Positions 1-63,105 of a stretch of 63,105 nucleotides of DNA are shown here, in pieces. The position numbers were made by a program, and so were the translations under genes. The stretch is from NCBI GenBank assembly GCA_947456185.1, contig CANGPW010000003.1, positions 1 through 63,105 on the forward strand. Reading direction: 5' to 3'. Source of the DNA: Bacteroidota bacterium (GTDB lineage Bacteria > Bacteroidota > Bacteroidia > UKL13-3). The notes beneath the pieces were generated by a model, which was not told the DNA's origin, did not search any database, and was given only the letters and a program-made list of their open reading frames with translations. Each line of letters begins with the position of its first letter. The first letter of the stretch is position 1.

Positions 1-929
1 AATTTGGTTTACGAGTTGATGATTTGAGCGCAAATTTTAAAAACTACAGTTCATTAGTTTACAAAGGAATGAAATTGAATTTTATTCAAGGTCCAATGTA
101 TTTCGCGAATGCAAACTTTAAATTAATTCCTAGAAATGCTGCTGATGCAGATTTCTCAAATATTGATACCATTAAACCTGTTATTACTATAATTGGCGCT
201 AATCCTTTTTTCGTTAAAAAAGACAGCGTTTATAATGATTTAGGTGCTACGGCAATGGATGATAAAGAAGGTAATATTACTAGTAAAATTGTAAAATCAG
301 GAACTGTAAATACTGCCGTTGCTGGTGCTTATATTATTTCATATTCAGTAAGAGATTTAGCTGGAAACATGGATTCTGTGACTCGCATAGTTAACGTGTT
401 GCCTTTAGATACAGTTAAACCAGTAATTACTATTTTAGGTAAAAATCCTGATACATTGCAACGCACCACTTCATACATAGATGCTGGCGCAACAGCGATT
501 GATGATATTGATGGAATTATTACTAGTAAAATTACTAAAGTAAGCACCATTGATTCAAGCAAAACTGGAACTTATACCATTACTTATTCAGTATCTGATT
601 TAGCAGGAAATTCGCAAACTGCTGTAAGAACTGTAGTTGTTATTAATAAAACAAATGTGAATGAAGTTAAGGGTATTGCAAGTAATATTTCTGTTTATCC
701 ATCGCCAGCATACGCTGAGTTAAACATTAACATTGAAAACATCAACCAATTACCTGCACAATTAGTAATAACTGATATTTTAGGTAAAGAAATAATGAAA
801 CAAACAATCAATGCTAAAAACTTTAACGAACAATTAAACATCAGCCAACTTAACAATGGCGTTTATTTGTTAAACATTAGCAATGCCAATGGCATGCAAA
901 CTGTTAAGTTTATGGTTAGCGGTAAATAA
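1..929 (+). CDS. T9SS-secreted surface protein with two tandem DUF5011/Ig-like repeats and a C-terminal T9SS type A sorting domain; 5'-truncated by the window edge
   Basis: Frame is open from base 3. Two ~80-aa repeats (DTxKPVITIxG...GATAxDD...YxIxYSVxDLAGN...RxVxV) precede a CTD beginning VYPSPA and ending GVYLLNI...KFMV. Confidence 0.85.
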   Translation, partial: FGLRVDDLSANFKNYSSLVYKGMKLNFIQGPMYFANANFKLIPRNAADADFSNIDTIKPVITIIGANPFFVKKDSVYNDLGATAMDDKEGNITSKIVKSGTVNTAVAGAYIISYSVRDLAGNMDSVTRIVNVLPLDTVKPVITILGKNPDTLQRTTSYIDAGATAIDDIDGIITSKITKVSTIDSSKTGTYTITYSVSDLAGNSQTAVRTVVVINKTNVNEVKGIASNISVYPSPAYAELNINIENINQLPAQLVITDILGKEIMKQTINAKNFNEQLNISQLNNGVYLLNISNANGMQTVKFMVSGK

Positions 930-944
930 TTAAATATTTCGTTT

Positions 945-962
945 GCTGAGCAAAGTCGAAGC
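945..962 (+). repeat. Degenerate REP-like element (CTGAGCnnAGTCGAAG family)
   Basis: GCTGAGCAAAGTCGAAGC, enclosed by the inverted pair AAATATTTC (932-940) / GAAATATTT (968-976). Confidence 0.5.
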
Positions 963-982
963 ATAAAGAAATATTTTTCTAT

Positions 983-1020
983 AAAAAACCTTCTTGGGAT
1001 TTTCTCAAGAAGGTTTTTTT
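983..1020 (+). terminator. Intrinsic terminator, probably bidirectional
   Basis: AAAAAACCTTCTTGGGA-TTT-TCTCAAGAAGGTTTTTTT hairpin between convergent genes. Confidence 0.85.
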
Positions 1021-1094
1021 ATGGGTAAATGAATAGTTTTAATGTACTTAAACAACCAATATTTTAAACTGTAAATTTCATAATCCAATTCAAT

Positions 1095-1129
1095 AAAAAA
1101 GCCAAACTCGAAACTCGAATTTGGCTTTT
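1095..1129 (-). terminator. Intrinsic terminator of the ccm operon; loop contains AAACTCG heptamers
   Basis: AAAAGCCAAA...TTTGGCTTTT stem with a U-tract on the minus strand. Confidence 0.65.
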
Positions 1130-1183
1130 ACACTAAATATTTTTTAAACTTGTAATTTTATTAGAATTCAACATACAATATTT

Positions 1184-1220
1184 TTGTCACCCTGAGCGGA
1201 GTCGAAGGGCAATATTCAAA
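1184..1220 (+). repeat. REP-like element TGTCACCCTGAGCGGAGTCGAAGGG
   Basis: 36/37 identical to the inverted copy at 10959-10995. Confidence 0.85.
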
Positions 1221-1273
1221 CAAGTATTTATCTAGGAATTTCGAGATTATTTATTCGAATTTTCTATTTAGTT

Positions 1274-1660
1274 TTATTTACCTTTCACCTGATTATCGGT
1301 ATATTTACTAGGGCATTTTAATAATATTTTGCTTGCTTCAAAATGGTCACCATCCATTTTACCAATGATTACAATTTTTTCGCTGCGTTCAAAATCAGCT
1401 GGTTCAGGAGCATGATACACCACTTTTTGTTCTACACCTTTATCGTCAATCAAATAAAAAGTAAAATAGTTTGCATCTTTTTTAGGGTCAAAATACTTTT
1501 CTTTTGTTTTGTTTAATGTGCCAACAATATGAAATTCTTTACCTAGATTTTCAGCTGCCACACCAAAGTTTTCGTAACTACTTGCATCGCTGGTAGTACT
1601 TATAATTGCACCTATTGCTAAAGCAATTAGCACAATTATGATGATACTTGTTTTTTTCAT
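1274..1660 (-). CDS. ccmE: Cytochrome c maturation heme chaperone CcmE (CxxxY variant)
   Basis: N-terminal TM anchor, OB-fold-like core, C-terminal LLKCPSKY; follows ccmC/ccmD. Start moved to ATG 1660 (ORF track: 1693). Confidence 0.85.
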   Translation of the reverse strand: MKKTSIIIIVLIALAIGAIISTTSDASSYENFGVAAENLGKEFHIVGTLNKTKEKYFDPKKDANYFTFYLIDDKGVEQKVVYHAPEPADFERSEKIVIIGKMDGDHFEASKILLKCPSKYTDNQVKGK

Positions 1661-1664
1661 GGTG

Positions 1665-1847
1665 TTATTTTTTAATCTTGTTATTTTTTTCAATTTTACG
1701 TAACCTCAAATCCATCATCACTAAATAACCACATAATAATGTAAAAATAATAGCAATTACTATTACAACTACATCCATTTTGTTACCCCCAAACATATCG
1801 GGTAACTGACTTGAATCTATTTTTGCTTGGTTTAAAATTAATTTCAT
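1665..1847 (-). CDS. ccmD: CcmD-family small membrane protein
   Basis: Single TM helix followed by a basic tail (DLRLRKIEK), located between ccmC and ccmE. Confidence 0.65.
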   Translation of the reverse strand: MKLILNQAKIDSSQLPDMFGGNKMDVVVIVIAIIFTLLCGYLVMMDLRLRKIEKNNKIKK

Positions 1848-1854
1848 TATTAAA

Positions 1855-2508
1855 TTAGTTGCTTAATTTTTTCATTCTTTTGCCAATATCGACTATCCAA
1901 AAACCTATGAATATCCAACCTAATACGGCAGGATAAAACACCATTCTTAATCTACTATCTAAATCGTAACTGTTAAAGCCAGGATTTCCGCCATTTCCTG
2001 GGTGTAATGAATCTGTTAATCGAGGTAAAATAAAAACCAAAACTACAAATATTGGGAAACAAAATATATTAAATACAGCCGATATGCGCGCACGTTTTTC
2101 TTCATCTACTATACTGCTTCGCAATACAAAATAAGCTGCGTATAATAGCATGGCAACGGCAGCCGCATTTAATTTAGGATCGGGAGTCCAATAAGCGCCC
2201 CAAGTATTTTTAGCCCAAATCATTCCGGTACATAATCCTGCTACTCCAAAAAGCATGGCAGTATTTGCAAAAATTGCTGCTTCTGCATCAAATGTTAGGT
2301 TAACAGAATTCTTATTATTTAAAGTTTGAATTGATTTAATAAACGAAAATAACAAAAGTGCAATCATGGTAAACCACATGGGCACATGAAAAAATAAATT
2401 CCGAATGCTATTCTCTAATATTGGTAAATTAGGAATTGCTCCAAATAAACCTTGAACAATTGAATAAAGCACCAAAATAAATCCTCCTATTTTCCACCAT
2501 TTAATCAT
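1855..2508 (-). CDS. ccmC: Cytochrome c biogenesis heme-handling membrane protein CcmC
   Basis: FFHVP histidine and WWD-type motif (GMIWAKNTWGAYWTPDPKL); multiple TM helices. Confidence 0.85.
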   Translation of the reverse strand: MIKWWKIGGFILVLYSIVQGLFGAIPNLPILENSIRNLFFHVPMWFTMIALLLFSFIKSIQTLNNKNSVNLTFDAEAAIFANTAMLFGVAGLCTGMIWAKNTWGAYWTPDPKLNAAAVAMLLYAAYFVLRSSIVDEEKRARISAVFNIFCFPIFVVLVFILPRLTDSLHPGNGGNPGFNSYDLDSRLRMVFYPAVLGWIFIGFWIVDIGKRMKKLSN

Positions 2509-2512
2509 GCTG

Positions 2513-2520
2513 CGAAAGTA
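2513..2520 (-). promoter_or_regulatory. Bacteroidota -7 promoter element (TACTTTCG) 4 nt upstream of the ccmC ATG
   Basis: Matches a TAnnTTTG-type consensus with one mismatch. Confidence 0.5.
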
Positions 2521-2705
2521 TTAAAAACAGTTTGATATATTTTAAAGTATGATAATATTTAAAGTTTGTTATAGTTATAGTTGAATTACAGTCAAATAGA
2601 AAACAATTTTGAAGTATTTGAAGTTTTTTTTAGTTTTTTTTTGAATACTACTTGTATTTGAGAATAAAAAACAGATATTTGCAGCCCTTATAAAAGAAAA
2701 AAGAG

Positions 2706-2936
2706 ATGAGAGTTTGTGATTTAACTGGTAAAAAAGCATTGAAAGGTAATAACGTTTCGCATTCAAATGCAAAAACTAAAAGACGTTTTTATCCTAATTT
2801 ACAAGATAAAAAGTTTTTTATTCCTGAAGATGGTCAGTGGATTACTTTACGCGTAAGCACAAAGGCAATCAAGACTATTTCGAAAAAAGGAATAACAAAA
2901 GTGTTAAACGATTTTGTTAAATACGGCAAAATTTAA
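2706..2936 (+). CDS. rpmB: 50S ribosomal protein L28
   Basis: MRVCDLTGKK...GNNVSHSNAKTKRRFYPNLQ signature. Confidence 0.97.
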   Translation: MRVCDLTGKKALKGNNVSHSNAKTKRRFYPNLQDKKFFIPEDGQWITLRVSTKAIKTISKKGITKVLNDFVKYGKI

Positions 2937-2953
2937 TTTAGGAGATTCAAGAA

Positions 2954-3136
2954 ATGGCAAAAAGAGGAAATAGAATACAAGTGATTATGGAATGTACTGA
3001 ACATAAAAATTCAGGCATGCCAGGAACAAGCCGTTACATCACTACAAAAAATAAAAAAAATACAACTGAGCGTTTAGAATTGAAAAAATACAATCCAATT
3101 TTAAAACGTAAAACTGTACATAAAGAAATTAAGTAA
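2954..3136 (+). CDS. rpmG: 50S ribosomal protein L33
   Basis: [17 protein letters not shown]...ELKKYNP...HKEIK. Confidence 0.97.
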
Positions 3137-3166
3137 TTAACCCTTAAACAAAGAGGAATTTAAACA

Positions 3167-3316
3167 ATGGCAAAGAAAGTAGTTGCAACGCTAAAAACAG
3201 GATCTGGAAAAGATTTCGCTAAAATTTATCGTGCTGTTAAAAACAAAAAAGGAGCTTACTCTTTTAAATCTCTAATTATACCTAACGAGAATGTTAAGGC
3301 TGCTTTCAAAGCATAA
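3167..3316 (+). CDS. DUF4295-family small protein (49 aa, absent from the ORF track)
   Basis: Hand translation MAKKVVATLKTGSGKDFAKIYRAVKNKKGAYSFKSLIIPNENVKAAFKA; usual position between rpmG and ftsY in Bacteroidota. Confidence 0.85.
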   Translation: MAKKVVATLKTGSGKDFAKIYRAVKNKKGAYSFKSLIIPNENVKAAFKA

Positions 3317-3340
3317 TTACATTTTTAATATTTAACGATG

Positions 3341-3373
3341 AAAAGCATTCTGAAGATAATCAGAATGCTTTTT
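3341..3373 (+). terminator. Intrinsic terminator after rpmB-rpmG-DUF4295
   Basis: AAAAGCATTCTGA-AGATAAT-CAGAATGCTTTT hairpin. Confidence 0.8.
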
Positions 3374-3451
3374 GTGTTTTTATAAACAAAATTTTTTATT
3401 CAAGTATTTTTATTTTGTTCATTGAATAAATAACATATAAAGTAAATTACA

Positions 3452-4402
3452 ATGGGAATTTTTAATTTTTTCAGCAAAGAAAAAAAAGAAAAACTAGATC
3501 TAGGTTTAGAGAAAACTAAAACTAGTTTATTCGATAAAATTAGCAAAGCTATTGCGGGTAAATCTTCAATTGATGACGATTTTTTAGATAAATTAGAAGA
3601 AATTTTAGTGACTTCTGACGTTGGAATTGAAACTACCTTGAAAATTATTGACAGATTACAAAAACGTGTTGCCAACGATAAATACGTTGGAACTTCCGAT
3701 TTAAATTTAATGCTAAAAGAAGAAATTGCTTTATTATTAGACGAAAATGACAACGAAAATTTAAGCAGTTTTGAAAATTTACCCGGCCAAAAACCTTATG
3801 TAATTATGGTTGTTGGCGTAAATGGAGTCGGAAAAACTACCACCATTGGTAAATTAGCAAACCAGTTTAAAAAAGCGGGTAAAAAAGTAGTTTTAGGTGC
3901 TGGTGATACTTTTAGAGCAGCAGCTGTAGAGCAATTAAAAATTTGGGGAAGCAGAAATGACGTTCATGTGGTAAGCCACGGAATGAACACTGATCCTGCT
4001 TCTGTTGCTTTTGATGCGGTGAAATATGCAAAAGAAAATGATGCCGATGTTTGTATCATTGACACCGCTGGACGATTACATAATAAAATTGGTTTGATGG
4101 ATGAACTTTCAAAAATTAAACGCGTAATGGGAAAAGTGCAAGAAGGAACTCCTCATGAAATTTTATTGGTTTTAGATGCAAGCACTGGTCAAAATGCTTT
4201 TGAACAAGCCAAACATTTTACCGCTGCAACCGAAGTAAATGCTTTAGCTTTAACAAAATTGGATGGAACTGCCAAAGGTGGTGTGGTTATTGGTATTGCC
4301 GACCAATTTAAAATTCCAGTAAAATACATTGGCGTTGGTGAAGGAATAGACGATTTACAAGTATTTAACAAAAAGGAATTTGTAGATTCTTTGTTTAAGT
4401 AG
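3452..4402 (+). CDS. ftsY: Signal recognition particle receptor FtsY
   Basis: GVNGVGKTTTIGKLA, DTFRAAA, DTAGR and TKLDGTAKGG motifs. Confidence 0.97.
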   Translation: MGIFNFFSKEKKEKLDLGLEKTKTSLFDKISKAIAGKSSIDDDFLDKLEEILVTSDVGIETTLKIIDRLQKRVANDKYVGTSDLNLMLKEEIALLLDENDNENLSSFENLPGQKPYVIMVVGVNGVGKTTTIGKLANQFKKAGKKVVLGAGDTFRAAAVEQLKIWGSRNDVHVVSHGMNTDPASVAFDAVKYAKENDADVCIIDTAGRLHNKIGLMDELSKIKRVMGKVQEGTPHEILLVLDASTGQNAFEQAKHFTAATEVNALALTKLDGTAKGGVVIGIADQFKIPVKYIGVGEGIDDLQVFNKKEFVDSLFK

Positions 4403-4409
4403 TCAAAAC

Positions 4410-4448
4410 ACAATAGCCACAATAGCCAAAGATTTCATAGATTTACAT
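4410..4448 (+). repeat. Short 9/10-mer tandem repeats after the ftsY stop
   Basis: ACAATAGCC x2, then AGATTTCAT / AGATTTACAT. Confidence 0.6.
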
Positions 4449-4530
4449 AATAAATTTATTTAAAGATTATAGACCAATATAAACAATCATTTTATTAATG
4501 AAATTATTGTGTAAAGTTGCTAAATAAAAC

Positions 4531-5841
4531 ATGAAAACAAAAAACAAAAAACAAGATAAAATAAACATCATTACACTTGGTTGTAGCAAAAACATTGTGG
4601 ACAGCGAAGTGTTATATAGCCAGTTAAAGGCCAATGACATGAATGTTACGCATGAGTCGGCTAAGGATGATGCGAATATTATTGTTATCAATACCTGCGG
4701 ATTTATTGACAATGCCAAGCAGGAAAGTATTGATACTATTTTGCGTTATGCTGAAGCAAAACAAGCTGGTAAAATTGATAAATTATACGTGACAGGCTGT
4801 TTAAGTCAGCGTTATAAGCCTGATTTAGAAAAAGAAATTACCGATGTAGATGAGTATTTTGGTACTTTACATTTACCTCAATTACTCAAAACTTTAGGTG
4901 CTGATTACAAACACGAGTTAATTGGTGAACGCTTATTAACCACACCAAGTCATTATGCTTATTTGAAAATTTCGGAAGGATGCGACAGACCATGTTCGTT
5001 TTGTGCCATTCCTATTATGCGTGGCAAACACGTTTCTAAAACTTTTGAGCAATTAGAAACAGAAGTGAAAAGCTTGGTAAAAAATGGTACCAAAGAAATT
5101 TTGATGATTGCACAAGACAGCACTTTTTATGGTTTAGACATTTATGGTGACAGAAAATTGGCTGAATTAATGCGTAGAATTTCGGATGTAGAAGGATTAG
5201 AATGGTTGCGTTTGCATTATGCTTATCCAAGTCAATTTCCAATGGATGCTTTGGAGGTAATGGCTGAACGTAGCAATATTTGTAATTATATTGACATTCC
5301 TTTGCAACATACCAGCGATAATATGCTGAAAATAATGCGCAGAGGAATTACCACTAAACGCACACAAGAAGTGGTAGATTCAATCAGAGATAAAGTTCCT
5401 GGAATTGCAATTAGAACCACTTTAATTGCAGGGCATCCAGGTGAAACAGAACAAGATTTTAAAGATTTATGTAAATTTGTAGAACATAATCAGTTTGATA
5501 GATTAGGAATATTTACTTATAGCCATGAAGATGGAACACATGCAGGAACCATGGTTGATGATGTGCCACAAGAAGTGAAAGAAGAACGTGCTGCCATTGT
5601 TATGGAAATTCAACAAGGCATTTCGGCTAAAATTAATCAAGCCAAAATTGGCAATACTTACAAAGTTCTTTTTGATAGAAAAGAAAATGGCATGTGGGTG
5701 GGCCGAACTGAATTTGATAGTCCAGAAGTAGACAATGAAGTGCTAGTAGATGCAAAAAAATATTATGCTAAAATTGGCGATTTTGCCAATGTGCAAATTG
5801 AAAGTGCTGAAGATTTTGACTTATACGGTAAAATAGTTTAG
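4531..5841 (+). CDS. rimO: Ribosomal protein S12 methylthiotransferase RimO
   Basis: LGCSKN, NTCGFI, radical SAM CDRPCSFC and a C-terminal TRAM domain. Confidence 0.95.
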   Translation: MKTKNKKQDKINIITLGCSKNIVDSEVLYSQLKANDMNVTHESAKDDANIIVINTCGFIDNAKQESIDTILRYAEAKQAGKIDKLYVTGCLSQRYKPDLEKEITDVDEYFGTLHLPQLLKTLGADYKHELIGERLLTTPSHYAYLKISEGCDRPCSFCAIPIMRGKHVSKTFEQLETEVKSLVKNGTKEILMIAQDSTFYGLDIYGDRKLAELMRRISDVEGLEWLRLHYAYPSQFPMDALEVMAERSNICNYIDIPLQHTSDNMLKIMRRGITTKRTQEVVDSIRDKVPGIAIRTTLIAGHPGETEQDFKDLCKFVEHNQFDRLGIFTYSHEDGTHAGTMVDDVPQEVKEERAAIVMEIQQGISAKINQAKIGNTYKVLFDRKENGMWVGRTEFDSPEVDNEVLVDAKKYYAKIGDFANVQIESAEDFDLYGKIV

Positions 5842-5860
5842 TTAAATAAAAAACAAGTAA

Positions 5861-5949
5861 GTCATGCTGTAAGCATCTTCTTAGCTTTAAATAATTACTT
5901 ACCATTAGCTAACCGCCAATGAGTAATAAGAAGATTCCTACGGAATGAC
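5861..5949. repeat. Long imperfect inverted repeat (GTCAT...ATGAC REP-like element)
   Basis: GTCATGCTGTAAGCATCTTCTTA (5861-5883) pairs with TAAGAAGATTCCTACGGAATGAC (5927-5949). Confidence 0.7.
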
Positions 5950-6007
5950 CGAATGTTGTTTTGATTTTTTTAAATTATATCTCACTATGACAAATAAATA
6001 AACATCA

Positions 6008-7603
6008 ATGTCAACAAATATTCCAATAACAAGCACAGGACTTATTCCTGCCATTACGAAAGATTATTTAGAACAAAAAGACGTTTTAAAATCTTTTTAT
6101 AAATATGCGCCAAACATTGAATCTTTTGGTGAAGCCATCAAAAACAAACATTTTAGTGCAGAAAATAGAAATGTTTTAGTTGATGCTTTGTTGGAACAAT
6201 ATAAAAAAGCTGGAATTGATTTAGTAGATAATGATGCAACATGTTTAAACACCTTATCACTTAAAAATACAAATACATTTACTGTAACAACTGGACATCA
6301 ATTGGCTTTGTTTACAGGCCCATTGTATTTTATTTATAAAATTGCAACTGTTATTAATTTAGCCAAACAACTTAAAGAAAAATATTCGCAACAAAATTTT
6401 GTACCTGTATTTTGGATGGCTAGCGAAGACCACGATTTTGAGGAAATTAGCAGCATTTATTTATTTGGAAAAGAAATAAAATGGCAAAAAGAATTCCATT
6501 CAAAACCTGTTGGACATATTGATAATACTGGAATTGAAGCTTTAATTGAACAATTGATTCCAATTTTAGGCGAAAGAGATAAAGCCCAAAAATGGATTAA
6601 ATTATTGCAAGAAAGTTTTTTATCGAACAATAATTTTAGCATTGGTACACAAAAATTAGTTCATGAATTATTTAAAAACCAAGGTTTGGTAATTATTGAT
6701 GCTGACGATAAAGCTTTGAAAACGCTTTTGAAACCAGTGATGTTCAATGATATTTTTGAGCAAAAAAGTTTTGAAGCTATTCATGAAACCAATAAAGCCT
6801 TAAGTCAAAACTATAAATTACAAATAAATGGGAGGGAAGTGAATTTTTTTTACTTGCATCCTGAATTGGGCCGTAGGTTAATTAAACCTGAAGGAAATTA
6901 CTTTAAATTAAATGATTCGGATATAGTTTTTACTGTTGAGGAGTTAAAATCTGAAATAGAAAATTATCCTGAACGTTTGAGTCCAAATGTAGTTTTACGT
7001 CCGGTTTACCAAGAATTGATTTTACCTAACTTGGCTTATATTGGTGGACCAGCCGAAGTGGCTTATTGGTTGCAATTACAAAAAGTTTTTGAAGCACATC
7101 AAGTTCCGTTCCCGGTTGTAATGCACCGCAATTCCTATTTATTATTAGGTAAATCAACCAAAGATAAAATAGAAAAAATGGGTTTAAGCATTGTCAACAT
7201 GTTTTTAAATGATGCTGATTTAACGAATAAATATTTACAAATACATTCGGCAACAAACTTTATGGATAATGCCAATCAAATAGATGTTTTGTTACAACAA
7301 ATGTTTGATGAAGTGAAAAATATTGATGCGCCTTCGTCTAAAGAATTGTTGCAATTTAAACTAGAATCCAAGAAAGTTTTAATGGCTAATTTTAAAACTT
7401 ATAAAAAAGCGCGTGAGCAAAAACAAGAAGACAATATTGTAAAAATGTTAAAGCTAAAAGAACGCATTTTCCCAAATGGAACATTTCAGGAACGCATAGA
7501 AAATGTAATGATGCACGATATCAATCTGTTTGAAAATTTAATAGAAAAAGTGCTTCAAAATGCAGATGCTTTCAGCAATGATTTGATTATTCTAGAAGTT
7601 TAG
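6008..7603 (+). CDS. bshC: Bacillithiol biosynthesis protein BshC
   Basis: VTTGHQ, FWMASEDHDFEEI, SPNVVLRP, YIGGPAEVAYW and QER motifs. Confidence 0.92.
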   Translation: MSTNIPITSTGLIPAITKDYLEQKDVLKSFYKYAPNIESFGEAIKNKHFSAENRNVLVDALLEQYKKAGIDLVDNDATCLNTLSLKNTNTFTVTTGHQLALFTGPLYFIYKIATVINLAKQLKEKYSQQNFVPVFWMASEDHDFEEISSIYLFGKEIKWQKEFHSKPVGHIDNTGIEALIEQLIPILGERDKAQKWIKLLQESFLSNNNFSIGTQKLVHELFKNQGLVIIDADDKALKTLLKPVMFNDIFEQKSFEAIHETNKALSQNYKLQINGREVNFFYLHPELGRRLIKPEGNYFKLNDSDIVFTVEELKSEIENYPERLSPNVVLRPVYQELILPNLAYIGGPAEVAYWLQLQKVFEAHQVPFPVVMHRNSYLLLGKSTKDKIEKMGLSIVNMFLNDADLTNKYLQIHSATNFMDNANQIDVLLQQMFDEVKNIDAPSSKELLQFKLESKKVLMANFKTYKKAREQKQEDNIVKMLKLKERIFPNGTFQERIENVMMHDINLFENLIEKVLQNADAFSNDLIILEV

Positions 7604-7680
7604 AGTGTTTATGTATTGAAGTGTTTAAGTTTAAAGTTTTTTTATACTTCATACTTCATCATTTTTACTTTCAAAATCCA
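7597..7680 (+). repeat. Degenerate octamer array overlapping the bshC stop, followed by ATACTTC and CAAAATC heptamers
   Basis: AGTTTAGA GTGTTTAT GTATTGAA GTGTTTAA; ATACTTC x2 near 7644-7657. Confidence 0.5.
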
Positions 7681-7687
7681 AAATATT

Positions 7688-7714
7688 TGTCACCCTGAGC
7701 TTGTCGAAGGGCAA
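7688..7714 (+). repeat. REP-like element TGTCACCCTGAGCTTGTCGAAGGG
   Basis: Same family as 1184-1220, with TT replacing GGA. Confidence 0.8.
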
Positions 7715-7717
7715 AAT

Positions 7718-8311
7718 TTACAACTTTTCCCCAGCTTCAATGCTACAATTCAATTTGTTTTCTTTAGGTGGAATAGGGCAAGTATAGTTGCTATTATAAA
7801 CACAATATGGATGATAAGCCAAGTTAAAATCTAAATCAACTAAATTTGTTTTTGGCGTTTCAATGTCTATATATCTTCCACCTCCATAAGTTTCTTTTCC
7901 AGTGGTTAAATCGGTAAAACAAATCAGTAAATAGTTTTTATATTCTTCCTTTTTAACAACGGCTTCTAGCACGGTTAATTCATAGTTTTTCCCATTTAAA
8001 ACAAACGAAATTTTTCCGTATTGTCTATAAGGTTTGCTGCTATTATGTGAATGCGGTAATTCGAAATTTGGCATATCAGCGAATTTGGTCAGTGTTGCTT
8101 TTATTTTATAAATTTGGTTCACTTCAAAATACCTTAAACCAGTAAATGTTTTTAATTTTACCGTATCTAAAGGAGTAGTTTCAGGGCTAAAAAAATCGTG
8201 ATCAATACTGCTTCTGTGAGCTACTATTGTATTTAAATATGCTTGGTCAATGCCATTGCAAGCGCATAGTAAAACGCTAAAAAATAGTAAGAATTTAGAT
8301 AAGAATTTCAT
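7718..8311 (-). CDS. DUF1684-family lipoprotein
   Basis: Lipobox LCAC; FTDLTTGKETYGGGRYID and DFNLAYHPYC...CPIPP motifs. Confidence 0.85.
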   Translation of the reverse strand: MKFLSKFLLFFSVLLCACNGIDQAYLNTIVAHRSSIDHDFFSPETTPLDTVKLKTFTGLRYFEVNQIYKIKATLTKFADMPNFELPHSHNSSKPYRQYGKISFVLNGKNYELTVLEAVVKKEEYKNYLLICFTDLTTGKETYGGGRYIDIETPKTNLVDLDFNLAYHPYCVYNSNYTCPIPPKENKLNCSIEAGEKL

Positions 8312-9225
8312 TAATGAATTTCGTATTCTTTTACTTGTTGAATAACAAATTTATTATTTCCATTAGTTCCATTGTGGACAAAAACCAAAACTTTCAAATT
8401 TTTCTTATTCCAAGTTTCGGTTGGAGTTAATTCGTAATCATAAGTGGTTTCAAATACTCGTCCTGCTATTATTGATGCCCTTAGCTGAGAGCCTGTAGAT
8501 GGAGTAACCATTCTACGCAAAACATGTTCATGATCATAGTCTTCAATTGTAACACTCCCACTTTTTTGAAAATCAACTAAACCATTTTCAATAATTGCAA
8601 TACTTATATATTGAGAATCATTAGTAGATGATGTATAAGAAAGTTTCACATTCATTCGTATTTTATTGGCATCTACAAAATAAACACCTTTGTTACTAAA
8701 AGTATCAATATTTACGATTGAATTATTATTCAATAAACCAATTGTATATCCATTCCATTTTGTATCATCAATTAAAATAGCACTTTCACCGCTAAATTTA
8801 GTTCTATTGATTGAACCAATTGGTAAACCATTAGAACTGCCTAAAAAAGTAATAATATCAGCACCTTCATCAGTTCTAAAATCATACTTACTATCATGAT
8901 CATCGCCAGGAGTTTTAAATGGAGATACAAAAGTATTTAACAATCCTTTTCCTGGATGAATTCCCATTACAAAAACTCTTTTTGGATTAGCTGCAACAAT
9001 ATTTTTTGCTGTTAATTGTGCCCTAGGACAATTCGCACATTTTACACCTGTAAAATCTTCAATCAACACATTGGTTTGTTGCGGAGCGGGTAAAATATTT
9101 GTAATATAAGTAGTATCAAAAATACTTCTTTCAGGTAATAAGTTTAAACCAGTTGGAATTTCTTCTTCGCATGCTGAAAGAAAAAATAAACTAGCAATAA
9201 ATATTTTAAATATATTTTTCATCAT
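8311..9225 (-). CDS. Omp28-related outer-membrane lipoprotein (thioredoxin-like CxxC plus Ig-like domain)
   Basis: Lipobox LSAC; VLIEDFTGVKCANCPRA and HEHVLR motifs. Confidence 0.8.
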   Translation of the reverse strand: MMKNIFKIFIASLFFLSACEEEIPTGLNLLPERSIFDTTYITNILPAPQQTNVLIEDFTGVKCANCPRAQLTAKNIVAANPKRVFVMGIHPGKGLLNTFVSPFKTPGDDHDSKYDFRTDEGADIITFLGSSNGLPIGSINRTKFSGESAILIDDTKWNGYTIGLLNNNSIVNIDTFSNKGVYFVDANKIRMNVKLSYTSSTNDSQYISIAIIENGLVDFQKSGSVTIEDYDHEHVLRRMVTPSTGSQLRASIIAGRVFETTYDYELTPTETWNKKNLKVLVFVHNGTNGNNKFVIQQVKEYEIH

Positions 9226-9232
9226 TTATGTA

Positions 9233-10915
9233 TTAAAAATTAGTTTGTAAAGTAACTCTAACTCCACTAAATGCTGGTTCTACACGACAAACACCACCTG
9301 TACAATTTACACCTTCTACCTGCTTGATATAGCCAGCGGTCATGCGAGTTGTTTTGTAAGTATAGCTTCCAAATATGTTCCAATAATGTACTAAATCAGA
9401 ACCTTGACTTGCATCACGAACAACTCTATCTACATTTACCATATCGCCCACACTGAATGAATAATGCGGTGCAATGTTTAACTCCACAGTTCCATTTACA
9501 AAACTGCCTAAATCTTGTTTGGTTTGTAAATATTGAGCTTCCACTCTTAATGAACGTGTAGGTGTTATTTTATAAGTCATTTCCCCAAAATATGTTTTGG
9601 CAGTTACATATTCATATAGTTTTGATTTAAGCTCAAATAATTGTTGGTTGTAGTTAATGTATTGAAAACCTAGCATGGCTTTAAACTTTTTATTGAATTT
9701 ATGCGATATATCAATATAATGTTCTCTAAAATAACGTGCGGTGTCAGTATCAAAATTTAGTGGATTTAGTCGAGCAGCATCAAAATTATCTTTACCTACC
9801 ACTATACTTGTATTGATATTGATGGTAGTTTGATGCTTTTTAAAATAAGCTGCTTGCGGCTTGATGGTAAATTCCATTCCTAAAGCATTTTCACCCAATT
9901 CCTGAACTACTGCATTGTACCTTGCTAATAATCGATACACATTTTGACGTGTTAAACTTGGTAAATAAGCAATCATTCCTAAGTTTAAATTTTCTAGGGG
10001 AGAAGTCCGTAAGGAGAAGCTTTCAATACGTTTGTATTGTGCGTTAATACCTAGACCTTTGGTTGAATAAGATAAACTGGTATAATAAACTCGTCCATCT
10101 TTTAACTCCATTCTATCTAAAATTGGATTAAAAATAGTTTCAGCGCTTTTTTGACAATATTCAGTATACAAACTAAATTTTTTATAGCTCAAAGTATTAT
10201 AAACATTGCCTAAAAACACATTGTATTTTGGAACAAACCTATCTTTCAATTCATAATTATTGATGGCACCAACAATATTATTCATGGTGTTTTGGTCAAT
10301 GGTTCTATTTACTCCACTTGCACCTATTTGAGTATTTAAGTTTTCATTGAATTCAATTCGGTGTTCAATATTTATTCCTTTTATAACTTCCGGACGAACA
10401 TCAAATCTGAATTTTTGTAAGCCTGTAAATGCTTTTATAACCGTATTTTCTGTTGGGGTATAAATTATTCTTGCGCCATTTATTGCAAAGTCTAATCCAA
10501 GATTTCTATCTTCAAAAGCCCTAAAAACCATTCCTGTTCCAAATTGATCATAAAAATAACCAACTGTAATATTGAATTTATCAATGTCTTTACTTAAGTT
10601 CCAAATTCCAATTCCGCTTTGTGTAAATGCTAATTGTGGATCAAAAAGTGGAGAGTTATTAAACATGTCATAACGCACATTGAATTTATATCCTTTTAAT
10701 TTATAGCTTAAATATAACCATGCATCCGCACTTGAAAGTTCACGTTTGTATTGTGTAGTATTGGTGCCAATTTTTGGGTCATTTACATAAAATTGATTGG
10801 TGTTTTGAAAGTTGCCAGAAAACTCTCCATTGTCTTTTTTTAAATCACTTTCTTGTGCGCTTAAATAGGTAAGGCAAGCCAAGGAAGTATAAAGGGTAAA
10901 AATAATTTTCTTCAT
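9233..10915 (-). CDS. DUF6029-family outer-membrane beta-barrel protein
   Basis: Signal peptide MKKIIF; C-terminal GVNCTGGVCRVEPAFSG...TNF. Start placed at 10915 because the ORF-track extension reads through a REP element. Confidence 0.75.
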   Translation of the reverse strand: MKKIIFTLYTSLACLTYLSAQESDLKKDNGEFSGNFQNTNQFYVNDPKIGTNTTQYKRELSSADAWLYLSYKLKGYKFNVRYDMFNNSPLFDPQLAFTQSGIGIWNLSKDIDKFNITVGYFYDQFGTGMVFRAFEDRNLGLDFAINGARIIYTPTENTVIKAFTGLQKFRFDVRPEVIKGINIEHRIEFNENLNTQIGASGVNRTIDQNTMNNIVGAINNYELKDRFVPKYNVFLGNVYNTLSYKKFSLYTEYCQKSAETIFNPILDRMELKDGRVYYTSLSYSTKGLGINAQYKRIESFSLRTSPLENLNLGMIAYLPSLTRQNVYRLLARYNAVVQELGENALGMEFTIKPQAAYFKKHQTTININTSIVVGKDNFDAARLNPLNFDTDTARYFREHYIDISHKFNKKFKAMLGFQYINYNQQLFELKSKLYEYVTAKTYFGEMTYKITPTRSLRVEAQYLQTKQDLGSFVNGTVELNIAPHYSFSVGDMVNVDRVVRDASQGSDLVHYWNIFGSYTYKTTRMTAGYIKQVEGVNCTGGVCRVEPAFSGVRVTLQTNF

Positions 10916-10958
10916 TCGTTCGCAATTTATAATTAAGCAGCAATATAAAAAATTAGAT

Positions 10959-10995
10959 TTTGAATGTTGCCCTTCGACTCCGCTCAGGGTGACAA
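10959..10995 (-). repeat. REP-like element, inverted copy of 1184-1220
   Basis: Reverse complement TTGTCACCCTGAGCGGAGTCGAAGGGCAACATTCAAA. Confidence 0.85.
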
Positions 10996-11064
10996 TAATT
11001 TTTAAATCATTAAATTCCGTTGGATAAAGCACAACGGCTATTCATTGTTAGTATTTCACTTTTT

Positions 11065-11160
11065 GAATTTCGTTCCAATTCATTGGAATTTTTTTTTGAA
11101 TTTACTTATCAATTCATCCAACATTTAATCCCGATTTATCGGGACAAAATCCAACATTTT
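11065..11160. repeat. Heptamer arrays carrying two 16-nt mini-hairpins after the uvrB stop
   Basis: GAATTTC-G-TTCCAATTCATTGGAA-TT on the + strand. On the - strand: AAATGTT GGATTTT-G-TCCCGATAAATCGGGA-TT-AAATGTT GGATGAA. Confidence 0.75.
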
Positions 11161-13194
11161 CTACGCAATTTCTTCCATTTTCTTCTGTAAAGCAAACATC
11201 TCATCTCTTAAACGAGCAGCTTCCATAAAGTCCATATCCTTGGCAGCTTTTTGCATCCGTTTTTGAGTTTCGCCAATCATTTTTTCTAATTTTGGTTTAC
11301 TTAAATATTCTAAAATTGGATCAGCGGCTAAGTTCAATTCTGTAGGCTCTATATAAGCTTTTGCTTCAGGTGCAAATATTTGTTTTGCATCTGCCATGCT
11401 AGTTTGTTTTAGAATTTCCTCACGCGTTCGTTTAATAGTTTTAGGCGTTATGCTATGCAATGTATTATAAGCTATTTGTTTTTCACGTCTTCTATCCGTT
11501 TCATCAATGGTACGTTGCATGCTAGCAGTCATTCTATCGGCATACATAATTACTTTGCCTCTTTCGTTTCTTGCAGCTCTTCCTATGGTTTGTGTCAATG
11601 ATTTATCATTGCGTAAAAATCCTTCTTTATCTGCATCCATAATGGCTACCAAACTTACTTCCGGTAAATCTAATCCTTCGCGCAATAAATTTACGCCAAT
11701 TAATACATCAAAAACGCCTAATCGCAAATCTCTTAATATTTCTACTCGATCTAAAGTTTTTACCTCACTGTGAATATATCGGCATTTAATGTTAAGCTTG
11801 CCCATGTATTTACTTAACTCTTCCGCCATACGTTTGGTTAAAGTGGTTACCAATATTCGGTCACCCATTTTGATGCGTTCATCTATTTCATCTAGTAAAT
11901 CATCTACTTGATTTAAACTTGGACGCACTTCTATGGTTGGGTCAATTAATCCTGTTGGTCTAATAATTTGTTCCACTACCACCCCTTCCGTTTTTCTAAT
12001 TTCATAATCAGCAGGCGTAGCACTTACATAAATAGTTTGACCAATCATGTTTTCAAATTCATTGAATTGAAGCGGTCTGTTATCCATTGCCGATGGCAAC
12101 CTGAAACCATATTCTACTAAGTTTTCTTTACGGCTTCTATCGCCTCCATACATGGCTCGCACTTGCGGAATACTCACATGACTTTCGTCTACCATGAGTA
12201 CAAAATCTTTTGGAAAATAATCTAAAATGCAGAAAGGCCTGTCACCAGGTTTGCGTTTATCCATGTATCTGCTATAGTTTTCTATGCCGCTGCAATAACC
12301 TAACTCGCGCATCATTTCTAAATCAAAATTGGTGCGTTCTTCCAAACGTTTTGCTTCTATGTGTTTTCCAATAGATTTAAAATATTCAATTTGCGCTACC
12401 AAGTCATCTTGAATATCGCGCATGGCTTCATGCAATTGTTCTTTTGGAGTAACATAAATATTAGCTGGAAAAATGGCACAATCTTGCACCGATTCTTGTT
12501 TTTTTCCACTGATGGGGTCAATGATATCAATGCTTTCAATTTCATTTCCAAAAAATGAAATGCGAAAAGCAAAATCTGCATAAGCAGGAAAAACATCTAA
12601 CACATCACCTTTTACCCTAAAATTTCCTCTGTTAAAATCTGCAGTTGTTCTGCTATACAACGAATCAACTAAGGCATATAAAACAGTATTTCTAACAATG
12701 CTTTGCCCTACGTGCAATCTTACAACACTGCTTTCATAATCTTTCGGATTTCCTGCACCATAAATGCAACTAACGGAAGCAATTACCAATACATCTCTTC
12801 GGCCAGATATTAAAGCTGAAGTAGTAGAAAGTCTCATTTTTTCTATCTCTTCATTAATGGCCATGTCTTTTTCTATATAAGTATTGCTAGACGGAATAAA
12901 TGCTTCGGGCTGATAATAATCGTAATAAGAAACAAAATATTCGATTCTGTTCTCAGGGAAAAACTGTTTGAATTCACTGTAAAGCTGCGCCACCAAAGTT
13001 TTATTATGACTTAAAATTAAAGTAGGCCTTTGCACTTGTGCAATCACATTGGCCATGGTAAAAGTTTTACCACTTCCTGTAACTCCCAATAATACTTGAC
13101 TCTTATCGCCTCTGTTCAATCCTTCTACCAATGATTTGATAGCACTTGGTTGATCGCCAGTTGGCACATACTCGCTTGTTAACTTAAATTCCAC
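11161..13194 (-). CDS. uvrB: Excinuclease ABC subunit B
   Basis: GVTGSGKT, YYDYYQPEA, DESH, GRAARN and a C-terminal UVR domain; GTG start. Confidence 0.98.
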   Translation of the reverse strand: MEFKLTSEYVPTGDQPSAIKSLVEGLNRGDKSQVLLGVTGSGKTFTMANVIAQVQRPTLILSHNKTLVAQLYSEFKQFFPENRIEYFVSYYDYYQPEAFIPSSNTYIEKDMAINEEIEKMRLSTTSALISGRRDVLVIASVSCIYGAGNPKDYESSVVRLHVGQSIVRNTVLYALVDSLYSRTTADFNRGNFRVKGDVLDVFPAYADFAFRISFFGNEIESIDIIDPISGKKQESVQDCAIFPANIYVTPKEQLHEAMRDIQDDLVAQIEYFKSIGKHIEAKRLEERTNFDLEMMRELGYCSGIENYSRYMDKRKPGDRPFCILDYFPKDFVLMVDESHVSIPQVRAMYGGDRSRKENLVEYGFRLPSAMDNRPLQFNEFENMIGQTIYVSATPADYEIRKTEGVVVEQIIRPTGLIDPTIEVRPSLNQVDDLLDEIDERIKMGDRILVTTLTKRMAEELSKYMGKLNIKCRYIHSEVKTLDRVEILRDLRLGVFDVLIGVNLLREGLDLPEVSLVAIMDADKEGFLRNDKSLTQTIGRAARNERGKVIMYADRMTASMQRTIDETDRRREKQIAYNTLHSITPKTIKRTREEILKQTSMADAKQIFAPEAKAYIEPTELNLAADPILEYLSKPKLEKMIGETQKRMQKAAKDMDFMEAARLRDEMFALQKKMEEIA

Positions 13195-13198
13195 GCTG

Positions 13199-13206
13199 CG
13201 AATTTA
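13199..13206 (-). promoter_or_regulatory. -7 promoter-like element (TAAATTCG) 4 nt upstream of the uvrB GTG
   Basis: Same CAGC spacer as ccmC. Confidence 0.45.
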
Positions 13207-13246
13207 TGGTATTTTAGTGGTTGAAAAATGTAAACGTTTTATAAAA

Positions 13247-13276
13247 AAAAGGAGCAAGTTTTAATTTGCTCCTTTT
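13247..13276 (-). terminator. Intrinsic terminator after the TlpA gene
   Basis: AAAAGGAGCAA-N8-TTGCTCCTTTT with a U-tract on the minus strand. Confidence 0.75.
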
Positions 13277-13295
13277 AAATTTTTTATCAATAAAA

Positions 13296-13793
13296 TTATT
13301 TAGCCAATGCTTTGATTTTTTCTTCTAAAGTAAATTCATCACCTTCTAAATAACCTGTATGACTATAAACAACGTTTCCTGTTTTATCAATTAAAAAAGT
13401 GTGTGGAGGATTGATTACATTCATAGCGCGCATCAAATCACTATTAACATCCAATAAAATATCAAATGGCCAAGCTTGACCATCCACATATGGTTTTACT
13501 TTCATTACATTTCTAGCATTATCAATGGTAACAGCTACCACAATAATGTCGTATTTGCTTTTCCATTCTTCGTAAAGTTCATTAATATTATTCAATTCTT
13601 TTTTACAAGGTGTACACCAAGTAGCCCAAAAACTTACAACGACAATTTTGCCTTTTTTAGAATAATCACCAACATTTACTAATTTACCGTTTATATCTTT
13701 TAAATTTATATCAGGCAAGGTTTGTTTTTGTGCTTGCGCAAAAATTTGAGAATAGGCAAAAAGTGTTAATAGAGTGAAAATTAATTTTTTCAT
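13296..13793 (-). CDS. TlpA-family thiol-disulfide oxidoreductase
   Basis: SFWATWCTPC motif; signal peptide from MKKLIF (start 13793; ORF track 13856). Confidence 0.9.
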   Translation of the reverse strand: MKKLIFTLLTLFAYSQIFAQAQKQTLPDINLKDINGKLVNVGDYSKKGKIVVVSFWATWCTPCKKELNNINELYEEWKSKYDIIVVAVTIDNARNVMKVKPYVDGQAWPFDILLDVNSDLMRAMNVINPPHTFLIDKTGNVVYSHTGYLEGDEFTLEEKIKALAK

Positions 13794-13943
13794 GATGGCT
13801 AGGTTTTGGATTTGTAAAATAAATTTATAATTATCACTTATCAAAATTATTACCAAAAAATATTTTTAAATTTTTTATCAAATTCAAATAGCAACTTTGG
13901 CAAGCATTTTGTAATGTTGAAGAAAATTAAATTAAAACATTTT

Positions 13944-14528
13944 ATGAAAAAAACATTAATTGTATTGAGTACCATAGGAGTTTTATTGAGCTCAAGCTGT
14001 GGAAACAGAAAAATTGATAGAGTAGATCCAAACTTAGCAACAGATATTAGTGGGCGCTGGAACGATACTGATAGTAAATTGGTAGCTGAAGAGATGACAA
14101 AAGATGTGTTAACAAAACCATGGATTGGTAGCTTTGAAAAGACATCTAATCGCAAGCCAGTTATAATTATAGGCAGTGTTCGAAATAAAACGAGTGAGTA
14201 CATTGATGCAACAGGATTTATTAAAAATATGGAAGTCGCATTTATTAATGAAGGAAGAGTAAGTGTGGTTCAAAGTGCGGATGAACGTAATCAAGTTCGC
14301 GATGAACGTAACGACCAACAAACTTTTACTAGTGAGGAAACTAAAAAGAAATGGGGTAAAGAAAAAGGTGCTGATTTTATGATGAATGGAGTAATTGTGT
14401 CAATTACCGATGAATATAAAAACCGCAAGTCAGTTGCCTATCAAGTAAACTTAGAATTAACCGATTTAGAAACTAACGAGAAAGTTTGGATTGGCCAAAA
14501 ACAAATTAAGAAATTAATTAAAAACTAA
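13944..14528 (+). CDS. lpoB: Penicillin-binding protein activator LpoB-like lipoprotein
   Basis: Lipobox SSSC; GRWNDTDSKLVA, NKTSEYID, GADFMMNG and LELTDLETNEKVW motifs. Confidence 0.75.
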   Translation: MKKTLIVLSTIGVLLSSSCGNRKIDRVDPNLATDISGRWNDTDSKLVAEEMTKDVLTKPWIGSFEKTSNRKPVIIIGSVRNKTSEYIDATGFIKNMEVAFINEGRVSVVQSADERNQVRDERNDQQTFTSEETKKKWGKEKGADFMMNGVIVSITDEYKNRKSVAYQVNLELTDLETNEKVWIGQKQIKKLIKN

Positions 14529-14548
14529 ATTTCTAAAACAAATAAAAA

Positions 14549-14572
14549 GCCTACTAAACAAGTAGGCCTTTT
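14549..14572 (+). terminator. Putative terminator between lpoB and the next gene
   Basis: GCCTACT-AAACA-AGTAGGC followed by CTTTT. Confidence 0.55.
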
Positions 14573-14603
14573 ATTTAAAATTCTTCATTTTTAAAATATT
14601 TCA

Positions 14604-16025
14604 TTGATCAAAAATAAAGCATACATATTATTGCTATTTGCCTTAACTATGCTGAGTGCATGTGCTACTTTTTACCAAAAGCAAGCAGATGTTATGGATG
14701 CTGTTTATAATGGGAATATCAATAGAGCAGAAGCATTAATGAACGATGCAAGGTGGCATAAACCTAAAAGAAACAGATTACTTTTTTACTTAAATAAAGG
14801 AACTATTTTATGGATGAATGGAAAAAATATTGAAAGCAATCAATATTTTTTAAAAGCCGATTTATTTGTAGAAGATTATAGAAAAAACTATGTTACAGAA
14901 TTGGCAAGTGTTCTTATCAACCCAAATTATAATACCTACATCGGTGAATCATTTGAACAAATATTGCTACATTATTATGCAACCATCAATTTTGTTCAAT
15001 TAGGTGATTTGGATAATGCTTTGGTGGCTTGTAAAAGAATGATTGCCACAAGCCAAAAAATAAATGATTATTTAGAAAATAAAAACAAATATAGACGTGA
15101 TGCTTTTGCTCATAATTTATTAGGAATGATATATGATGCGCAAGGTGATTATAACAATGCTTTTATTGCTTATAGAAATTCACTCAATATTTATAAAGAA
15201 GATTATAAGCCACTGTTAGGAACTGAAATTCCATTACAACTAAAAAAAGATATTTTACGAACTGCCAAAACCATTTACTTTATCGATGAAGTAGAAAAAT
15301 ATGAAGCTGAGTTTAATTTAAAAGCTGAACTTTTACCTGAAGGTTATGCTCCTTTAGTGTTTTTTTGGAACAACGGACTTGGTCCTGTAAAAGATGAAAA
15401 TTCTGTCAACTTTGTTACTTATCCTTCGCAAAATGGATATGTAAATTTTGTAAATGTGGAGCTAGGTTTAAATTTTCCTATATATGTTGGAAATGAAGAA
15501 GACAGAAAAAAAGTTACAGCTTTAAATATTGTAAGAGTTGCTTGGCCCAAATATGTAACTCGAGTTCCAACTTATAAAAATGCAGTTTTAAAAGACAGTT
15601 TAAACAATGTATTTAAATTGGATGTAGGAGAAGACATTAACGCAATTGCATTCAAAAGTTTAGACGATAGAATGTTAAAAGAAATTGGCGAAGCCATTTT
15701 ACGATTTGCGTTGAAGCAAGCAGCTGTTGCCTTAGCAAAAAAAGAAAATGAAGGTGCAGGCGCGGCCTTAAGTATTTTAAGTGCGGCCTCAGAAAAAGCA
15801 GATACCCGCAATTGGCAATTTTTACCTTATTCTATAAATTATACTCGTGCTTATTTACCAATTGGCAAGCAAAATATTGTGCTTGAAACTTCTTCAAACG
15901 ACAGTATTGAAAAGAATAATTTCTTTGTAAATATAGAAAAAGGGAAAACCAATTTTCAAGCATTTCAAACTTTACAATTTGATGGTTTTGCCGATAAATA
16001 TGGCAATAGAATCAATTTGTATTGA
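14604..16025 (+). CDS. COG3014-like TPR lipoprotein
   Basis: Lipobox LSAC; helical N-terminus; YIGESFE and ADTRNWQFLP motifs; adjacent to lpoB. Confidence 0.7.
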   Translation: MIKNKAYILLLFALTMLSACATFYQKQADVMDAVYNGNINRAEALMNDARWHKPKRNRLLFYLNKGTILWMNGKNIESNQYFLKADLFVEDYRKNYVTELASVLINPNYNTYIGESFEQILLHYYATINFVQLGDLDNALVACKRMIATSQKINDYLENKNKYRRDAFAHNLLGMIYDAQGDYNNAFIAYRNSLNIYKEDYKPLLGTEIPLQLKKDILRTAKTIYFIDEVEKYEAEFNLKAELLPEGYAPLVFFWNNGLGPVKDENSVNFVTYPSQNGYVNFVNVELGLNFPIYVGNEEDRKKVTALNIVRVAWPKYVTRVPTYKNAVLKDSLNNVFKLDVGEDINAIAFKSLDDRMLKEIGEAILRFALKQAAVALAKKENEGAGAALSILSAASEKADTRNWQFLPYSINYTRAYLPIGKQNIVLETSSNDSIEKNNFFVNIEKGKTNFQAFQTLQFDGFADKYGNRINLY

Positions 16026-16026
16026 T

Positions 16027-16102
16027 AAACAATAGACCATAGTAAAAAACTTTTGACTTTGGTTCATAAACCTACAACAATCGTCTATGGACTATCTATT
16101 AT
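16027..16102. repeat. Facing heptamer arrays between convergent genes; one overlaps the tcdA stop
   Basis: AAACAAT AGACCAT AG on the left; CAACAAT CGTCTAT GGACTAT CTATTAT on the right; ATAGACCATAG / CTATGGACTAT pair at 10/11. Confidence 0.5.
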
Positions 16103-16823
16103 ATAAATCTCTAATACAAACACTGGCAACCGTACAACCAAATACCGTTGGCATATAACTGATAGTTCCCACCACCGATTTTTTGCGCATGTCTTCTGGT
16201 GTTTCTACCACTTTAAATTCTGGCATTCTTTGTTCATCACTAAACACCGCTTTTACGCCTTTGTAAACACCCAATCGGTGTAAATATTTGCGAACATATT
16301 TTGCTAAATGGCAATTATAAGTAGCTGAAATATCTGCAACTCTTAACCTTGTAGGATCTACTTTAGAGCCAGCACCCATTGAACTTACAATAGGAATTCC
16401 TCTGTCGATACAAGCTTTTATAAAATATACTTTTGGAGAAAGCGTATCAATACAATCTACTGCATAATCAAAATGATTGTTGTTCAATACTTCTTCAGTT
16501 ATTTGATCTCGGAAGTAAACAGGTAAAATTTGCAATTCTAAATCAGGATTGATGTCTAATAAACGTTCCCCTAAAACTTGCGCTTTTATTTTATTTTCAG
16601 TACTTTTTAAAGCTACCAATTGTCTGTTTCTGTTAGTTGGATCTACGTTATCAGCATCTACAATGGTCATTTTTCCAACTCCAGCGCGGGCTATCATTTC
16701 GGCAGCTATTCCACCAACACCACCTAAACCAACTACCAATACATTTGAATTAACTAATGTTTTTAATTTATCGGGACCTAGTAATAACTCGGTGCGGCCC
16801 ATCCATGGTTGTACTTCTTTCAT
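16092..16823 (-). CDS. tcdA: tRNA threonylcarbamoyladenosine dehydratase (ThiF family)
   Basis: VVGLGGVGG, D...TNRNRQ, SSMGAG and GTISYMPTVFG motifs. Confidence 0.88.
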   Translation of the reverse strand: MKEVQPWMGRTELLLGPDKLKTLVNSNVLVVGLGGVGGIAAEMIARAGVGKMTIVDADNVDPTNRNRQLVALKSTENKIKAQVLGERLLDINPDLELQILPVYFRDQITEEVLNNNHFDYAVDCIDTLSPKVYFIKACIDRGIPIVSSMGAGSKVDPTRLRVADISATYNCHLAKYVRKYLHRLGVYKGVKAVFSDEQRMPEFKVVETPEDMRKKSVVGTISYMPTVFGCTVASVCIRDLYNR

Positions 16824-16831
16824 TTATATTT

Positions 16832-17482
16832 TTATTTAAAAAGGTTGGCAAAGTTATTAAAGATTTGATTTTTTAAAACTGTTTCTTCAATTTCTAAAAT
16901 TTGCGCTGCCTTTTGGTATATTTCACTGATTAAATATTTGCTTGTATCGGTTTCTAAAAACAAGTGATTTAAAGGAATTTTCCCAATTACTAAACTTGCA
17001 TTCATTGTTGGGTTAAATAAATATTTCCCAACACTAAAATAAACATTTTTAAAATTTAAAAGCATTTGTAATGTTTCATCATTTCCCGAAAAACCATGTA
17101 ACACAAACTTTACATTTTGATAATGCTTTGCTATGGCAGCAAAATCGGAATAAGCTTTAACACAGTGAACAATTACTGGTAAATGAAACTGAAGCGCTAA
17201 ATCAATTTGCTGATGAAAAGTTTTTACTTGTAATTCAATGGGCGTTTGAATTGCTCTATCTAATCCACACTCGCCAATGGCAATTATTTGAGAATGGCTT
17301 TTTTTAATTTTTGCTAAAGCCCAATCAATATTGGTTTTGTGAACATGCCAAGGATGTAATCCTAAGGAAACTGGATAATCAATTTTGCTAAAATCAATGG
17401 TTTTTAAAAAGCCATTTCTGATGGCAATTTCACCTATTACTCTTGGCTTTCGATGTGTATGTAAATTAATGTATTGGCTCAA
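16832..17482 (-). CDS. TatD-family hydrolase
   Basis: NLHTH, GLHPW, IGECGLD, VHCVKA, LHGF and FLETD motifs. Confidence 0.9.
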   Translation of the reverse strand: MSQYINLHTHRKPRVIGEIAIRNGFLKTIDFSKIDYPVSLGLHPWHVHKTNIDWALAKIKKSHSQIIAIGECGLDRAIQTPIELQVKTFHQQIDLALQFHLPVIVHCVKAYSDFAAIAKHYQNVKFVLHGFSGNDETLQMLLNFKNVYFSVGKYLFNPTMNASLVIGKIPLNHLFLETDTSKYLISEIYQKAAQILEIEETVLKNQIFNNFANLFK

Positions 17483-17485
17483 TAA

Positions 17486-18988
17486 TTATTTCCTATCAAA
17501 TTTATAAATATAATAGGTTTGGTTTTCGTTACCAAAAGGATTGATCCAATGCATGAATCTATCTAAAAAACTTGGATCTATGGTGGCTAAATATTCTACT
17601 TTTCCAAAGTTTTTTATACATGGAGCTAACCTTGAAACTAACTTTTCTGCTTCGCCAACTATTAAGTAATTAGGTAAATCAATGTTCGATTTTTTTAAGT
17701 TATTATATAAATTTTCAGCAGGATCCTCTTTGGTTACATTATAATAGTTTACCCATTTTTGTAAGTAATACCTTGGCATAAGCACCGTTCCAGAATTGCT
17801 TGTTTCAAAAATAAATGAGTTTACATCTGTTTTGTGCGAAAGGTAATTCATGGCATTAACCCTACTAATTTTGGTAGACGAAGGAGTTAAAACTATCAAT
17901 ACAATGGTATTTAAAACCCAAAAGAATTTCCAACTATTATCTACAATTTTTTTGTGTTTAATTAAGTAAGCATTCTTTTCTTTTATTTCATTCCAAGTAA
18001 TTAAACCCGCCATAATAATGAACGGAACTACAGGCATTATAAAACGTTCTTGTTTGTTTGGAAATGCAGAATGAAATACAAAAAACAACAATGCAGGAAG
18101 AAATATTATTAAGTGTTTGCGCCAGCTTAAAGCAAAGCCATACATAATAAATAAACTTACAGGAGGAATTATAATACCACCAATCAATAACAAATAATTA
18201 TACCAATTTCCTACTATATAATTATAAGCATTGTCTACGTTATAAACCGAATAAGCCATGAATTCGGCTAATGGTTTGCCCCAAATATACATGTCGACAC
18301 TAACTTGAAAAACAAGTATAGAAAGGATTACACCAATGCCATAAAAGAATGCATTTTTAAACTTATATTGAATCCAAACCACAATGCCTAAACCAGCTAT
18401 AAAAGTAGAAGTTTGGAAGCGAATAGAAAATGCTAAGCCAGCAATAAAGCCAGCAAACAAAAATTGTAATACAGCTTTCTTATCATTGTTTACTATTAAC
18501 CAAGTGCCATAAATTAAAGGTGGAATACAAACCATTTCTACTAAATTTCTTACACTTAGCATAGGAATAAACCATAGCAAAGCACACATCCAGGCTACAG
18601 AAATTGCATTGGTAATATTGCTTAATTTTTCTGTAATTTTAAAAGCATATTTTACTACTATTAATGAAAGTAATGCGTGTAATAAACGTAAAATTAGCAT
18701 TTTGGAGTTTGGTTCGGTAATACCAATAAACGCTAATATTTTAAAAATATAATAATGAATTCCTGTGTATAGTAACACATGTCCGGTAGCAGCTGCATTA
18801 GGGTTTGTAGGTCCGGGTAACCATTGGCTATCATCTCGTCCATCTAACCAGCTTTGAGCTACTTCTACAATTAGAAAATGGTCATCGCTCATGCCATAAC
18901 CTTGGCTAAAAATAACTGCTACTAACCTTACTAAAAATGCCATAATTAGAATGGCATTCAAGGGATTTTCTTGGTAATATTTTTTCAT
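17486..18988 (-). CDS. GT-C fold integral membrane glycosyltransferase (mannosyltransferase-like)
   Basis: DDHF motif in the first loop, about 10 TM helices, HS..PNKQERF motif resembling Alg9/PIG-B. Confidence 0.7.
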   Translation of the reverse strand: MKKYYQENPLNAILIMAFLVRLVAVIFSQGYGMSDDHFLIVEVAQSWLDGRDDSQWLPGPTNPNAAATGHVLLYTGIHYYIFKILAFIGITEPNSKMLILRLLHALLSLIVVKYAFKITEKLSNITNAISVAWMCALLWFIPMLSVRNLVEMVCIPPLIYGTWLIVNNDKKAVLQFLFAGFIAGLAFSIRFQTSTFIAGLGIVVWIQYKFKNAFFYGIGVILSILVFQVSVDMYIWGKPLAEFMAYSVYNVDNAYNYIVGNWYNYLLLIGGIIIPPVSLFIMYGFALSWRKHLIIFLPALLFFVFHSAFPNKQERFIMPVVPFIIMAGLITWNEIKEKNAYLIKHKKIVDNSWKFFWVLNTIVLIVLTPSSTKISRVNAMNYLSHKTDVNSFIFETSNSGTVLMPRYYLQKWVNYYNVTKEDPAENLYNNLKKSNIDLPNYLIVGEAEKLVSRLAPCIKNFGKVEYLATIDPSFLDRFMHWINPFGNENQTYYIYKFDRK

Positions 18989-18997
18989 TTGTAATAA

Positions 18998-19651
18998 TTA
19001 AATATTCATTTCAAAAACGTGATTGGAAATAATCAAACGGCCTTCAGTTTTCGATTTTATATAATCTATTGAAACACCGGGCGCGTATTCCAATAATTCA
19101 AAGCCTTGATCTGTAATATTAAATACACCTAACTCCGTTACTACTTTTTTTACACAAGCTAAGCCAGTAATTGGAAGTGAACATTGCTTGAGTAATTTTG
19201 ATTCTCCAGCTTTATTAACATGTTGCATGGCAACAATAATATTTTTTGCCGATGCTACTAAATCCATGGCACCGCCCATACCTTTTACCATTTTACCCGG
19301 AATTTTCCAATTAGCTATGTCGCCATTATCGGCTACTTCCATAGCACCTAAAACGGTTAAGTCTACTCTTCCGCTTCTAATCATTCCAAAGCTCATGGCA
19401 CTGTCAAAAAAGCTGCTGCCTTTGGTAGTAGTTACCGTTTGCTTACCTGCATTAATTAAGTCAGCGTCTACTTGATCTTCAAACGGGTATGGTCCAATTC
19501 CTAATAATCCATTTTCTGATTGTAGAATTACTTCAATGCTTTCAGGAACATAATTAGCCACTAAAGTAGGAATTCCAATTCCTAAATTTACATAATATCC
19601 ATCTTGCAATTCTTTTGCAATGCGTTTTGCAATTCCAAATTTATCTAACAT
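18998..19651 (-). CDS. scoB: 3-oxoacid CoA-transferase subunit B
   Basis: NLGIGIPT, LQSENG (catalytic Glu) and GMGGAMDL motifs. Confidence 0.92.
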   Translation of the reverse strand: MLDKFGIAKRIAKELQDGYYVNLGIGIPTLVANYVPESIEVILQSENGLLGIGPYPFEDQVDADLINAGKQTVTTTKGSSFFDSAMSFGMIRSGRVDLTVLGAMEVADNGDIANWKIPGKMVKGMGGAMDLVASAKNIIVAMQHVNKAGESKLLKQCSLPITGLACVKKVVTELGVFNITDQGFELLEYAPGVSIDYIKSKTEGRLIISNHVFEMNI

Positions 19652-19820
19652 TGTTTTTATTCTTTATTTCCCCATGCTTTGCAATGGGTTTAAGTTAATA
19701 TTTATATATAGAATTTAAGCTTTCAATATTAATTAAATAATTGCAAATAATTGTTTGAATATTTTAGTATTATTTAAATTTTATTTAGAAAAATACAAAA
19801 AAAAATCATAGCATTGTTAA

Positions 19821-20723
19821 ATGAATCAAGCAAATACAATCTTGTTCTTGGTAAATCCTTTTGCAGGAAAAGGAAATGCTTTAACTACTGCTCAAAAATC
19901 CATTGTAATATTAAATCAAAACGGGTTTAATACTCAGCTTTTGGTAAGTAAAACAAAAGGTGATTTAGCAAGTTTTGTAAATCATTATCATATAAATGAT
20001 ATTAGTAAGATAGCTGTATTAGGTGGCGATGGAACCATGCATGAAGTAATTAATGCCATGATGCAAGTGCCAACATGGTTAGTAGTTCCAATCATGCTTT
20101 TTCCTTGTGGAACTGGCAATGCGTTTAACTACGATTTAGATTGCTTAACAAGCAAAAAAGCCACTCAATTATTATTAACAGGAACCAATAAACTAATAGA
20201 TATTGCAGAAGTAAAAACTAATGGAACCAGTATTTGGTCGTTTAATATAGTGGGTTGTGGCTTGGTGGCTCATATTAATGTATTGGCTGAAAAATTAAGA
20301 TGGCTTGGTGCAGCAAGATATACCATAGCATCGCTCATAAAAATTATAGTAAACCCAACTATTAAAGCAAAAATTACTTATAATAATGAAGTGCATCATC
20401 ATGATTATTGTTTCCTATTTGCATGCAATACTCGTTACACAGGTAAAGCGATGAAAATGGCTCCTTTGGCAAAATTAAACGATGGATTGATTGATTTTTT
20501 AATAGTTGAAAAAGCCTCTAGACTCCAATTATTAATGCTTTTTCCAAAAGTATTTAGTGGCAAACATTTGAGCTCATCAATATTAAAATATATACAAACA
20601 AAACATATAAAAATAGAAACCGAAACGCCTCAATTAGTAAATATAGATGGTGAAATGAAAGGCAAAACCTCGCTTGAAATTATCATGCACCATCAAAAGT
20701 TAAGTGTGATTAGTGATTTTTGA
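19821..20723 (+). CDS. Diacylglycerol/lipid kinase family protein (DAGK, YegS-like)
   Basis: NPFAGKG, LGGDGTMHE, PCGTGNAF and NIDGE motifs. Confidence 0.9.
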   Translation: MNQANTILFLVNPFAGKGNALTTAQKSIVILNQNGFNTQLLVSKTKGDLASFVNHYHINDISKIAVLGGDGTMHEVINAMMQVPTWLVVPIMLFPCGTGNAFNYDLDCLTSKKATQLLLTGTNKLIDIAEVKTNGTSIWSFNIVGCGLVAHINVLAEKLRWLGAARYTIASLIKIIVNPTIKAKITYNNEVHHHDYCFLFACNTRYTGKAMKMAPLAKLNDGLIDFLIVEKASRLQLLMLFPKVFSGKHLSSSILKYIQTKHIKIETETPQLVNIDGEMKGKTSLEIIMHHQKLSVISDF

Positions 20724-20855
20724 ATAAATCAATATTAAATAATTAAAATTTCAAAATTATTTCTATTTTTAAAAGTATATTATTCATCATTTTTAGCAAA
20801 AATTATTGTAGTTTGCAATCATGCTTGGAGTAGCTTTACTTTGTAGCAAATAATT

Positions 20856-22409
20856 ATGGCAAAAGATAAACCAAGCATTCCAAAAGGTACCCGCGATTTT
20901 GGCCCAGAAGAAGTAGCCAAACGAAAATATATTTTAAATACCATTGAAAAAGTTTTTATAAAATATGGCTTTATGCCAATAGAAACGCCTACTATGGAAA
21001 ACCTGATTACCCTTACTGGAAAATATGGTGATGAAGGTGATAAGCTGCTTTTTAAAGTACTGAATAGTGGAGATGCGTTTAAAGATTTTACACTTGAAGA
21101 TATTGAATTAATTTTATCCCAAGCGAAGGAAAATGAAAAGAATATTTTAAAAAAAGAAATTCAAGAAAAAGCAAAATCGCAACAACCACAAATAAGAAAT
21201 GAGTTGGTTCATCAACAATCTTCAAAAACTCTTGAAAATATTATAATTGAAACGAAATCAAGTCCTGAAAGAATTGCTGATGATGTAACTAAATTGATGC
21301 GAAAAGCATCCGAAAAAGGCCTTCGTTACGATTTAACCGTACCATTTGCGCGTTACGTGGTAATGAATAGAAATGAGATAACTTTTCCTTTCAAACGCTA
21401 TCAAATGCAACCTGTTTGGCGAGCTGACAGACCACAAAAAGGACGTTACCGCGAGTTTTGGCAATGCGATGCCGATGTTGTTGGAAGCGATAGTTTGTTA
21501 CACGAACTAGATTTGATAAACATTTATAACGAAGTGTTTAAGTGTTTGGGAATAGCTGTAGAAATAAAAATAAATAACAGAAAAATATTAGCAGGAATAG
21601 CAGAAGTTGTAAAAGGAATTGAACACCTTAATACCATTGCGGTAGCAATAGATAAACTTGATAAAATAGGCAAAGATGGAGTAAGTAAAGAGTTAACATC
21701 ACTTAATTTTACAGAAATAGAAATTGCTACTCTTTTTGATATCATTACCATTCAAGGAACCGAGGCAGAAATGCTAGCCACTTTAAATATAAAATTACAA
21801 AACTCAACCGAAGGTTTAATTGGAATTGATGAATTGAGTTTTATTTTTAAACAAATTAATGCTGTATCTAATCAACAAATAAATCTAAAAACCGACTTCT
21901 CTTTGGCACGAGGTTTATCGTATTACACGGGTTGTATTTTTGAGGTTGTAGCCACTGGGGGTTCGTTAAGAAGCAGTATTGGCGGTGGTGGAAGGTATGA
22001 CAACTTAACTGGAAATTTTGGATTAGATGGCGTTTCGGGTGTTGGAATCTCGTTTGGATTAGATAGAATATACGATGTAATTGATGAACTAAAATTGTTC
22101 CCTGAAACATTATCGCAAGGTAGCAGCAAAGTGTTAATTTGTGCCAATGATTCTATTGAAAATATTGAGCTTGCTTCAGTATTAAAAATATTGAGTAAAC
22201 TTAGAAATGAAGGCATTGCATCGGAAATTTATTCTGAAAAAATAAATGTAAAAAAACCTTTAGAAAAACCCATTAAATATGCAAGCAGCAAAAAAATTGC
22301 ATTTGCTCTAATTTATACCGAAAACGAAAGTTTAAAACTTAAAAACCTAACATCTGGATTTCAAGAGGAATTGACTATTGAAGAGATTATTGAAAGATTG
22401 AAAGATTAA
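20856..22409 (+). CDS. hisS: Histidine--tRNA ligase with a long internal insertion
   Basis: PKGTRDF, LRYDLTVP, RADRPQKGRYREFWQCD, LARGLSYYTG and GGGRYD motifs. Confidence 0.96.
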   Translation: MAKDKPSIPKGTRDFGPEEVAKRKYILNTIEKVFIKYGFMPIETPTMENLITLTGKYGDEGDKLLFKVLNSGDAFKDFTLEDIELILSQAKENEKNILKKEIQEKAKSQQPQIRNELVHQQSSKTLENIIIETKSSPERIADDVTKLMRKASEKGLRYDLTVPFARYVVMNRNEITFPFKRYQMQPVWRADRPQKGRYREFWQCDADVVGSDSLLHELDLINIYNEVFKCLGIAVEIKINNRKILAGIAEVVKGIEHLNTIAVAIDKLDKIGKDGVSKELTSLNFTEIEIATLFDIITIQGTEAEMLATLNIKLQNSTEGLIGIDELSFIFKQINAVSNQQINLKTDFSLARGLSYYTGCIFEVVATGGSLRSSIGGGGRYDNLTGNFGLDGVSGVGISFGLDRIYDVIDELKLFPETLSQGSSKVLICANDSIENIELASVLKILSKLRNEGIASEIYSEKINVKKPLEKPIKYASSKKIAFALIYTENESLKLKNLTSGFQEELTIEEIIERLKD

Positions 22410-22439
22410 AAGATTACAAGGTTGGAAGATTAGAAAATT
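22392..22439 (+). repeat. Octamer tandem array (RRAAGATT) overlapping the hisS stop
   Basis: GAAAGATT GAAAGATT AAAAGATT ACAAGGTT GGAAGATT AGAAAATT. Confidence 0.8.
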
Positions 22440-22493
22440 ACAATAAATTGGTCTTTAATCTTGTCGAAACGATTTCCTTATGAAGCTTTGCAA

Positions 22494-22525
22494 CAGAACT
22501 AAGAAACTAAGTACTAAAAACTATA
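22494..22525 (+). repeat. Heptamer array (AAGTACT/AAAAACT) just before hutH
   Basis: CAGAACT AAGAAACT AAGTACT AAAAACT; reverse-complement family of 33053-33097. Confidence 0.6.
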
Positions 22526-22529
22526 AAAC

Positions 22530-24020
22530 ATGTACGAAATAACTACCCAAATAAGCATTGAAGAAATTCAAGATATTATTGCTAATAACAAGCAAATTAA
22601 ATTAAGTGAAGATGCCAAAACTCGCATAGTAAATTGCAGAACTTATTTAGACGAAAAATTAGCCAATAACGATCAACCAATTTATGGTATCAATACAGGT
22701 TTTGGTTCTTTGCATAGCACCAAAATAAGTAACGATAATTTAGAACAATTGCAAGAAAATTTGTTACTAAGTCATGCTTGCGGAATAGGTGATTTAGTGC
22801 CACATGAAATTATAAAAATCATGTTATTACTAAAGGTTCAATCCTTGTCTTATGGCCATTCTGCTGCGCAATTAGATACAGTTGAAAGATTGATTTATTT
22901 TTTTAATAACAATATTTTACCGGTAGTTTTTGAATTAGGTTCTTTAGGTGCCAGTGGCGATTTAGCTCCATTAGCTCACTTAAGTTTACCGCTTATTGGC
23001 GAAGGAAATATTTATGTTAAAGAAAGTTCGAAGTTCGAAATTCGAAGTTCGAAGTTCATATTGGAAGAACATAAACTAAATCCTATAAAACTTAAATCGA
23101 AAGAGGGATTAGCATTAATAAATGGTACTCAATTTATGAGTGCTTATGGTGTATATTGTTTGATAAAAGCCAACCAACTTTTAAACAAAACCGACTTTAT
23201 TGCAAGCATTTCTATTGATGCTTTTGACTGTAGGTTAGAGCCTTTTCATCATTTATTACACGATGTTCGTCCGCATAAAGGACAAATAGCAACTGCTAAA
23301 AAAATATTGGAAAATTTAGCCGATTCCGAAATTGCAAAGCAACATAAATTGCAAGTTCAAGATCAATATGCGTTCAGGTGTATTCCGCAAGTGCACGGTG
23401 CAAGTAAAGATGCCATTGAACATATCAATAAAATATTTACTATCGAAATAAATGCTGTTACTGATAATCCAAATGTATTTGCTGAGGAAGATTTGATACT
23501 TTCGGGTGGGAATTTCCATGGACAAACATTGGCCATTCATTTAGATTTTTTAGCCATTGCTTTGGCTGAATTAGGCAGTATTTCTGAACGTAGAACTTAT
23601 CAATTAATTTCGGGACAAAGGAATTTACCCGCATTTTTGGTAAGTAATCCTGGTTTAAATTCTGGCTTTATGATTCCACAATACACTGCTGCAAGTATTG
23701 TGAGTCAAAACAAGCAATTATGTACGCCTGCTTCTGTTGATTCAATAGTGAGCAGTAACGGCCAAGAAGACCATGTAAGTATGGGTGCAAATGCTGCAAC
23801 AAAATGCTTAAGAGTAGTTAAAAATTTAGAGCGAATTGTGGCCATAGAATTACTAAACGCAAGTCAAGCTTTGGAGTTCAGACGTCCATTAAAAAGTGCT
23901 TCAAAAATTGAAACATATATAGCTGCCTACCGCAAATTAGTTCCATTTGTAACCAAAGATAGATTCCTACACGATGATATTGAAAACAGTGTGCTGTTTT
24001 TGAATAATACAGCTGTTTAA
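22530..24020 (+). CDS. hutH: Histidine ammonia-lyase
   Basis: YGINTGFG, GASGDL (MIO), KEGLALINGTQ, QDQYAFRC, GGNFHG and QEDHVSMG motifs. Confidence 0.97.
   Translation: MYEITTQISIEEIQDIIANNKQIKLSEDAKTRIVNCRTYLDEKLANNDQPIYGINTGFGSLHSTKISNDNLEQLQENLLLSHACGIGDLVPHEIIKIMLLLKVQSLSYGHSAAQLDTVERLIYFFNNNILPVVFELGSLGASGDLAPLAHLSLPLIGEGNIYVKESSKFEIRSSKFILEEHKLNPIKLKSKEGLALINGTQFMSAYGVYCLIKANQLLNKTDFIASISIDAFDCRLEPFHHLLHDVRPHKGQIATAKKILENLADSEIAKQHKLQVQDQYAFRCIPQVHGASKDAIEHINKIFTIEINAVTDNPNVFAEEDLILSGGNFHGQTLAIHLDFLAIALAELGSISERRTYQLISGQRNLPAFLVSNPGLNSGFMIPQYTAASIVSQNKQLCTPASVDSIVSSNGQEDHVSMGANAATKCLRVVKNLERIVAIELLNASQALEFRRPLKSASKIETYIAAYRKLVPFVTKDRFLHDDIENSVLFLNNTAV
23024..23058 (+). repeat. Intragenic heptamer tandem array in hutH
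   Basis: AAGTTCG AAGTTCG AAATTCG AAGTTCG AAGTTCA. Confidence 0.85.
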
Positions 24021-24032
24021 CATTGTATTTTA

Positions 24033-24065
24033 AACTTTGTCATAGTTTTAAACTTTGATAAAGTT
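24033..24065. repeat. 33-bp palindromic REP-like element
   Basis: AACTTTGTCATAGTT-TTA-AACTTTGATAAAGTT; second copy at 43463. Confidence 0.75.
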
Positions 24066-24071
24066 GATAAA

Positions 24072-24773
24072 CTAAAATTGATATATAAATCCTGCTTGGT
24101 TAGCGCCAATAATTGGAAAAAAACCTTTGTTATTCATTTTCCATTTGTATTGGTGTGTGGCATAAATTAACTTAGTAGCTGCCATTCCAATTCCCGCTCC
24201 AACCATTACATCGGAAAACCAATGACGGTTATTTAACATACGCATAGCACCTACAGTAATTGCAACGGTGTAACCTGCAATATAAACCAAAGGTTTGTCT
24301 TTAAATTCTTGATGTAAAACCTCCGCTAAAGTAAAAGTAAAGGAAGTGTGTCCGCTAGGAAATGAACTATTTGCAGAACCATCAGGACGTAATACTTGGG
24401 TATTGTATTTTAAAATATTTACCACTCCTAAAGTAAGTATTACACTTTTACCTGTTAGTGCCGCTTGATTGGCAAAATTACTGCTACTTTTTACATGAAA
24501 TAAATCGAGGCCAAGCATGTATAAAGCTGGAGCAAAAGCAATATAATCATCGGCTGAATTATTAAATGCAGCAAAGTTTTCATTTCTGAATTTTCTAACA
24601 GCCATGCTACTTGGTAATCCATTATCATTCAAACTCGATAAGCCATAAGCTAATAAAACAGCTGGGATTATATAACTTTTAAAATTGTATTGCTTATTGT
24701 AAAATGAAGAATCATTTTGTGCATTGGCTTTTAATACCAATAATGACAATAATACAAATAAAATATTTTTCAT
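24072..24773 (-). CDS. PAP2-family phosphatase
   Basis: K...RPD, SFPSGHT and R...RHWFSDV motifs. Confidence 0.9.
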   Translation of the reverse strand: MKNILFVLLSLLVLKANAQNDSSFYNKQYNFKSYIIPAVLLAYGLSSLNDNGLPSSMAVRKFRNENFAAFNNSADDYIAFAPALYMLGLDLFHVKSSSNFANQAALTGKSVILTLGVVNILKYNTQVLRPDGSANSSFPSGHTSFTFTLAEVLHQEFKDKPLVYIAGYTVAITVGAMRMLNNRHWFSDVMVGAGIGMAATKLIYATHQYKWKMNNKGFFPIIGANQAGFIYQF

Positions 24774-25474
24774 GAATGAAGTAAATTATTGATAACTGCT
24801 GAAGCATATACAGCTGCCGTTTCTGTTCTTAGAATGTTTTGTCCAAGTGAAATGGTTTTGAAATTTTGCTCTATAGCCAATTTAGCTTCCAAGTCAGTAA
24901 AGTCGCCTTCAGGTCCAATTAATAACAAAGTAGATTTTTTCAAATCAATGGATTCATTGATGGTTAAAGTATGTTCATTGCACCATGCCATTAAACAGTT
25001 CAAATCAGTGGTTTTTTGGTTCGAAACAAACTGCTTGAAAGAAATAATATTATTCAATTTTGGCAACCAATATTGCTTACTTTGTTTAATTGATTGAATT
25101 AAAATTTTCTCACAACGTTCCATATTAATTTTGTTTCGTTCAGCGTTTTCCGTTTCTATAAAAGAAATTTCAGTTACACCAATTTCAGTGCATTTTTCCA
25201 ACATCCAATCCATTTTATCAAAGTTTTTGGTGGGTGCTATTGCAATGTGCAAACCAATTGCTTTGGACGTAAAATGAAGCTTTTCAATAATTTCAAGTTT
25301 ACATTTTTTTTGATTGTCATCAATTATTTTACAATTAACTTTATTGCCCTTTCCATCAATTAATGTGATTTCATCGCCAACTTTTTTTCTTAAAACCCTT
25401 ACACAATGTTTCGATTCATCTTCAGGGAGTTCTACTCTATTGTTTTCAAGATTTTGATGGAAGAATAATTGCAT
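24770..25474 (-). CDS. rsmE: 16S rRNA m3U1498 methyltransferase RsmE
   Basis: HCVRVLR, EKCTEIG, IGPEGDF and LGQNILRTETA motifs. Confidence 0.95.
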   Translation of the reverse strand: MQLFFHQNLENNRVELPEDESKHCVRVLRKKVGDEITLIDGKGNKVNCKIIDDNQKKCKLEIIEKLHFTSKAIGLHIAIAPTKNFDKMDWMLEKCTEIGVTEISFIETENAERNKINMERCEKILIQSIKQSKQYWLPKLNNIISFKQFVSNQKTTDLNCLMAWCNEHTLTINESIDLKKSTLLLIGPEGDFTDLEAKLAIEQNFKTISLGQNILRTETAAVYASAVINNLLHS

Positions 25475-25488
25475 ATTTTATTCATAAA

Positions 25489-25512
25489 AAAAGACGTATA
25501 ACTACGTCTTTT
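25489..25512 (-). terminator. Intrinsic terminator after the bactofilin gene
   Basis: AAAAGACGTA-TAAC-TACGTCTTTT with a U-tract on the minus strand. Confidence 0.7.
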
Positions 25513-25542
25513 AAGTTTTTTTAATTGTTAGTTATATAATAT

Positions 25543-25965
25543 TTAAGCAATAACAGCTGCTTTTACATTTAATGGATTAGATTGTTTTTGAACAAAATCA
25601 GATGATTTACTCACTCCCATCTGACTATTTCCATTAAATTCTGCTCCTGATTCAATTACTAATTTTTGCGATTTAATATCACCAATAATTTTAGCAGTTG
25701 ATTTTACTGTCAATAAATCTTCAATAGAAATATTGCCATTCACTGTACCTTGCAAATCGCAATTTGCTGCTTTTACATTTCCATCAACTTTGCTGCTTGG
25801 ACCTAATACAAGTTTAGTTTTAACTGTTATAGAACCTTTTACAGTTCCGTCAATACGTAAATCACCTTCTGAATTTAAATCACCAACAATGCTAGTTCCA
25901 GCATTTATAATATTTATTTCTTGTGGGTTAAATTCCTGATCTTTATTGCTTTTAAATATTGCCAT
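25543..25965 (-). CDS. Bactofilin (polymer-forming cytoskeletal protein)
   Basis: Beta-helix repeats IxGDL...LRIDG.V.G...L.IESGAEFNG. Confidence 0.9.
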   Translation of the reverse strand: MAIFKSNKDQEFNPQEINIINAGTSIVGDLNSEGDLRIDGTVKGSITVKTKLVLGPSSKVDGNVKAANCDLQGTVNGNISIEDLLTVKSTAKIIGDIKSQKLVIESGAEFNGNSQMGVSKSSDFVQKQSNPLNVKAAVIA

Positions 25966-26195
25966 AGTTTAATTTATTTTAATTAATATTTATAACATTT
26001 GAATAACAAAAGTAAGTATTTTATTTTTGCAAACAAATTTTTTGAAATTATAATCTATTAAATTATAAAAAAATTGCTTTTGAATGGTTTTTAGTTACTG
26101 TAAATATTTAATAATAGGAAACAAATTATAATTTTTTAGTATTCTTTTGGGTTTAAATTTTTTACCTCAATTAATAATTGCACTTTTGCGGACTA

Positions 26196-26801
26196 ATGGA
26201 AATAAAAACTGCCGAATTTAAAATTGCTGCATCAAATGCAGCTGGCTGCCCAAAAGGCGCTTTACCCGAATTTGCTTTTATTGGAAGAAGTAATGTTGGT
26301 AAATCATCATTGATAAATATGTTGGTTGATAGAAAAGATTTAGCTCGTACTTCATCAACTCCAGGTAAAACAGTAAGTATTAATTTTTTTCTTATCAATA
26401 CCAAATGGCATTTAGTTGATTTGCCAGGATATGGATATGCAAAAAGAAGTAAAACTTTGCGTGTACAATGGGAAACAGTTTTAATTGAATATTTAAAAGA
26501 AAGAGAAAATTTACAATGTGTTTTTGTATTAATTGATTGCCGAGTTCCTCCTCAAAATAGCGATATTTCATTTATCAATATGTTAGGCGAAATGGGTGTT
26601 CCTTTTATTTTAGTTTTCACTAAATTAGATAAACTAAAAGCAATTGACTCAGCAAAAAATATTGAAAAATTCAAAGAAACTTTATTGCTTGATTGGGCAG
26701 CTTTGCCCCAATGTTTTGAAACTTCATCGGAGAAAGTAATTGGAAGAAAAGAATTACTTGATTTTATAAATAATGTAATGAATACTCCTAAAGAATTATA
26801 A
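26196..26801 (+). CDS. engB: Ribosome biogenesis GTPase YihA/EngB
   Basis: GRSNVGKSSLIN, TPGKT, DLPGYG and TKLDK motifs; start set at ATG 26196. Confidence 0.93.
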   Translation: MEIKTAEFKIAASNAAGCPKGALPEFAFIGRSNVGKSSLINMLVDRKDLARTSSTPGKTVSINFFLINTKWHLVDLPGYGYAKRSKTLRVQWETVLIEYLKERENLQCVFVLIDCRVPPQNSDISFINMLGEMGVPFILVFTKLDKLKAIDSAKNIEKFKETLLLDWAALPQCFETSSEKVIGRKELLDFINNVMNTPKEL

Positions 26802-26803
26802 AT

Positions 26804-27565
26804 TTGACTGCAGCAAAGCAATTTGGATTAATTGGAAATAATTTAAAAAACACTTTTTCAGTAGATTTTTTTACCAATAAATTCATTGAAAATAATTTAC
26901 CATTTTCATATCAAAATTTTGAACTTCAAAAGGTGGATGAAATTACTCAACTAATTGAATCTAATCAAGCATTAGTAGGTTTAAATATTACCGTTCCTTT
27001 TAAGGAAAGTATCATTCCTTTACTTCAAGAATTAGATATAACTGCAGCTGAAATTGGTGCTGTAAACTGCATAAAAATTACGAGGGAAAATAATCAGTGT
27101 TTTATAAAAGGTTATAATACCGATGCTGATGGTTTTATTCTATCTTTAACTGAATTTATACCGAAAGGGTTTTCAGGAAAAGCACTAATTTTGGGTACTG
27201 GTGGTTCCTCAAAAGCAGTTCAATTTGTATGTAAACAATTAGGAATTAAATTTACTTTGGTAACTAGTCAAAGCAATAAAGTTAACGCCAATACTATTCG
27301 TTATTACGACTTAAACGATGCTGTATTAGTGGCTCATAAATTAATTATTAATTGCACTCCAAATGGCATGTATCCCTATCCAAATGAGTTTCCTGAAATT
27401 CCCTATTTTGCTTTATCAAAAAAACATTATTGTTTTGACTTAATATATTTGCCTCATGAAACACAGTTTATGAAACAAGCAAAAGAACAAGGGGCAAAAG
27501 TTACAAATGGGCTAAAAATGTTGTATTGTCAAGCTGAAAAAGCCTTTGAGATATTTATTAATTAA
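26804..27565 (+). CDS. aroE: Shikimate dehydrogenase
   Basis: NITVPFKE, GAVNC, NTD, LGTGGSSKA and DLIY motifs. Confidence 0.9.
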   Translation: MTAAKQFGLIGNNLKNTFSVDFFTNKFIENNLPFSYQNFELQKVDEITQLIESNQALVGLNITVPFKESIIPLLQELDITAAEIGAVNCIKITRENNQCFIKGYNTDADGFILSLTEFIPKGFSGKALILGTGGSSKAVQFVCKQLGIKFTLVTSQSNKVNANTIRYYDLNDAVLVAHKLIINCTPNGMYPYPNEFPEIPYFALSKKHYCFDLIYLPHETQFMKQAKEQGAKVTNGLKMLYCQAEKAFEIFIN

Positions 27566-29846
27566 CAAAAAGTAGTTTACCAACTATCGATTTACTACCA
27601 TCTTTATTAGCGGCAAAAACCAAATACACACCGGTTGCTACTTTTGATCCACTAAAATTTCTACCGTTCCAAGTTGCAAAACCACCATTTGAGCTGGTTT
27701 CAGCAACTAAATTTCCAGCTATATCAGTAATTTTTACATTCACATTTTCTGCCAATCCTTTGATTGAAATATCACCTATAAAATTGGGTTTAATTGGGTT
27801 TGGATAAATTTCAATTTTATTGAAATCAACACCTGATTCAGTAGCGTTTCCCTTATAACTTACCATTCCTTTTAAAGTTCCAAAAAACACTTCTCCAGTG
27901 TTATTATCAATTCCAATACTCAATATATTATTGTCGAGAATTGAACTATTTTTAGATGTAAAGTTATGAATAACCGTATAACCATCGCTCGATACTAACC
28001 AAGCGCCATTATTGGTTCCAATCCATTTTCTATTTGCTCCATCAATGGTAATACAATTGATGTTTTCACCACCTAAAAAATTAGAATATACCAAACCTGT
28101 TTTTATCACTATTTGTCGTGAATCAAATGAGCCACTTTCTGTTCCGTTAAATACATTTTCAGGACTGCTAAAAATGCTTAAACCCGCACTAGTTCCAACC
28201 CACATTTCACCTCTTTTATCTTTAACCAAACAGTTAATTGTATTACTTGCTAAAGCACCATTTCCAATATCTTTAGTTAAAACTTTATATGCATCATCTG
28301 TTGAATTTGAAACATCTAAACCATGGTTATAAACTAAAACTCCACCATCTCTAACATTGGCTACCCATTTATGGTTTTCATCGTCAATGGCAATATTAGC
28401 AACATAGTTAAGTCCTCCAAATACATTACCAATAGAAAAACATTTAATTGTTCCATCGTTCATTAACACACATATTGGCTGCCCGCTAGAATGGTTGGTA
28501 AACCAAAGATTATTTTCATTGTCAAAAACTAATCCAGCTACTCTGCAACTATTGGTAAATGCTTCTTGTAAAACACTGTTATTTTTATTGTAAATGTATT
28601 CTATTTTGCCATTCAAATCCATTTTAATTAACCCATTTCCATAGGAAGCAGCATATATTTTTTCATTCACATTATCGTATGCTAAAGTCAAAATATCGTG
28701 AATAGAATCTGGTGTTAAAGCAGAATTTTGATCAATATTACTGGTATTTGTCCAATTATTATTTTCATATATATAAATGCCGTTTGGTTTAAATCCTTCG
28801 TTATAATATGGCGCATAACCGCCAGCAGCATAAAGTTTATTGTTTATATATTTAAAATCTGTAGTTATTTTATTAAAAGGGCCATTTGGAATTATATAAT
28901 CTGAACCATTATACTGACCACCAGGAAATACTTCAATTCCATAAAAATTATCGACAGTTGCAAGCCGATCATTAGGTAAAACAACAGCTGAGTTTTTATA
29001 TTTTTTACCAGATTTGAAAATAATTTTATCTGAGTTTATTGTACTTATATTTTTAATTGTAGTTATAACTAGTTTATTGTTACATATAATTAAATCAAAA
29101 ACATTTTCAAAGTCTACATCATTTATTTTTGTCCAATTATTTTTGTCATAAACATTTAAAAAACTATCAATTTCAGCATAAAGCAAATTATTAAAAGCTT
29201 CAATTTTATTACTTTTTGATGATGATTTAATTAAGCTCCAAAAGTTGAAATCACTTAAGTTTCCACTATTTAAATTTGCGCTATAAATTCCGTTATTGGT
29301 AGTTGCGTAAATATAATTATCTAAAATGGCAATGTCTAAAATTTCAATATTACTTCCGCCAACACCAATGTTTTGATATGAATCAATAATTTGTTTTTTA
29401 TTAATATCAATAACAACAATTCCAAAGCTACATGCTAAATATGCTTTTCCATTATAAAATGTAATGTCGTTGATTGCTTTTTTACCAATAATAGTTCGTT
29501 GTAATATTTGGGGTAAATTTGTAATTTCATTGTTTTGTAACAAATCAATATTCCCGTTTTCATAAACTATAAAAAGTAATTTATTGATTTGATTGCTACG
29601 CAATAATTTGATTTCTACATCACTTAATCCCGTAACTTTTGAAATTCTTTCCAAATCACCATTTTTCTCGTCATATGAAAACAAGGAACTAGGAGAACCA
29701 GCATAAACAGTATTACCTATTACTGCAATTGTTTTATTTTGCCAATAAGGCAAATGAACTCGCCAAGAACCAAGCCCACCTTCAGTTTGAGCAATCAATA
29801 AAAATGGAAAAAATATAAAAAGATAGGTTGTTATTTTTTTTATCAT
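27558..29846 (-). CDS. porZ: PorZ-like T9SS accessory protein (beta-propellers plus T9SS CTD)
   Basis: GSWRVHLPY start; repeated D..G.xWxGT propeller motifs; DGANRKWIGT; CTD IYPNPI...VATGVYLV. Confidence 0.75.
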   Translation of the reverse strand: MIKKITTYLFIFFPFLLIAQTEGGLGSWRVHLPYWQNKTIAVIGNTVYAGSPSSLFSYDEKNGDLERISKVTGLSDVEIKLLRSNQINKLLFIVYENGNIDLLQNNEITNLPQILQRTIIGKKAINDITFYNGKAYLACSFGIVVIDINKKQIIDSYQNIGVGGSNIEILDIAILDNYIYATTNNGIYSANLNSGNLSDFNFWSLIKSSSKSNKIEAFNNLLYAEIDSFLNVYDKNNWTKINDVDFENVFDLIICNNKLVITTIKNISTINSDKIIFKSGKKYKNSAVVLPNDRLATVDNFYGIEVFPGGQYNGSDYIIPNGPFNKITTDFKYINNKLYAAGGYAPYYNEGFKPNGIYIYENNNWTNTSNIDQNSALTPDSIHDILTLAYDNVNEKIYAASYGNGLIKMDLNGKIEYIYNKNNSVLQEAFTNSCRVAGLVFDNENNLWFTNHSSGQPICVLMNDGTIKCFSIGNVFGGLNYVANIAIDDENHKWVANVRDGGVLVYNHGLDVSNSTDDAYKVLTKDIGNGALASNTINCLVKDKRGEMWVGTSAGLSIFSSPENVFNGTESGSFDSRQIVIKTGLVYSNFLGGENINCITIDGANRKWIGTNNGAWLVSSDGYTVIHNFTSKNSSILDNNILSIGIDNNTGEVFFGTLKGMVSYKGNATESGVDFNKIEIYPNPIKPNFIGDISIKGLAENVNVKITDIAGNLVAETSSNGGFATWNGRNFSGSKVATGVYLVFAANKDGSKSIVGKLLFVN

Positions 29847-29960
29847 TATGCGTTTAATTAATACAAACTCTTTTACAAACGTAAATTTGAAATAATTATT
29901 TTACAATAATAAGAAATCAAATGGAAAGGCTCAATATTTTGTTTATTTTGCAACCGTTTT

Positions 29961-32306
29961 ATGTGGAGTAAATTAGCAGATTTTATTTTAAAATTTAGAT
30001 GGCAAAGCCTTTTAGCCATTGTAATAATTACTATTTTTTTTGGGTACCAAGCTGGAAAAGTTCAGCTTACCTATGATTTTGCTAAAATTATTCCGGCCGA
30101 TGATCCCGATTATATTGAATACATCAAGTTCAAAAACACTTTTGGTGAAGACGGAAATGTATTGGTAGTTGGCGTTCAATCGGACAAAATTTTCGAATAT
30201 GATTTTTTTAACGATTGGGCTCATCTAACCAATCAAATTGAAAAAACTGATGGAATTGAAAAAGTTGTTTCATTGAGTAACATGTTTACAATTTACAGAA
30301 ATGATTCAAGCCAAACGCTCCAATTAAAGCCATTGCTAGAAAGTAAAATATTGAACCAAATTCAATTGGATAGCTTTAAAAGCAAAGTAGCTGATTTGAA
30401 ATTTTACAATGGTTTTTTATATAATCCAGAAAGTAATGTAACCCTTTTGGCCATTACTTTAAAAAAGGAAAAACTAGATAGCAAAGAGCGAATTCCTTTG
30501 GTAAACAGCATTGAAGATGCCGCTAATATTTTTGGTAAAAAGTATGGTTGCGAAATGCATTATTCAGGTTTGCCTTATGTGCGAACCATTATGAGCAGTA
30601 AAGTAGCCGATGAAATAAAAATATTTATTTATTTATCCATATTTGTAACAGCATTATTTATTTTCATTTTTTTTAGGTTTTTAAGCGCTGTAATCCTTTC
30701 GCTTTTTGTAGTAATAGTTGGTGTAATTTGTACCCTTGGCACCATTGCATTATTTGGTTATAAAATCAGTTTATTAACAGGAATCATTCCTCCTTTAATG
30801 GTGATAGTCGGGGTGCAAAATTGTATTTATTTGCTCAATGTTTATCACCAGGAATTTTTAAAACACAAGGATAAAATTAAAGCCATCAAAGAGTTAATAG
30901 CCAAAAATGGTTTGGCTTTATTTTTAACAAATATTACTACTGCCATAGGTTTTTGTGTTTTCAGTTTTTCAGGTAGTGCAGTTTTAGATCAATTTTCAGT
31001 AGTTTCTGGAATCAATATTATGTTAATTTACGTCATTAGTTTGGTGTTTATTCCTATTGTTTATAGTTACTTACCTGCCCCTAAAATTAAACATACTAAA
31101 CATTTAGAAGCTAAACGTTTGAATAAAGTTTTAGCCTATTGTAATTACTTAATTTACCATAAACGCAGAACCATTTATATTTCAACCATTGTGTTGGTTT
31201 TGGTAAGTATTAGTGGTGCTTTTTTGGTGGATGGTACTGGATATGTGGTAGATGATATGCCCGAACAAAATAAGGTTTATAAAGATTTGAAGTTTTTTGA
31301 GAAGAACTTAAAAGGAATTTTACCATACGAGATAGCAATTGATACCAAACGTGATAATGGTGTGAAGGATTATGAAACACTTCAGAAAATAAATAAATTA
31401 GAGAAAGATTTAGCCAAAGTTCCAGAGTTTAGTAAAGCTGTTTCAGTTGTCGATTTTTTAAAATTTGCCAATCAAGGAATGCATGATGGCGACCCAAGGT
31501 ATTATCAGCTTCCAGATGTGTTAGCCATTAGCGAAATGGTGAATTATTTACCAAAACAACAAGGTAAAACTAATTTATTAAAATCCATGGTTGATAGTAA
31601 TTTTAGGGTAGCAAGGGTAAGTATTCAAATGGCTGATGTGGGTTCAACTGATATTAAAAGAATTCATCAAATGGTGCAACAAAAAGTGGATTCTATTTTT
31701 GATAAAACCAAGTATGATGTAAAATTAACGGGAACGAGTGCTATCTTTTTAAAAGGAAACGATTACTTAATCAATAACTTGTTGAGTTCAGTTTTTTGGG
31801 CATTGTTGCTTAATTCTTTCATGATGATATTTTTATTTGCTTCCTGGCGAATGATGCTTATTTCATTGTTGCCAAACATTATTCCATTATTAGTTACTCT
31901 AGGTATTATGGGCTTTTTCAATATTCGATTAAAACCATCTACCATCATAATTTTTAGCATTGCTTATGGAATTGTGGTTGATTTTACCATTCATTATTTA
32001 GCCAAATACAGGCACAGTTTAAAGAAACATAATTGGGATATGAGCATTGCCATTCCTGAAAGTTTAAACGAAGCAGGACCAAGTATCATATACACTGCAG
32101 TAGCTCTTTTTGGAGGATTTATCATTTTTGCAGCTAGTTCATTTGGTGGTACAAAAGCATTGGGAATTTTGACTTCATTATCGCTCATTTTCGGAATGTT
32201 AATGAACTTATTATTGCTTCCATCCTTATTGCTATCATTAGAAAAATCAATCAATAACAAGAAAGAATTTGAAACCACATTTGTGGAGGTAGAACCTGAG
32301 GATTAG
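29961..32306 (+). CDS. MMPL/RND-superfamily membrane transporter
   Basis: Two 6-TM repeats with large periplasmic loops; GIVVDFTIHYL motif. Confidence 0.88.
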   Translation: MWSKLADFILKFRWQSLLAIVIITIFFGYQAGKVQLTYDFAKIIPADDPDYIEYIKFKNTFGEDGNVLVVGVQSDKIFEYDFFNDWAHLTNQIEKTDGIEKVVSLSNMFTIYRNDSSQTLQLKPLLESKILNQIQLDSFKSKVADLKFYNGFLYNPESNVTLLAITLKKEKLDSKERIPLVNSIEDAANIFGKKYGCEMHYSGLPYVRTIMSSKVADEIKIFIYLSIFVTALFIFIFFRFLSAVILSLFVVIVGVICTLGTIALFGYKISLLTGIIPPLMVIVGVQNCIYLLNVYHQEFLKHKDKIKAIKELIAKNGLALFLTNITTAIGFCVFSFSGSAVLDQFSVVSGINIMLIYVISLVFIPIVYSYLPAPKIKHTKHLEAKRLNKVLAYCNYLIYHKRRTIYISTIVLVLVSISGAFLVDGTGYVVDDMPEQNKVYKDLKFFEKNLKGILPYEIAIDTKRDNGVKDYETLQKINKLEKDLAKVPEFSKAVSVVDFLKFANQGMHDGDPRYYQLPDVLAISEMVNYLPKQQGKTNLLKSMVDSNFRVARVSIQMADVGSTDIKRIHQMVQQKVDSIFDKTKYDVKLTGTSAIFLKGNDYLINNLLSSVFWALLLNSFMMIFLFASWRMMLISLLPNIIPLLVTLGIMGFFNIRLKPSTIIIFSIAYGIVVDFTIHYLAKYRHSLKKHNWDMSIAIPESLNEAGPSIIYTAVALFGGFIIFAASSFGGTKALGILTSLSLIFGMLMNLLLLPSLLLSLEKSINNKKEFETTFVEVEPED

Positions 32307-32310
32307 ACAT

Positions 32311-32338
32311 TAGTTGTTGGTTGTCAGTTGATAGTTTT
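32311..32338 (+). repeat. Heptamer array after the MMPL stop
   Basis: TAGTTGT TGGTTGT CAGTTGA TAGTTTT. Confidence 0.55.
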
Positions 32339-32375
32339 TTTATAAAGAATTTAGTTTTGCTTTGACACAATTTAA

Positions 32376-32383
32376 TACATTTG
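32376..32383 (+). promoter_or_regulatory. -7 promoter element TACATTTG
   Basis: Exact TAnnTTTG, 19 nt before the ATG at 32403. Confidence 0.55.
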
Positions 32384-32402
32384 CACCTCGAAAACATATA
32401 CT

Positions 32403-33056
32403 ATGAAATTTTATAACTTACTAATTAAATACCGCTTTTGGGCTGGAATAGCTTCATTAATCATTGGACTTTTACTTCAGTTTGCTGGCTTAGGCGATAT
32501 TTGGGCAGCCATTATTTTTTATACCTTATCAGTGATTGCTGTATTTACACATTTCTTTATTGGCCCATTACGTTTGGTTCAAGAGCCAATGGAAAATGGT
32601 GATGTAGAAAAAGTAGAGCGTATTATTAAATCAGTGTGGTTTCCAAGATTATTATTCAAACCTATTCGTAGTTCGTATTATACTTTAATAGGCAATATTG
32701 CCATGGCAAATAAAGATTTTGATACAGCTGAAAAAAACCTAAAAATGAGCGCTGCTGTTGGAAGTAAAATAGCCGAAAATGAAGGTTCTACCAAAGTACA
32801 ATTAGGCATGGTGGCTTTGCAGAAAAGTAATTTTAAAGATTCAGAAAAATATTTTAGAGAAGCATTGAAAATTACGCTTGATAACGATAATAAAGCAATG
32901 GCTTTGTTAGGAATGGTTCAAATTTATATGAACAAAAGAGACATTAGAGCAGGAAAAGATTTTTTAATGAGGGCTAAAAATTGCAAATCGAAAAACGAAC
33001 AAGTAGTTGCACAAATAAAAGATTTAGATAAACATTTGGCTCGTGTACCGGGTTAG
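32403..33056 (+). CDS. Membrane-anchored TPR-like protein
   Basis: Two N-terminal TM helices followed by TPR-like helical pairs. Confidence 0.7.
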   Translation: MKFYNLLIKYRFWAGIASLIIGLLLQFAGLGDIWAAIIFYTLSVIAVFTHFFIGPLRLVQEPMENGDVEKVERIIKSVWFPRLLFKPIRSSYYTLIGNIAMANKDFDTAEKNLKMSAAVGSKIAENEGSTKVQLGMVALQKSNFKDSEKYFREALKITLDNDNKAMALLGMVQIYMNKRDIRAGKDFLMRAKNCKSKNEQVVAQIKDLDKHLARVPG

Positions 33057-33097
33057 TTTTTTTTAGTACTTAGTACTTAGTTTTTAGTACTTAGTTA
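33053..33097 (+). repeat. Heptamer array (TTAGTAC/TTAGTTT) overlapping the stop codon
   Basis: TTAGTAC TTAGTAC TTAGTTT TTAGTAC TTAGTTA. Confidence 0.85.
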
Positions 33098-33153
33098 ATA
33101 GGAATTGTAAGTTATTTGCTTTACGACAAGAGGAACAAGTATTGCTAATTGAC

Positions 33154-33179
33154 TCCTTCGACTCCGCTCAGGATGACAA
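33154..33179 (-). repeat. REP-like element TTGTCATCCTGAGCGGAGTCGAAGGA
   Basis: Same family as 1184 and 10959, with CATCC...GGA in place of CACCC...GGG. Confidence 0.8.
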
Positions 33180-33209
33180 ATAAGGCTTATTGCATATAGC
33201 AAATTGAAT

Positions 33210-35156
33210 TTACTTAACAATCACCGTTCCAATTTTTTTAGTCAAAACATTCCTTTGCTTGATCAAATCCATATGAATGTGTTGATGAATTTCAAAGTCT
33301 TCTTCACTTAAACTGGGTGTCAATAACTGTTGATTTTTTACTATTAATTTATTGATGTATTTGATATGCAAATGTAAAATAGCTGAATCAATATCGCCTT
33401 TGATGTCTTTAAAAAAACTTTCTAAATTTACAGAAGCTTTCCTCTCCCAAAGCGGACTTAAAGTATATTCTTTAGCTAATAAATTAGCAGCTAGGGTAGT
33501 TATTAGCGGATTTTGATGGTTAATAAAAAACTTTCCATCCAAGGTATTTCCACTTTGTAAAACAGAGTATGATTCCTCTAAAATTAAAGTAACAATTGGA
33601 TTGTCAATTTCAATTTCTTTTTCTAATATTTGTTTCAATAAATAACTTGCTGCAGTTTCTGATTCATTTTCATCAATTTTTTTATCGCCAAAATTGATAA
33701 TTAAACGAATCAAATCACGTTCCTGGTCATCAAAAATAATGGAATCACTAAGTAATTCTTGAAACTGTTCTCCATGCGATTTTTCAGGTGGTACAAAACC
33801 TTCAAAAGCGTCATTGCTAATGTATTCTTTTTCTTTATCGGTTAAAAACTGCTTGCGCAATTTATTCAACTCTACTATTAAAATCTGCTCGTCAATGTTC
33901 ATTAAACGAGCACATTCACTTACAAAAATAGAACGCTTAATACTATCAGGTATTTTGCTAATACTTTCTACAATTTCACGAGTAACATTTGCTTTTTTTA
34001 TTGGATCGTTACCTGCATCAGCTAATAAAAGATTTACTTTAAAAGCAATGAAATCTTGTCGTTGTGTTTCTAAATAATTTTTAAATGCATCGCTCCCTAC
34101 TTTCTGACTGTAACTATCTGGATCATCTCCATCGGGAAAGGTTAAAACACGTACGTTCAGCCCTTGTTCCAAAAGCATGTCAATTCCTCTAATACTTGCT
34201 TTTATTCCTGCTGCATCACCGTCAAAAAGAACAGTTACATTTTCAGTAAATCGTTTAATTAATCGAATTTGGCCTTCGGTTAATGAAGTTCCACTAGAGG
34301 CAACTACATTTTCCACACCTGATTCGTGCATACTAATTACATCGGTATAACCTTCAACGAGGTAAACAGCATCTTGTTTTCTTATTTCATTTTTACCATA
34401 ATAAAGTCCGTAAAGCTCGTTGCTTTTATGGTAAAGCAATGTTTCGGGCGAGTTTACATATTTAGGACTATTGGGTTCTTTTTTTAAATATCGGCCTGCA
34501 AATGCAATTACTTTTCCGTTTAAATTATGAATAGGAAAAATTACTCGACCACGGTAAGCATCAAACTTTTTTCCATCTTCTTTATGTTTAACCAAACCTG
34601 AGCTAAACAATAAATCTTCACTGAATTGATTGGCAATTGCTTTATCGAAAAAGGCCGACCAACTATCTAAACTGTAACCTAAGTTAAATTTTTTGATGGT
34701 TTCGTTTCTGAAACCACGGCTTTCAAAATAACTTAAACCAATGGCTTGGCCTATTTCATTATTCAATAAAATATCTTGAAAATAATCGTTTGCCCAATTA
34801 TTTAATATTTGTAAACTTTCCTTTTCATCACGCTGTTTTTTCTCTTCATCAACGTTTACAAATTCCTGTTGTGGCCATTCCACATTGAATTTTTCGGCTA
34901 AAAATTTTAATGCAGGAACATAACCTAAACTGTCGTGTTCCATAATAAAATTAACTACGTTGCCGGCTTTGCCGCAACCAAAACATTTAAAAATTCCTTT
35001 GGCAGGACTTACAGAAAATGAAGGAGATTTTTCAGTATGAAAAGGACAAAGTCCAGTTAAGTTAGAACCTCTGCGTTTTAAACGCACGTAATCACCAATT
35101 ACTTGTTCAATATTGGCGGCATATATAATTTCGTCTATTTTAGCTTGAGGTATCAA
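33210..35156 (-). CDS. dnaG: DNA primase
   Basis: CHC2 zinc finger CPFH...CFGC, KYVNSPET, VEGYTDV and FDGDAAG motifs; TTG start. Confidence 0.97.
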   Translation of the reverse strand: MIPQAKIDEIIYAANIEQVIGDYVRLKRRGSNLTGLCPFHTEKSPSFSVSPAKGIFKCFGCGKAGNVVNFIMEHDSLGYVPALKFLAEKFNVEWPQQEFVNVDEEKKQRDEKESLQILNNWANDYFQDILLNNEIGQAIGLSYFESRGFRNETIKKFNLGYSLDSWSAFFDKAIANQFSEDLLFSSGLVKHKEDGKKFDAYRGRVIFPIHNLNGKVIAFAGRYLKKEPNSPKYVNSPETLLYHKSNELYGLYYGKNEIRKQDAVYLVEGYTDVISMHESGVENVVASSGTSLTEGQIRLIKRFTENVTVLFDGDAAGIKASIRGIDMLLEQGLNVRVLTFPDGDDPDSYSQKVGSDAFKNYLETQRQDFIAFKVNLLLADAGNDPIKKANVTREIVESISKIPDSIKRSIFVSECARLMNIDEQILIVELNKLRKQFLTDKEKEYISNDAFEGFVPPEKSHGEQFQELLSDSIIFDDQERDLIRLIINFGDKKIDENESETAASYLLKQILEKEIEIDNPIVTLILEESYSVLQSGNTLDGKFFINHQNPLITTLAANLLAKEYTLSPLWERKASVNLESFFKDIKGDIDSAILHLHIKYINKLIVKNQQLLTPSLSEEDFEIHQHIHMDLIKQRNVLTKKIGTVIVK

Positions 35157-35161
35157 TTTTT

Positions 35162-35169
35162 CAAAAATA
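35162..35169 (-). promoter_or_regulatory. -7 promoter element TATTTTTG 5 nt upstream of the dnaG TTG
   Basis: Exact TAnnTTTG, but the context is AT-rich so a chance match is possible. Confidence 0.4.
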
Positions 35170-35182
35170 AGGAAATTATGGA

Positions 35183-35217
35183 AAATTCGAATTGTTAAAT
35201 TCTAAATTCGAATTTGT
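35183..35217 (+). repeat. Heptamer array (AAATTCG family)
   Basis: AAATTCG AATTGTT AAATTCT AAATTCG AATTTGT. Confidence 0.55.
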
Positions 35218-35235
35218 TTTGAAATAATTTGAAAA

Positions 35236-36153
35236 TTATTTATTTACCATGGTTATATCTTGGGTTTTAGCTTTTTTGATACTAGCCAAATAAACACCCA
35301 CAAAGACGATGACCATAAAAATTAATTTTTCAAAACTCAATTCATCAGTGGCAAATATAATGGCAATTAAAGTAGCGCAAACTGGTTGTAAATAAATATA
35401 TGAACCCACTAAACTACTGCTTGCATGGCGCAGTGCATAAGCATTTAATACGTAAGTTAAAAAAGTAGAACCAATGGTAATAAAGCCTACAAAAAACCAA
35501 ATTTTAGGAGTAAAAGTGAACCATGCTATTTGGCTAAATTCAGCTGCACCAAATGGTAAAACTAATAATGTTCCAAACAAAAAGCTGTAAAGCGTAACCG
35601 TTAATGGATGATATTTATGAATTAATTGTTTGGCATAAACCAAATAAAACGCATAAATTATTGCATTTGCAGCCACCATTAAATCACCAATAACTCGATC
35701 TGAATCAAACTGAAACTTTCGACCTCCAACCAACATAATGGCACCTAAGCTTGCAAGCAGAACACCAATTAATTTTTGAAACGACAGTTTTTCTTTGTGC
35801 CAAATCATTGCAATAACAATCACAAAAATGGGCGTGTTCATCATTAATACCGAAGCATTGATTGGGGTAGTAATTGACAAGCCTTTAAAGAATAACATCA
35901 TGTTTGCAGCTACTCCAAAAATGGCGCATACTAATAGTTTCAAATAATCTTTTTTATCAGTAATTTTCTCTTTGATAAATGATTTATGAAACAAAATAAT
36001 GAGCACACTTGCTACCGAAACGCGCAATAAAATAAATGCAAAAGGTTTAATATAAAAGGGCATTACCTGCTTTGCAATGCTGAAAGTTGCACCATAAATA
36101 ATGGTAACAATCCAAAGGGCAATATGAACTTTTACTTTTTGATTCATGAGCAT
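35236..36153 (-). CDS. DMT/EamA-family transporter
   Basis: Ten TM helices in two EamA repeats; YLQPV motif. Confidence 0.9.
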   Translation of the reverse strand: MLMNQKVKVHIALWIVTIIYGATFSIAKQVMPFYIKPFAFILLRVSVASVLIILFHKSFIKEKITDKKDYLKLLVCAIFGVAANMMLFFKGLSITTPINASVLMMNTPIFVIVIAMIWHKEKLSFQKLIGVLLASLGAIMLVGGRKFQFDSDRVIGDLMVAANAIIYAFYLVYAKQLIHKYHPLTVTLYSFLFGTLLVLPFGAAEFSQIAWFTFTPKIWFFVGFITIGSTFLTYVLNAYALRHASSSLVGSYIYLQPVCATLIAIIFATDELSFEKLIFMVIVFVGVYLASIKKAKTQDITMVNK

Positions 36154-37494
36154 TTATAGCTTCATTGATTTCACTTCTTTTACAAAACGAATGCATAAAA
36201 ATATAGCTGAAAAAGTGAGCCCAATGCTCAGGCCATACCAAATTCCGTACAAACCTAAATTCATAGAAAATGTAAAATAGTAACCCAATGGAATTCCAAT
36301 TACCCAATATGCAATGATGGTAATGATAGTTGGCACTTTTGTATCCGACAAGCCACGTAAAGCACCTAAACTAACAGCTTGCACACCATCACTTAACTGA
36401 AACATAGCAGCTATATAAAGCAAACCTGCAGTGATGAATTGAACGTCAACATCGTTTACACTAATTTCAACAATAAATTGATTAAACAATGTAAATATCA
36501 ATGCACAAAAACCCATAAAAACACCACCTAAAATAATGCCTGATATACCAGCATAAAGCATGTCGTATTTATTTTTTCGTCCATAAGCATCACCTACTGC
36601 AATGCCAGTTCCTGCCGAAATTCCTGTAGCAACCATATACGTTAACGAAGCCAAGTTAATGGCTAAAGTATGAGCTGCTTGTTCGCTTTTTCCAATCCAA
36701 CCAATGATAATGGCTGCAGTTGCAAATGCACCCACTTCAAAAAAGTATTGGAATCCACTTGGTAATCCAACTTTTAAAATAGAAACAAATTGTGTTTTTA
36801 TAGAACTAGCCGTTTTTATTAAATAGGGTTTATATTGTTTATGCAACAAAACATATAAAAGCATGCTGATAAACATTAATATTCTGGAAATAATAGTGGC
36901 CCAACCAGCGCCTTTTAAGCCCAATGCTGGCATTCCCCAATTTCCATAAATGAACATATAATTTAGTAAAATATTTAACGCCAAAGCAATCATGGTAATG
37001 ACTGCTGCAGGAGCAGTAATTGATAGTCCATCGCTGAATTGTTTAACAGCTAAAAATAGTAATAAAGGTAAGGTACTATAATTTAATAAAGTAAGAAATT
37101 CATTAGCCAAAGGTTTTACATTATCATCTTGTTTGAACCAATCTAAGTGATTGCTCAAAAGCATATTTACAAAAAATATAAATACTGATAAAACCAAAGC
37201 AACCAAAATTGCAGCTTTAAAATAGTTGACACATTCTTGTAAATTATTTTCTGCTTTTGCCTTGGCAATTAAAGGCGAAACCGCCATTAAAGTTCCTAAA
37301 CCTAAAATGGTTATTAAATAATAAATGGCATTTGTTAAACCTGCTGCGGCTAAGTTGGTAGCATCAATTTTTCCAATCATTAAAGTGTCGGCAACACCCA
37401 TTAACACAATGCCTAATTGCCCAATTATAATTGGCCAACTTAGCTTTAAAATACTTTTAAAATAGGGTTTGTAAACTGAATAAATTGCTTGCAC
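36154..37494 (-). CDS. MATE-family efflux transporter (NorM-like)
   Basis: About 12 TM helices; DTLMIG, EVGAF and FQLSDG motifs. Start probably GTG 37494 (ORF track 37530). Confidence 0.88.
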   Translation of the reverse strand: MQAIYSVYKPYFKSILKLSWPIIIGQLGIVLMGVADTLMIGKIDATNLAAAGLTNAIYYLITILGLGTLMAVSPLIAKAKAENNLQECVNYFKAAILVALVLSVFIFFVNMLLSNHLDWFKQDDNVKPLANEFLTLLNYSTLPLLLFLAVKQFSDGLSITAPAAVITMIALALNILLNYMFIYGNWGMPALGLKGAGWATIISRILMFISMLLYVLLHKQYKPYLIKTASSIKTQFVSILKVGLPSGFQYFFEVGAFATAAIIIGWIGKSEQAAHTLAINLASLTYMVATGISAGTGIAVGDAYGRKNKYDMLYAGISGIILGGVFMGFCALIFTLFNQFIVEISVNDVDVQFITAGLLYIAAMFQLSDGVQAVSLGALRGLSDTKVPTIITIIAYWVIGIPLGYYFTFSMNLGLYGIWYGLSIGLTFSAIFLCIRFVKEVKSMKL

Positions 37495-37864
37495 TGAATA
37501 AAAATTAGTGCGCGAAAGTAAGTAAAACAAATACTCTTCCCGTTGAAATTTGAAAAATGATTTGCTTTAATTTCAAAATTCAAAAAACTTTAGAATAAAA
37601 TTTAGCCAATTGATACATTAAATTTTTATGTTAAATACTATTAAAATTGCAGGTTAAATGGAATATCATTAAACATTTTTGAGTTTAAAATTATCATTTA
37701 CAGCTACTTGTGTACAATGGGTTAAAGTTAATTATCACACGGCATTGAATTTAGATTAACAGATAAAAATCAAGATTTTTTTTGATTTCCGTTAGTGGAA
37801 ATTTGTAAAAACAATTTCAAAAAATTAATGTTGTAATATTTAATAATAAATAATTATAACTTCA

Positions 37865-39361
37865 ATGTCAAAAATTGCAATCATAGGATCAGGTTTTTCT
37901 GGATTAAGTTCAGCAGCTTATTTATCTGCTGCCGGACATGAAGTGCATGTTTTTGAAAAAAATGCATCAATTGGAGGAAGAGCAAGGCAATTAAAAACAG
38001 AAGATGGTTATGTTTTTGACATGGGACCAAGTTGGTACTGGATGCCCGATGTGTTTGAAAGATTTTTTAAAGATTTTGGCTATTCGGTTGCTGACTTATA
38101 CGACTTAAAATTATTAGATCCTTCGTTTGATGTAGTTTTTGAGGGAAATGATAAAATATCGATTCCTGAAAATTTTGATTCATTGTGCAATCTTTTTGAA
38201 TCAATAGAAAAAGGAAGTGCTGAAAAGTTGAAGCAATTCATGGAGGAAGCTGAATACAAATATAAAACAGGTATTGAAAATTTAGTATATAAACCAGGAA
38301 TATCCCTTTCAGAATTTGCAGACATTGATTTGATAAAAGGCATGTTTCGATTGCAAGTTTTTTCATCGTTTAGCAAGCATGTGAGGAAGTTTTTTACTCA
38401 TCCTAAACTAATTGCCATCATGGAGTTTCCTGTTTTGTTTTTGGGCGCAATGCCCCAAGATACACCAGCACTTTATAGTTTGATGAATTATGCTGGTTTG
38501 AAATTAGGCACTTGGTATCCACTTGGTGGTTTTGGAAAAGTAATTGATTCCATGAAACTAGTAGCAGAAAAAAAAGGTACTATTTTTCATGTAAACGCTA
38601 ACGTTGAAAAAATTGAAGTTGAAAACAATCAAGTTAAGCATTTATTAGTAAATGGTAATGAATTTAAATGCGATGCAGTTGTAGCCTCAGCCGATTATCA
38701 TCATGTAGAAAGCAAACTATTGGATGAAAAATATAGAAATTACAATGAAGCATATTGGGATAAAAAAGTTTTTGCTCCCTCTTCTTTAATTTATTATTTA
38801 GGCATCAATAAAAAAATCAATAATTTAGATCATCACACCTTGTTTTTTGATGAAGATTTAAACCAACATGCGGTTGAAATATACAAAACGCCCATGTGGC
38901 CAACAAAACCATTGTTTTATGTTTGCTGCCCGTCAAAAACTGATGATGAAATTGCTCCGCACGGACATGAAAACATATTCTTATTAATGCCCATTGCATC
39001 AGGAATAGCGGATTCTGAAGAAATGCGTGAAAAGTATTTCAATCTAATGATTTCAAGATTAGAAAAACAAGTTGGTGAAGATATTTTATCGCATATTGAT
39101 TACAAAAAAAGTTACTGTGTAAATGATTTTGTTTTTGATTACAATTCATATAAAGGAAATGCATACGGACTTGCAAATACATTGATGCAAACCGCTATTT
39201 TAAAACCAAAAATAATCAATAAAAAAATTAAAAATTTATTTTATTCTGGGCAACTAACTGTTCCTGGTCCTGGTGTTCCACCGTCAATTATATCTGGCAA
39301 AGTTGCCGCAGAACTAGTAATAAATCATTTAAAAAAAATAACCTATGAAGTCACTATTTGA
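37865..39361 (+). CDS. crtI: Phytoene desaturase
   Basis: IIGSGFSGL FAD motif, FDMGPSWYWMP and GQLTVPGPGVP motifs. Confidence 0.92.
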   Translation: MSKIAIIGSGFSGLSSAAYLSAAGHEVHVFEKNASIGGRARQLKTEDGYVFDMGPSWYWMPDVFERFFKDFGYSVADLYDLKLLDPSFDVVFEGNDKISIPENFDSLCNLFESIEKGSAEKLKQFMEEAEYKYKTGIENLVYKPGISLSEFADIDLIKGMFRLQVFSSFSKHVRKFFTHPKLIAIMEFPVLFLGAMPQDTPALYSLMNYAGLKLGTWYPLGGFGKVIDSMKLVAEKKGTIFHVNANVEKIEVENNQVKHLLVNGNEFKCDAVVASADYHHVESKLLDEKYRNYNEAYWDKKVFAPSSLIYYLGINKKINNLDHHTLFFDEDLNQHAVEIYKTPMWPTKPLFYVCCPSKTDDEIAPHGHENIFLLMPIASGIADSEEMREKYFNLMISRLEKQVGEDILSHIDYKKSYCVNDFVFDYNSYKGNAYGLANTLMQTAILKPKIINKKIKNLFYSGQLTVPGPGVPPSIISGKVAAELVINHLKKITYEVTI

Positions 39362-40181
39362 TGATGTTTCAGTAAAGTGCAGCAAATTAACTACCCGAGC
39401 TTATAGTACAAGTTTTTCGCTTGGTATATATTTTTTGAAAAGCAATTTACATGACCCCATATATTCAATATATGGCTTTGTGCGTTTTGCTGATGAAATT
39501 GTTGACAGTTTTGAAGGATTTGACAAAAGTAAATTACTGAAAAAATTTAAAGAAGAAACCTATGAAGCCATTGAAAATAAAATTTCATTGAATCCAATTT
39601 TAAACGCTTTCCAGCAAGTAGTAAATCAATACCATATTTCACATGATTTGATTGAAACTTTTTTGGAAAGTATGGAAATGGATTTAGAGAAAATAGATTA
39701 CTCAACAGAAAAATATGAAACTTATATTTTAGGTTCTGCAGAAGTAGTTGGACTCATGTGTTTATATGTTTTTACTGATGGAAATATTAAACTTTATGAA
39801 GAATTAAAACCATTTGCCATGAAGCTAGGTGCAGCATTTCAAAAAGTAAATTTTTTACGTGACATGAAAGATGATTACCATATTCTTGGCAGGGCATATT
39901 TCCCTGGAATTGACATGTCAAATTTTTCAATTACAGCCAAACAAATGATTGAAAAAGAAATTGAAGGTGATTTTAAAGCTGCTTTGTATGGCATTAAAAA
40001 ATTACCTGATTCCTCAAAAGGAGGTGTTTATTTGGCTTATGTTTATTACAATTCATTGTTTAAAAAAATAAAAAATGCGCATCCCCAAAAAATTCTAACT
40101 GAAAGAATTAGAATAAGCAATAGCGAAAAATTTGGTTTGATGATAAACAGCATGTTCCAATACAAAATGAACTTATTATGA
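39345..40181 (+). CDS. crtB: Phytoene synthase
   Basis: YSTSFS, RFADEIVD, GSAEVVGLMC and NFLRD motifs. Confidence 0.92.
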   Translation: MKSLFDDVSVKCSKLTTRAYSTSFSLGIYFLKSNLHDPIYSIYGFVRFADEIVDSFEGFDKSKLLKKFKEETYEAIENKISLNPILNAFQQVVNQYHISHDLIETFLESMEMDLEKIDYSTEKYETYILGSAEVVGLMCLYVFTDGNIKLYEELKPFAMKLGAAFQKVNFLRDMKDDYHILGRAYFPGIDMSNFSITAKQMIEKEIEGDFKAALYGIKKLPDSSKGGVYLAYVYYNSLFKKIKNAHPQKILTERIRISNSEKFGLMINSMFQYKMNLL

Positions 40182-40675
40182 GATTTTTATTGCTTATAAT
40201 AACTAGTTTTATTTTTGCCAATAGCTCAGCCAATAATCTTTCCATTGAAGAAGTTAGAAATCTTTATCAAAAAGCTTCAAAAGATGAAGTTTTATGTAAA
40301 AAATTAATTGCGGATTTACAAATTTACAATGAAACTAACAACACTTCTTTAGCCGCTTACAGGGCATGTGCCAGTATGATAATGGCAAAATATGTTAGCA
40401 ATCCAATTAATAAATTATCGAAATTTAACGAAGGCAAAAACTTACTGGAAAAATGCATAGAAAAAGACAATAAAAATGTAGAAATACGTTATTTGCGTTT
40501 TACCGTACAGTGCAATGCTCCAAAGTTTATAGGTTATAATTCATCAATTATTTTGGATAAATATTTTCTATTAAAATCAGTTTCATCCATCAATGACAAA
40601 CAATTGAAAAATATAGTCATTACCTTTTTAAAATCCTCTGCTTATTTAACCAACACTGAAAAACAAAAACTATAA
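40178..40675 (+). CDS. Exported helical protein of Bacteroidota carotenoid clusters
   Basis: Signal peptide; EIRYLRFTVQ.NAPKFIGY; translationally coupled to crtB. Confidence 0.65.
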   Translation: MRFLLLIITSFIFANSSANNLSIEEVRNLYQKASKDEVLCKKLIADLQIYNETNNTSLAAYRACASMIMAKYVSNPINKLSKFNEGKNLLEKCIEKDNKNVEIRYLRFTVQCNAPKFIGYNSSIILDKYFLLKSVSSINDKQLKNIVITFLKSSAYLTNTEKQKL

Positions 40676-40677
40676 AA

Positions 40678-41157
40678 ATGAACGATATCAAACAGCCGAA
40701 GTATATGCATCAATATAAAGCAGAACAATTTTTAAAAATAGATAAAAAGAAAGCTTGGGAATTCTTTTCTTCTCCTAAAAACCTTTCGGTAATTACTCCG
40801 CCAGAAATGGATTTTAAAATTTTAACAGATTTAAAAGACGAAGGTATTTACGAAGGAATGAAAATTGATTATACAGTAAAACCACTTTTAGGAATTCCTG
40901 TTCGCTGGCAAACAGAAATATGTAAAGTTGACAATCAAAATTATTTTACTGATAGGCAATTAATTGGTCCGTATAAAGTTTGGGAACATACCCATACATT
41001 TACAGAAGTAGCTAATGGAATAATGATGTATGACATTGTAAATTATCAATTGCCATTAGGTTTTATTGGGAACATGGTAAACGCTATTATTGTTAAAAGA
41101 AAAATTGAAAGTATTTTTGAATACAGAAAGCAAGTATTAGAAAAACTATTTGTTTAA
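40678..41157 (+). CDS. SRPBCC-family protein
   Basis: WEFFSSPKNL..ITP, FTDRQ..GPY..W.HTH and D.V.Y motifs. Confidence 0.85.
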   Translation: MNDIKQPKYMHQYKAEQFLKIDKKKAWEFFSSPKNLSVITPPEMDFKILTDLKDEGIYEGMKIDYTVKPLLGIPVRWQTEICKVDNQNYFTDRQLIGPYKVWEHTHTFTEVANGIMMYDIVNYQLPLGFIGNMVNAIIVKRKIESIFEYRKQVLEKLFV

Positions 41158-41231
41158 CACTTTTTTGAGTTGATTTAGTAAGTAAATCAATGGCATTAAA
41201 AGTATTTTATATGAATATTTCAACTTAAAGA

Positions 41232-42560
41232 ATGACAAACATTTTGCAAAAAAAATCAGATAAACCCGTGAGCATTTTTTGGTTCAGAAGAGACTTGCGA
41301 TTGAGCGATAATCATGGATTATTTGAGGCATTAAACACCTCAAATAATGTGCTTCCAATTTTTATTTTCGATAAAAATATTTTAAATGAACTCAAAGACA
41401 AAAAAGATAAAAGAGTTGCATTTATTCATCATGCTTTAGAAAATATCAATAATGAATTACTAAAAATTGGTTCGTCATTATTAGTTATTCATGATGAACC
41501 AATGCATGCATTTAAAACTATTTGTGAAAATTATGTGGTTGAAAATGTATTCACCAATCACGATTACGAACCTTATGCAACACAAAGAGATCAGCAATTA
41601 ACAGATTGGTTTTTAGAAAAAAATATTTCATTTAAAACTTATAAAGACCAAGTTATTTTCGAAAAATCGGAAGTAATGAAATCAGACGGAAGTCCATACA
41701 CCAAATTTACTCCATACTCAAGGTTATGGAAACAAAAATTAAGTGTGGAAGGAATCAAAACTTTTCCGTCTGAAGATTTGCAAAATAATTTCCTTCAAAT
41801 AACAGCTTTCCATTTTCCAACACTTACCGAAATTGGATTTGAGGAAACAAACACTGGAATTTCTGCTACATTTATTGATAAAAAAATTATTTCCAATTAC
41901 CATAATACTAGAAACACACCTTCCATAAATGGAACAAGCAATTTAAGTGTGCATATTCGCTTTGGAACTGTAAGCGTTAGATCACTCACTAAAACAGCTT
42001 TGGAGTTAAATGAACAATGGCTGAATGAACTAATTTGGCGAGAGTTTTTTATGATGATATTGTATCATTATCCAAAAGTGGTTACCCGTAATTTTAAATC
42101 GAAATACGATGTAATTAAATGGAGAAATAACGAAGCGGAATTTAAATTATGGTGCAATGGTGAAACAGGTTATGAAATAGTAGATGCCGGCATGAAGGAA
42201 TTAAACGAAACTGGATTAATGCACAACAGAGTGCGAATGATAGTTGCGGGTTTTCTTACCAAACATTTACTAATAGACTGGCGTTGGGGAGAGGCGTTTT
42301 TTGCTGAAAAATTATTGGATTACGAACTTTCTTCCAATAACGGAAACTGGCAATGGTCGGCTGGTTGCGGATGCGATTCAGCGCCCTATTTTAGAATATT
42401 TAATCCGAGTGAGCAAACCAAAAAATTTGATCCAGAACGGAAATATATCAAAAAATGGTTGGGGAATTCACCGCTTGTTTTTCCTATGGTGGAGCACACA
42501 TTTGCGCGTCAAAGAGCATTGGATGTTTTTAAAAGTTCGTTGGCGGAAAATGATAACTAA
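41232..42560 (+). CDS. phrB: Deoxyribodipyrimidine photolyase
   Basis: WFRRDLRLSDN, LIWREF, MHNRVRM, NNGNWQWSAG and PYFRIFNP motifs. Confidence 0.93.
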   Translation: MTNILQKKSDKPVSIFWFRRDLRLSDNHGLFEALNTSNNVLPIFIFDKNILNELKDKKDKRVAFIHHALENINNELLKIGSSLLVIHDEPMHAFKTICENYVVENVFTNHDYEPYATQRDQQLTDWFLEKNISFKTYKDQVIFEKSEVMKSDGSPYTKFTPYSRLWKQKLSVEGIKTFPSEDLQNNFLQITAFHFPTLTEIGFEETNTGISATFIDKKIISNYHNTRNTPSINGTSNLSVHIRFGTVSVRSLTKTALELNEQWLNELIWREFFMMILYHYPKVVTRNFKSKYDVIKWRNNEAEFKLWCNGETGYEIVDAGMKELNETGLMHNRVRMIVAGFLTKHLLIDWRWGEAFFAEKLLDYELSSNNGNWQWSAGCGCDSAPYFRIFNPSEQTKKFDPERKYIKKWLGNSPLVFPMVEHTFARQRALDVFKSSLAENDN

Positions 42561-42760
42561 GAAATTGTAGTTCTCTCACATTTTCAATGAAACGAATGAA
42601 CGCTTTCATTTAATATTTAAGTAATATTGATTTATCTGAAAAATAATAATATTGCAAACAAATAAAATTTGTAATAAATAGTAAAATGGAGTTCAGCAAC
42701 CATTAAAATTAGGGCGACACCAGATAGATATAGAAGTAGAGTAAATTATAAAACAAATAA

Positions 42761-43354
42761 ATGAAATCAAAAAATCTAATTTACCTTATTGTTTTTGCAA
42801 CTTTAACAAGTTGCAAAACATGGAATACATCAATGCTTGTGCTCAAAATCGACCCAATCAATCCAAAATTATTAACACTTGACAGAAGAATAGAAGACTT
42901 ATCAAACACAAATGTAATTGCAAACACAGACGAGATAAAACTTTTTACAGATGAAGTTGAAAATAATTTGATTGACCCTTATGGAGACAAATATGGATAT
43001 ATTGCAATAAAGAGAAACATTATTGAAGCTAAGTCAGGTGGTTTGGGATATACAATTGCAGGAGGACTAACATCTGGAATTCCTTGGCTTTTTGGATTGC
43101 CAATGTCAAATATTAAATATAAAATAGAAATAGAGTTAAGGATTCTTGATAGAAATAATAAATTAATTGGAAAATATTCTGCAACAGGAGAATCAAAAGT
43201 TACAGTTGCACTTTATTATGGTTATTCTGGAGCGGATGCAGTTAGAAAATCCTATTTAGAAGCTATGTTAGAGGCATTTGACAAAATCAGACCAAAAATT
43301 CAAAAAGACTCCAAACGTATTAATGACACATTATTAACAACAGGTAAATTATAA
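42761..43354 (+). CDS. Hypothetical lipoprotein
   Basis: Lipobox LTSC; 197-aa ORF with an A-rich translation-initiation region. Confidence 0.75.
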   Translation: MKSKNLIYLIVFATLTSCKTWNTSMLVLKIDPINPKLLTLDRRIEDLSNTNVIANTDEIKLFTDEVENNLIDPYGDKYGYIAIKRNIIEAKSGGLGYTIAGGLTSGIPWLFGLPMSNIKYKIEIELRILDRNNKLIGKYSATGESKVTVALYYGYSGADAVRKSYLEAMLEAFDKIRPKIQKDSKRINDTLLTTGKL

Positions 43355-43364
43355 AAACCCAACT

Positions 43365-43421
43365 ATCCTTCGTCTGAAGCCAAGCCTTTGCAAGGGTTCC
43401 GATAGCCTACCGGAATAAGGA
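43365..43421 (+). ncRNA. Candidate structured RNA resembling the Bacteroidota Flavo-1 motif (from memory, unverified)
   Basis: Closing stem ATCCTT/AAGGAT, linker GTCTGAAGCCA, hairpin AGCCTT-TGCA-AGGGTT and hairpin (TT)CCG-ATAGCCTA-CGG(AA). Confidence 0.55.
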
Positions 43422-43462
43422 TTTATAATGAATAAAGTGTCCCGACTCGTTACAGCCAAAGC

Positions 43463-43495
43463 AACTATGTCAAAGTTTTAAACTTTGACATAGTT
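43463..43495. repeat. 33-bp palindromic REP-like element with perfect 15-bp arms
   Basis: AACTATGTCAAAGTT-TTA-AACTTTGACATAGTT. Confidence 0.85.
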
Positions 43496-43564
43496 AGGTT
43501 ACAAATATAAATTCCTAATTTTTCAAACTATTGAACAAATCTCAAATCAATCAATTGTTTCGAT

Positions 43565-43572
43565 TATATTTG
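43565..43572 (+). promoter_or_regulatory. -7 promoter element TATATTTG for the ABC-F gene
   Basis: Exact TAnnTTTG, 26 nt before the ATG. Confidence 0.55.
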
Positions 43573-43598
43573 CGCCTCAAAATTTTGATAATTAATAC

Positions 43599-45539
43599 AT
43601 GATTGCTTTAACAAATATAGCCTTTGAATTTGGTGGACGTTACCTTTACCGCAATGCAAATTGGCACATAAAACCCAATGAACGCATTGCTTTAGTTGGT
43701 AGAAACGGAACTGGAAAATCTACTTTATTGCGTGTTATTAATGGTGAATTTGGCTTAAGCGAAGGAACCATTAGCAAGCCAAAAGACTTAACCATTGGCT
43801 TTTTAAATCAGGATAATTTAAGTTTTGAAACCGAAGACACCATTTTAAATGTTACCATGCAGGCTTTTAGTCGTGCGTTGTTTTTGGAAAAAGAAATTGA
43901 CGAAATTTTAGTGCAAATGGAAACCGACCATAGCATGGAAATTATCAATAAACTCAGCAATGCGCAAGAGGAATTTGATAGATTAGATGGTTACAACATG
44001 AAGCATAAATGCGAAAAAGTGTTGGAAGGTTTAGGTTTTACCACTGCGCAATTACAACAACCTTACAAAAAGTTTTCGGGAGGTTGGCGTATGCGTGTGA
44101 TGTTGGCAAAATTGCTATTGCAAAATCCTGATTTGTTAATGTTGGATGAGCCAACGAATCACTTGGATTTACCAACCATTAAATGGTTAGAAGAATATTT
44201 AATTGGTTACCCTGGAACTGTAATTGTGGTAAGTCACGATATGGAATTTTTGGATAAAATGACTAACAAAACGGTGGAAGTTGCCAATTCAAGTATTTAT
44301 GAATACAGCGGAAATTACAGTTATTTTTTAAGTTCAAAAGATGAACGAATGGATTTACAACAACGCCAATTCGATAATCAACAACAATTTATAAAAGAAC
44401 AAGAACGTTTTATAGCTCGCTTTAAAGCCAAAGCCAGTAAGGCCACAGCTGCTCAAAGTAGGGTTAAAATGTTGGATAAATTAGATAAAATTGAAGCACC
44501 CGAAGATGATAATTCTGCCATTAGTATCAATTTTAGATTAGGATTACAAAGTAGCCGTTTGGTAGCCGAAATGATAGATGTAAGCAAATCGTTTCCTGAT
44601 GTTGACATTGTAAAAAAAGCAAATGCGCGCATAGAACGTGGCGACAAAATAGCTTTGATTGGTGCCAATGGAAAAGGAAAATCTACTTTACTTCGAATCA
44701 TTGCAGGTGTTGAAAAATATGAAGGCGAAGCCAAACTAGGCTTCAATGTTCGTGATGCATTTTATGCGCAGCATCAATTAGAAAGTTTAGGTCAACAAAA
44801 CGAAATTTTAGAAGAACTTTCTCACCATGCATCTGAAAGACCAGAAACAGAATTAAGAACTATATTAGGTTGTTTTCTTTTTGCCGGTGACGATGTGTTT
44901 AAGAAAATAAAAGTACTAAGTGGAGGCGAAAAAGCCCGTGTTGCGTTAGCAAAAACCTTATTAACAGAAGCCAACTTTTTATTATTGGATGAGCCAACCA
45001 ATCACTTGGACATGCGTAGTATTAATATTTTAAGTCAAGCTTTACAGGCTTATGAAGGAACTTTTATTACTGTTAGTCACGATAGACATTTTATAAGCCA
45101 AATAGCGAATAAAATATGGTATATCGAAGATTTAGAATTGAAAGAATATCCGGGAACTTATGCCGAATATGAAGAGTTTAGAATAAAAAATGAAGCCATT
45201 CAATTGGCCAATAAAGAAGCCAATAAAAATGTTAAAAAAGTTGAGCCAATTGTGGCAAAACCTGTGGAAGTTAAACCGCTTGTTGTTGAAAATAAATCGA
45301 AATTAAGTAACAATCAAATTCAAAAAATTAAAACAGATTTTGATTTAGCCGAAAAACAATTGGAAAAACTAAAGCAACAATTAACAGCAGTAGAAGAAAG
45401 TTTTGCAAAGCCAGAAATAGCAAGCAATCCTGTAGAATTGAATAAAAAGCAATTGGAGTTAAGTGTGTTAAAAAAACAAATTACAGAACAGGAAGCCATT
45501 TACGAAAGGGCTTTTGAGGCGGTAATGGAATTGGAATAA
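43599..45539 (+). CDS. ABC-F family ATP-binding protein
   Basis: Two ABC domains (GRNGTGKST/FSGGW/LDEPTNHLD; GANGKGKST/LSGGEK), no TM segment, C-terminal coiled coil. Confidence 0.95.
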   Translation: MIALTNIAFEFGGRYLYRNANWHIKPNERIALVGRNGTGKSTLLRVINGEFGLSEGTISKPKDLTIGFLNQDNLSFETEDTILNVTMQAFSRALFLEKEIDEILVQMETDHSMEIINKLSNAQEEFDRLDGYNMKHKCEKVLEGLGFTTAQLQQPYKKFSGGWRMRVMLAKLLLQNPDLLMLDEPTNHLDLPTIKWLEEYLIGYPGTVIVVSHDMEFLDKMTNKTVEVANSSIYEYSGNYSYFLSSKDERMDLQQRQFDNQQQFIKEQERFIARFKAKASKATAAQSRVKMLDKLDKIEAPEDDNSAISINFRLGLQSSRLVAEMIDVSKSFPDVDIVKKANARIERGDKIALIGANGKGKSTLLRIIAGVEKYEGEAKLGFNVRDAFYAQHQLESLGQQNEILEELSHHASERPETELRTILGCFLFAGDDVFKKIKVLSGGEKARVALAKTLLTEANFLLLDEPTNHLDMRSINILSQALQAYEGTFITVSHDRHFISQIANKIWYIEDLELKEYPGTYAEYEEFRIKNEAIQLANKEANKNVKKVEPIVAKPVEVKPLVVENKSKLSNNQIQKIKTDFDLAEKQLEKLKQQLTAVEESFAKPEIASNPVELNKKQLELSVLKKQITEQEAIYERAFEAVMELE

Positions 45540-45557
45540 TAATATAAAAATTTAAAT

Positions 45558-45588
45558 GTAGAGACGCGATTCATCGCGTCTTTTTTTA
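45558..45588 (+). repeat. GTAG-type REP hairpin doubling as a terminator
   Basis: GTAG-AGACGCGAT-TC-ATCGCGTCT followed by a T tract. Confidence 0.75.
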
Positions 45589-45648
45589 TAATTCAAAAGT
45601 AAATATCAAACGGTATATTTCGTAAGTCAATAAAGTTATCTAATGGAA

Positions 45649-45780
45649 CAGGATTTCTTTTCTTTCTTCTTTCTTTTTCCATTGCTGAAAAAGAAATCCT
45701 GCCTTGCAGGACTAGACAAAAATTAGCTTCCACGCACAAGGCCAGGGCTGGCCCGCATTTTTGTCGGGCCAATGCACATC
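45649..45780. other. GC-rich, heavily self-complementary intergenic element (candidate ncRNA or non-autonomous mobile element)
   Basis: Pairings CAGGATTTCTTT/AAAGAAATCCTG, CCTG/CAGG, GACAAAAAT/ATTTTTGTC and TGGCCC/GGGCCA. Confidence 0.5.
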
Positions 45781-45937
45781 GTTAATGGAATAATTGAAAT
45801 ATAATTTAGTTTTTTCTAATATGACTATGTTTTATGTTTCAATGTGATTTTTTATTTCTCCAATAATAAGTTTTTAGTATAAAACATCATTGCGAGGGAT
45901 AATTTTTTTCAAAAAAATCAATATAAAATGATGTTGT

Positions 45938-46033
45938 GTCATTCAGTAGTACCGCTAAAGCGGTATCCTTTCCTTGGCATCTAACTTTGAATTTTAAAAG
46001 CGCTTAATAAACAAAGGGGATGCGCTGCATGAC
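45938..46033 (+). repeat. Degenerate GTCAT...ATGAC REP-like element containing a mini-hairpin
   Basis: GTCAT/ATGAC and GCATC/GATGC arms; internal TACCGC-TAAA-GCGGTA at 45950-45965. Confidence 0.55.
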
Positions 46034-46095
46034 GAGTTTTTATTGTAATAGAATTTAGTTTTTATAAAATACGTCATTGCAATTAAATCCTTTCC

Positions 46096-46758
46096 CTAAT
46101 CATTACATTCCATTAGCAACAAATTTCCACTGTCAAATTTTATTTCTATCAATCCATCTGTTTCGGTTTTATTACTGCTGCTCGTTCTATCGCCTAAATG
46201 CAAATCTTCGTTTTGCAAATTATAAGTTAATCCTTTTGTATGTAAACCAAATACGCTTCCCAATGGAATCAATGAAATATTTTGATTGGCTGGATACCAT
46301 TTGGTGAATTGATTGGGCAAATTAAAAATCCTTGAATGGTCATCGAGCATTACAATGGTAATTTGGTCTTTATATTTGGCTAAAGTACTTAAATTATTGA
46401 TGTGATGGTCGGCACGTTTTCCAGTAGCCCACAAAATATTTACAGCTTTATGGCCTTTGGCAATTAAAAAATCTAATCCTTTTTCCAAATCCGTTTTGTT
46501 TTGATCAGGTGTATGCACCACTTCAACAGGTTGCTGATTAGCTAATAATTCGTCCCAATTTTCTGCTTTGTCAAAATCACCGAGCACAATATCGAGTTTA
46601 ATTCCAAGTTCCAAAACTCTGTGAATGGCACCATCTAAAACCATTACCACCGGACTCCATTCCAGTAATTGTCCCATTAATTCAAAACTACAACTTTGCC
46701 CATTGGCAATAATTAATGCGGGTTCTTGTTCATCGCGAACGATATGGTGGCTTGACAT
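46096..46758 (-). CDS. thiN: Thiamine diphosphokinase
   Basis: LIIANG, LDGA, GDFD, DQNKTDLEKGL and GKRADH motifs. Confidence 0.9.
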   Translation of the reverse strand: MSSHHIVRDEQEPALIIANGQSCSFELMGQLLEWSPVVMVLDGAIHRVLELGIKLDIVLGDFDKAENWDELLANQQPVEVVHTPDQNKTDLEKGLDFLIAKGHKAVNILWATGKRADHHINNLSTLAKYKDQITIVMLDDHSRIFNLPNQFTKWYPANQNISLIPLGSVFGLHTKGLTYNLQNEDLHLGDRTSSSNKTETDGLIEIKFDSGNLLLMECND

Positions 46759-46767
46759 TTATTAATT

Positions 46768-46815
46768 GAAAGACTAAAAGATTGAAAGATTACAAGATTA
46801 CAAAATTAGAAGGTT
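46768..46815 (+). repeat. Octamer tandem array (RRAAGATT)
   Basis: GAAAGACT AAAAGATT GAAAGATT ACAAGATT ACAAAATT AGAAGGTT. Confidence 0.8.
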
Positions 46816-46946
46816 ATGTACTGAAAAAGTTTTTATTACTGTGTAAAAATTTTATTGCCAGTTGCCTTAAGCCAGAGGCCATTTATAAAAACAAATTTTT
46901 TAATTAAGAATCTTACTTACATATTTGCTGCAAATAAAATTTAAAA

Positions 46947-47750
46947 GTGAAATATATTTTTATAAAAATTAGTTGTTTATTATTTATTGCCTTGTTTTTT
47001 GTACAATCATGTAAATCTAAAAAGAATTTAGGAACTAAATTACCTATTGAAATTGCGAAAGCAGGAGAATTAAAAAAGGATCATTCAGCATTTTTTAATC
47101 AGGTAAAACAACAAGAAAGTAATTACAATTATATTTCATGTAAAGGTGAATGTGAATACAGCGATGGTAAAAATAGTTTTACTTTCGATATTCAATTAGA
47201 GATGGAAAAAGGGAAATTTATTTTTATTAGAGCTACTTATTTATTGGGAATTGAAGTGGCCAAAATGTACATAACACCTACACAAATTCAAATATTGAAT
47301 CATTTAGAAAAAACAAATACCCTTGCCAATTACGACTATTTAAAAAAGTTTAGTTCTGCTGATTTAAAATTTGAAAACATAGAGAACTTGTTTTTGGGAA
47401 ATGCACTTTTTGCTCAAAATCCTACTATTACTCTATTAGATTCAACTGCTACGCAATATATTTTAAAAACCATGCTTGATGGTGCTTCGCAACAATGTTT
47501 TTATGGAATCAATAAAATTGCAAAGCTAGAGGCAAATCAATTAGAGGATACTTTTAAAAACCAAAATTTATCCATCAATTACAATGAATATATAGCAAAT
47601 GGTACAAATTATTATCCAAGTGAGCTAGCTATCAACATTAGGGCAGAAAAAAATTTAGGATGCACCATGAAACTTTTCAACTTTGCATTTGAAAAAAAGA
47701 AAGATCCTCAAATACGTGTACCAGCCAGTTATAAAACAATTAGCCATTAA
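46947..47750 (+). CDS. DUF4292-family lipoprotein
   Basis: Lipobox VQSC; I.MEKGKFIFI...LGIEVAK..ITP; precedes the M23 gene as usual in Bacteroidota. Confidence 0.75.
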   Translation: MKYIFIKISCLLFIALFFVQSCKSKKNLGTKLPIEIAKAGELKKDHSAFFNQVKQQESNYNYISCKGECEYSDGKNSFTFDIQLEMEKGKFIFIRATYLLGIEVAKMYITPTQIQILNHLEKTNTLANYDYLKKFSSADLKFENIENLFLGNALFAQNPTITLLDSTATQYILKTMLDGASQQCFYGINKIAKLEANQLEDTFKNQNLSINYNEYIANGTNYYPSELAINIRAEKNLGCTMKLFNFAFEKKKDPQIRVPASYKTISH

Positions 47751-49068
47751 ATATATTGTTACCAGTAAATCACTTTTACTGATAGTTATTTTATTGCTTT
47801 TAAATACTTCTATTTTTGCTCAAAAAACTTCACAGAAAAGAAAGCAATTAGAAAATGAACGCAAGACTTTATTAGCCAGAATTGGCGAAACCAAAAAAGT
47901 ACTTGCTGAAAATAAGCAAAAAGAAAACACCAAACTTACTGAACTAAAAGCCATCAATGCGCAGATAAAAACGCGTGAAAAAGTAATCAGTAATATAGGT
48001 CAAGAAATATTTGAAATTTCGGTAGAAGTAAATGAAAGTAAAATTACCATAGACACGCTAAAATCACAATTGGCAAGGCTTAAGAAAGATTATGCGAATA
48101 ATATGGTTGCCATTTATAAAAATAAAAACAACCTAAACGATTTGGCCTTTATATTTAATGCAGAGGGATTTAACGATGCCTACAAACGCATAAAATACTT
48201 AGACAAACTTTCGGAATACAAACAGCTTCAAGCTCGATTGATTGTTAATATTCAAAAATCGATAGAGGATGAAATTAACAACATGCTTCAAGTTAAAAAG
48301 CAAAGTGAACAATTATATTACGTTAAGGAAGGCGAAAAAAAGGAGTTGGAAGTTGATAAAAAAGTAGAGACAAAAGTGCTTACTGGATTACAACAAAAAC
48401 AAAAAGTATTACAAGAAGAGCAAGCTCAAAATGAAAGAAATTTTCAAAAATTGTCGCAAAAAATATCAGATTTAATCCAAAAAGAAATTGAAGATGCTAG
48501 AAGACGGGAGGAAGAAAGGCGAAGAATAGCCAATGAGAAATCTGACGTAGAAAGATCAAAACTCATAGCTGAAAACAAGAAAAAAGGAATTGAAACAAAA
48601 CCTGAAACTAAAAAAGTTCCTGAATCATCACTTTCGCCTGATGATTTATTGATAAATACTAACTTTGAAAACATGAAAAATCGTTTGCCTTGGCCCGTTA
48701 ATAATGGATATATAGCTGAGGGTTTTGGAACGCATCAGCACCCAACTTTAAAAGCTGTTTATACTACTAATAACGGAATTAACATAGCTTGTAAAATAGA
48801 AACAACAGTTCGAAGTGTTTATAAAGGAAAAGTAAAAGCCATTTTTGAAGTTCCTGGAATGGAAAAAATTATTTTAGTAAAACATGGCGAGTACTTTACC
48901 GTTTATGCAAAATTGGAAAATATTCAAGTAAAAATAGGTCAAGAAATAAATGCCGGAGAAGTTTTAGGAACAGTATTTACTTTTGAATCTGAACAAAAAA
49001 CGGAAATTCATTTTGAAATATTTAAAGGAAAAAAAGCTTTAAATCCGGAGGCTTGGTTAAAAAATTAA
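47683..49068 (+). CDS. Murein hydrolase activator EnvC-like (coiled coil plus degenerate M23 domain); start uncertain
   Basis: Long coiled coil; LPWPV, NNGINI, HGEYFTVY and HFEI...NPEAWL motifs. Confidence 0.85.
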   Translation: MHLKKRKILKYVYQPVIKQLAIKYIVTSKSLLLIVILLLLNTSIFAQKTSQKRKQLENERKTLLARIGETKKVLAENKQKENTKLTELKAINAQIKTREKVISNIGQEIFEISVEVNESKITIDTLKSQLARLKKDYANNMVAIYKNKNNLNDLAFIFNAEGFNDAYKRIKYLDKLSEYKQLQARLIVNIQKSIEDEINNMLQVKKQSEQLYYVKEGEKKELEVDKKVETKVLTGLQQKQKVLQEEQAQNERNFQKLSQKISDLIQKEIEDARRREEERRRIANEKSDVERSKLIAENKKKGIETKPETKKVPESSLSPDDLLINTNFENMKNRLPWPVNNGYIAEGFGTHQHPTLKAVYTTNNGINIACKIETTVRSVYKGKVKAIFEVPGMEKIILVKHGEYFTVYAKLENIQVKIGQEINAGEVLGTVFTFESEQKTEIHFEIFKGKKALNPEAWLKN

Positions 49069-49146
49069 AAACCATGTTTGTCATAAAAAATATGACATTG
49101 AAATTTAAATAAAAAAGTTGTTTTTGTAACCTTAAAATAAATTTAT

Positions 49147-49923
49147 ATGAATAAAAAATTACTTATTGTAAGTGCACTAATTTTGCCATTGTTATTAATT
49201 AACAAAACTATTATTTCTACACCCAATGGAGCACCTGGAAAAAACACTGGATCACCAGGTGACGGTGGAGGAACTTGTTACACTTCGGGTTGTCATACTG
49301 GTGCTCCAACTGAAGCATCAAATATAATTACTACCAATGTTCCTACTGAAGGATATACGCCAAATACTGCATATACAGTTACTGTTACATTAACTGGAAC
49401 AGGAAATAAAGGTTTTCAAATTTCGCCACAAAACATTACAGGAACAGAATTAGGAACTTTAGCTGCAGGTACTGGAAGCTGGGTAATTGGTAAATATATT
49501 ACGCATTCTACTCCTAAAAATAATGCTACTGCAGTTTGGACTTTCCAGTGGACTGCTCCTGCAAAAGGTACCGGTGATGTTAATTTTTATGGTGCTTTTG
49601 CAATTACTAGAAACACCACTAAAACACAGGTTTTAAAAGTTACAGAAAAACTTGGTACAGGAATTCAGGAATCAGATTTATTCAGTATAAATGTATTTCC
49701 AAATCCGGTAAGTAATCAATTAAATTTATTATTTAATAACAATACTAAAAATGCTGTTATTGATATATTAGATTTAAATGGTAAAGAAATTTTACACAAA
49801 GAATTAAACAATAATACTGCTGAAAACGCAATTGACGTAAGTACTATTAAAGAAGGAAATTACATTGTAAAAATAAAAGCAGATGATCATATTTATTACA
49901 AAAAAATAAATATCAATCACTAA
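49147..49923 (+). CDS. T9SS-secreted Reeler-like (choice-of-anchor V-type) protein
   Basis: TGSPGDGG.TCYTSGCH, W.FQWTAP..G.GDV.FY and CTD VFPNPV...GNYIVKI. Confidence 0.75.
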   Translation: MNKKLLIVSALILPLLLINKTIISTPNGAPGKNTGSPGDGGGTCYTSGCHTGAPTEASNIITTNVPTEGYTPNTAYTVTVTLTGTGNKGFQISPQNITGTELGTLAAGTGSWVIGKYITHSTPKNNATAVWTFQWTAPAKGTGDVNFYGAFAITRNTTKTQVLKVTEKLGTGIQESDLFSINVFPNPVSNQLNLLFNNNTKNAVIDILDLNGKEILHKELNNNTAENAIDVSTIKEGNYIVKIKADDHIYYKKININH

Positions 49924-49946
49924 AAACCTATCTTTAAAAGTCATTG

Positions 49947-49993
49947 AATTAGTTTAAATTATTCCTTAAAGTTAGGAATGGTTTAAACTAATT
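49947..49993. terminator. Long hairpin between convergent genes, overlapping the tsaB stop
   Basis: AATTAGTTTAAA..ATTCCT / AGGAAT..TTTAAACTAATT. Confidence 0.6.
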
Positions 49994-50681
49994 TTTTTGC
50001 AACAGTTCCTACAAAATCTTTTAAATAAAAAGGTTCAAAATAAGCCACATCTTCAAACTCTTTTTTATCAAAGGCTGCTTGTGCCAATGATGAAATGAAA
50101 CTGGCATTACAAACATATCCAATTTCGAATTTCGTCCCGCTAAAGCGGGATTGAGTTTCGAATTTACCAATGCATTTTTCCGCCCCATTTCCAATAAAAA
50201 CTATTTCATTTTGAAGTAATTCTTCTTGGAACGAATGTTCATCTATAATCTTGGCTTGAGTGGGTAAAATTTCGGCTAATTGATTATTAAATAAAGCGCA
50301 ATAAACTTCCATTCGCCTCGCATCAATCATGGGGCAAATCAATCCTTTGTAATTTCGGTGATTCGTTAAATATCCGTTGGCTAAACTTTGTAAAGTATTA
50401 ATGGCAATCATTGGTATTTGCAAAGCATAACAATATCCTTTTACCGATGAAACACCCACACGCAAACCAGTATAACTTCCTGGTCCTTTACTCACCGCCA
50501 CAGCATTTAAATCTTGTAAAGTAACACCTGCAATGTCTAAAGCTTTTTGTACTAAAATATGTAATTGCGAAGCATGGTTATTGCCTAATTTATCCTCGGC
50601 AAGCGAAATGGTTTGACCATCTTTTGCAATAGCAACCGAACAAATTTCAGTAGCAGTTTCTATACAAAGAATCAATGCCAT
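49983..50681 (-). CDS. tsaB: tRNA t6A biosynthesis protein TsaB
   Basis: IETATEICS, GPGSYTGLRVG, PMIDARRMEVY and FEPFYLKDF motifs. Confidence 0.95.
   Translation of the reverse strand: MALILCIETATEICSVAIAKDGQTISLAEDKLGNNHASQLHILVQKALDIAGVTLQDLNAVAVSKGPGSYTGLRVGVSSVKGYCYALQIPMIAINTLQSLANGYLTNHRNYKGLICPMIDARRMEVYCALFNNQLAEILPTQAKIIDEHSFQEELLQNEIVFIGNGAEKCIGKFETQSRFSGTKFEIGYVCNASFISSLAQAAFDKKEFEDVAYFEPFYLKDFVGTVAKKLV
50121..50167 (+). repeat. Intragenic heptamer array plus mini-hairpin module in tsaB
   Basis: AATTTC GAATTTC-G-TCCCGCTAAAGCGGGA-TT-GAGTTTC GAATTTAC. Confidence 0.85.
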
Positions 50682-50684
50682 TAA

Positions 50685-52736
50685 TTAGAAATTTAATAAG
50701 TCGTTTAATTTAGCTGCTACCTTATCAGCATTCGGAAGCATTTCGGCTTCTAATCCCATATTAAGCGCAACAGCAGGTAAGTTTTTAGATCCAATGGTCA
50801 TAACGGGTGCATCTAATTTGGTAAAGCATTGTTGCATAATTCTTGCGGCTAAACTTTCGGCAAAAGAATTCAATAAAGGCTCTTCAGTTACTACCAAACA
50901 TTTTCCATGCTTGGTAACACTGGCCATAATTGTTGCTTCATCTAAAGGTTGTAAGGAACGTAAATCTACAATTTCCACTTTTCCTTCAAATTGTTTTGCA
51001 GCTGTTAAACTCCAATACACGCCCATTCCCCAAGTAATAATGGTACAACTTTCACCATTTTCTATGGCATCATTGCTTGCATGTTGTACAATATTTGCTT
51101 TGCCAAATGGCAATATATAATCTTCATCGGGTTCAATGCAACGCGCCAATTCCGTTCCTGGATTTTTACTCCAATAAAGTCCTTTATGCTCTAACATGAT
51201 ACAAGGATTTCCATCGTAATACGCAGCTTTCATTAAACCTTTCATATCGGCAGCATTACTTGGATAAGCTATTTTTATTCCTTTTAAAGTGAGTAAAGTA
51301 GATTCAATACTTCCACTGTGGTATGGTCCGCCTCCGCCATAAGCACCTATTGGAATTCTGATGACACAACTTACTGGAAATTTTCCCATGGTTAAGTAAC
51401 TTGATTTGGTAATTTCACAAACTAATTGGTTTACGCCACTCCAAACATAATCGGCAAACTGAATTTCAACAATTGGCTTAATGCCTACCGCACTCATTCC
51501 AACAGTGGATCCTACAATATAAGCTTCTTGAATAGGTGTATTGAACACACGATGTTCACCATATTTACTAGCCAAAGTAGCAGCTTCACGAAACACGCCT
51601 CCTAGCCTTGCTCCAACATCTTGACCATAAAAAATAGCTTCGGGATGAGTGCGCATAATTTCATCAACGGCATGTAAAGCAGCATCCACCATTACTGTTG
51701 GCTCTTTGCCTGCTGGTGTTCTATTGCCCACTTCTTCAGTAGCTTTCGATGGTGCAAACACGTGATGTTCCAAAGTATCAATATTGGGTTCAGGTGCGTT
51801 TACAGCATCATTGAATTGTGAAGCTACATAAGCAATGGCCTCTTCGTTTATTTTATCTAATTCATTGCTGTACGCAATATTGTTTTCTAAAATATAGTTT
51901 TTAAGTTTCGGAAATGGATCATTTGCAGTATGCTTTTCCATGTCTTCATCTGTTCGGTACCATTCCTTGCGAACACCTGAAGTATGGTGACCTAACAATG
52001 GAACTTTAGCACATAATAACAAAGGCGCACGGTGAACTCGCACATAAGCCAAACATTCTTTAATGGTTTGGTACGAAGCTGCAAAATCGCTTCCATCTAC
52101 TCTTCTGCGTTCTAATCCTTTAAATCCTGCTGCATATTCATAGGCATCCATGGCGCGCATTTCCTCGCCACTGGCACTAATTCCCCAATTATTGTCTTGT
52201 ACAAAATATATGATGGGTAGTTTTTTTAAAACCGCCATTTGTAATGCTTCTGCAATTTCGCCTTCAGTAACCGAACCATCGCCAAGGCTACAAATAACAA
52301 CTGGTTTTTCGTCAGGATTATTCAATCCTTGACTTTCTTTATAAGCTACTGCATGTGCCATGCCGGTAGTTGGAATGGCTTGCATTCCGGTAGCGCTGCT
52401 TTGATGTGACATGACAGGAATTCCTTCTCTTCTTAACGATGGATGTGAATAATAACTTCTTCCTCCCGAAAATGGGTCATCGGCTTTGGCCAATAACTGC
52501 AACATTAATTCATAAGGAGTAATTCCAAAACCCAATAACATGCTTTCGTCACGGTAATAGGGCGATGCAAAATCAAATGCTTTTAACTGAAATGCTAACG
52601 CTAATTGAACAGCTTCATGTCCTTTACTGGTTGAATGCACATATTTGGTAATGCTGCGGTTAGCATCATAAATATCGGCCATGGCACGGGCCGTACACAT
52701 TAATTTGTAAGCTTTTAAAATTACTGAATTTTCCAT
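50685..52736 (-). CDS. Fused 2-oxoacid (branched-chain-type) dehydrogenase E1 alpha/beta
   Basis: TPP motif GDGSVTEG...NN; beta part GQDV...GGVFR, NTPIQE, EIQFADY and EHK. Confidence 0.9.
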   Translation of the reverse strand: MENSVILKAYKLMCTARAMADIYDANRSITKYVHSTSKGHEAVQLALAFQLKAFDFASPYYRDESMLLGFGITPYELMLQLLAKADDPFSGGRSYYSHPSLRREGIPVMSHQSSATGMQAIPTTGMAHAVAYKESQGLNNPDEKPVVICSLGDGSVTEGEIAEALQMAVLKKLPIIYFVQDNNWGISASGEEMRAMDAYEYAAGFKGLERRRVDGSDFAASYQTIKECLAYVRVHRAPLLLCAKVPLLGHHTSGVRKEWYRTDEDMEKHTANDPFPKLKNYILENNIAYSNELDKINEEAIAYVASQFNDAVNAPEPNIDTLEHHVFAPSKATEEVGNRTPAGKEPTVMVDAALHAVDEIMRTHPEAIFYGQDVGARLGGVFREAATLASKYGEHRVFNTPIQEAYIVGSTVGMSAVGIKPIVEIQFADYVWSGVNQLVCEITKSSYLTMGKFPVSCVIRIPIGAYGGGGPYHSGSIESTLLTLKGIKIAYPSNAADMKGLMKAAYYDGNPCIMLEHKGLYWSKNPGTELARCIEPDEDYILPFGKANIVQHASNDAIENGESCTIITWGMGVYWSLTAAKQFEGKVEIVDLRSLQPLDEATIMASVTKHGKCLVVTEEPLLNSFAESLAARIMQQCFTKLDAPVMTIGSKNLPAVALNMGLEAEMLPNADKVAAKLNDLLNF

Positions 52737-52759
52737 TGGTAAATAAGAACCGCAAGGAT

Positions 52760-52860
52760 AATTATAAATTATGAATTTTGATTGTTGAATTTTGAATTAT
52801 AAAGTACCAACATCGGGAAAGTATGAAGTATGAATGATGAAGTATAAAGGATGAATAATG
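52760..52860 (+). repeat. Two adjacent heptamer arrays separated by a 17-nt spacer
   Basis: AATTATA AATTATG AATTTTG ATTGTTG AATTTTG AATTATA; then AAGTATG AAGTATG AATGATG AAGTATA AAGGATG AATAATG. Confidence 0.85.
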
Positions 52861-52872
52861 AAAAAAAAATAT

Positions 52873-53559
52873 TTAACAAATCATCATTAGGCGGGTTTCA
52901 CCCGGTTTTTCTATTGGAGCACGGTGAATACAAGGGAGTACTTTACTTTCGGGATGGTCAATGGCTAATCGCCATAAATGACCACGGCCTAAGTTTATAG
53001 GACGTGCCGTTGGCAATGCTTGGTAATGTAAATCGTAAAAATGTTCTTTTAAAAATGAATCAAAACCTGCATCAGTTTTCCCATATAGATTCTTTAGCTC
53101 AAGGCGTATTTCGGGAACAAGTATTTTTTGTTGTGCTTGTGAATTGGGTAATATTTCACTCGCCTCGCCAAAATAAGTGCATAAAAAAGTATCGCTTGGA
53201 ATTGGGGATCTATCTACGTGAAAGGAATAAACATCAGTTGGAATTAAGGGGTGAGCATCATCTCTATCATAACACCTAATGAGATTAAGGACTGGCGATG
53301 CGCCATGTGCTTTTAAAATTGCTAAGTCGTTTAACAATATATTCCGAGCCAGCTGCCCATGTTCACTTAACTGAAGTTCACGAAGTTCTTCTTCCTCCAA
53401 TTCTGCTATGTTTTCTGTGAGTGAAATTTTATTTACAATCTCAGAAAAATCTCCTTCTAAATTACGCGTCCAGCAAAGTGCATTTACATCACCATGAAAA
53501 GGTGTAGCAATAAGTTCTTGGAAACTGCTAACGCAATGAATTTGATGATTTTCTTTCAT
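52873..53559 (-). CDS. DUF1826-family protein
   Basis: FHVDRS...FLCTY.G..SE and CIHRAP motifs. Confidence 0.75.
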   Translation of the reverse strand: MKENHQIHCVSSFQELIATPFHGDVNALCWTRNLEGDFSEIVNKISLTENIAELEEEELRELQLSEHGQLARNILLNDLAILKAHGASPVLNLIRCYDRDDAHPLIPTDVYSFHVDRSPIPSDTFLCTYFGEASEILPNSQAQQKILVPEIRLELKNLYGKTDAGFDSFLKEHFYDLHYQALPTARPINLGRGHLWRLAIDHPESKVLPCIHRAPIEKPGETRLMMIC

Positions 53560-53671
53560 TAAATCTAACTAGATGGAATTTATAAAAATTTATTTTAAAT
53601 CCGTAGTCACATTTACAAATGCCATTTCACAAGGCTACGAATAGTTAAGAACAGAAGTAATTTTCGTTTAC

Positions 53672-55069
53672 TTAGTTTACTTCATTCCCCAATTTATCAA
53701 TGGTTTTTTTAGCATTTGCCAACCTAACTTCTTTGTTCTTTGTTATTAACCTATTAGTTGCCCATTTTTCTAATTTATGGTGAAGTGGAATTAAAATAGC
53801 CGCCAAACAAACCAATACCAACAACATAATTAAAGGAGTATGATTTGTTATCTCTTCTAAAAATGGATGTAATAATAAATTGAGAAACTCAAAGATGATA
53901 AGTAAGGCCATAACACCAAAAAACTCTATCACTTGTGTACTTGTAATAAAACTTCGACTAAGGAGTAAATACAGCGTAATAAATACAATTATTCCTAGTG
54001 CAATTAAAGCAAACTGAATGTTCTGTTTTTGGTGTATTTCGTCTTTTTCCTTTTCTGTTGCTAATTCCATTGTCCTAATATTGGCACTTTCAGTTAGGTC
54101 CTGCATTTGCTCATTTGCCATTTTACTGAAAAATGAATCATTTGCAACTTGAAAAATCTTTGCATATTTTAAAGTACTGTCACAGTTGCTTTTCTCATAA
54201 ATTTCAGCAATCATTTTAGCTGGCTTTATACTTAAAGTAAAGAAAGAAGAATTTTGCATGTATCTCAAGGCTTTTTTTGCATAAAATAAGCAACTATCTT
54301 TTTGATTGCGGATGAAATAATGTTCAGCCATAGCTAAATTGGATGTAATTGTGGTTCGAACTAACTTCTTTTTTTCTGCATTCTCTACTCCCATATTACA
54401 GTATGTTTGACCTAATTGGAGGTTGCCTAATTTGGTATGAATAATTCCTAAATTCGAAAGTATATAGGATATATTTCCATAATCATTTGTTTTTACACTC
54501 AATTCATATGCCTTTTGCGAAAAAACTAATGCAGAATCTAATTGATTTAAATTGAGGTAAACAAAACCAAGATTCATATTTGCACCGATTATCGTTTTAT
54601 GATTCTTTCCTATTTCACCATATTTAAGTGACGACAAATAAATTTTTAATGCTTCTTTCCAATTTTCACGATCTTTGTACAAATTTCCGAATGAATTTTT
54701 GCACCATGATAATAATTTCGCGTTGCCTTTTTTATCAGCCAAATCACAAGCAATTTGATGGTAGTATAAACTTTTTGCACTTTTCCCTAAAGAACGATAA
54801 GCAGCAGCTATCATAGAATTTGAGAATGATTGTGTTATAAAATCATTAGATTTCAATGCTTGCTTTAATATAATTTCTCCTAATTCTAAAGATACCTTGG
54901 GATTATTGGTATAAGAAGTATCAAATACATAATCAATTAATGAATCAACTTTTACGTTTTCATCCTTGTATTCAGAAAATTTATGAATTAATGCCGCAGC
55001 TTTATCAATTTGTGCAAAGCACCATTGTGTGCATAAAAGCAAACAAAGTAATGGTATTATTTTTTTCAT
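53672..55069 (-). CDS. TPR-repeat protein with signal peptide and C-terminal 3-TM region
   Basis: TPR helices (NSFGNLY, NLGFVY, NLGIIH); three hydrophobic helices near the C-terminus; no kinase, HTH or cyclase domain. Confidence 0.8.
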   Translation of the reverse strand: MKKIIPLLCLLLCTQWCFAQIDKAAALIHKFSEYKDENVKVDSLIDYVFDTSYTNNPKVSLELGEIILKQALKSNDFITQSFSNSMIAAAYRSLGKSAKSLYYHQIACDLADKKGNAKLLSWCKNSFGNLYKDRENWKEALKIYLSSLKYGEIGKNHKTIIGANMNLGFVYLNLNQLDSALVFSQKAYELSVKTNDYGNISYILSNLGIIHTKLGNLQLGQTYCNMGVENAEKKKLVRTTITSNLAMAEHYFIRNQKDSCLFYAKKALRYMQNSSFFTLSIKPAKMIAEIYEKSNCDSTLKYAKIFQVANDSFFSKMANEQMQDLTESANIRTMELATEKEKDEIHQKQNIQFALIALGIIVFITLYLLLSRSFITSTQVIEFFGVMALLIIFEFLNLLLHPFLEEITNHTPLIMLLVLVCLAAILIPLHHKLEKWATNRLITKNKEVRLANAKKTIDKLGNEVN

Positions 55070-55420
55070 ATTTTTTGGCTTCTTGCCACTTTTATTATTT
55101 ACTTACCGTTATTTCAGATTGCTTTATAACTATTTTATTTATCATATTGGGTAATCAGCCCTTTGGTTTTCATGTATTGACTTTTTTAAAACTTGCTCAC
55201 TAAATAATTTTACCAGAATATTTTATTAAAACCTTACTAAATCTAACCATTTTCAGCTGATTTTAAGTGGGTTTATATTTTCAAACATATCTTTTATTTT
55301 CAACATAACTATTATTTCTAAACTAATTAAAACTTGAACAAATGCCCTAAGTGTTTATTTTATGGAAATAATTAATGCTTGTTTTTGACTAAATATATCA
55401 TTTAACGAGTATGGAAACTC

Positions 55421-56221
55421 TTATTTCAATTTAATCGTAATTTCGTTAGGAGTACTTTTTGTTTTCATCAATGGCTTTCCTTTTAATGCTTGAATAAGTG
55501 TAAGCAAGGCTAAAACACCATAAATAACAGAAAGTCCAATTGTTAATTTTGTATTCTTTAAAACATAGTATGAAAGTATTGGCAATACTTGTAAGGCATG
55601 CATGCCTATAAAATGTGAAACCCTTAAATCGCCAACAGTTTTACTCCAACCAATAATGAACCAATTTGAGTTGTCGTTCAAAGCCCCAACACTGTGGTTC
55701 AATCTTGAACCCATAGCAAAACCTTCAAATGAAAAAATAACAAAAATAATTATTCCTAATCTGATGGCCCAAACATAGTAATTGGGTAATGCAGGAAAGG
55801 AGTTTGTAAAAAATAATATGCCAACATAAGCAGTATATAGTGTTACCAATGAGGCTGCCAATGCCATCATAGAATATAAAGCTGAATAAACAGGAGTGCT
55901 TATATTATAATGCGAAAGCTGACCTCTACCTGCTTGAAAGGCAATATAAAAAATTTCGAATCCTAGTAAAATAATAACAGACCAATTGAATAAATTGATA
56001 TTAAAATTGGGTAGGTAATAACAATACCAAGCCATTGCCCAAGCAAATAGAAAGGTAGAAAAAGCAAATTTAAAAGGCTTATACCAAGCATTTACATGAT
56101 AAATTTGAGTGCTTGTGTATTTTGTAAGGACAATAAAAACTGCTGCTAAAAAAAAACAAAGCAAACCATAATAAAATAAGGTTTCATTTCTTTGCTTGAG
56201 TTCTCGAATAAAATCCATCAT
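55421..56221 (-). CDS. Conserved multi-pass membrane protein
   Basis: About 7 TM helices; WYKPFKF and GDLRVSHFIGMHALQ motifs. Confidence 0.75.
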   Translation of the reverse strand: MMDFIRELKQRNETLFYYGLLCFFLAAVFIVLTKYTSTQIYHVNAWYKPFKFAFSTFLFAWAMAWYCYYLPNFNINLFNWSVIILLGFEIFYIAFQAGRGQLSHYNISTPVYSALYSMMALAASLVTLYTAYVGILFFTNSFPALPNYYVWAIRLGIIIFVIFSFEGFAMGSRLNHSVGALNDNSNWFIIGWSKTVGDLRVSHFIGMHALQVLPILSYYVLKNTKLTIGLSVIYGVLALLTLIQALKGKPLMKTKSTPNEITIKLK

Positions 56222-56224
56222 TGT

Positions 56225-56427
56225 TTAATTATAATTACTCCTAAAATTTAAATCTTCACCAAATGTCCTAAGTGTTTTTTTACAGAAAAAATGAGTGGAA
56301 CTATTCCACAAAAAAAATGAATAAAGGTAATGTGTACATAGCCATCATAATGGTATGTGTGTAATAAAAACATAAGGTTTGCAAGTATGCAAAAAAGCAG
56401 ATGTTTGTATTTAATAATGGTGTTCAT
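56225..56427 (-). pseudogene. Possible frameshifted small-protein gene
   Basis: MNTIIKYKHLLFCILANL in one frame and MMAMYTLPLFIFLWNSSTHFFCKKTLRTFGEDLNF in another; a homologous remnant lies at about 55339-55377. Confidence 0.3.
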
Positions 56428-56590
56428 GAGCTAATTGTTTTAGTTTTTAAAAATATCCCTATGCAATAATATGAATTATAATTGATTTGATTTGATATAA
56501 TTTGTTACGCAAAATAACTAAGTGATGTTTATATAAAATGCAGCACTTTATGAGAATTTTTTTTCAATTTACTGCTTTTATTTTATTGGA

Positions 56591-56604
56591 TTTACCAAGG
56601 TCAA
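56591..56604 (-). promoter_or_regulatory. Possible Crp/Fnr-family operator TTGAC-N4-GTAAA
   Basis: One mismatch from the palindrome TTGAC-N4-GTCAA, in a divergent intergenic region. Confidence 0.25.
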
Positions 56605-56752
56605 ATTGCACACCGATTAAATAAAAAGTAGGAGGGATGACAGTTGAAAATGGATAAAATAATAATTTTTTTATTCAATTTGGTTTGATATTCCTAATTT
56701 ATTCTAATTTGCGATTTTATTAGCAATTGAATATAAAAATACAACACATCAT

Positions 56753-57538
56753 ATGGATTTTAAAGTAAGAACATTAGCAGAAGTAAGCGCATCAGGACAA
56801 GAAGTAGAAGTACTTTTTTGGGTAGGTTGTGCTGGAAGTTTTGATGAACGCGCTCAAAAAATAACCAAAGCCGTTGCTAAATTATTACACCATGCAAATA
56901 TTACTTTTGCCATATTAGGAACTGAAGAAGCTTGTACTGGTGATCCTGCTAAACGTGCTGGAAACGAGTTTTTGTTTCAAATGTTGGCCATGCAAAACAT
57001 TACAACCATGAATGCTTATGGTGTAAAAAAAATAGTTACTGCTTGCCCACATTGTTTTAATACCTTAAAAAACGAATACCCACAATTAGGTGGAATGTAC
57101 AATGTAGTTCATCATACAGAGTTAATAAACGAACTATTAGAAGCAGATAAATTAAGCATCACTGGTGGCGCATTCAAAGGTAAACGCATAACTTACCACG
57201 ACAGCTGTTACCTTGGCCGTGCCAATAATATATATGAAGCACCTCGTCAAATAATAGAACGTTTGGACGTGGAATTGGTAGAAATGAAACGTGCCAAGGC
57301 AAATGGATTATGTTGCGGTGCTGGTGGAGCACAAATGTTCAAAGAAGCAGAAACAGGAAATAAAGAAGTGAATGTGGAACGAGCCGATGACATACTTGAA
57401 ACCAAAGCAAATATTGTTGCCGCTGCTTGTCCGTTTTGTATGACCATGCTCCGTGATGGTATTAAACACAATAACAAAGAAGAGGAAGTTCAAGTATTGG
57501 ATGTAGCTGAGTTAATAGCTAACGCAATGGATTTGTAA
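56753..57538 (+). CDS. (Fe-S)-binding CCG-domain oxidoreductase subunit (GlpC/HdrB-like)
   Basis: WVGC, CTGD, CPHC, YHDSCYLGR, CCGAGG and ACPFC motifs. Confidence 0.9.
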   Translation: MDFKVRTLAEVSASGQEVEVLFWVGCAGSFDERAQKITKAVAKLLHHANITFAILGTEEACTGDPAKRAGNEFLFQMLAMQNITTMNAYGVKKIVTACPHCFNTLKNEYPQLGGMYNVVHHTELINELLEADKLSITGGAFKGKRITYHDSCYLGRANNIYEAPRQIIERLDVELVEMKRAKANGLCCGAGGAQMFKEAETGNKEVNVERADDILETKANIVAAACPFCMTMLRDGIKHNNKEEEVQVLDVAELIANAMDL

Positions 57539-57544
57539 ATTTTT

Positions 57545-57887
57545 TTATAAAATCTCTAAAACCTTTTCAGGTGGACGGCCAATAACTGCTTTATCGCCTT
57601 TTATTATGATGGGTCTTTCAATCAAAATTGGATTGGTAACCATAATTTGAATCCATTCAGCATTGGTAAATGTTTTGTCTTTATAGTTTTCTTTGTAAAC
57701 GGCTTCTACTTTTCGAATTAAGTTAATAGGTGCCATGTTTAGTTGCTTTAAAATGATTTCTAACTCTTTAAATGTTGGAGGATTTTTTAAGTAATCTACC
57801 ACATTAAATTCAACATTTTTTTTCGTTTAAAATAGCTAAAGTATCCCGGCTTTTTCCGCATCGATTATTGTGGTATATTGTTATCAT
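57545..57887 (-). pseudogene. arsC: Glutaredoxin-type arsenate reductase (ArsC family) split by one extra A in an A8 run; possibly a sequencing error
   Basis: MITIYHNNRCGKSR...LNEK in one frame and NVEFNVVDYLKNPP...LIERPI...IGRPPE in the next. Removing one A at 57816-57823 gives a contiguous 113-aa protein. Confidence 0.8.
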
Positions 57888-57992
57888 ATTATCTTTAATT
57901 ATTGGCGTTGTGCAGCACCAATCACAGTTAGAAAAATTTGCTAAAAATCCTTTTCCCTCGCATTTCGGACATACATATCCACAGGTTGCCAT
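57888..57992 (-). CDS. Cys-rich zinc-ribbon-like peptide in frame with the arsC N-terminus
   Basis: MATCGYVCPKCEGKGFLANFSNCDWCCTTPIIKDN runs into MITIY with no stop; TATATTTG promoter motif lies 4 nt upstream. Confidence 0.5.
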
Positions 57993-58020
57993 TGGACAAA
58001 TATAGTTTTTTGAAAATAAA

Positions 58021-58050
58021 AAACGAGACCTCCTTGCGGAGACCTCGTTT
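58021..58050 (-). terminator. Intrinsic terminator of the RND operon
   Basis: Minus strand AAACGAGGTCTCC-GCAA-GGAGGTCTCGTTT with two G-U pairs, a GNRA loop and a U-tract. Confidence 0.85.
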
Positions 58051-58095
58051 AGTATATGAAACAAATATACACTTTACCCCAAAGTGTAATATAAA

Positions 58096-61000
58096 CTATA
58101 ACGATGTATCGCTAGATTTGTTTTTCCTATTTGAAAAATATTTCAATTTCATTGATTCTGAGAGCATTAACATTACAGGCACCAAAATTAAAGTCAATAA
58201 AGTGGCAAATAATAATCCAAAAATCATAGTCCATGATAAAGGACCCCAGAAAGCTACACTATCGCCACCAAAGTAAATATGTGGATTTCCTTCAGAGAAT
58301 AAAGTTACAAAATCAACGTTTAAGCCAATTGCCAAAGGTATTAAACCCAACATAGTAGCAGTAGCAGTTAATATAACCGGAGTCATACGTGTTTTGCCAG
58401 CTTCTATAATTGCTTCTTTCAGTTCCATTCCTTCCTCTAAAAGTAAGTCGGTAAATTCTACTAATAGAATTCCGTTTCTTACCACAATTCCCGCCAGCGC
58501 TACCACTCCAACACCTGTCATTAGTATTGAAATATCCATTTTAAATATAGAAAATCCTAATAACACGCCAATGATACTTAATACTATTTCACTTAAAATA
58601 ATAACAGGTTTTGATATAGAGTTAAACTGAGTTACCAAAATCAAAAAGATTAAACCCAAAGCAATTAACATGGCCTTTCCAAGGAATGCACCTGTTTCCG
58701 CTTGTTGTTCTTGTTCACCTGTCATATCGGTAGTTACAGTATTTGGTAATTCATATTTAGCAACGGCTTTTTTTACCTGTTCCACAACTTCATTGGCATT
58801 ATAACCAGAGAGTACGTTTGAACCAAGTGACACTATGCGTTTTTGATTTTTACGTTTGATACCACCATAAGTTTGGCTGTATTTTAACTTAGCTACCGAT
58901 GATAATGGAACAGAACGTAACATTCCACCCATATTCATATCACGGTAAGTAATTTTCAAATTCATTAAAGCATCAATGTTATTTCTTTGGTCAAATTTGT
59001 AACGCACTTGAATAGGATAATCGTCTTTAGCATCTTTAAATTTAGAAACTTCTAAACCAAATATCGCACCACGTAAAGCCTGTCCAATTTGAGCTGAAGA
59101 AATTCCTTCTCTATTTGCACGTTCTCTATCTACTTCTATTAAAATCTCTGGTTTGTTTGTAACCAAATCAGATTTTAATTCTTCCACACCTGGAATTTGC
59201 AATGAGTCTAAATAATGTTTCAAGCCTTTAGAAACAGCTGTCAACTCATCAAACTCTTCACCAATAATTTCAATATTAACTGGCTTACCTGTTGGAGGTC
59301 CACCTTTTTCTTGTTCTACTGTAATTAATGCACCTGGTATGTCTTTTACTACTTTTCTTATTCTATCTAAGTAAGGTAATGTTTCCTCCCCATTACGTTT
59401 CCCAAATTCAACAAATGCAACAGTTACTTTTCCTAAATTAGATTTTGCACCTGCTTCAAATTGGGTAGGGTCACCAGCTCCAATTGCAACATTTGATATA
59501 ACAGATTCTACTATTTTATTGCTATCACCAATTTCTTTATAAATTTTTTCCTCTACTAATTTAGTAATTGAATCGGTTACAATTTGATCAGTTCCAACAG
59601 GCATTTCAATATATGTGTAAACAAAATTTGGTGATGCTTGAGGGAAAAATACCACTTTTGGAGACCTTACTTTTACTAAAAATATACTAAAGAATAACAA
59701 ACCAATTGTTCCAACTAATAAAAATACAGGTCTACTTCCTTTTAAACACCAAGTAATTAATTTTCTATAACCTTCTTGCACACTTGGCCATGTTTTGTTT
59801 TGGAATTTTTCAATGTATTTATACATTACAAATCTGTTCAAGCAATATAAACCATATATTACCACTACAAAATTTCCTAATCCAAAGTTTCCTGTTAAAT
59901 AAATGAGTAAAGCTATTACTCCAAAAACAATTGATGTAATCATAAACCCTTTTTTGTTTTTACGTTGCGCTTCTTCTTCTTCATGAGTTTTCATAAAGCC
60001 AACAGCAAATACTGGATTAATAATATATGCCACCACTAACGATGCTAATAAAGTAATGATTAAAGTTACTGGTAAAAAAAACATGAATTTACCAATAGTT
60101 CCTTGCCAAAAAGCCAAGGGAATAAATGGAGCTAACGTAGTTAATGTTCCTGATAACACAGGAACAAAAACTTCGCCTGCCGCTAATTTGGCGGCCTTTT
60201 TTATGGGGACTTTTCCGTTTTCAAATATCCGATGGGTGTTTTCTACCACCACAATGGCATCATCTACTACTATTCCTAAGGCCAATAAAAATGCAAATAA
60301 TACAATCATATTTAAAGTAAAACCAATGGCTGGTAAAAACAAAAACGCAATGGCCATAGATAAAGGAACCGACATAGCAACAAAAAGTGCATTGGTAGCT
60401 CCCATAAAAAACATAAGGATTATTGTTACCAATATAAATCCAATAACAATGGTGTTTATTAAATCGTGTAATGTAGTTCTCGTTTTGTCTGATTGGTCGC
60501 CAGTAATAGTAATTTTTAAGCCATCAGGAAAATGAGCTTTTTTCATTTCCTCATTTATTTTTCTAATTTTATCACTTGCATCAATTAAGTTTTGACCACT
60601 CTTTTTTACAATATTTAAAGTAATTACATTTTTATGTTCCAAACGAGCAAAACTTTCCTGCTCCTTAAAACCATCTTTTACTTCAGCAATATCGCGCAAA
60701 TAAACAATTGCACCGCTAGCAGAACGAATGGCCAAATCACCAATTTTTCTTGCTTCTACATATTGTCCAACTACATTTATTTCACGTAATAAACCATCCA
60801 TTTTAACCGAACCACCACTAATGGTTACGTTTTCATTTCCTATTGCTTGCATTACATCATACATAGCCACGTCAGCTATTTGCATTTTGTACATATCAAG
60901 GTTTATTTGAACTTCTCTATCCAATGCTCCAACAATATCGGCACGAGTAATTTCTTTTAAACTTTCAATTTTGTCTTGTAAATCTTCAGCATATTCCTTC

Positions 61001-61479
61001 AATTTATCTAAAGGATAATCGCCCGATAAATGCACAAACATGATAGGCATTTGCGACACATCAATTTCTACAACAGTTGGCTCGCTAGTTAATACTTGAG
61101 GTAGTTCTTTTCTTATTTTATCAACTTGATCTTTTACGCGTTGCTTTGCAATAGGAATTTGAACATCAGTATTAAATTCAACAGTTACTAAACTTACATT
61201 TTGTAAAGAACTACTGGTTACTTTTTTTACACCCGAAATAGATTTTACACTTTTTTCAATGTGTTTGGTAACTATATTCTCCATGTCTTTTGGAGAAGTT
61301 CCTGCTTGAACTGTACTAATAATTATTTGAGGGAAAACCACTTCAGGAAACTGCTCTTTTGGCAATCCGTTATAACTCATTATGCCCGCAAGCGTAATGA
61401 TGATGGTCATGATATAAATACTTGTCTTGTTATTTATTGCCCAACTCGAGGGTTTAAATTCTTTTATTTTATCTAGCAT
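58096..61479 (-). CDS. RND efflux permease (AcrB family)
   Basis: GIVVDDAIVVVEN and GIVVRNGILLVEF motifs, R.TPVILT, two large periplasmic domains. Confidence 0.95.
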   Translation of the reverse strand: MLDKIKEFKPSSWAINNKTSIYIMTIIITLAGIMSYNGLPKEQFPEVVFPQIIISTVQAGTSPKDMENIVTKHIEKSVKSISGVKKVTSSSLQNVSLVTVEFNTDVQIPIAKQRVKDQVDKIRKELPQVLTSEPTVVEIDVSQMPIMFVHLSGDYPLDKLKEYAEDLQDKIESLKEITRADIVGALDREVQINLDMYKMQIADVAMYDVMQAIGNENVTISGGSVKMDGLLREINVVGQYVEARKIGDLAIRSASGAIVYLRDIAEVKDGFKEQESFARLEHKNVITLNIVKKSGQNLIDASDKIRKINEEMKKAHFPDGLKITITGDQSDKTRTTLHDLINTIVIGFILVTIILMFFMGATNALFVAMSVPLSMAIAFLFLPAIGFTLNMIVLFAFLLALGIVVDDAIVVVENTHRIFENGKVPIKKAAKLAAGEVFVPVLSGTLTTLAPFIPLAFWQGTIGKFMFFLPVTLIITLLASLVVAYIINPVFAVGFMKTHEEEEAQRKNKKGFMITSIVFGVIALLIYLTGNFGLGNFVVVIYGLYCLNRFVMYKYIEKFQNKTWPSVQEGYRKLITWCLKGSRPVFLLVGTIGLLFFSIFLVKVRSPKVVFFPQASPNFVYTYIEMPVGTDQIVTDSITKLVEEKIYKEIGDSNKIVESVISNVAIGAGDPTQFEAGAKSNLGKVTVAFVEFGKRNGEETLPYLDRIRKVVKDIPGALITVEQEKGGPPTGKPVNIEIIGEEFDELTAVSKGLKHYLDSLQIPGVEELKSDLVTNKPEILIEVDRERANREGISSAQIGQALRGAIFGLEVSKFKDAKDDYPIQVRYKFDQRNNIDALMNLKITYRDMNMGGMLRSVPLSSVAKLKYSQTYGGIKRKNQKRIVSLGSNVLSGYNANEVVEQVKKAVAKYELPNTVTTDMTGEQEQQAETGAFLGKAMLIALGLIFLILVTQFNSISKPVIILSEIVLSIIGVLLGFSIFKMDISILMTGVGVVALAGIVVRNGILLVEFTDLLLEEGMELKEAIIEAGKTRMTPVILTATATMLGLIPLAIGLNVDFVTLFSEGNPHIYFGGDSVAFWGPLSWTMIFGLLFATLLTLILVPVMLMLSESMKLKYFSNRKNKSSDTSL

Positions 61480-61506
61480 GTTTTTGCTTTTAATTATTAA
61501 TTTATC

Positions 61507-61581
61507 GTCATTGCGAGCTTAGCGTGGCAATCTCTAAATTATTAGATTACTTCATCCCGACTAATCGGCATTCGCAATGAT
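61507..61581 (+). repeat. GTCATTGCGAG...CGCAATGA REP-like element containing a mini-hairpin
   Basis: Arms GTCATTGCGA/TCGCAATGAT and GCAATCT/AGATTAC; internal TCCCGA-CTAA-TCGGCA. Confidence 0.75.
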
Positions 61582-61599
61582 GATTATTGCTTGTTTCGT

Positions 61600-62733
61600 T
61601 TAAAATTTAATTAATTCACCATCGTTTAAGTCGCCATAACCAACAGTTATTAATTTTTCGCCTATTGCTAATCCACTTAATATTTCTGCCTTGTCATTAT
61701 AAGTAGAACCAACTGTAACCAAATGTTTTTTAGCAATTGTTCTTCCATTTTCGGTAACAGCTACATAAACTATTGAACCTTCTTGGCTATTTTGTATACA
61801 ATTTACAGGAATTACCATTGCGTTATCTTTTGAATAATCTATAATTTTTAACACAGCAATCATGTTTGGTAAATAAGTGTTATCGTTTGGCAATGCTACT
61901 TCCACACCAAATGTTCTATTTAAAGCACTGATGCCTTTACCACTATAAGTAATTTTTGAAATAATTGATTTGTTTATATCAGGAAATTCTACTTGAGCAA
62001 CATTTCCTTCTTTAATTTTATTAGCAAAAGTTTCAGCTACATCAGCTTTTACCTTTAGTTTATTAAAGTTCACAATTGTAAAATATGGCATTCCCGGCAT
62101 TGCCATTTGACCAACCTTTAAATTCACCACGTCTATAGTTCCATTTACTGAAGCTGTAATTTTGTACATGCTTAATTGTTCACGCATGGCAGCTATGTTT
62201 TGTTCCAAAGCTTCTTTATTGGTTTTAGCTTGTTTGTATTGAATTTCTGAACCAATTTGTTTGTCCCAAAGTGCTTTTTGTTTATTATATAAATCTGTTA
62301 AAAATGCCAAATTTGTTTCCAAAGGTTGAATTTGTTTTCTAATCGCATTTCCATCAAATTCTGCTAATACTTGACCCGCTTTTACCACAGAACCTGGTTT
62401 TACCAAAACGTTTAAAACCAAGCCTGGTACTTTAGCACTAATCGTTGCATTTTCGTCACCATCTACTCTGCCTTGAACAGTTATATAATGATTGTATTTT
62501 GAAGTTTCTACATTACTTACTGCCACATTTATTATTTTTTCACGCGAATCAAGTTTAGCACCACTTGATTTAATTTCATCTTCTAATGCTTTAATTTTTG
62601 TTGTTAAAGCGGCTTGTTCAGTCTTTAGTTTTTCTAGTGAAGCCTTTTTTGCTTCTACTGTTTTATCACCACATGATGTTAAAACAATGGTAATAATTGA
62701 TAAAATTGCAATAATTATTTTTCCGTTTTTCAT
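61600..62733 (-). CDS. RND efflux periplasmic adaptor subunit (lipoprotein)
   Basis: Lipobox LTSC, coiled coil, lipoyl-like G..V.AGQVLA, LSGL..GEKLIT.G. Confidence 0.92.
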   Translation of the reverse strand: MKNGKIIIAILSIITIVLTSCGDKTVEAKKASLEKLKTEQAALTTKIKALEDEIKSSGAKLDSREKIINVAVSNVETSKYNHYITVQGRVDGDENATISAKVPGLVLNVLVKPGSVVKAGQVLAEFDGNAIRKQIQPLETNLAFLTDLYNKQKALWDKQIGSEIQYKQAKTNKEALEQNIAAMREQLSMYKITASVNGTIDVVNLKVGQMAMPGMPYFTIVNFNKLKVKADVAETFANKIKEGNVAQVEFPDINKSIISKITYSGKGISALNRTFGVEVALPNDNTYLPNMIAVLKIIDYSKDNAMVIPVNCIQNSQEGSIVYVAVTENGRTIAKKHLVTVGSTYNDKAEILSGLAIGEKLITVGYGDLNDGELIKF

Positions 62734-62754
62734 TTTTAATATATTTTATATTTT

Positions 62755-63105
62755 TTAGTATCCTATTGATTTTTTTACATTTAATTGAGCTAACATTAAA
62801 TCGTACAATGTACTTAAGTAATTAGTTTGCGCATTTTTTAAGTCAGTTTCTGCAATTAATAATTCAGTGCTTGATCCAACTCCTTCTTTTAGCTTTATCT
62901 GTGCTCTAGTATAAATTTGTTCTGCTAATTCTATGTTTTTCTTTTGAACAATTACTTGGTTTTTTGTTCTTAAATATGTTGTTTTAGCATTGAACCTTTC
63001 TAATTCAATAGCAGTTTCCAAATACTTTTTAATATTTTCAGTTTTTTCTATGTTAATACTGGCTTTTTGTGTTTGTGCATGTTTTCTAAATCCATCAAAA
63101 ACAGG
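62755..63105 (-). CDS. TolC-family outer-membrane efflux protein, 5'-truncated by the window edge
   Basis: Frame is open to the window end (PVFDGFRKHAQ...); C-terminal helices EG.GSSTELLIAE...Y...YD. Confidence 0.88.
   Translation of the reverse strand, partial: PVFDGFRKHAQTQKASINIEKTENIKKYLETAIELERFNAKTTYLRTKNQVIVQKKNIELAEQIYTRAQIKLKEGVGSSTELLIAETDLKNAQTNYLSTLYDLMLAQLNVKKSIGY

Follow-up and report, generated by a model that had tools for sequence, protein, structure and literature searches.

What question do short hairpins raise when they recur across a 63,105-nt stretch of DNA from a Bacteroidota bacterium (the window, meaning the whole stretch that was analysed), some of them inside arrays of 7-nt repeats? 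A sequence-only reading had picked out five such 16-mers, at 11073, 11129, 45950, 50135 and 61555, as members of one strand-asymmetric family, and the issue is whether they belong together, whether their symmetry matters in DNA or in RNA, and what could move them. All five, with the flanks quoted for them, are present in the window sequence. Three of them (11073, 11129 and 50135) each lie in a 19-nt block that breaks up a heptamer array, as had been claimed, and are copies of a real and very small DNA repeat; the other two are not members of that family.

A heptamer–hairpin module

In this lineage the block is a G+C-rich 16-bp palindrome, TCCCGN-N4-NCGGGA, which with G or CG before it and TT(G) after it makes up 19 nt, and it sits in or at the edge of T-rich 7-nt arrays of the RATTTYG type (Table 1). 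Perfect hairpins with 6-nt arms and a 4-nt loop number 49 in the window against 43.6 +/- 6.9 in dinucleotide shuffles, and the 6-4-6 geometry alone is therefore at chance level. Those with at least four G/C pairs number 4 against 0.58 (a fraction of 0.015 of shuffles reach 4), TAAA or TTTA loops number 6 against 1.6 (fraction 0.005), and the combination G-hairpin(TAAA)-TT is found twice against 0.02 in shuffles.

In each of the three copies the hairpin is bracketed by an exact 9-11 nt direct repeat, and in 3/3 the period is 33, that is 14 + 19, or two 7-nt units plus the 19-nt block. A hairpin with a flanking 8-nt repeat occurs three times in the window against 0.115 in 200 shuffles, whose maximum was 2. 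These direct repeats are the strongest signal, and only half of it had been noticed earlier. The frame GAATTTCG-hairpin-TT-N7-GAATTTAC, which had been described as common to 11065 and 50127 (copies 11073 and 50135), is indeed shared. A covariance model trained on other genomes only, and then run on the window, matches 50121-50164 (+) at 46.7 bits (E 5.7e-5), 11115-11158 (-) at 42.7 bits (E 2e-4) and 11059-11102 (+) at 28.2 bits (E 0.03). It is strand-specific, as the opposite strand of both TCCCGN hairpins (11129 and 50135) scores 12-13 bits only, and the proposal of a strand-asymmetric module that goes with heptamer arrays and measures about 19 nt, or about 44 nt when the flanks are counted, is supported.

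Table 1. Positions of the modules, a decayed copy, related arrays and composite elements in the window
Feature	Position	Strand	Layout and remarks
Module A	50121..50164	+	AATTTCG AATTTCG [TCCCGC-TAAA-GCGGGA TTG] AGTTTCG AATTTAC; hairpin 50135-50150
Module B	11115..11158	-	AAATGTT GGATTTT [G TCCCGA-TAAA-TCGGGA TT] AAATGTT GGATGAA; hairpin 11129-11144
Module C	11059..11102	+	Layout of modules A and B; A+T-rich hairpin TTCCAA-TTCA-TTGGAA (11073-11088)
Decayed copy	52805..52818	+	TACCA-ACA-TCGGGA; heads AAGTATG array (52819-52862)
AATTTTG-type heptamer array	52767..52798	+	No hairpin; matches model flanks with hairpin positions deleted, 14.8 bits
Heptamer array in hutH	23024..23057	+	AAGTTCG/AAATTCG; unit type as in module A flanks; encodes ESSKFEIRSSKF
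GTCAT...ATGAC composite palindromic element	45938..46033	+	Inner hairpin TACCGC-TAAA-GCGGTA (45950-45965)
GTCATTGCGAG...TTCGCAATGAT composite palindromic element	61507..61581	+	Inner imperfect hairpin TCCCGA-CTAA-TCGGCA (61555-61570)

Module A lies inside tsaB (49983-50681, - strand) and antisense to it, where it encodes KFETQSRFSGTKFE, a segment that is low-confidence coil in an AlphaFold model; its direct repeat is the 10-nt TTTCGAATTT, at period 33. Module B, with a direct repeat of 11 nt at the same period, begins 16 nt past the uvrB stop codon in sense orientation, and module C, flanked by TTTGAATTT at period 33, faces it; B and C are 56 nt apart and their palindromes are different.

The hairpins at 45950 and 61555 give no covariance-model match in the window (E above 10), and the idea of one family for all five fails with them. 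They had been placed inside GTCAT...ATGA REP-like elements and are in fact the inner hairpins of GTCAT...ATGAC composites, unrelated to the heptamer–hairpin family. The first composite has a multibranch fold (z -2.4), and lies within some 500 nt (45585-46087) that the relative L010 lacks, the true terminator at 45563-45580 being common to both. The second (z -3.7) has no Rfam match, and its hairpin stem resembles that of the family in a context that differs.

Occupied, empty and decayed sites

Occupancy is polymorphic. The earlier suggestion that orthologous loci be compared for filled and empty forms is borne out: both forms exist at tsaB in two lineages, 3′ of uvrB, in hisS and ahead of the E1 dehydrogenase gene. 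At tsaB, the relatives L004, L005 and L013 have a 7-nt unit where the window has the 19-nt block, while in a second lineage L002 and L007 are occupied and L003 is empty, the whole cassette there being inverted relative to the gene; the cassette is thus seen in both orientations at one site. Among public metagenome contigs compared at tsaB, one close strain carries the filled allele of the window; these contigs show no insertion or deletion within a population, and the RNA runs searched for tsaB contain none of this sequence. In hisS an intact copy without an array is present in L141 (348) and absent from the window. At the site of module B the same relative has the heptamers TGATTTT GAATTTT with the hairpin absent, and its orthologue of module C is imperfect (TTCCAATTAATCGGAA, TTCCAA versus TCGGAA) and has lost the upstream repeat. 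The array after uvrB differs in every relative, which amounts to extremely rapid turnover. Between the UvrB of the window and that of strain UKL13-3 the identity is 81%.

Copies also decay. The changes in the stems had been called compensatory, and the claim is circular because the copies were chosen as perfect hairpins; arms at orthologous sites decay without compensation in L149 (tsaB, TCTCAT versus GCGGGA), in L141 and in the window at 52805-52818, where the orthologous site of L007 (3689) has, by alignment, an intact TCCCGA-TACA-TCGGGA. Because orthologous copies decay in this way, the ‘covariation’ is no evidence of selection for structure. Where such a double change was sought, at the tsaB orthologue P0003 (‘SSHFSGT’), the DNA has a decayed 5′ arm instead. 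The 52805-52818 site, intact in the relative and decayed in the window, lies upstream of the E1 dehydrogenase gene. Close by, the array at 52767-52798 fits the family model in its flanks, the whole 16-nt hairpin being deleted.

The TCCCGN stem occurs in an AAATGTT/GGATTTT array (11129), an AATTTCG array (50135), an AAGTATG array (L007 3689) and without an array in hisS (L141 348), with a further copy at L013 2067. About 6 TCCCGN copies lie in roughly 150 kb of lineage sequence, far above chance. The rule of G before and TT after the hairpin holds for copies in RATTTYG arrays and breaks down in the AAGTATG array (G...AA) and in hisS. TTYG precedes the hairpin in 5/8 lineage copies, and the bases across the 5′ junction can be read as CGTC (50133-50136; L002; L007) or TGTC (the 11129 copy), TC being the first two paired bases of the stem. 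Filled alleles exceed empty ones by a net 12 nt in 3/3 comparisons (19-mer versus 7-mer); a clean 19-nt insertion would give +19, and to reach the value found one unit must have slipped in addition, or the event was of another kind. Loops vary among copies and stems are kept, which simple copy-and-paste from a single master does not predict.

Copies in other phyla

Elements in other genomes were collected with a pattern scan, the pattern being taken from the window copies, and for that reason the conserved stem and upstream hexamer of this sample are imposed, not discovered. Among the matches listed, the heptamer–palindrome–heptamer layout occurs in many phyla, distant ones and one genome of 63% G+C included, and in multiple copies in single genomes. 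The upstream 8-mer, unforced by the pattern, is met with again downstream in 16 cases, where permutations give 3.4 +/- 1.7; a 7-nt periodicity runs through the downstream profile, and the flank repeats are copy-specific, all again among the matches listed. Whole elements of about 46 nt recur near-identically at unrelated G+C-rich loci of a single genome (examples are L031, L059, L061, L068 and L118). The Phycisphaerae locus L061 has an inverted heptamer set about 30 nt away, and in L063, from another phylum, a single 16-mer is found in two different arrays, one with a CAGCAAT unit.

The symmetry is a property of the DNA. For the 93 hairpins from other genomes, as matches listed, 58 can form a seventh pair, where 23 would be expected, and 23 have a palindromic 4-nt ‘loop’, where the expectation is 5.8; the loop classes include one GNRA and no UNCG. 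Hairpin orientation follows no rule relative to neighbouring genes, and no RNA or protein function was seen for the module. Decay without compensation, palindromic loops and independence from gene orientation point to a selfish repeat at the level of DNA and not to a structured RNA or a terminator.

A candidate enzyme and a possible mechanism

The 63-kb window has no transposase, HUH or Y1_Tnp gene, and therefore any enzyme involved would have to act in trans. In related Bacteroidota (L146 and L147) clusters of short hairpins, with stems of 6-7 bp and the same geometry, flank RayT-like Y1_Tnp genes; the TCCCGN hairpin is absent beside both genes. L147, a homologue of the L146 Y1_Tnp, is from a different organism of 38% G+C, and in a search for the RayT gene of the window's lineage none of the best 120 homologues of that protein is on the 3.34-Mb or the 143.8-kb contig. 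The reading preferred here, at a probability of roughly 0.4, is that the module is a REP-like non-autonomous DNA repeat that may be moved in trans by a Y1/HUH transposase of RayT type, which is common in this clade and would be the best candidate. At the replication fork, where DNA is single-stranded, the palindrome might form a hairpin, which the enzyme would cut and join beside a short T-rich target (TTYG). Heptamer arrays, holding many TTYG targets and slipping easily, would be hot spots, which would explain the copy-specific direct repeats on either side. New copies are perfect palindromes; they come up at fresh sites and later disappear, also in tolerant surface loops of housekeeping proteins provided that the frame is preserved overall, and once inserted they decay by point mutation. 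The net 12 nt, the varied loops, the TTYG found in only 5/8 copies and the lack of TCCCGN hairpins beside the RayT-like genes weigh against this reading.

A bolder version, in which the module, approximately (RATTTYG)2–TCCCGN-N4-NCGGGA–TTG–(RATTTYG)2, stands for a third, cross-phylum REP-like superfamily of miniature mobile DNA, next to the GTAG and CGTC classes, whose insertion targets or generates 7-nt arrays, is unlikely; if true, it would supply a mechanistic origin for the surplus of heptamer repeats in bacteria, which has long lacked an explanation, and repeat DNA could remodel loops of essential proteins.

Competing explanations

Doubtful is an exchange with no dedicated enzyme, in which scattered heptamer arrays of similar unit would act through microhomology as each other's donors, by ectopic templated repair or gene conversion, and a patch with the hairpin would be copied too. 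Arrays with like units are present in either orientation at multiple loci (7638-7670/52817-52858, 22505-22542/33059-33096 and 1236-1267/35178-35209), and such exchange would suit the frame that the 11073 and 50135 copies share, the two orientations of the tsaB cassette at a single site and a length difference of 12 instead of 19. In hutH, too, the array overwrites a variable segment and leaves its length almost unchanged, the encoded segment exceeding that of solved histidine ammonia-lyases by just 2 residues. The palindrome is, however, also found in AAGTATG and CAGCAAT arrays and in the array-less hisS site, and arrays of unrelated units, or no array at all, offer no homology for conversion.

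A local origin is decidedly unlikely. By this account a GGATT-like unit in a hypervariable array would be extended into a palindrome by slippage and intrastrand template switching, through a 12-nt fold-back copy, and the likeness among copies would be convergent; the net gain of 12 nt in all three comparisons, the likeness of the 3′ arm and tail (CGGGATT, GGGATTG) to a GGATTTY unit and the very fast turnover of arrays such as that 3′ of uvrB are in keeping with it, as is the general over-representation in bacteria of heptamer repeats, which are regarded as slippage-prone (PMC4692102). Against it stand identical stems in arrays without a GGAT unit and in hisS, and, in other phyla, the near-identical elements of about 46 nt at unrelated loci of one genome.

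That the hairpin acts as RNA, be it as an intrinsic terminator, as an mRNA-stabilising 3′ structure or, with U-rich heptamers by the stem, as a protein-binding site, is very improbable. Module B does follow the uvrB stop in sense, and at that place L146, a relative further removed, carries a classical terminator built around CCCGA...TCGGG; REPs are often 3′ of genes (PMC3733652), and heptamer repeats have been proposed as sites for post-transcriptional regulators (PMC4679880). A structure working as RNA is nevertheless hard to square with a cassette present in both orientations, with the lack of orientation bias, with palindromic loops in place of stable tetraloops, and with orthologous copies that are decayed or missing. 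Rfam 15 gives no match in the window at the gathering score, only chance-level matches in permissive mode, and only unrelated families, none at the module, for 18 loci of other phyla. That an A+T-rich genome merely holds a chance set of hairpins with no relation to one another, a view for which the shuffle-level total of 6-4-6 hairpins and the loss of 2/5 copies to other elements might speak, is hardly credible and is refuted for 11073, 11129 and 50135 by the excess of flank repeats, the model matches and orthologous gain and loss.

Some other assignments were tried and set aside. An intrinsic terminator does not fit, since there is no terminator-like site in 10800-11400, a T run being absent, and the tsaB copy is coding. 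A CRISPR-like interpretation of the 33-nt period meets one unit per site and a ‘repeat’ that differs between sites. Integron attC sites, IS200/IS605 ends and programmed frameshifting would call for defining paired sites or a coding context that the module does not have. As for a miniature element derived from IS200/IS605, there is one palindrome without distinct left and right subterminal hairpins, and TTYG before the hairpin is confined to the 5/8 copies mentioned above.

Meaning and relation to known systems

Heptamer arrays are over-represented in many bacteria with no accepted origin or function, and REP-like palindromes are known in many families, the CGTC class included, for which no enzyme is identified. 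The module physically links the two, and the tsaB and hisS proteins tolerate it in loops. Should this link be mechanistic, it would offer a handle on how both arise; otherwise uncultured freshwater Bacteroidota still have in it a new and well-defined family of REP-like repeats. In practice the module also warns that protein segments can become hypervariable through short repeats inserted in frame.

Rickettsia palindromic elements are likewise palindromic, lie in-frame in protein-coding genes and are tolerated in surface regions. They are mostly about 100-150 bp, while the module adds 12 nt net, or 4 residues, within a repeat-derived loop. The SDRs of heterocystous cyanobacteria, described by Elhai et al. 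in 2008, are reportedly about 21-27 nt and insert precisely into short defined sequences; to our knowledge no enzyme has been identified for them. They resemble the module as very small mobile repeats and differ in being reported, by papers citing that work, only in Nostocaceae.

Known heptamer arrays, such as the STRR of cyanobacteria, TAACTGA in Beggiatoaceae, Cyanobacteria and Bacteroidetes (PMC4679880) and GGGAATC in Xanthomonas (PMC4692102), are intergenic like those of the window, vary greatly between close relatives, have several unit types per intergenic region and are occasionally inside ORFs. In the parts of these accounts used they are described alone, with no constant palindrome nested in differing units.

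REPs are documented in genes, and CGTC/TGTC-tagged ones without a known transposase are documented also, Bacteroidetes included (PMC3733652). As the module appears to be, the CGTC(TGTC)-tagged REPs are short, dispersed, genome-specific, multi-copy palindromes, mostly intergenic and sometimes in genes, often ones for DNA repair or tRNA metabolism, and occur as singles, facing pairs or clusters (PMC3733652). Their stem is 8-9 bp with A-T in pairs 1-2, a loop of 4-5, a CCA-like tail and an unpaired CGTC/TGTC/CCTC tag (PMC3733652), whereas the module has a 6-bp stem (7 with G.T) opening with T-A and then C-G, a TT(G) tail and TC paired, so that among stem, loop and tail only the 4-nt loop agrees. 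With a palindrome of 16 nt and a block of 19 nt the module is just below the 20-40 bp REP size range (PMC3733652). The doublet of two identical REPs in the REPIN-RAYT system (PMC3116915) is not seen, modules B and C facing each other with different sequences; the likeness lies in a non-autonomous palindrome for whose movement a single-copy Y1 transposase, acting in trans, is presumed responsible (PMC3116915), and related Bacteroidota do hold RayT-annotated genes with short flanking hairpins.

A palindrome nested in heptamer arrays

The five 16-nt hairpins that a sequence-only reading had grouped as one family, at 11073, 11129, 45950, 50135 and 61555, are all present at those positions; only the 11073, 11129 and 50135 copies form a real family, and a stronger one than was seen then, and the grouping of five is unsound. 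A 6-4-6 geometry is by itself nothing special, with 49 perfect instances in the window against 43.6 ± 6.9 in dinucleotide shuffles. Enrichment over shuffles is found for G+C-rich stems (4 against 0.58), TAAA/TTTA loops (6 against 1.6) and the complete G-hairpin(TAAA)-TT form (2 against 0.02). What decides the matter for the three copies is their flanks: each lies between perfect direct repeats 9-11 nt long (TTTGAATTT, AAATGTTGGAT and TTTCGAATTT), with a period of exactly 33 in all three, that is two 7-nt units and a 19-nt block. Hairpins with an 8-nt flanking repeat number 3 in the window and 0.115 in 200 shuffles.

The window, with a G+C content of 31.5%, comes from a Bacteroidota organism and has housekeeping genes (uvrB, hisS, hutH, dnaG, tsaB), along with type 9 secretion sorting domains and DUF6029; no tRNA gene, Rfam match or transposase was found in its 63 kb. 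An identical TsaB protein is present on a 143.8-kb metagenome scaffold (ENA ERZ28612949), and the metagenome runs containing the window sequence are freshwater or lake. Heptamer arrays are its predominant kind of multi-copy tandem repeat. They behave like dispersed families, since one unit can form arrays at loci far apart and in opposite orientations. Compared with solved homologues, the segment encoded by the array within hutH has just 2 extra residues, and so the array replaced native sequence instead of simply being added to it. At 1098-1128 there is a hairpin, GCCAAA...TTTGGC, whose loop is 2.3 copies of the heptamer AAACTCG.

The 45950 and 61555 hairpins belong to different repeat types within the same mosaic intergenic DNA. 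The former is an inner stem of a GTCAT...ATGAC element. This element is part of about 500 nt between the ABC-F and thiamin pyrophosphokinase genes (45585-46087) that contain GTCAT...ATGAC elements and a TTTC-rich tract and are absent from the relative L010 (12363-12368). The terminator AGACGCGA-TTCA-TCGCGTCT at 45563-45580, common to the window and L010, adjoins the missing stretch. At 61555 the hairpin, which is imperfect, is an inner stem in an element of the form GTCATTGCGAG...TTCGCAATGAT. Since each copy of a repeat of about 28 nt adjoins a heptamer array, the intergenic DNA combines several kinds of repeat in a mosaic and in this is BIME-like.

Positions of modules, arrays and related elements (window positions unless a locus of another genome, L, is named)
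Feature	Location	Remark
Module in tsaB	50121-50164 +	contains 50135 hairpin
Module after uvrB	11115-11158 -	contains 11129 hairpin
Third module	11059-11102 +	contains 11073 hairpin
Inverted tsaB cassette	L002 1053-1096; L007 6337-6380	compare window 50121-50164
AAGTATG arrays	7638-7670; 52817-52858	opposite orientations
TTAGTAC arrays	22505-22542; 33059-33096	opposite orientations
AAATTCG arrays	1236-1267; 35178-35209	opposite orientations
AAGTTCG/AAATTCG array	23024-23057	nearly five units, within hutH (histidine ammonia-lyase, 22530-24020 +); encodes ESSKFEIRSSKF
Repeat of ~28 nt, TTTGTCACCCTGAGCGGAGTCGAAGGGCAA	1183-1213 +; 7687-7715 +; 10966-10996 -; 33155-33180 -	four copies, each adjoining a heptamer array
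8-nt-unit array, ATTGAAAG / ATTAAAAG (two, similar)	22389-22443; 46765-46816	directly after hisS; directly upstream of thiamin pyrophosphokinase gene
A+T-rich element of ~46 nt, Phycisphaerae MAG	L031, L059, L061, L068, L118	GCGATTTTGGATTTTG-TCCCGGCGCGCCGGGA-TTGGATTTTGGATT; near-identical at unrelated loci, genome 63% G+C
Y1_Tnp genes (RayT-annotated), 148 residues, with their hairpin clusters	L146 9259-9705 and 9710-9930; L147 3900-3990 and 4450-4545	bracketed by clusters of differing short hairpins

Gain, loss and decay in relatives

In TsaB of close relatives, which is 85-92% identical, variation is almost confined to the module-encoded segment. On the RATTTYG strand the window has AATTTCG AATTTCG TCCCGCTAAAGCGGGATTG AGTTTCG AATTTAC, and where it has the 19-mer TCCCGCTAAAGCGGGATTG, GATTTTG stands in tsaB of three relatives (L004, L005 and L013). 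In two others, L002 and L007, the coding strand has GATTTCG TCCCGCTTTTGCGGGATTG GATTTCG, the same cassette inverted relative to the gene, and L003 has the same inverted array with a heptamer replacing the block. The reading frame stays open either way, with KFETQSRFSGTKFE encoded in one orientation and NFGFRPAFAGLDFGFE in the opposite one; the cassette may have been inverted in place, or the two orientations may have been acquired separately. In the predicted structure the segment is a low-confidence coil with a helix on one side and a strand on the other, and it is outside the region alignable to solved TsaB structures.

Downstream of uvrB, TGATTTT GAATTTT in the relative L141 takes the place of the window's block plus AAATGTT, and other relatives have wholly different heptamer arrays there. 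(A relative whose UvrB is 97% identical, represented by L142 and L143, has 3′ of uvrB, at about 12240-12440, a long tandem array with a unit of about 47 nt, ...GCACAGTGCGGAATGGTATATCCAATATTTGCTATAGGTATCT....) At hisS, L141 has an intact TCCCGA-TGCA-TCGGGA (348-363) followed by a second TCCCGA half-site, and the window is 24 nt shorter there. An intact TCCCGA-TACA-TCGGGA is present in an AAGTATG array of L007, where the window ortholog has only a decayed copy at 52805-52818. From these comparisons, with that of tsaB, block occupancy is polymorphic at four loci, so the filled and empty orthologous sites for which the sequence-only reading had suggested looking are present. Copies of the family stem are found, too, in arrays whose units are unrelated and at sites with no array at all.

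The same reading had called the stem changes compensatory, a covariation argument that is unsound as orthologous copies decay without compensation: TCTCAT faces GCGGGA in L149, TTCCAA faces TCGGAA in L141, and the window 52805 copy is without its 5′ arm. There is no T run downstream of the hairpins, and, judged by these alignments, the module does not appear to be a conserved structure.

Occurrence in other phyla

A cross-phylum scan of one genome per species, with the pattern ATTTYGTCCCGNNNNNNCGGGAT derived from the window copies, found at least 118 loci; the stem and upstream hexamer of the matches are fixed by the pattern and so are not independent evidence. Among the matches listed, 93 of 119 are complementary at the sixth pair (25% expected) and 58 of those 93 at the seventh (23 expected), and the ‘loops’ are themselves palindromic in 23 of the 93 (5.8 expected), with essentially no GNRA or UNCG loops in these hairpins. 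Their downstream flank has a 7-nt periodicity with the consensus TTG RATTTYG RATTT; the upstream 8-mer is found again downstream in 23 of 87, against 2 of 87 distant control windows, and the part of the upstream flank free of the pattern recurs downstream 16 times, against 3.4 ± 1.7 with flanks permuted between loci. Read by eye, the block between the flanks of the listed matches is again mostly 19 nt, and no rule was found for their orientation relative to neighboring ORFs. Several near-identical copies can occur per genome, at least five of about 46 nt in one Phycisphaerae genome of 63% G+C and at least three in a Bacteroidetes MAG; another near-identical set has at least five loci, of which one Nitrospirae MAG contributes two, and at L063 a single 16-mer is present in two different arrays. 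A covariance model trained only on foreign-genome sequences recovers the three window modules strand-specifically, and L002 and L007 too, aligns hairpin-less arrays with the hairpin deleted, and has no match at 45950 or 61555. No Rfam family matched the module, in the window or in the loci of other genomes. It is this cross-phylum heptamer–palindrome architecture that deserves follow-up.

Nature and origin of the module

The module is more probably a selfish REP-type repeat at the DNA level than a functional RNA, because new copies are perfect and old ones decaying, the palindrome is symmetrical and indifferent to the direction of neighboring genes, its sequence is genome-specific and multi-copy within one genome, and copies sometimes reside in-frame within genes. 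The suggestion of a mobile module is partly supported. That an HUH enzyme might act on it, as also suggested, is reasonable, since RayT-annotated Y1 transposase genes flanked by hairpin clusters (6-7 bp stems) are common in related Bacteroidota, and such an enzyme is a candidate. Two hairpins are conserved between the L146 and L147 loci, CAACCAC...GTGGTTG immediately 3′ of the stop codon and AATCCC-TTC-GGGATT; TCCCGN is absent from the RayT-flanking hairpins examined there.

Filled and empty sites differ by a net 12 nt (19 minus 7) in each of the three comparisons. The reading frame accounts for this in tsaB but not after uvrB, and two other origins thereby stay in play. Ectopic templated repair between arrays could produce hairpin-bearing copies, in keeping also with the sharing of array units between loci and with the hutH array, which overwrites a variable segment with length almost unchanged. 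A fold-back event completing a palindrome on a GGATT-like unit would likewise fit the 12-nt difference.

Relation to known repeats

In the parts of the literature on heptamer arrays and REPs consulted (PMC3733652, PMC4679880, PMC4692102) there is no mention of a constant palindrome nested in heptamer arrays. Heptamer arrays have been reported from Bacteroidetes and cyanobacteria (PMC4679880, PMC4692102). Reports of REPs within genes, and of CGTC/TGTC-tagged REPs for which no transposase is known, include Bacteroidetes (PMC3733652). The module is rated as REP/SDR-like.

Follow-up and report, generated by a model that had tools for sequence, protein, structure and literature searches.

How does a repeat of the kind that fills spacers come to lie, in frame, inside an essential gene? 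The question is raised by tsaB in a 63,105-nt stretch of a Bacteroidota genome (contig CANGPW010000003.1; the whole stretch is called the window here), in which a palindromic array of short 'words' occupies part of the coding sequence. Rickettsia and a few REP-rich bacteria are the best-known cases of palindromic repeats colonising working genes in frame. We asked what the module in tsaB consists of, whether it is real, where related copies lie, which states the site takes among relatives, and which account of its origin fits these observations best.

The module and its host gene

The plus strand at 50121-50167 reads AATTTCGAATTTCG TCCCGC TAAA GCGGGA TTGAGTTTCGAATTT AC, exactly as the original prediction had described it, and the coding strand gives K173-FETQSRFSGTKFE-I187 with the frame unbroken; the frame used runs through the module without a stop codon, and the module length stays a multiple of three (Table 1). 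The module is a two-tier palindrome, with arms of heptamer words flanking a perfect hairpin. In the allele seen here, termed F+, the array runs antisense to tsaB, its RATTTYG words and TAAA loop being read on the plus strand. A palindrome in arm 1, TTCGAA, pairs with the TTCGAA of arm 2 in the predicted fold, which for the entire module is a two-tier hairpin of -19.9 kcal/mol with a z-score of only -1.7. By eye, the module ends form 9-nt imperfect inverted repeats, and the word CGAAATT is identical to its own reverse complement at six of seven positions.

Table 1. Positions of tsaB, the module with its parts, and two related spacer copies in the window
Feature	Position	Strand	Remarks
tsaB (t6A complex dimerisation subunit)	49983..50681	-	232 aa; host gene of the module
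45-nt repeat module	50121..50165	-	in frame as KFETQSRFSGTKFEI, residues 173-187; F+ allele
Arm 1: words AATTTCG AATTTCG	50121..50134		encodes T183-K-F-E-I187, including invariant Phe185
Perfect 6-bp GC-rich hairpin TCCCGC-TAAA-GCGGGA	50135..50150		encodes S178-R-F-S-G182
Arm 2: TTG AGTTTCG AATTT, two further words	50151..50165		encodes K173-F-E-T-Q177
Intergenic sister copy, same sub-family, downstream of uvrB	11063..11105	-	AAATTCAAAAAAAAA TTCCAATGAATTGGAA CGAAATTCAAAAAG; E 5e-5
Second intergenic module, right after the uvrB stop	11114..11160	-	ATGTTGGAT words flank TCCCGATAAATCGGGA

The hairpin accounts for the 12 nt (four residues) by which the 232-aa allele exceeds the 228-aa alleles of relatives, and a 19-nt block of the window allele, TCCCGCTAAAGCGGGATTG, corresponds to a single heptamer (GATTTTG or TATTTTG) in relatives that have no hairpin. 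The invariant codons Phe185-Glu186 fall on the module's right-hand TTCGAA, and in an orthologue of 72% identity VFE...VFE is already present at a spacing of 21 nt, which suggests that part of the 'KFE-KFE' pattern may be native to TsaB. The window copy was not called as a tandem repeat by TRF, because the hairpin interrupts its imperfect units, and a search of the module against Rfam 15 gave no match, the sole hit lying elsewhere at chance level (E 0.4, well short of the gathering score).

The host ORF scores 159 bits against the TIGR03725 equivalog profile, for which the TsaB cut-off is 69.3, and its product also matches PF00814. The structural model of the product has the YeaZ/TsaB (YeaZ/ASKHA) fold, with Foldseek TM-scores of 0.74-0.78 to chains of 1okj, 4ydu and 5br9; the matches to E. 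coli and P. aeruginosa YeaZ lie at 0.75-0.78. The gene is single copy in the source genome of the window (G000), its invariant residues are retained in the orthologue alignment, and outside the loop synonymous codon differences from relatives exceed non-synonymous ones; judged by these signatures, tsaB is functional. Within the C-terminal domain the module occupies the variable loop that leads from the helix carrying G-N-G-A-x-K-C to the strand with Phe185, KFEI (183-186) being part of a strand in the AlphaFold model. Residues 171-180 have a mean pLDDT of 67, the whole monomer model averaging 84, and placement of the loop at the surface rests on this low-confidence stretch of a model of the monomer rather than the complex. 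The same stretch is the main site of within-protein length differences in the orthologue alignment. In the E. coli and Salmonella YgjD-YeaZ structures the TsaB interface is formed by N-terminal helices.

Between tsaB and the convergent gene there is another hairpin, with a T-run, at 49940-49990; termination would thus not need the module, and a role as an internal terminator for the convergent gene was rejected.

The MAG from which the window is taken has 127 contigs, and assemblers are confused by repeats; a spacer repeat might have ended up in tsaB through misassembly at repeats or through a chimeric MAG. Over 50018-50400 or 50059-50341, Logan contigs of four runs belonging to three studies show 0 differences from the window, a fourth strain differs from it only outside the module, the same tsaB allele occurs in separately assembled MAGs and contigs, including some from other lakes, and every allele has an intact reading frame. 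With independent assemblies agreeing with the window at the level of assembled contigs, we regard such an artefact as hardly credible. RNA runs of the same samples yielded none of the stretch.

A dispersed family and its copies in other genes

The hairpin is a member of a dispersed family of repeats, one that is expanded in this lineage. Its core, TCCCGMTNNNKCGGGA, gives 57 strand-hits in G000 (2.6 Mb, 31% GC), against 0 for the reversed pattern; strand-hits number 37-87 in nine genomes of the genus and 0-10 in most other genera of the family (reversed-pattern control 0-1), and three genomes of the genus have 0 hairpins of this type. The roughly 40 hairpins in G000 (consensus tCCCGAT-N4-ATCGGGa) are nearly all intergenic, amid short tandem words. 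The elements are 42-47 nt long, with two arms of 7-nt words round a 6-bp GC hairpin, and lie mostly in spacers, often directly 3' of stop codons. In 16 of 40 cases the hairpin is spanned by an exact direct repeat of 7 nt or more, compared with 8% when flanks of different sites are paired. Of the ~40 copies of G000, that in tsaB is the only one clearly inside a conserved ORF; the others are intergenic, sit at the extreme end of an ORF or fall in frames judged spurious, and one (C33:20558) lies within a 542-aa frame.

Two copies downstream of uvrB illustrate the variation in spacers (Table 1). The arms of the first are identical to those of the tsaB module at 21 of 26 positions; its orthologue in G067 has TTCCGATTAATCGGAA, a compensatory change (CG to CA/TG), and the orthologous site in G066 holds a heptamer array without a hairpin. 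The second, of the same architecture with a different word, has an 11-nt direct repeat across its hairpin, and G066 again has the words without the hairpin, so that hairpin-present and hairpin-absent states occur at this orthologous spacer as well. An nhmmer profile built from the sister copies matches the tsaB module at E 1.6e-13. The full F-type sub-family has only about four copies in G000 (nhmmer finds only about three weak sister copies), and therefore there is no obvious donor in G000; in a search of that genome a 24-mer was unique at up to 3 mismatches.

Comparison of orthologous loci shows whole modules at unrelated sites, with the corresponding sites in sister genomes empty. In the metH activation domain of G069 a module adds 11 aa, in the same reading frame as in tsaB and with arms 23/26 identical, and in an M1 peptidase of G064 and G066 a module likewise adds 11 aa and is 44/47 identical to the tsaB module of opposite orientation (R+, see below); the G000 orthologues of both genes are empty at the module site. 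DegT of G062 and G073 carries a module in frame, and further sister modules lie in spacers of G062, G067 and G070. Over metH, the M1 peptidase, DegT and spacers, the 42-47-nt modules are 83-94% identical with their arms included. The expectation that peptides of this kind would be found elsewhere in the proteome held in a relative: metH of the nearest relative genome carries KFEKESRYIGTKFEG, derived from a sister copy. The hairpin is translated in three frames depending on the host protein, giving SRxSG, RPAxAG or IPxxRD and no conserved peptide. No target-site duplication or clean insertion boundary was seen in metH, the M1 peptidase or tsaB; native bases are replaced instead, 6-9 of them where filled and empty metH and M1 peptidase sites are compared.

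Allelic states at the tsaB site

Among orthologues at least 85% identical, the site takes four states, array only or array plus hairpin, each in both orientations and all in frame. The F- allele (array only, 228 aa) is found in L003, L009 and L039, and F+ (array plus hairpin, 232 aa) in the window and L010. On the opposite strand, R+ has the hairpin (L002, L013, L016 and L033, with a perfect stem in all four) and R- (L049) is without it. The allele of hairpin-less relatives is a plain array of five to six heptamer units, and only the R- allele is called by TRF (L049, period 7, score 57). Decayed hairpins, such as TCCCGT..GCAGGA, occur in L005 and L011 and in proteins with SSFSG or SHFSG; these alignments show the hairpin decaying in some lineages once within tsaB. 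In our own sequence comparison no single 12-nt indel converts F+ and F- into one another, and a simple indel between the two was discarded.

Orthologues below ~78% identity have a canonical 16-residue loop, K-x-x-I-x3-N-A-x-F, and all of them lack SRFSG. The idea that an intergenic-type repeat has entered coding DNA, in frame and at a length-variable loop, is thus left unrefuted by distant orthologues and is borne out by close orthologues and sister copies. The F- allele is of canonical loop length, is 29/48 identical to the canonical loop by hand count and shares with it the pattern F-E-x2-N-x2-F-E, which suggests that part of the array could be native sequence merely resembling the arms.

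When the 45-nt module is inverted, its identity with R is 35-37/45 in register, and the flanks agree at 22/29 positions inverted versus 12/29 direct; an R-type 64-mer matches the tsaB of G000 and G069 on the strand opposite to the gene (BLAST, E 9e-4). Loop types are interspersed on the tsaB gene tree. The sequences of L007 and L036 are identical over 532 nt, diverge in a ~95-nt patch across the loop and are identical again for the next ~100 nt, and such comparisons show loop alleles evidently passing between related populations by short-patch homologous recombination. After these patches were found, independent events were no longer counted on the gene tree.

Origin of the module

We consider it probable, at roughly 70%, that the module is a lineage-specific, non-coding small palindromic repeat, tolerated and passively translated in a low-confidence loop of TsaB. 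We infer that it is neutral for TsaB, in that it would simply be translated as a loop four residues longer and do nothing for the protein, while selection would remove insertions that break the frame or the fold and leave only such loop copies visible. It had been proposed that a repeat-writing process targeted a surface loop; the in-frame loop copy is there, and targeting may be involved, although entry at random with selection acting afterwards would account just as well for copies lying in frame in loops. Entry would consist of copying the module into AT-rich, word-like DNA as a replacement, with no clean target duplication, which would point to microhomology-guided templated repair or template switching, or to an enzyme acting in trans. 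For the allele of opposite orientation we favour separate acquisition of a sister sub-family copy, because of its near-identity to the copy in the M1-peptidase gene; alternatively, the module may have flipped in situ between the 9-nt imperfect inverted repeats at its ends. The perfect R+ stems, together with the spacer hairpin with a compensatory change, are a possible sign of selection, and some selection on the stem, or its self-correction, may play a part.

An origin within tsaB itself would do without any mobile or dispersed element: slippage would have homogenised native VFE..VFE codons into heptamers, and quasi-palindrome template switching would then have made the hairpin and later inverted the segment. 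The canonical length of F- fits this account, as does a graded series with canonical loops, KGVFESPNAVFETNY to NGKFEYPNSNFEFGY to NGKFETQNPKFEIGY; the near-palindromic CGAAATT and the imperfect inverted ends would make a template-switch inversion mechanistically easy, and spacer inversion in coding genes has precedent (PMC8604942, PMC5941160). However, slippage of GATTTTG words cannot yield a GC-rich 16-nt hairpin, the hairpin belongs to a family of dozens of copies per genome, and the same modules with their arms recur in metH, the M1 peptidase, DegT and spacers, with the metH and M1-peptidase sites of G000 empty. A recent in-place flip does not explain R either, as inverted F and R modules differ by 17-22% and the surrounding genes by only ~4%. 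Local origin thus seems unlikely and, to judge from the sister copies, already largely refuted. That divergence also weighs on a programmed inversion switch, in which the module would flip often within a population as a phase-variable invertible segment. Both orientations do occur in otherwise sister genes (L052 F+ and L002 R+, support 98/88) and within one genome, G069 having an intact F+ tsaB plus a 3' tsaB fragment with an R- loop, but the divergence after inversion means that the alleles are therefore old, recombination patches account for the mixing of orientations on the tree, and the Logan contigs from four runs have one orientation only, though contigs hide minority forms. To our knowledge, recombinase-driven invertible segments are all far larger than 45 nt, and we think a switch very improbable.

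The module might instead be kept by selection on the hairpin or the extra residues, as an RNA structure acting in expression or mRNA decay, a site recognised at the DNA level or an adaptive TsaB loop, with the orientations as alternative functional states. The stem that is perfect in all four R+ sequences, the compensatory change in the orthologous spacer copy, the predicted two-tier fold and the frequent position of spacer copies after stop codons, like REPs that stabilise mRNA 3' ends (PMC3733652), are all in keeping with a function. Yet the tsaB hairpin is missing in many close relatives and decaying in others, the fold z-score is unremarkable, the hairpin is translated in three frames across proteins and has no Rfam match, and canonical TsaB proteins do without it; maintenance by function appears to us a poor prospect, about on a par with local origin.

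A tolerated, passively translated repeat has parallels in other phyla, where in-frame REPs and RPEs have been described (PMC3733652, PMC10969869). RPE-1 to RPE-10 (Ogata et al., summarised in PMC10969869 and PMC3733652) are lineage-specific palindromic repeats found like the present module in spacers and in frame in unrelated housekeeping genes, the host proteins remaining functional and the insert falling in loops. There, each family is ~100-150 bp and corresponds to a conserved peptide in one frame, whereas the module, of 42-47 nt, uses at least three reading frames and occurs in both orientations at one site as well as in hairpin-less 'word array' states; its host is a free-living freshwater Bacteroidota, that of RPEs an obligate intracellular alphaproteobacterium, so that size, single peptide and Rickettsia host all differ. 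Intragenic REPs tagged with GTAG or CGTC (Di Nocera et al. 2013, PMC3733652) are similar in being GC-rich, many-copy stem-loops of 20-40 nt that lie mostly downstream of genes, with a minority read through inside ORFs of known proteins, and G000 indeed has ~40 16-nt cores almost all outside ORFs. Here, in contrast, each arm consists of 7-nt words in tandem, different ones in different sub-families; the words beside the stem vary in the flanks of the 40 copies, where no GTAG or CGTC tag was seen by eye, and neither REP dimers nor BIME-like alternation was seen at the tsaB site. The module lacks the defining tags of both RPEs and intragenic REPs.

REPINs mobilised by RAYTs (PMC3116915, PMC3337134) resemble the family in being non-autonomous short palindromes that persist and multiply within a lineage, and G000 has two Y1_Tnp genes of RAYT size. 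These are flanked by other hairpins (CCACGACC..GGTCGTGG and GCGTCTCT..GAGACTGC), and Y1_Tnp genes are equally present in all 19 genomes of the genus, including the three with 0 hairpins of this type; we found no RAYT flanked by cognate REPs in G000 and no co-occurrence with the family across the 19 genus genomes. As gene presence and hairpin count do not co-vary, the RAYT link was rejected. So was the possibility that modules are solo ends of DUF559 nuclease cassettes: the single DUF559 gene of G000 (C62:8923-9310) was read and is intergenic, bounded by unrelated direct repeats of ~115 nt with CCCTCC-type hairpins. Among the Y1_Tnp and DUF559 genes of G000, none was identified as mobilising the module. 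MITEs such as enterobacterial RU/ERIC are likewise small non-coding mobile DNA with occasional translated intragenic copies (PMC2759123, PMC2229807), but they measure 70-300 bp and have both terminal inverted repeats and target-site duplications; the ~45-nt module has imperfect inverted ends, and many hairpins have flanking direct repeats, yet native bases are replaced at the filled sites without a clean duplication. Template-switch inversion between short inverted repeats (PMC8604942, PMC5941160, PMC5453318) explains an in-gene flip that keeps length and frame; it covers at most the F/R dimorphism, and not the dispersed family or the near-identity of R to a copy in another gene.

More tentatively, the elements, hairpins set in word arrays, may represent an undescribed class of ultra-small mobile DNA, 16-19 nt of GC hairpin travelling with, or creating, direct repeats of 7-10 nt, a reading that we think possible though doubtful. 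If true, its cycles of entry and loss would build the 7-8-nt tandem word arrays that fill spacers, and would likewise rewrite loops of the proteins encoded by tsaB, metH, DegT, hutH and the M1-peptidase gene, in frame and in one orientation or the other; the enzyme or repair pathway behind it would have to be something other than a RAYT or a DUF559 nuclease.

As a tolerated repeat, the module brings in-frame palindromic repeats to abundant free-living freshwater Bacteroidota, with an element much smaller than that of Rickettsia. The natural allelic series is unusually informative, presenting the element as empty, filled, decayed or flipped at one codon-level site of an essential gene, and it offers both a view of entry into coding DNA, with native bases replaced and no clean duplication left, and a ready-made test of sequence tolerance in the TsaB loop. 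The loop allele is also a population marker that moves by short-patch recombination. More broadly, such modules create lineage-specific indels and odd peptides (SRFSG, RPAFAG, IPxxRD) in conserved proteins, which annotation and phylogenomic pipelines should recognise.

A hairpin-bearing module within tsaB

The plus strand at 50121-50167 reads AATTTCG AATTTCG TCCCGC TAAA GCGGGA TTG AGTTTCG AATTT AC, and on the tsaB coding strand the 45-nt module translates to K173-FETQSRFSGTKFE-I187, with S178-G182 encoded by a perfect 6-bp hairpin. The original prediction of a repeat module in frame within an essential gene was correct to the base, as read from the window sequence and the ORF. Nor is the module an assembly artefact: four public runs in three studies supplied Logan contigs that were placed on 49950-50400, where two runs span 50018-50400 and one spans 50059-50341 with 0 differences from the window, and a fourth strain has nine differing positions, none inside the module. 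L010, a MAG that represents its species and comes from a different lake, has the same allele (F+).

The host gene is single-copy in the 2.6-Mb assembly and its identity is firm, scoring 159 bits against TIGR03725 (NCBIfam equivalog, cut-off 69) and matching Pfam PF00814; its AlphaFold model, of mean pLDDT 84, can be superposed on YeaZ of E. coli, Salmonella and Pseudomonas at TM 0.74-0.78. Invariant residues are retained either side of the module in the orthologue alignment, and the invariant Phe185 is itself encoded by the TTC codon of the right-hand TTCGAA of the module. Outside the loop, synonymous exceed non-synonymous codon differences from relatives in 9 of 11 comparisons (22:14 up to 59:26); the two most distant (L058, L009) give 59:48 and 55:51. 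In the C-terminal domain of the model, the module occupies a low-confidence loop (171-180, pLDDT 67) and the short strand that comes next (183-186), a position that, going by YgjD-YeaZ structures, is probably remote from the interfaces with TsaD and TsaE.

Coordinates of the module, its host gene and other features discussed in the text
Feature	Location	Strand or setting	Remark
45-nt module	50121-50165	coding on minus strand	inside tsaB; sequence read
tsaB	49983..50681	minus strand	232-codon ORF enclosing module
Tandem heptamers	window 23024-23058	in frame inside a gene	
8-nt-period arrays	window 22381-22448 and 46749-46832	spacers	24 kb apart
44-nt repeat	window 1177-1220 and 10959-11002	spacers	inverted to each other, 93% identity
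uvrB-downstream spacer	window 11060-11165	3' of uvrB	
Hairpin in long open frame	G000 C33:20540-20600		542 codons
Y1-transposase genes	G000 C5:26341-26682 and C59:5710-6054		PF01797, RAYT size
DUF559 gene	G000 C62:8800-9430, flanking repeats included	intergenic, cassette-like	129 codons
tsaB 3' fragment and membrane ORF	L088 (G069:C193) 1633-3454	between T9SS-tail gene and intact F+ tsaB	

Loop alleles and their exchange

We aligned tsaB orthologues from metagenomes and MAGs and compared the DNA of the alleles at the loop. TsaB of distant and intermediate relatives, among them most species of the same genus, has a 16-residue loop (K/Q-x-x-I-x3-N/Q-A-x-F-x4); a heptamer array stands in its place in sequences ~73-94% identical to the window TsaB. 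This one site is polymorphic for presence, absence and orientation of the module.

Loop states at the tsaB site, written in word orientation (RATTTYG)
State	Orientation to tsaB	Array	Protein	Found in
F-	antisense	AATTTCG AATTTCG GATTTTG AGTTTCG AATTTAC	228 aa	L003, L009, L039
F+	antisense	F- with 19-nt block TCCCGCTAAAGCGGGATTG in place of middle word	232 aa	window, L010
R-	sense	AATTTTG GATTTCG GATTTTG GATTTTG GATTTGA AATTTTG	228 aa	L049
R+	sense	R- with TCCCGCTTTTGCGGGATCG in middle	232 aa	L002, L013, L016, L033

The R- array is recovered by TRF with period 7 and score 57. In some lineages the hairpin has decayed, to TCCCGT TTAA GCAGGA in L005 and L011 and also in proteins with SSFSG or SHFSG; further forms include a variant array (KFEFKKSKFEN), an array-less 231-aa protein (KE[TI]ISNNEQGMSNFE[GY]NY) and an apparent chimeric loop (KETILNHEQGMAKFEIGY).

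Differences between F and R genes all fall within 60 nt between conserved TGC and TGT codons. When the 45-nt F module is inverted exactly it matches R in register at 35-37 of 45 positions, the flanks alone being identical at 22/29 inverted and 12/29 direct, and a BLAST search with an R-type 64-mer matches tsaB of the window genome (G000) and its nearest relative (G069) on the strand opposite the gene (78% over 45 nt, E 9e-4 per genome). After inversion, 17-22% of module positions differ against ~4% in the surrounding genes, and F and R are therefore old, exchanged alleles rather than a fast switch. For the flipped allele we favour, at roughly 55%, a source outside tsaB, an R-type sister copy that was acquired separately or converted the site; inversion in place, between the imperfect terminal inverted repeats of 9 nt, for which template switching offers a precedent (PMC8604942, PMC5941160), ranks second and seems to us less likely.

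On a maximum-likelihood tsaB tree built without the loop, loop types are intermixed; L052 (F+) and L002 (R+), for example, are sisters (support 98/88). The tsaB genes L007 and L036 show 0 differences over 532 nt upstream and ~100 nt downstream of a divergent ~95-nt patch (gene positions 501-593, ~40 differing positions, 9-nt length difference) that covers the loop and extends into conserved codons past it; judged from the aligned sequences, short-patch recombination has clearly left a tract here, with the loop at its centre. Recombination thus accounts for at least part of the intermixing, and because of such patches we did not count independent origins of loop types from the tree.

Besides its intact F+ gene, G069 has a tsaB fragment (residues ~94-232, two stops upstream) with an R-orientation, hairpin-less loop (NKNFGFRILDFGFEIL), so that both loop orientations occur in one genome. 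The fragment is accompanied by a membrane ORF of 472 aa that lacks a Pfam match, and the arrangement resembles an insertion by which the 3' part of tsaB was duplicated or displaced.

Copies beyond tsaB

A whole-genome scan of G000 for CCCGN-N3-6-NCGGG found 42 hairpins (consensus tCCCGAT-NNNN-ATCGGGa), nearly all intergenic and surrounded by short tandem words of site-specific sequence (CATACTT, ATTGCCT, CAACATT, GATTAAAA and others). In 16/40, the two sides of the hairpin share an exact direct repeat of 7 nt or more, against 8% for flanks paired from different sites, and 10-nt direct repeats abut a 16-nt hairpin at five sites. Where a hairpin falls within a long stop-to-stop frame, it precedes the start, sits at the very C-terminal end, or the frame was taken as spurious; leaving aside C33:20558 in its 542-aa frame, only in tsaB is a copy clearly internal to a conserved ORF. 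There TCACGATAAGTCGGGA sits between GCAATGA/GCAATAA words (…WLEGNELTISREAMSNKQLAIS…), and may be another in-frame copy. Among 119 genomes of the family, the pattern TCCCGMTNNNKCGGGA gave 57 strand-hits in G000, 36-87 in eight more members of the genus and 0-10 in most other genera, against 0-1 for the same pattern reversed; by these sequence counts, the tsaB module is one copy of a lineage-specific family of dispersed repeats.

Other arrays occur in the window. Five tandem heptamers (GTTCGAA GTTCGAA ATTCGAA GTTCGAA GTTCATA) encode SSKFEIRSSKF, share the TTCGAA word of the tsaB arms and lack a hairpin. Arrays of 8-nt period (GATTGAAA, GATTAAAA, GATTACAA and similar) use a different word family. 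A 44-nt repeat, TTTGTCACCCTGAGCGGAGTCGAAGGGCAATATT, has a similar copy at the orthologous locus of G070, and its start (TTGTCACC) is visible at the end of the stretch read in G067.

The spacer 3' of uvrB, compared with the orthologous loci L094, L109 and L113, holds two hairpin modules in both G000 and G070. In G067 the F-type module has TTCCGATTAATCGGAA in place of TTCCAATGAATTGGAA, a change of both partners in a single base pair (TTCCGAT..ATCGGAA against TTCCAAT..ATTGGAA), and in G066 both modules are pure word arrays without hairpins. Interchange of hairpin and array unit is therefore a family property, not specific to tsaB.

Searching the genus with a 25-nt core (up to 3 mismatches) and two 64-mers, we found modules in unrelated genes. 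An M1-family peptidase (PF01433) of G064 and G066 contains one translated as FPIQNPIPQKRDKIQNL, matching the R+ module of tsaB at 44/47 positions and adding 11 residues to the empty G000 orthologue (GTKNF-----------EFKNIVID). In metH of G069 (PF02965 activation domain) an F-type module, with arms 23/26 identical to those in tsaB, is translated in the tsaB frame as VKFEKESRYIGTKFEG, again 11 residues longer than G000 (DDVII-----------SNNGQPTT). DegT aminotransferases of G062 and G073 carry another (IQIRNAIPNNRDEIRNLL), and other copies are intergenic, several immediately after stop codons. Across these host proteins the hairpin is translated in three frames, which argues against a conserved peptide function.

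Entry into genes and relation to known elements

At the metH and M1 peptidase sites, comparison of filled and empty states shows 6-9 native bases replaced by the module and no clean target duplication. This replacement suggests, as does the word-like sequence at the empty M1 peptidase site (TTTCGAATTT; none is evident at the empty metH site), that modules enter by templated copying guided by microhomology, although an enzyme may instead be responsible. RAYT-like Y1 transposases were rejected as mobilisers, carrying other hairpins and showing no co-variation with the hairpin family, as was a DUF559 nuclease, a single G000 gene bounded by unrelated repeats. Each of the two Y1 genes is flanked by its own type of hairpin (CCACGACCTTTAGGTCGTGG, and four copies of GCGTCTCTNNGAGACTGC), and they probably form separate REP-RAYT systems. 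Two ~115-nt direct repeats rich in CCCTCC/GGAGGG hairpins enclose the DUF559 (Vsr-like nuclease) gene. Selection would leave only copies that are in frame, stop-free and in loops, and the tsaB copy would be a passenger that the protein tolerates, its translation lengthening the loop.

The module behaves like Rickettsia palindromic elements and like the REPs that Di Nocera et al. catalogued inside genes (PMC3733652; reviewed in PMC10969869), but is not a member of either: it has neither a GTAG or CGTC tag nor a cognate RAYT, is only 42-47 nt long with arms built of words, and is read in several frames and in both orientations at one site. Our literature searches turned up no account of such elements from Bacteroidota. 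Their interest lies mainly in the clean natural allelic series that they provide within an essential gene.
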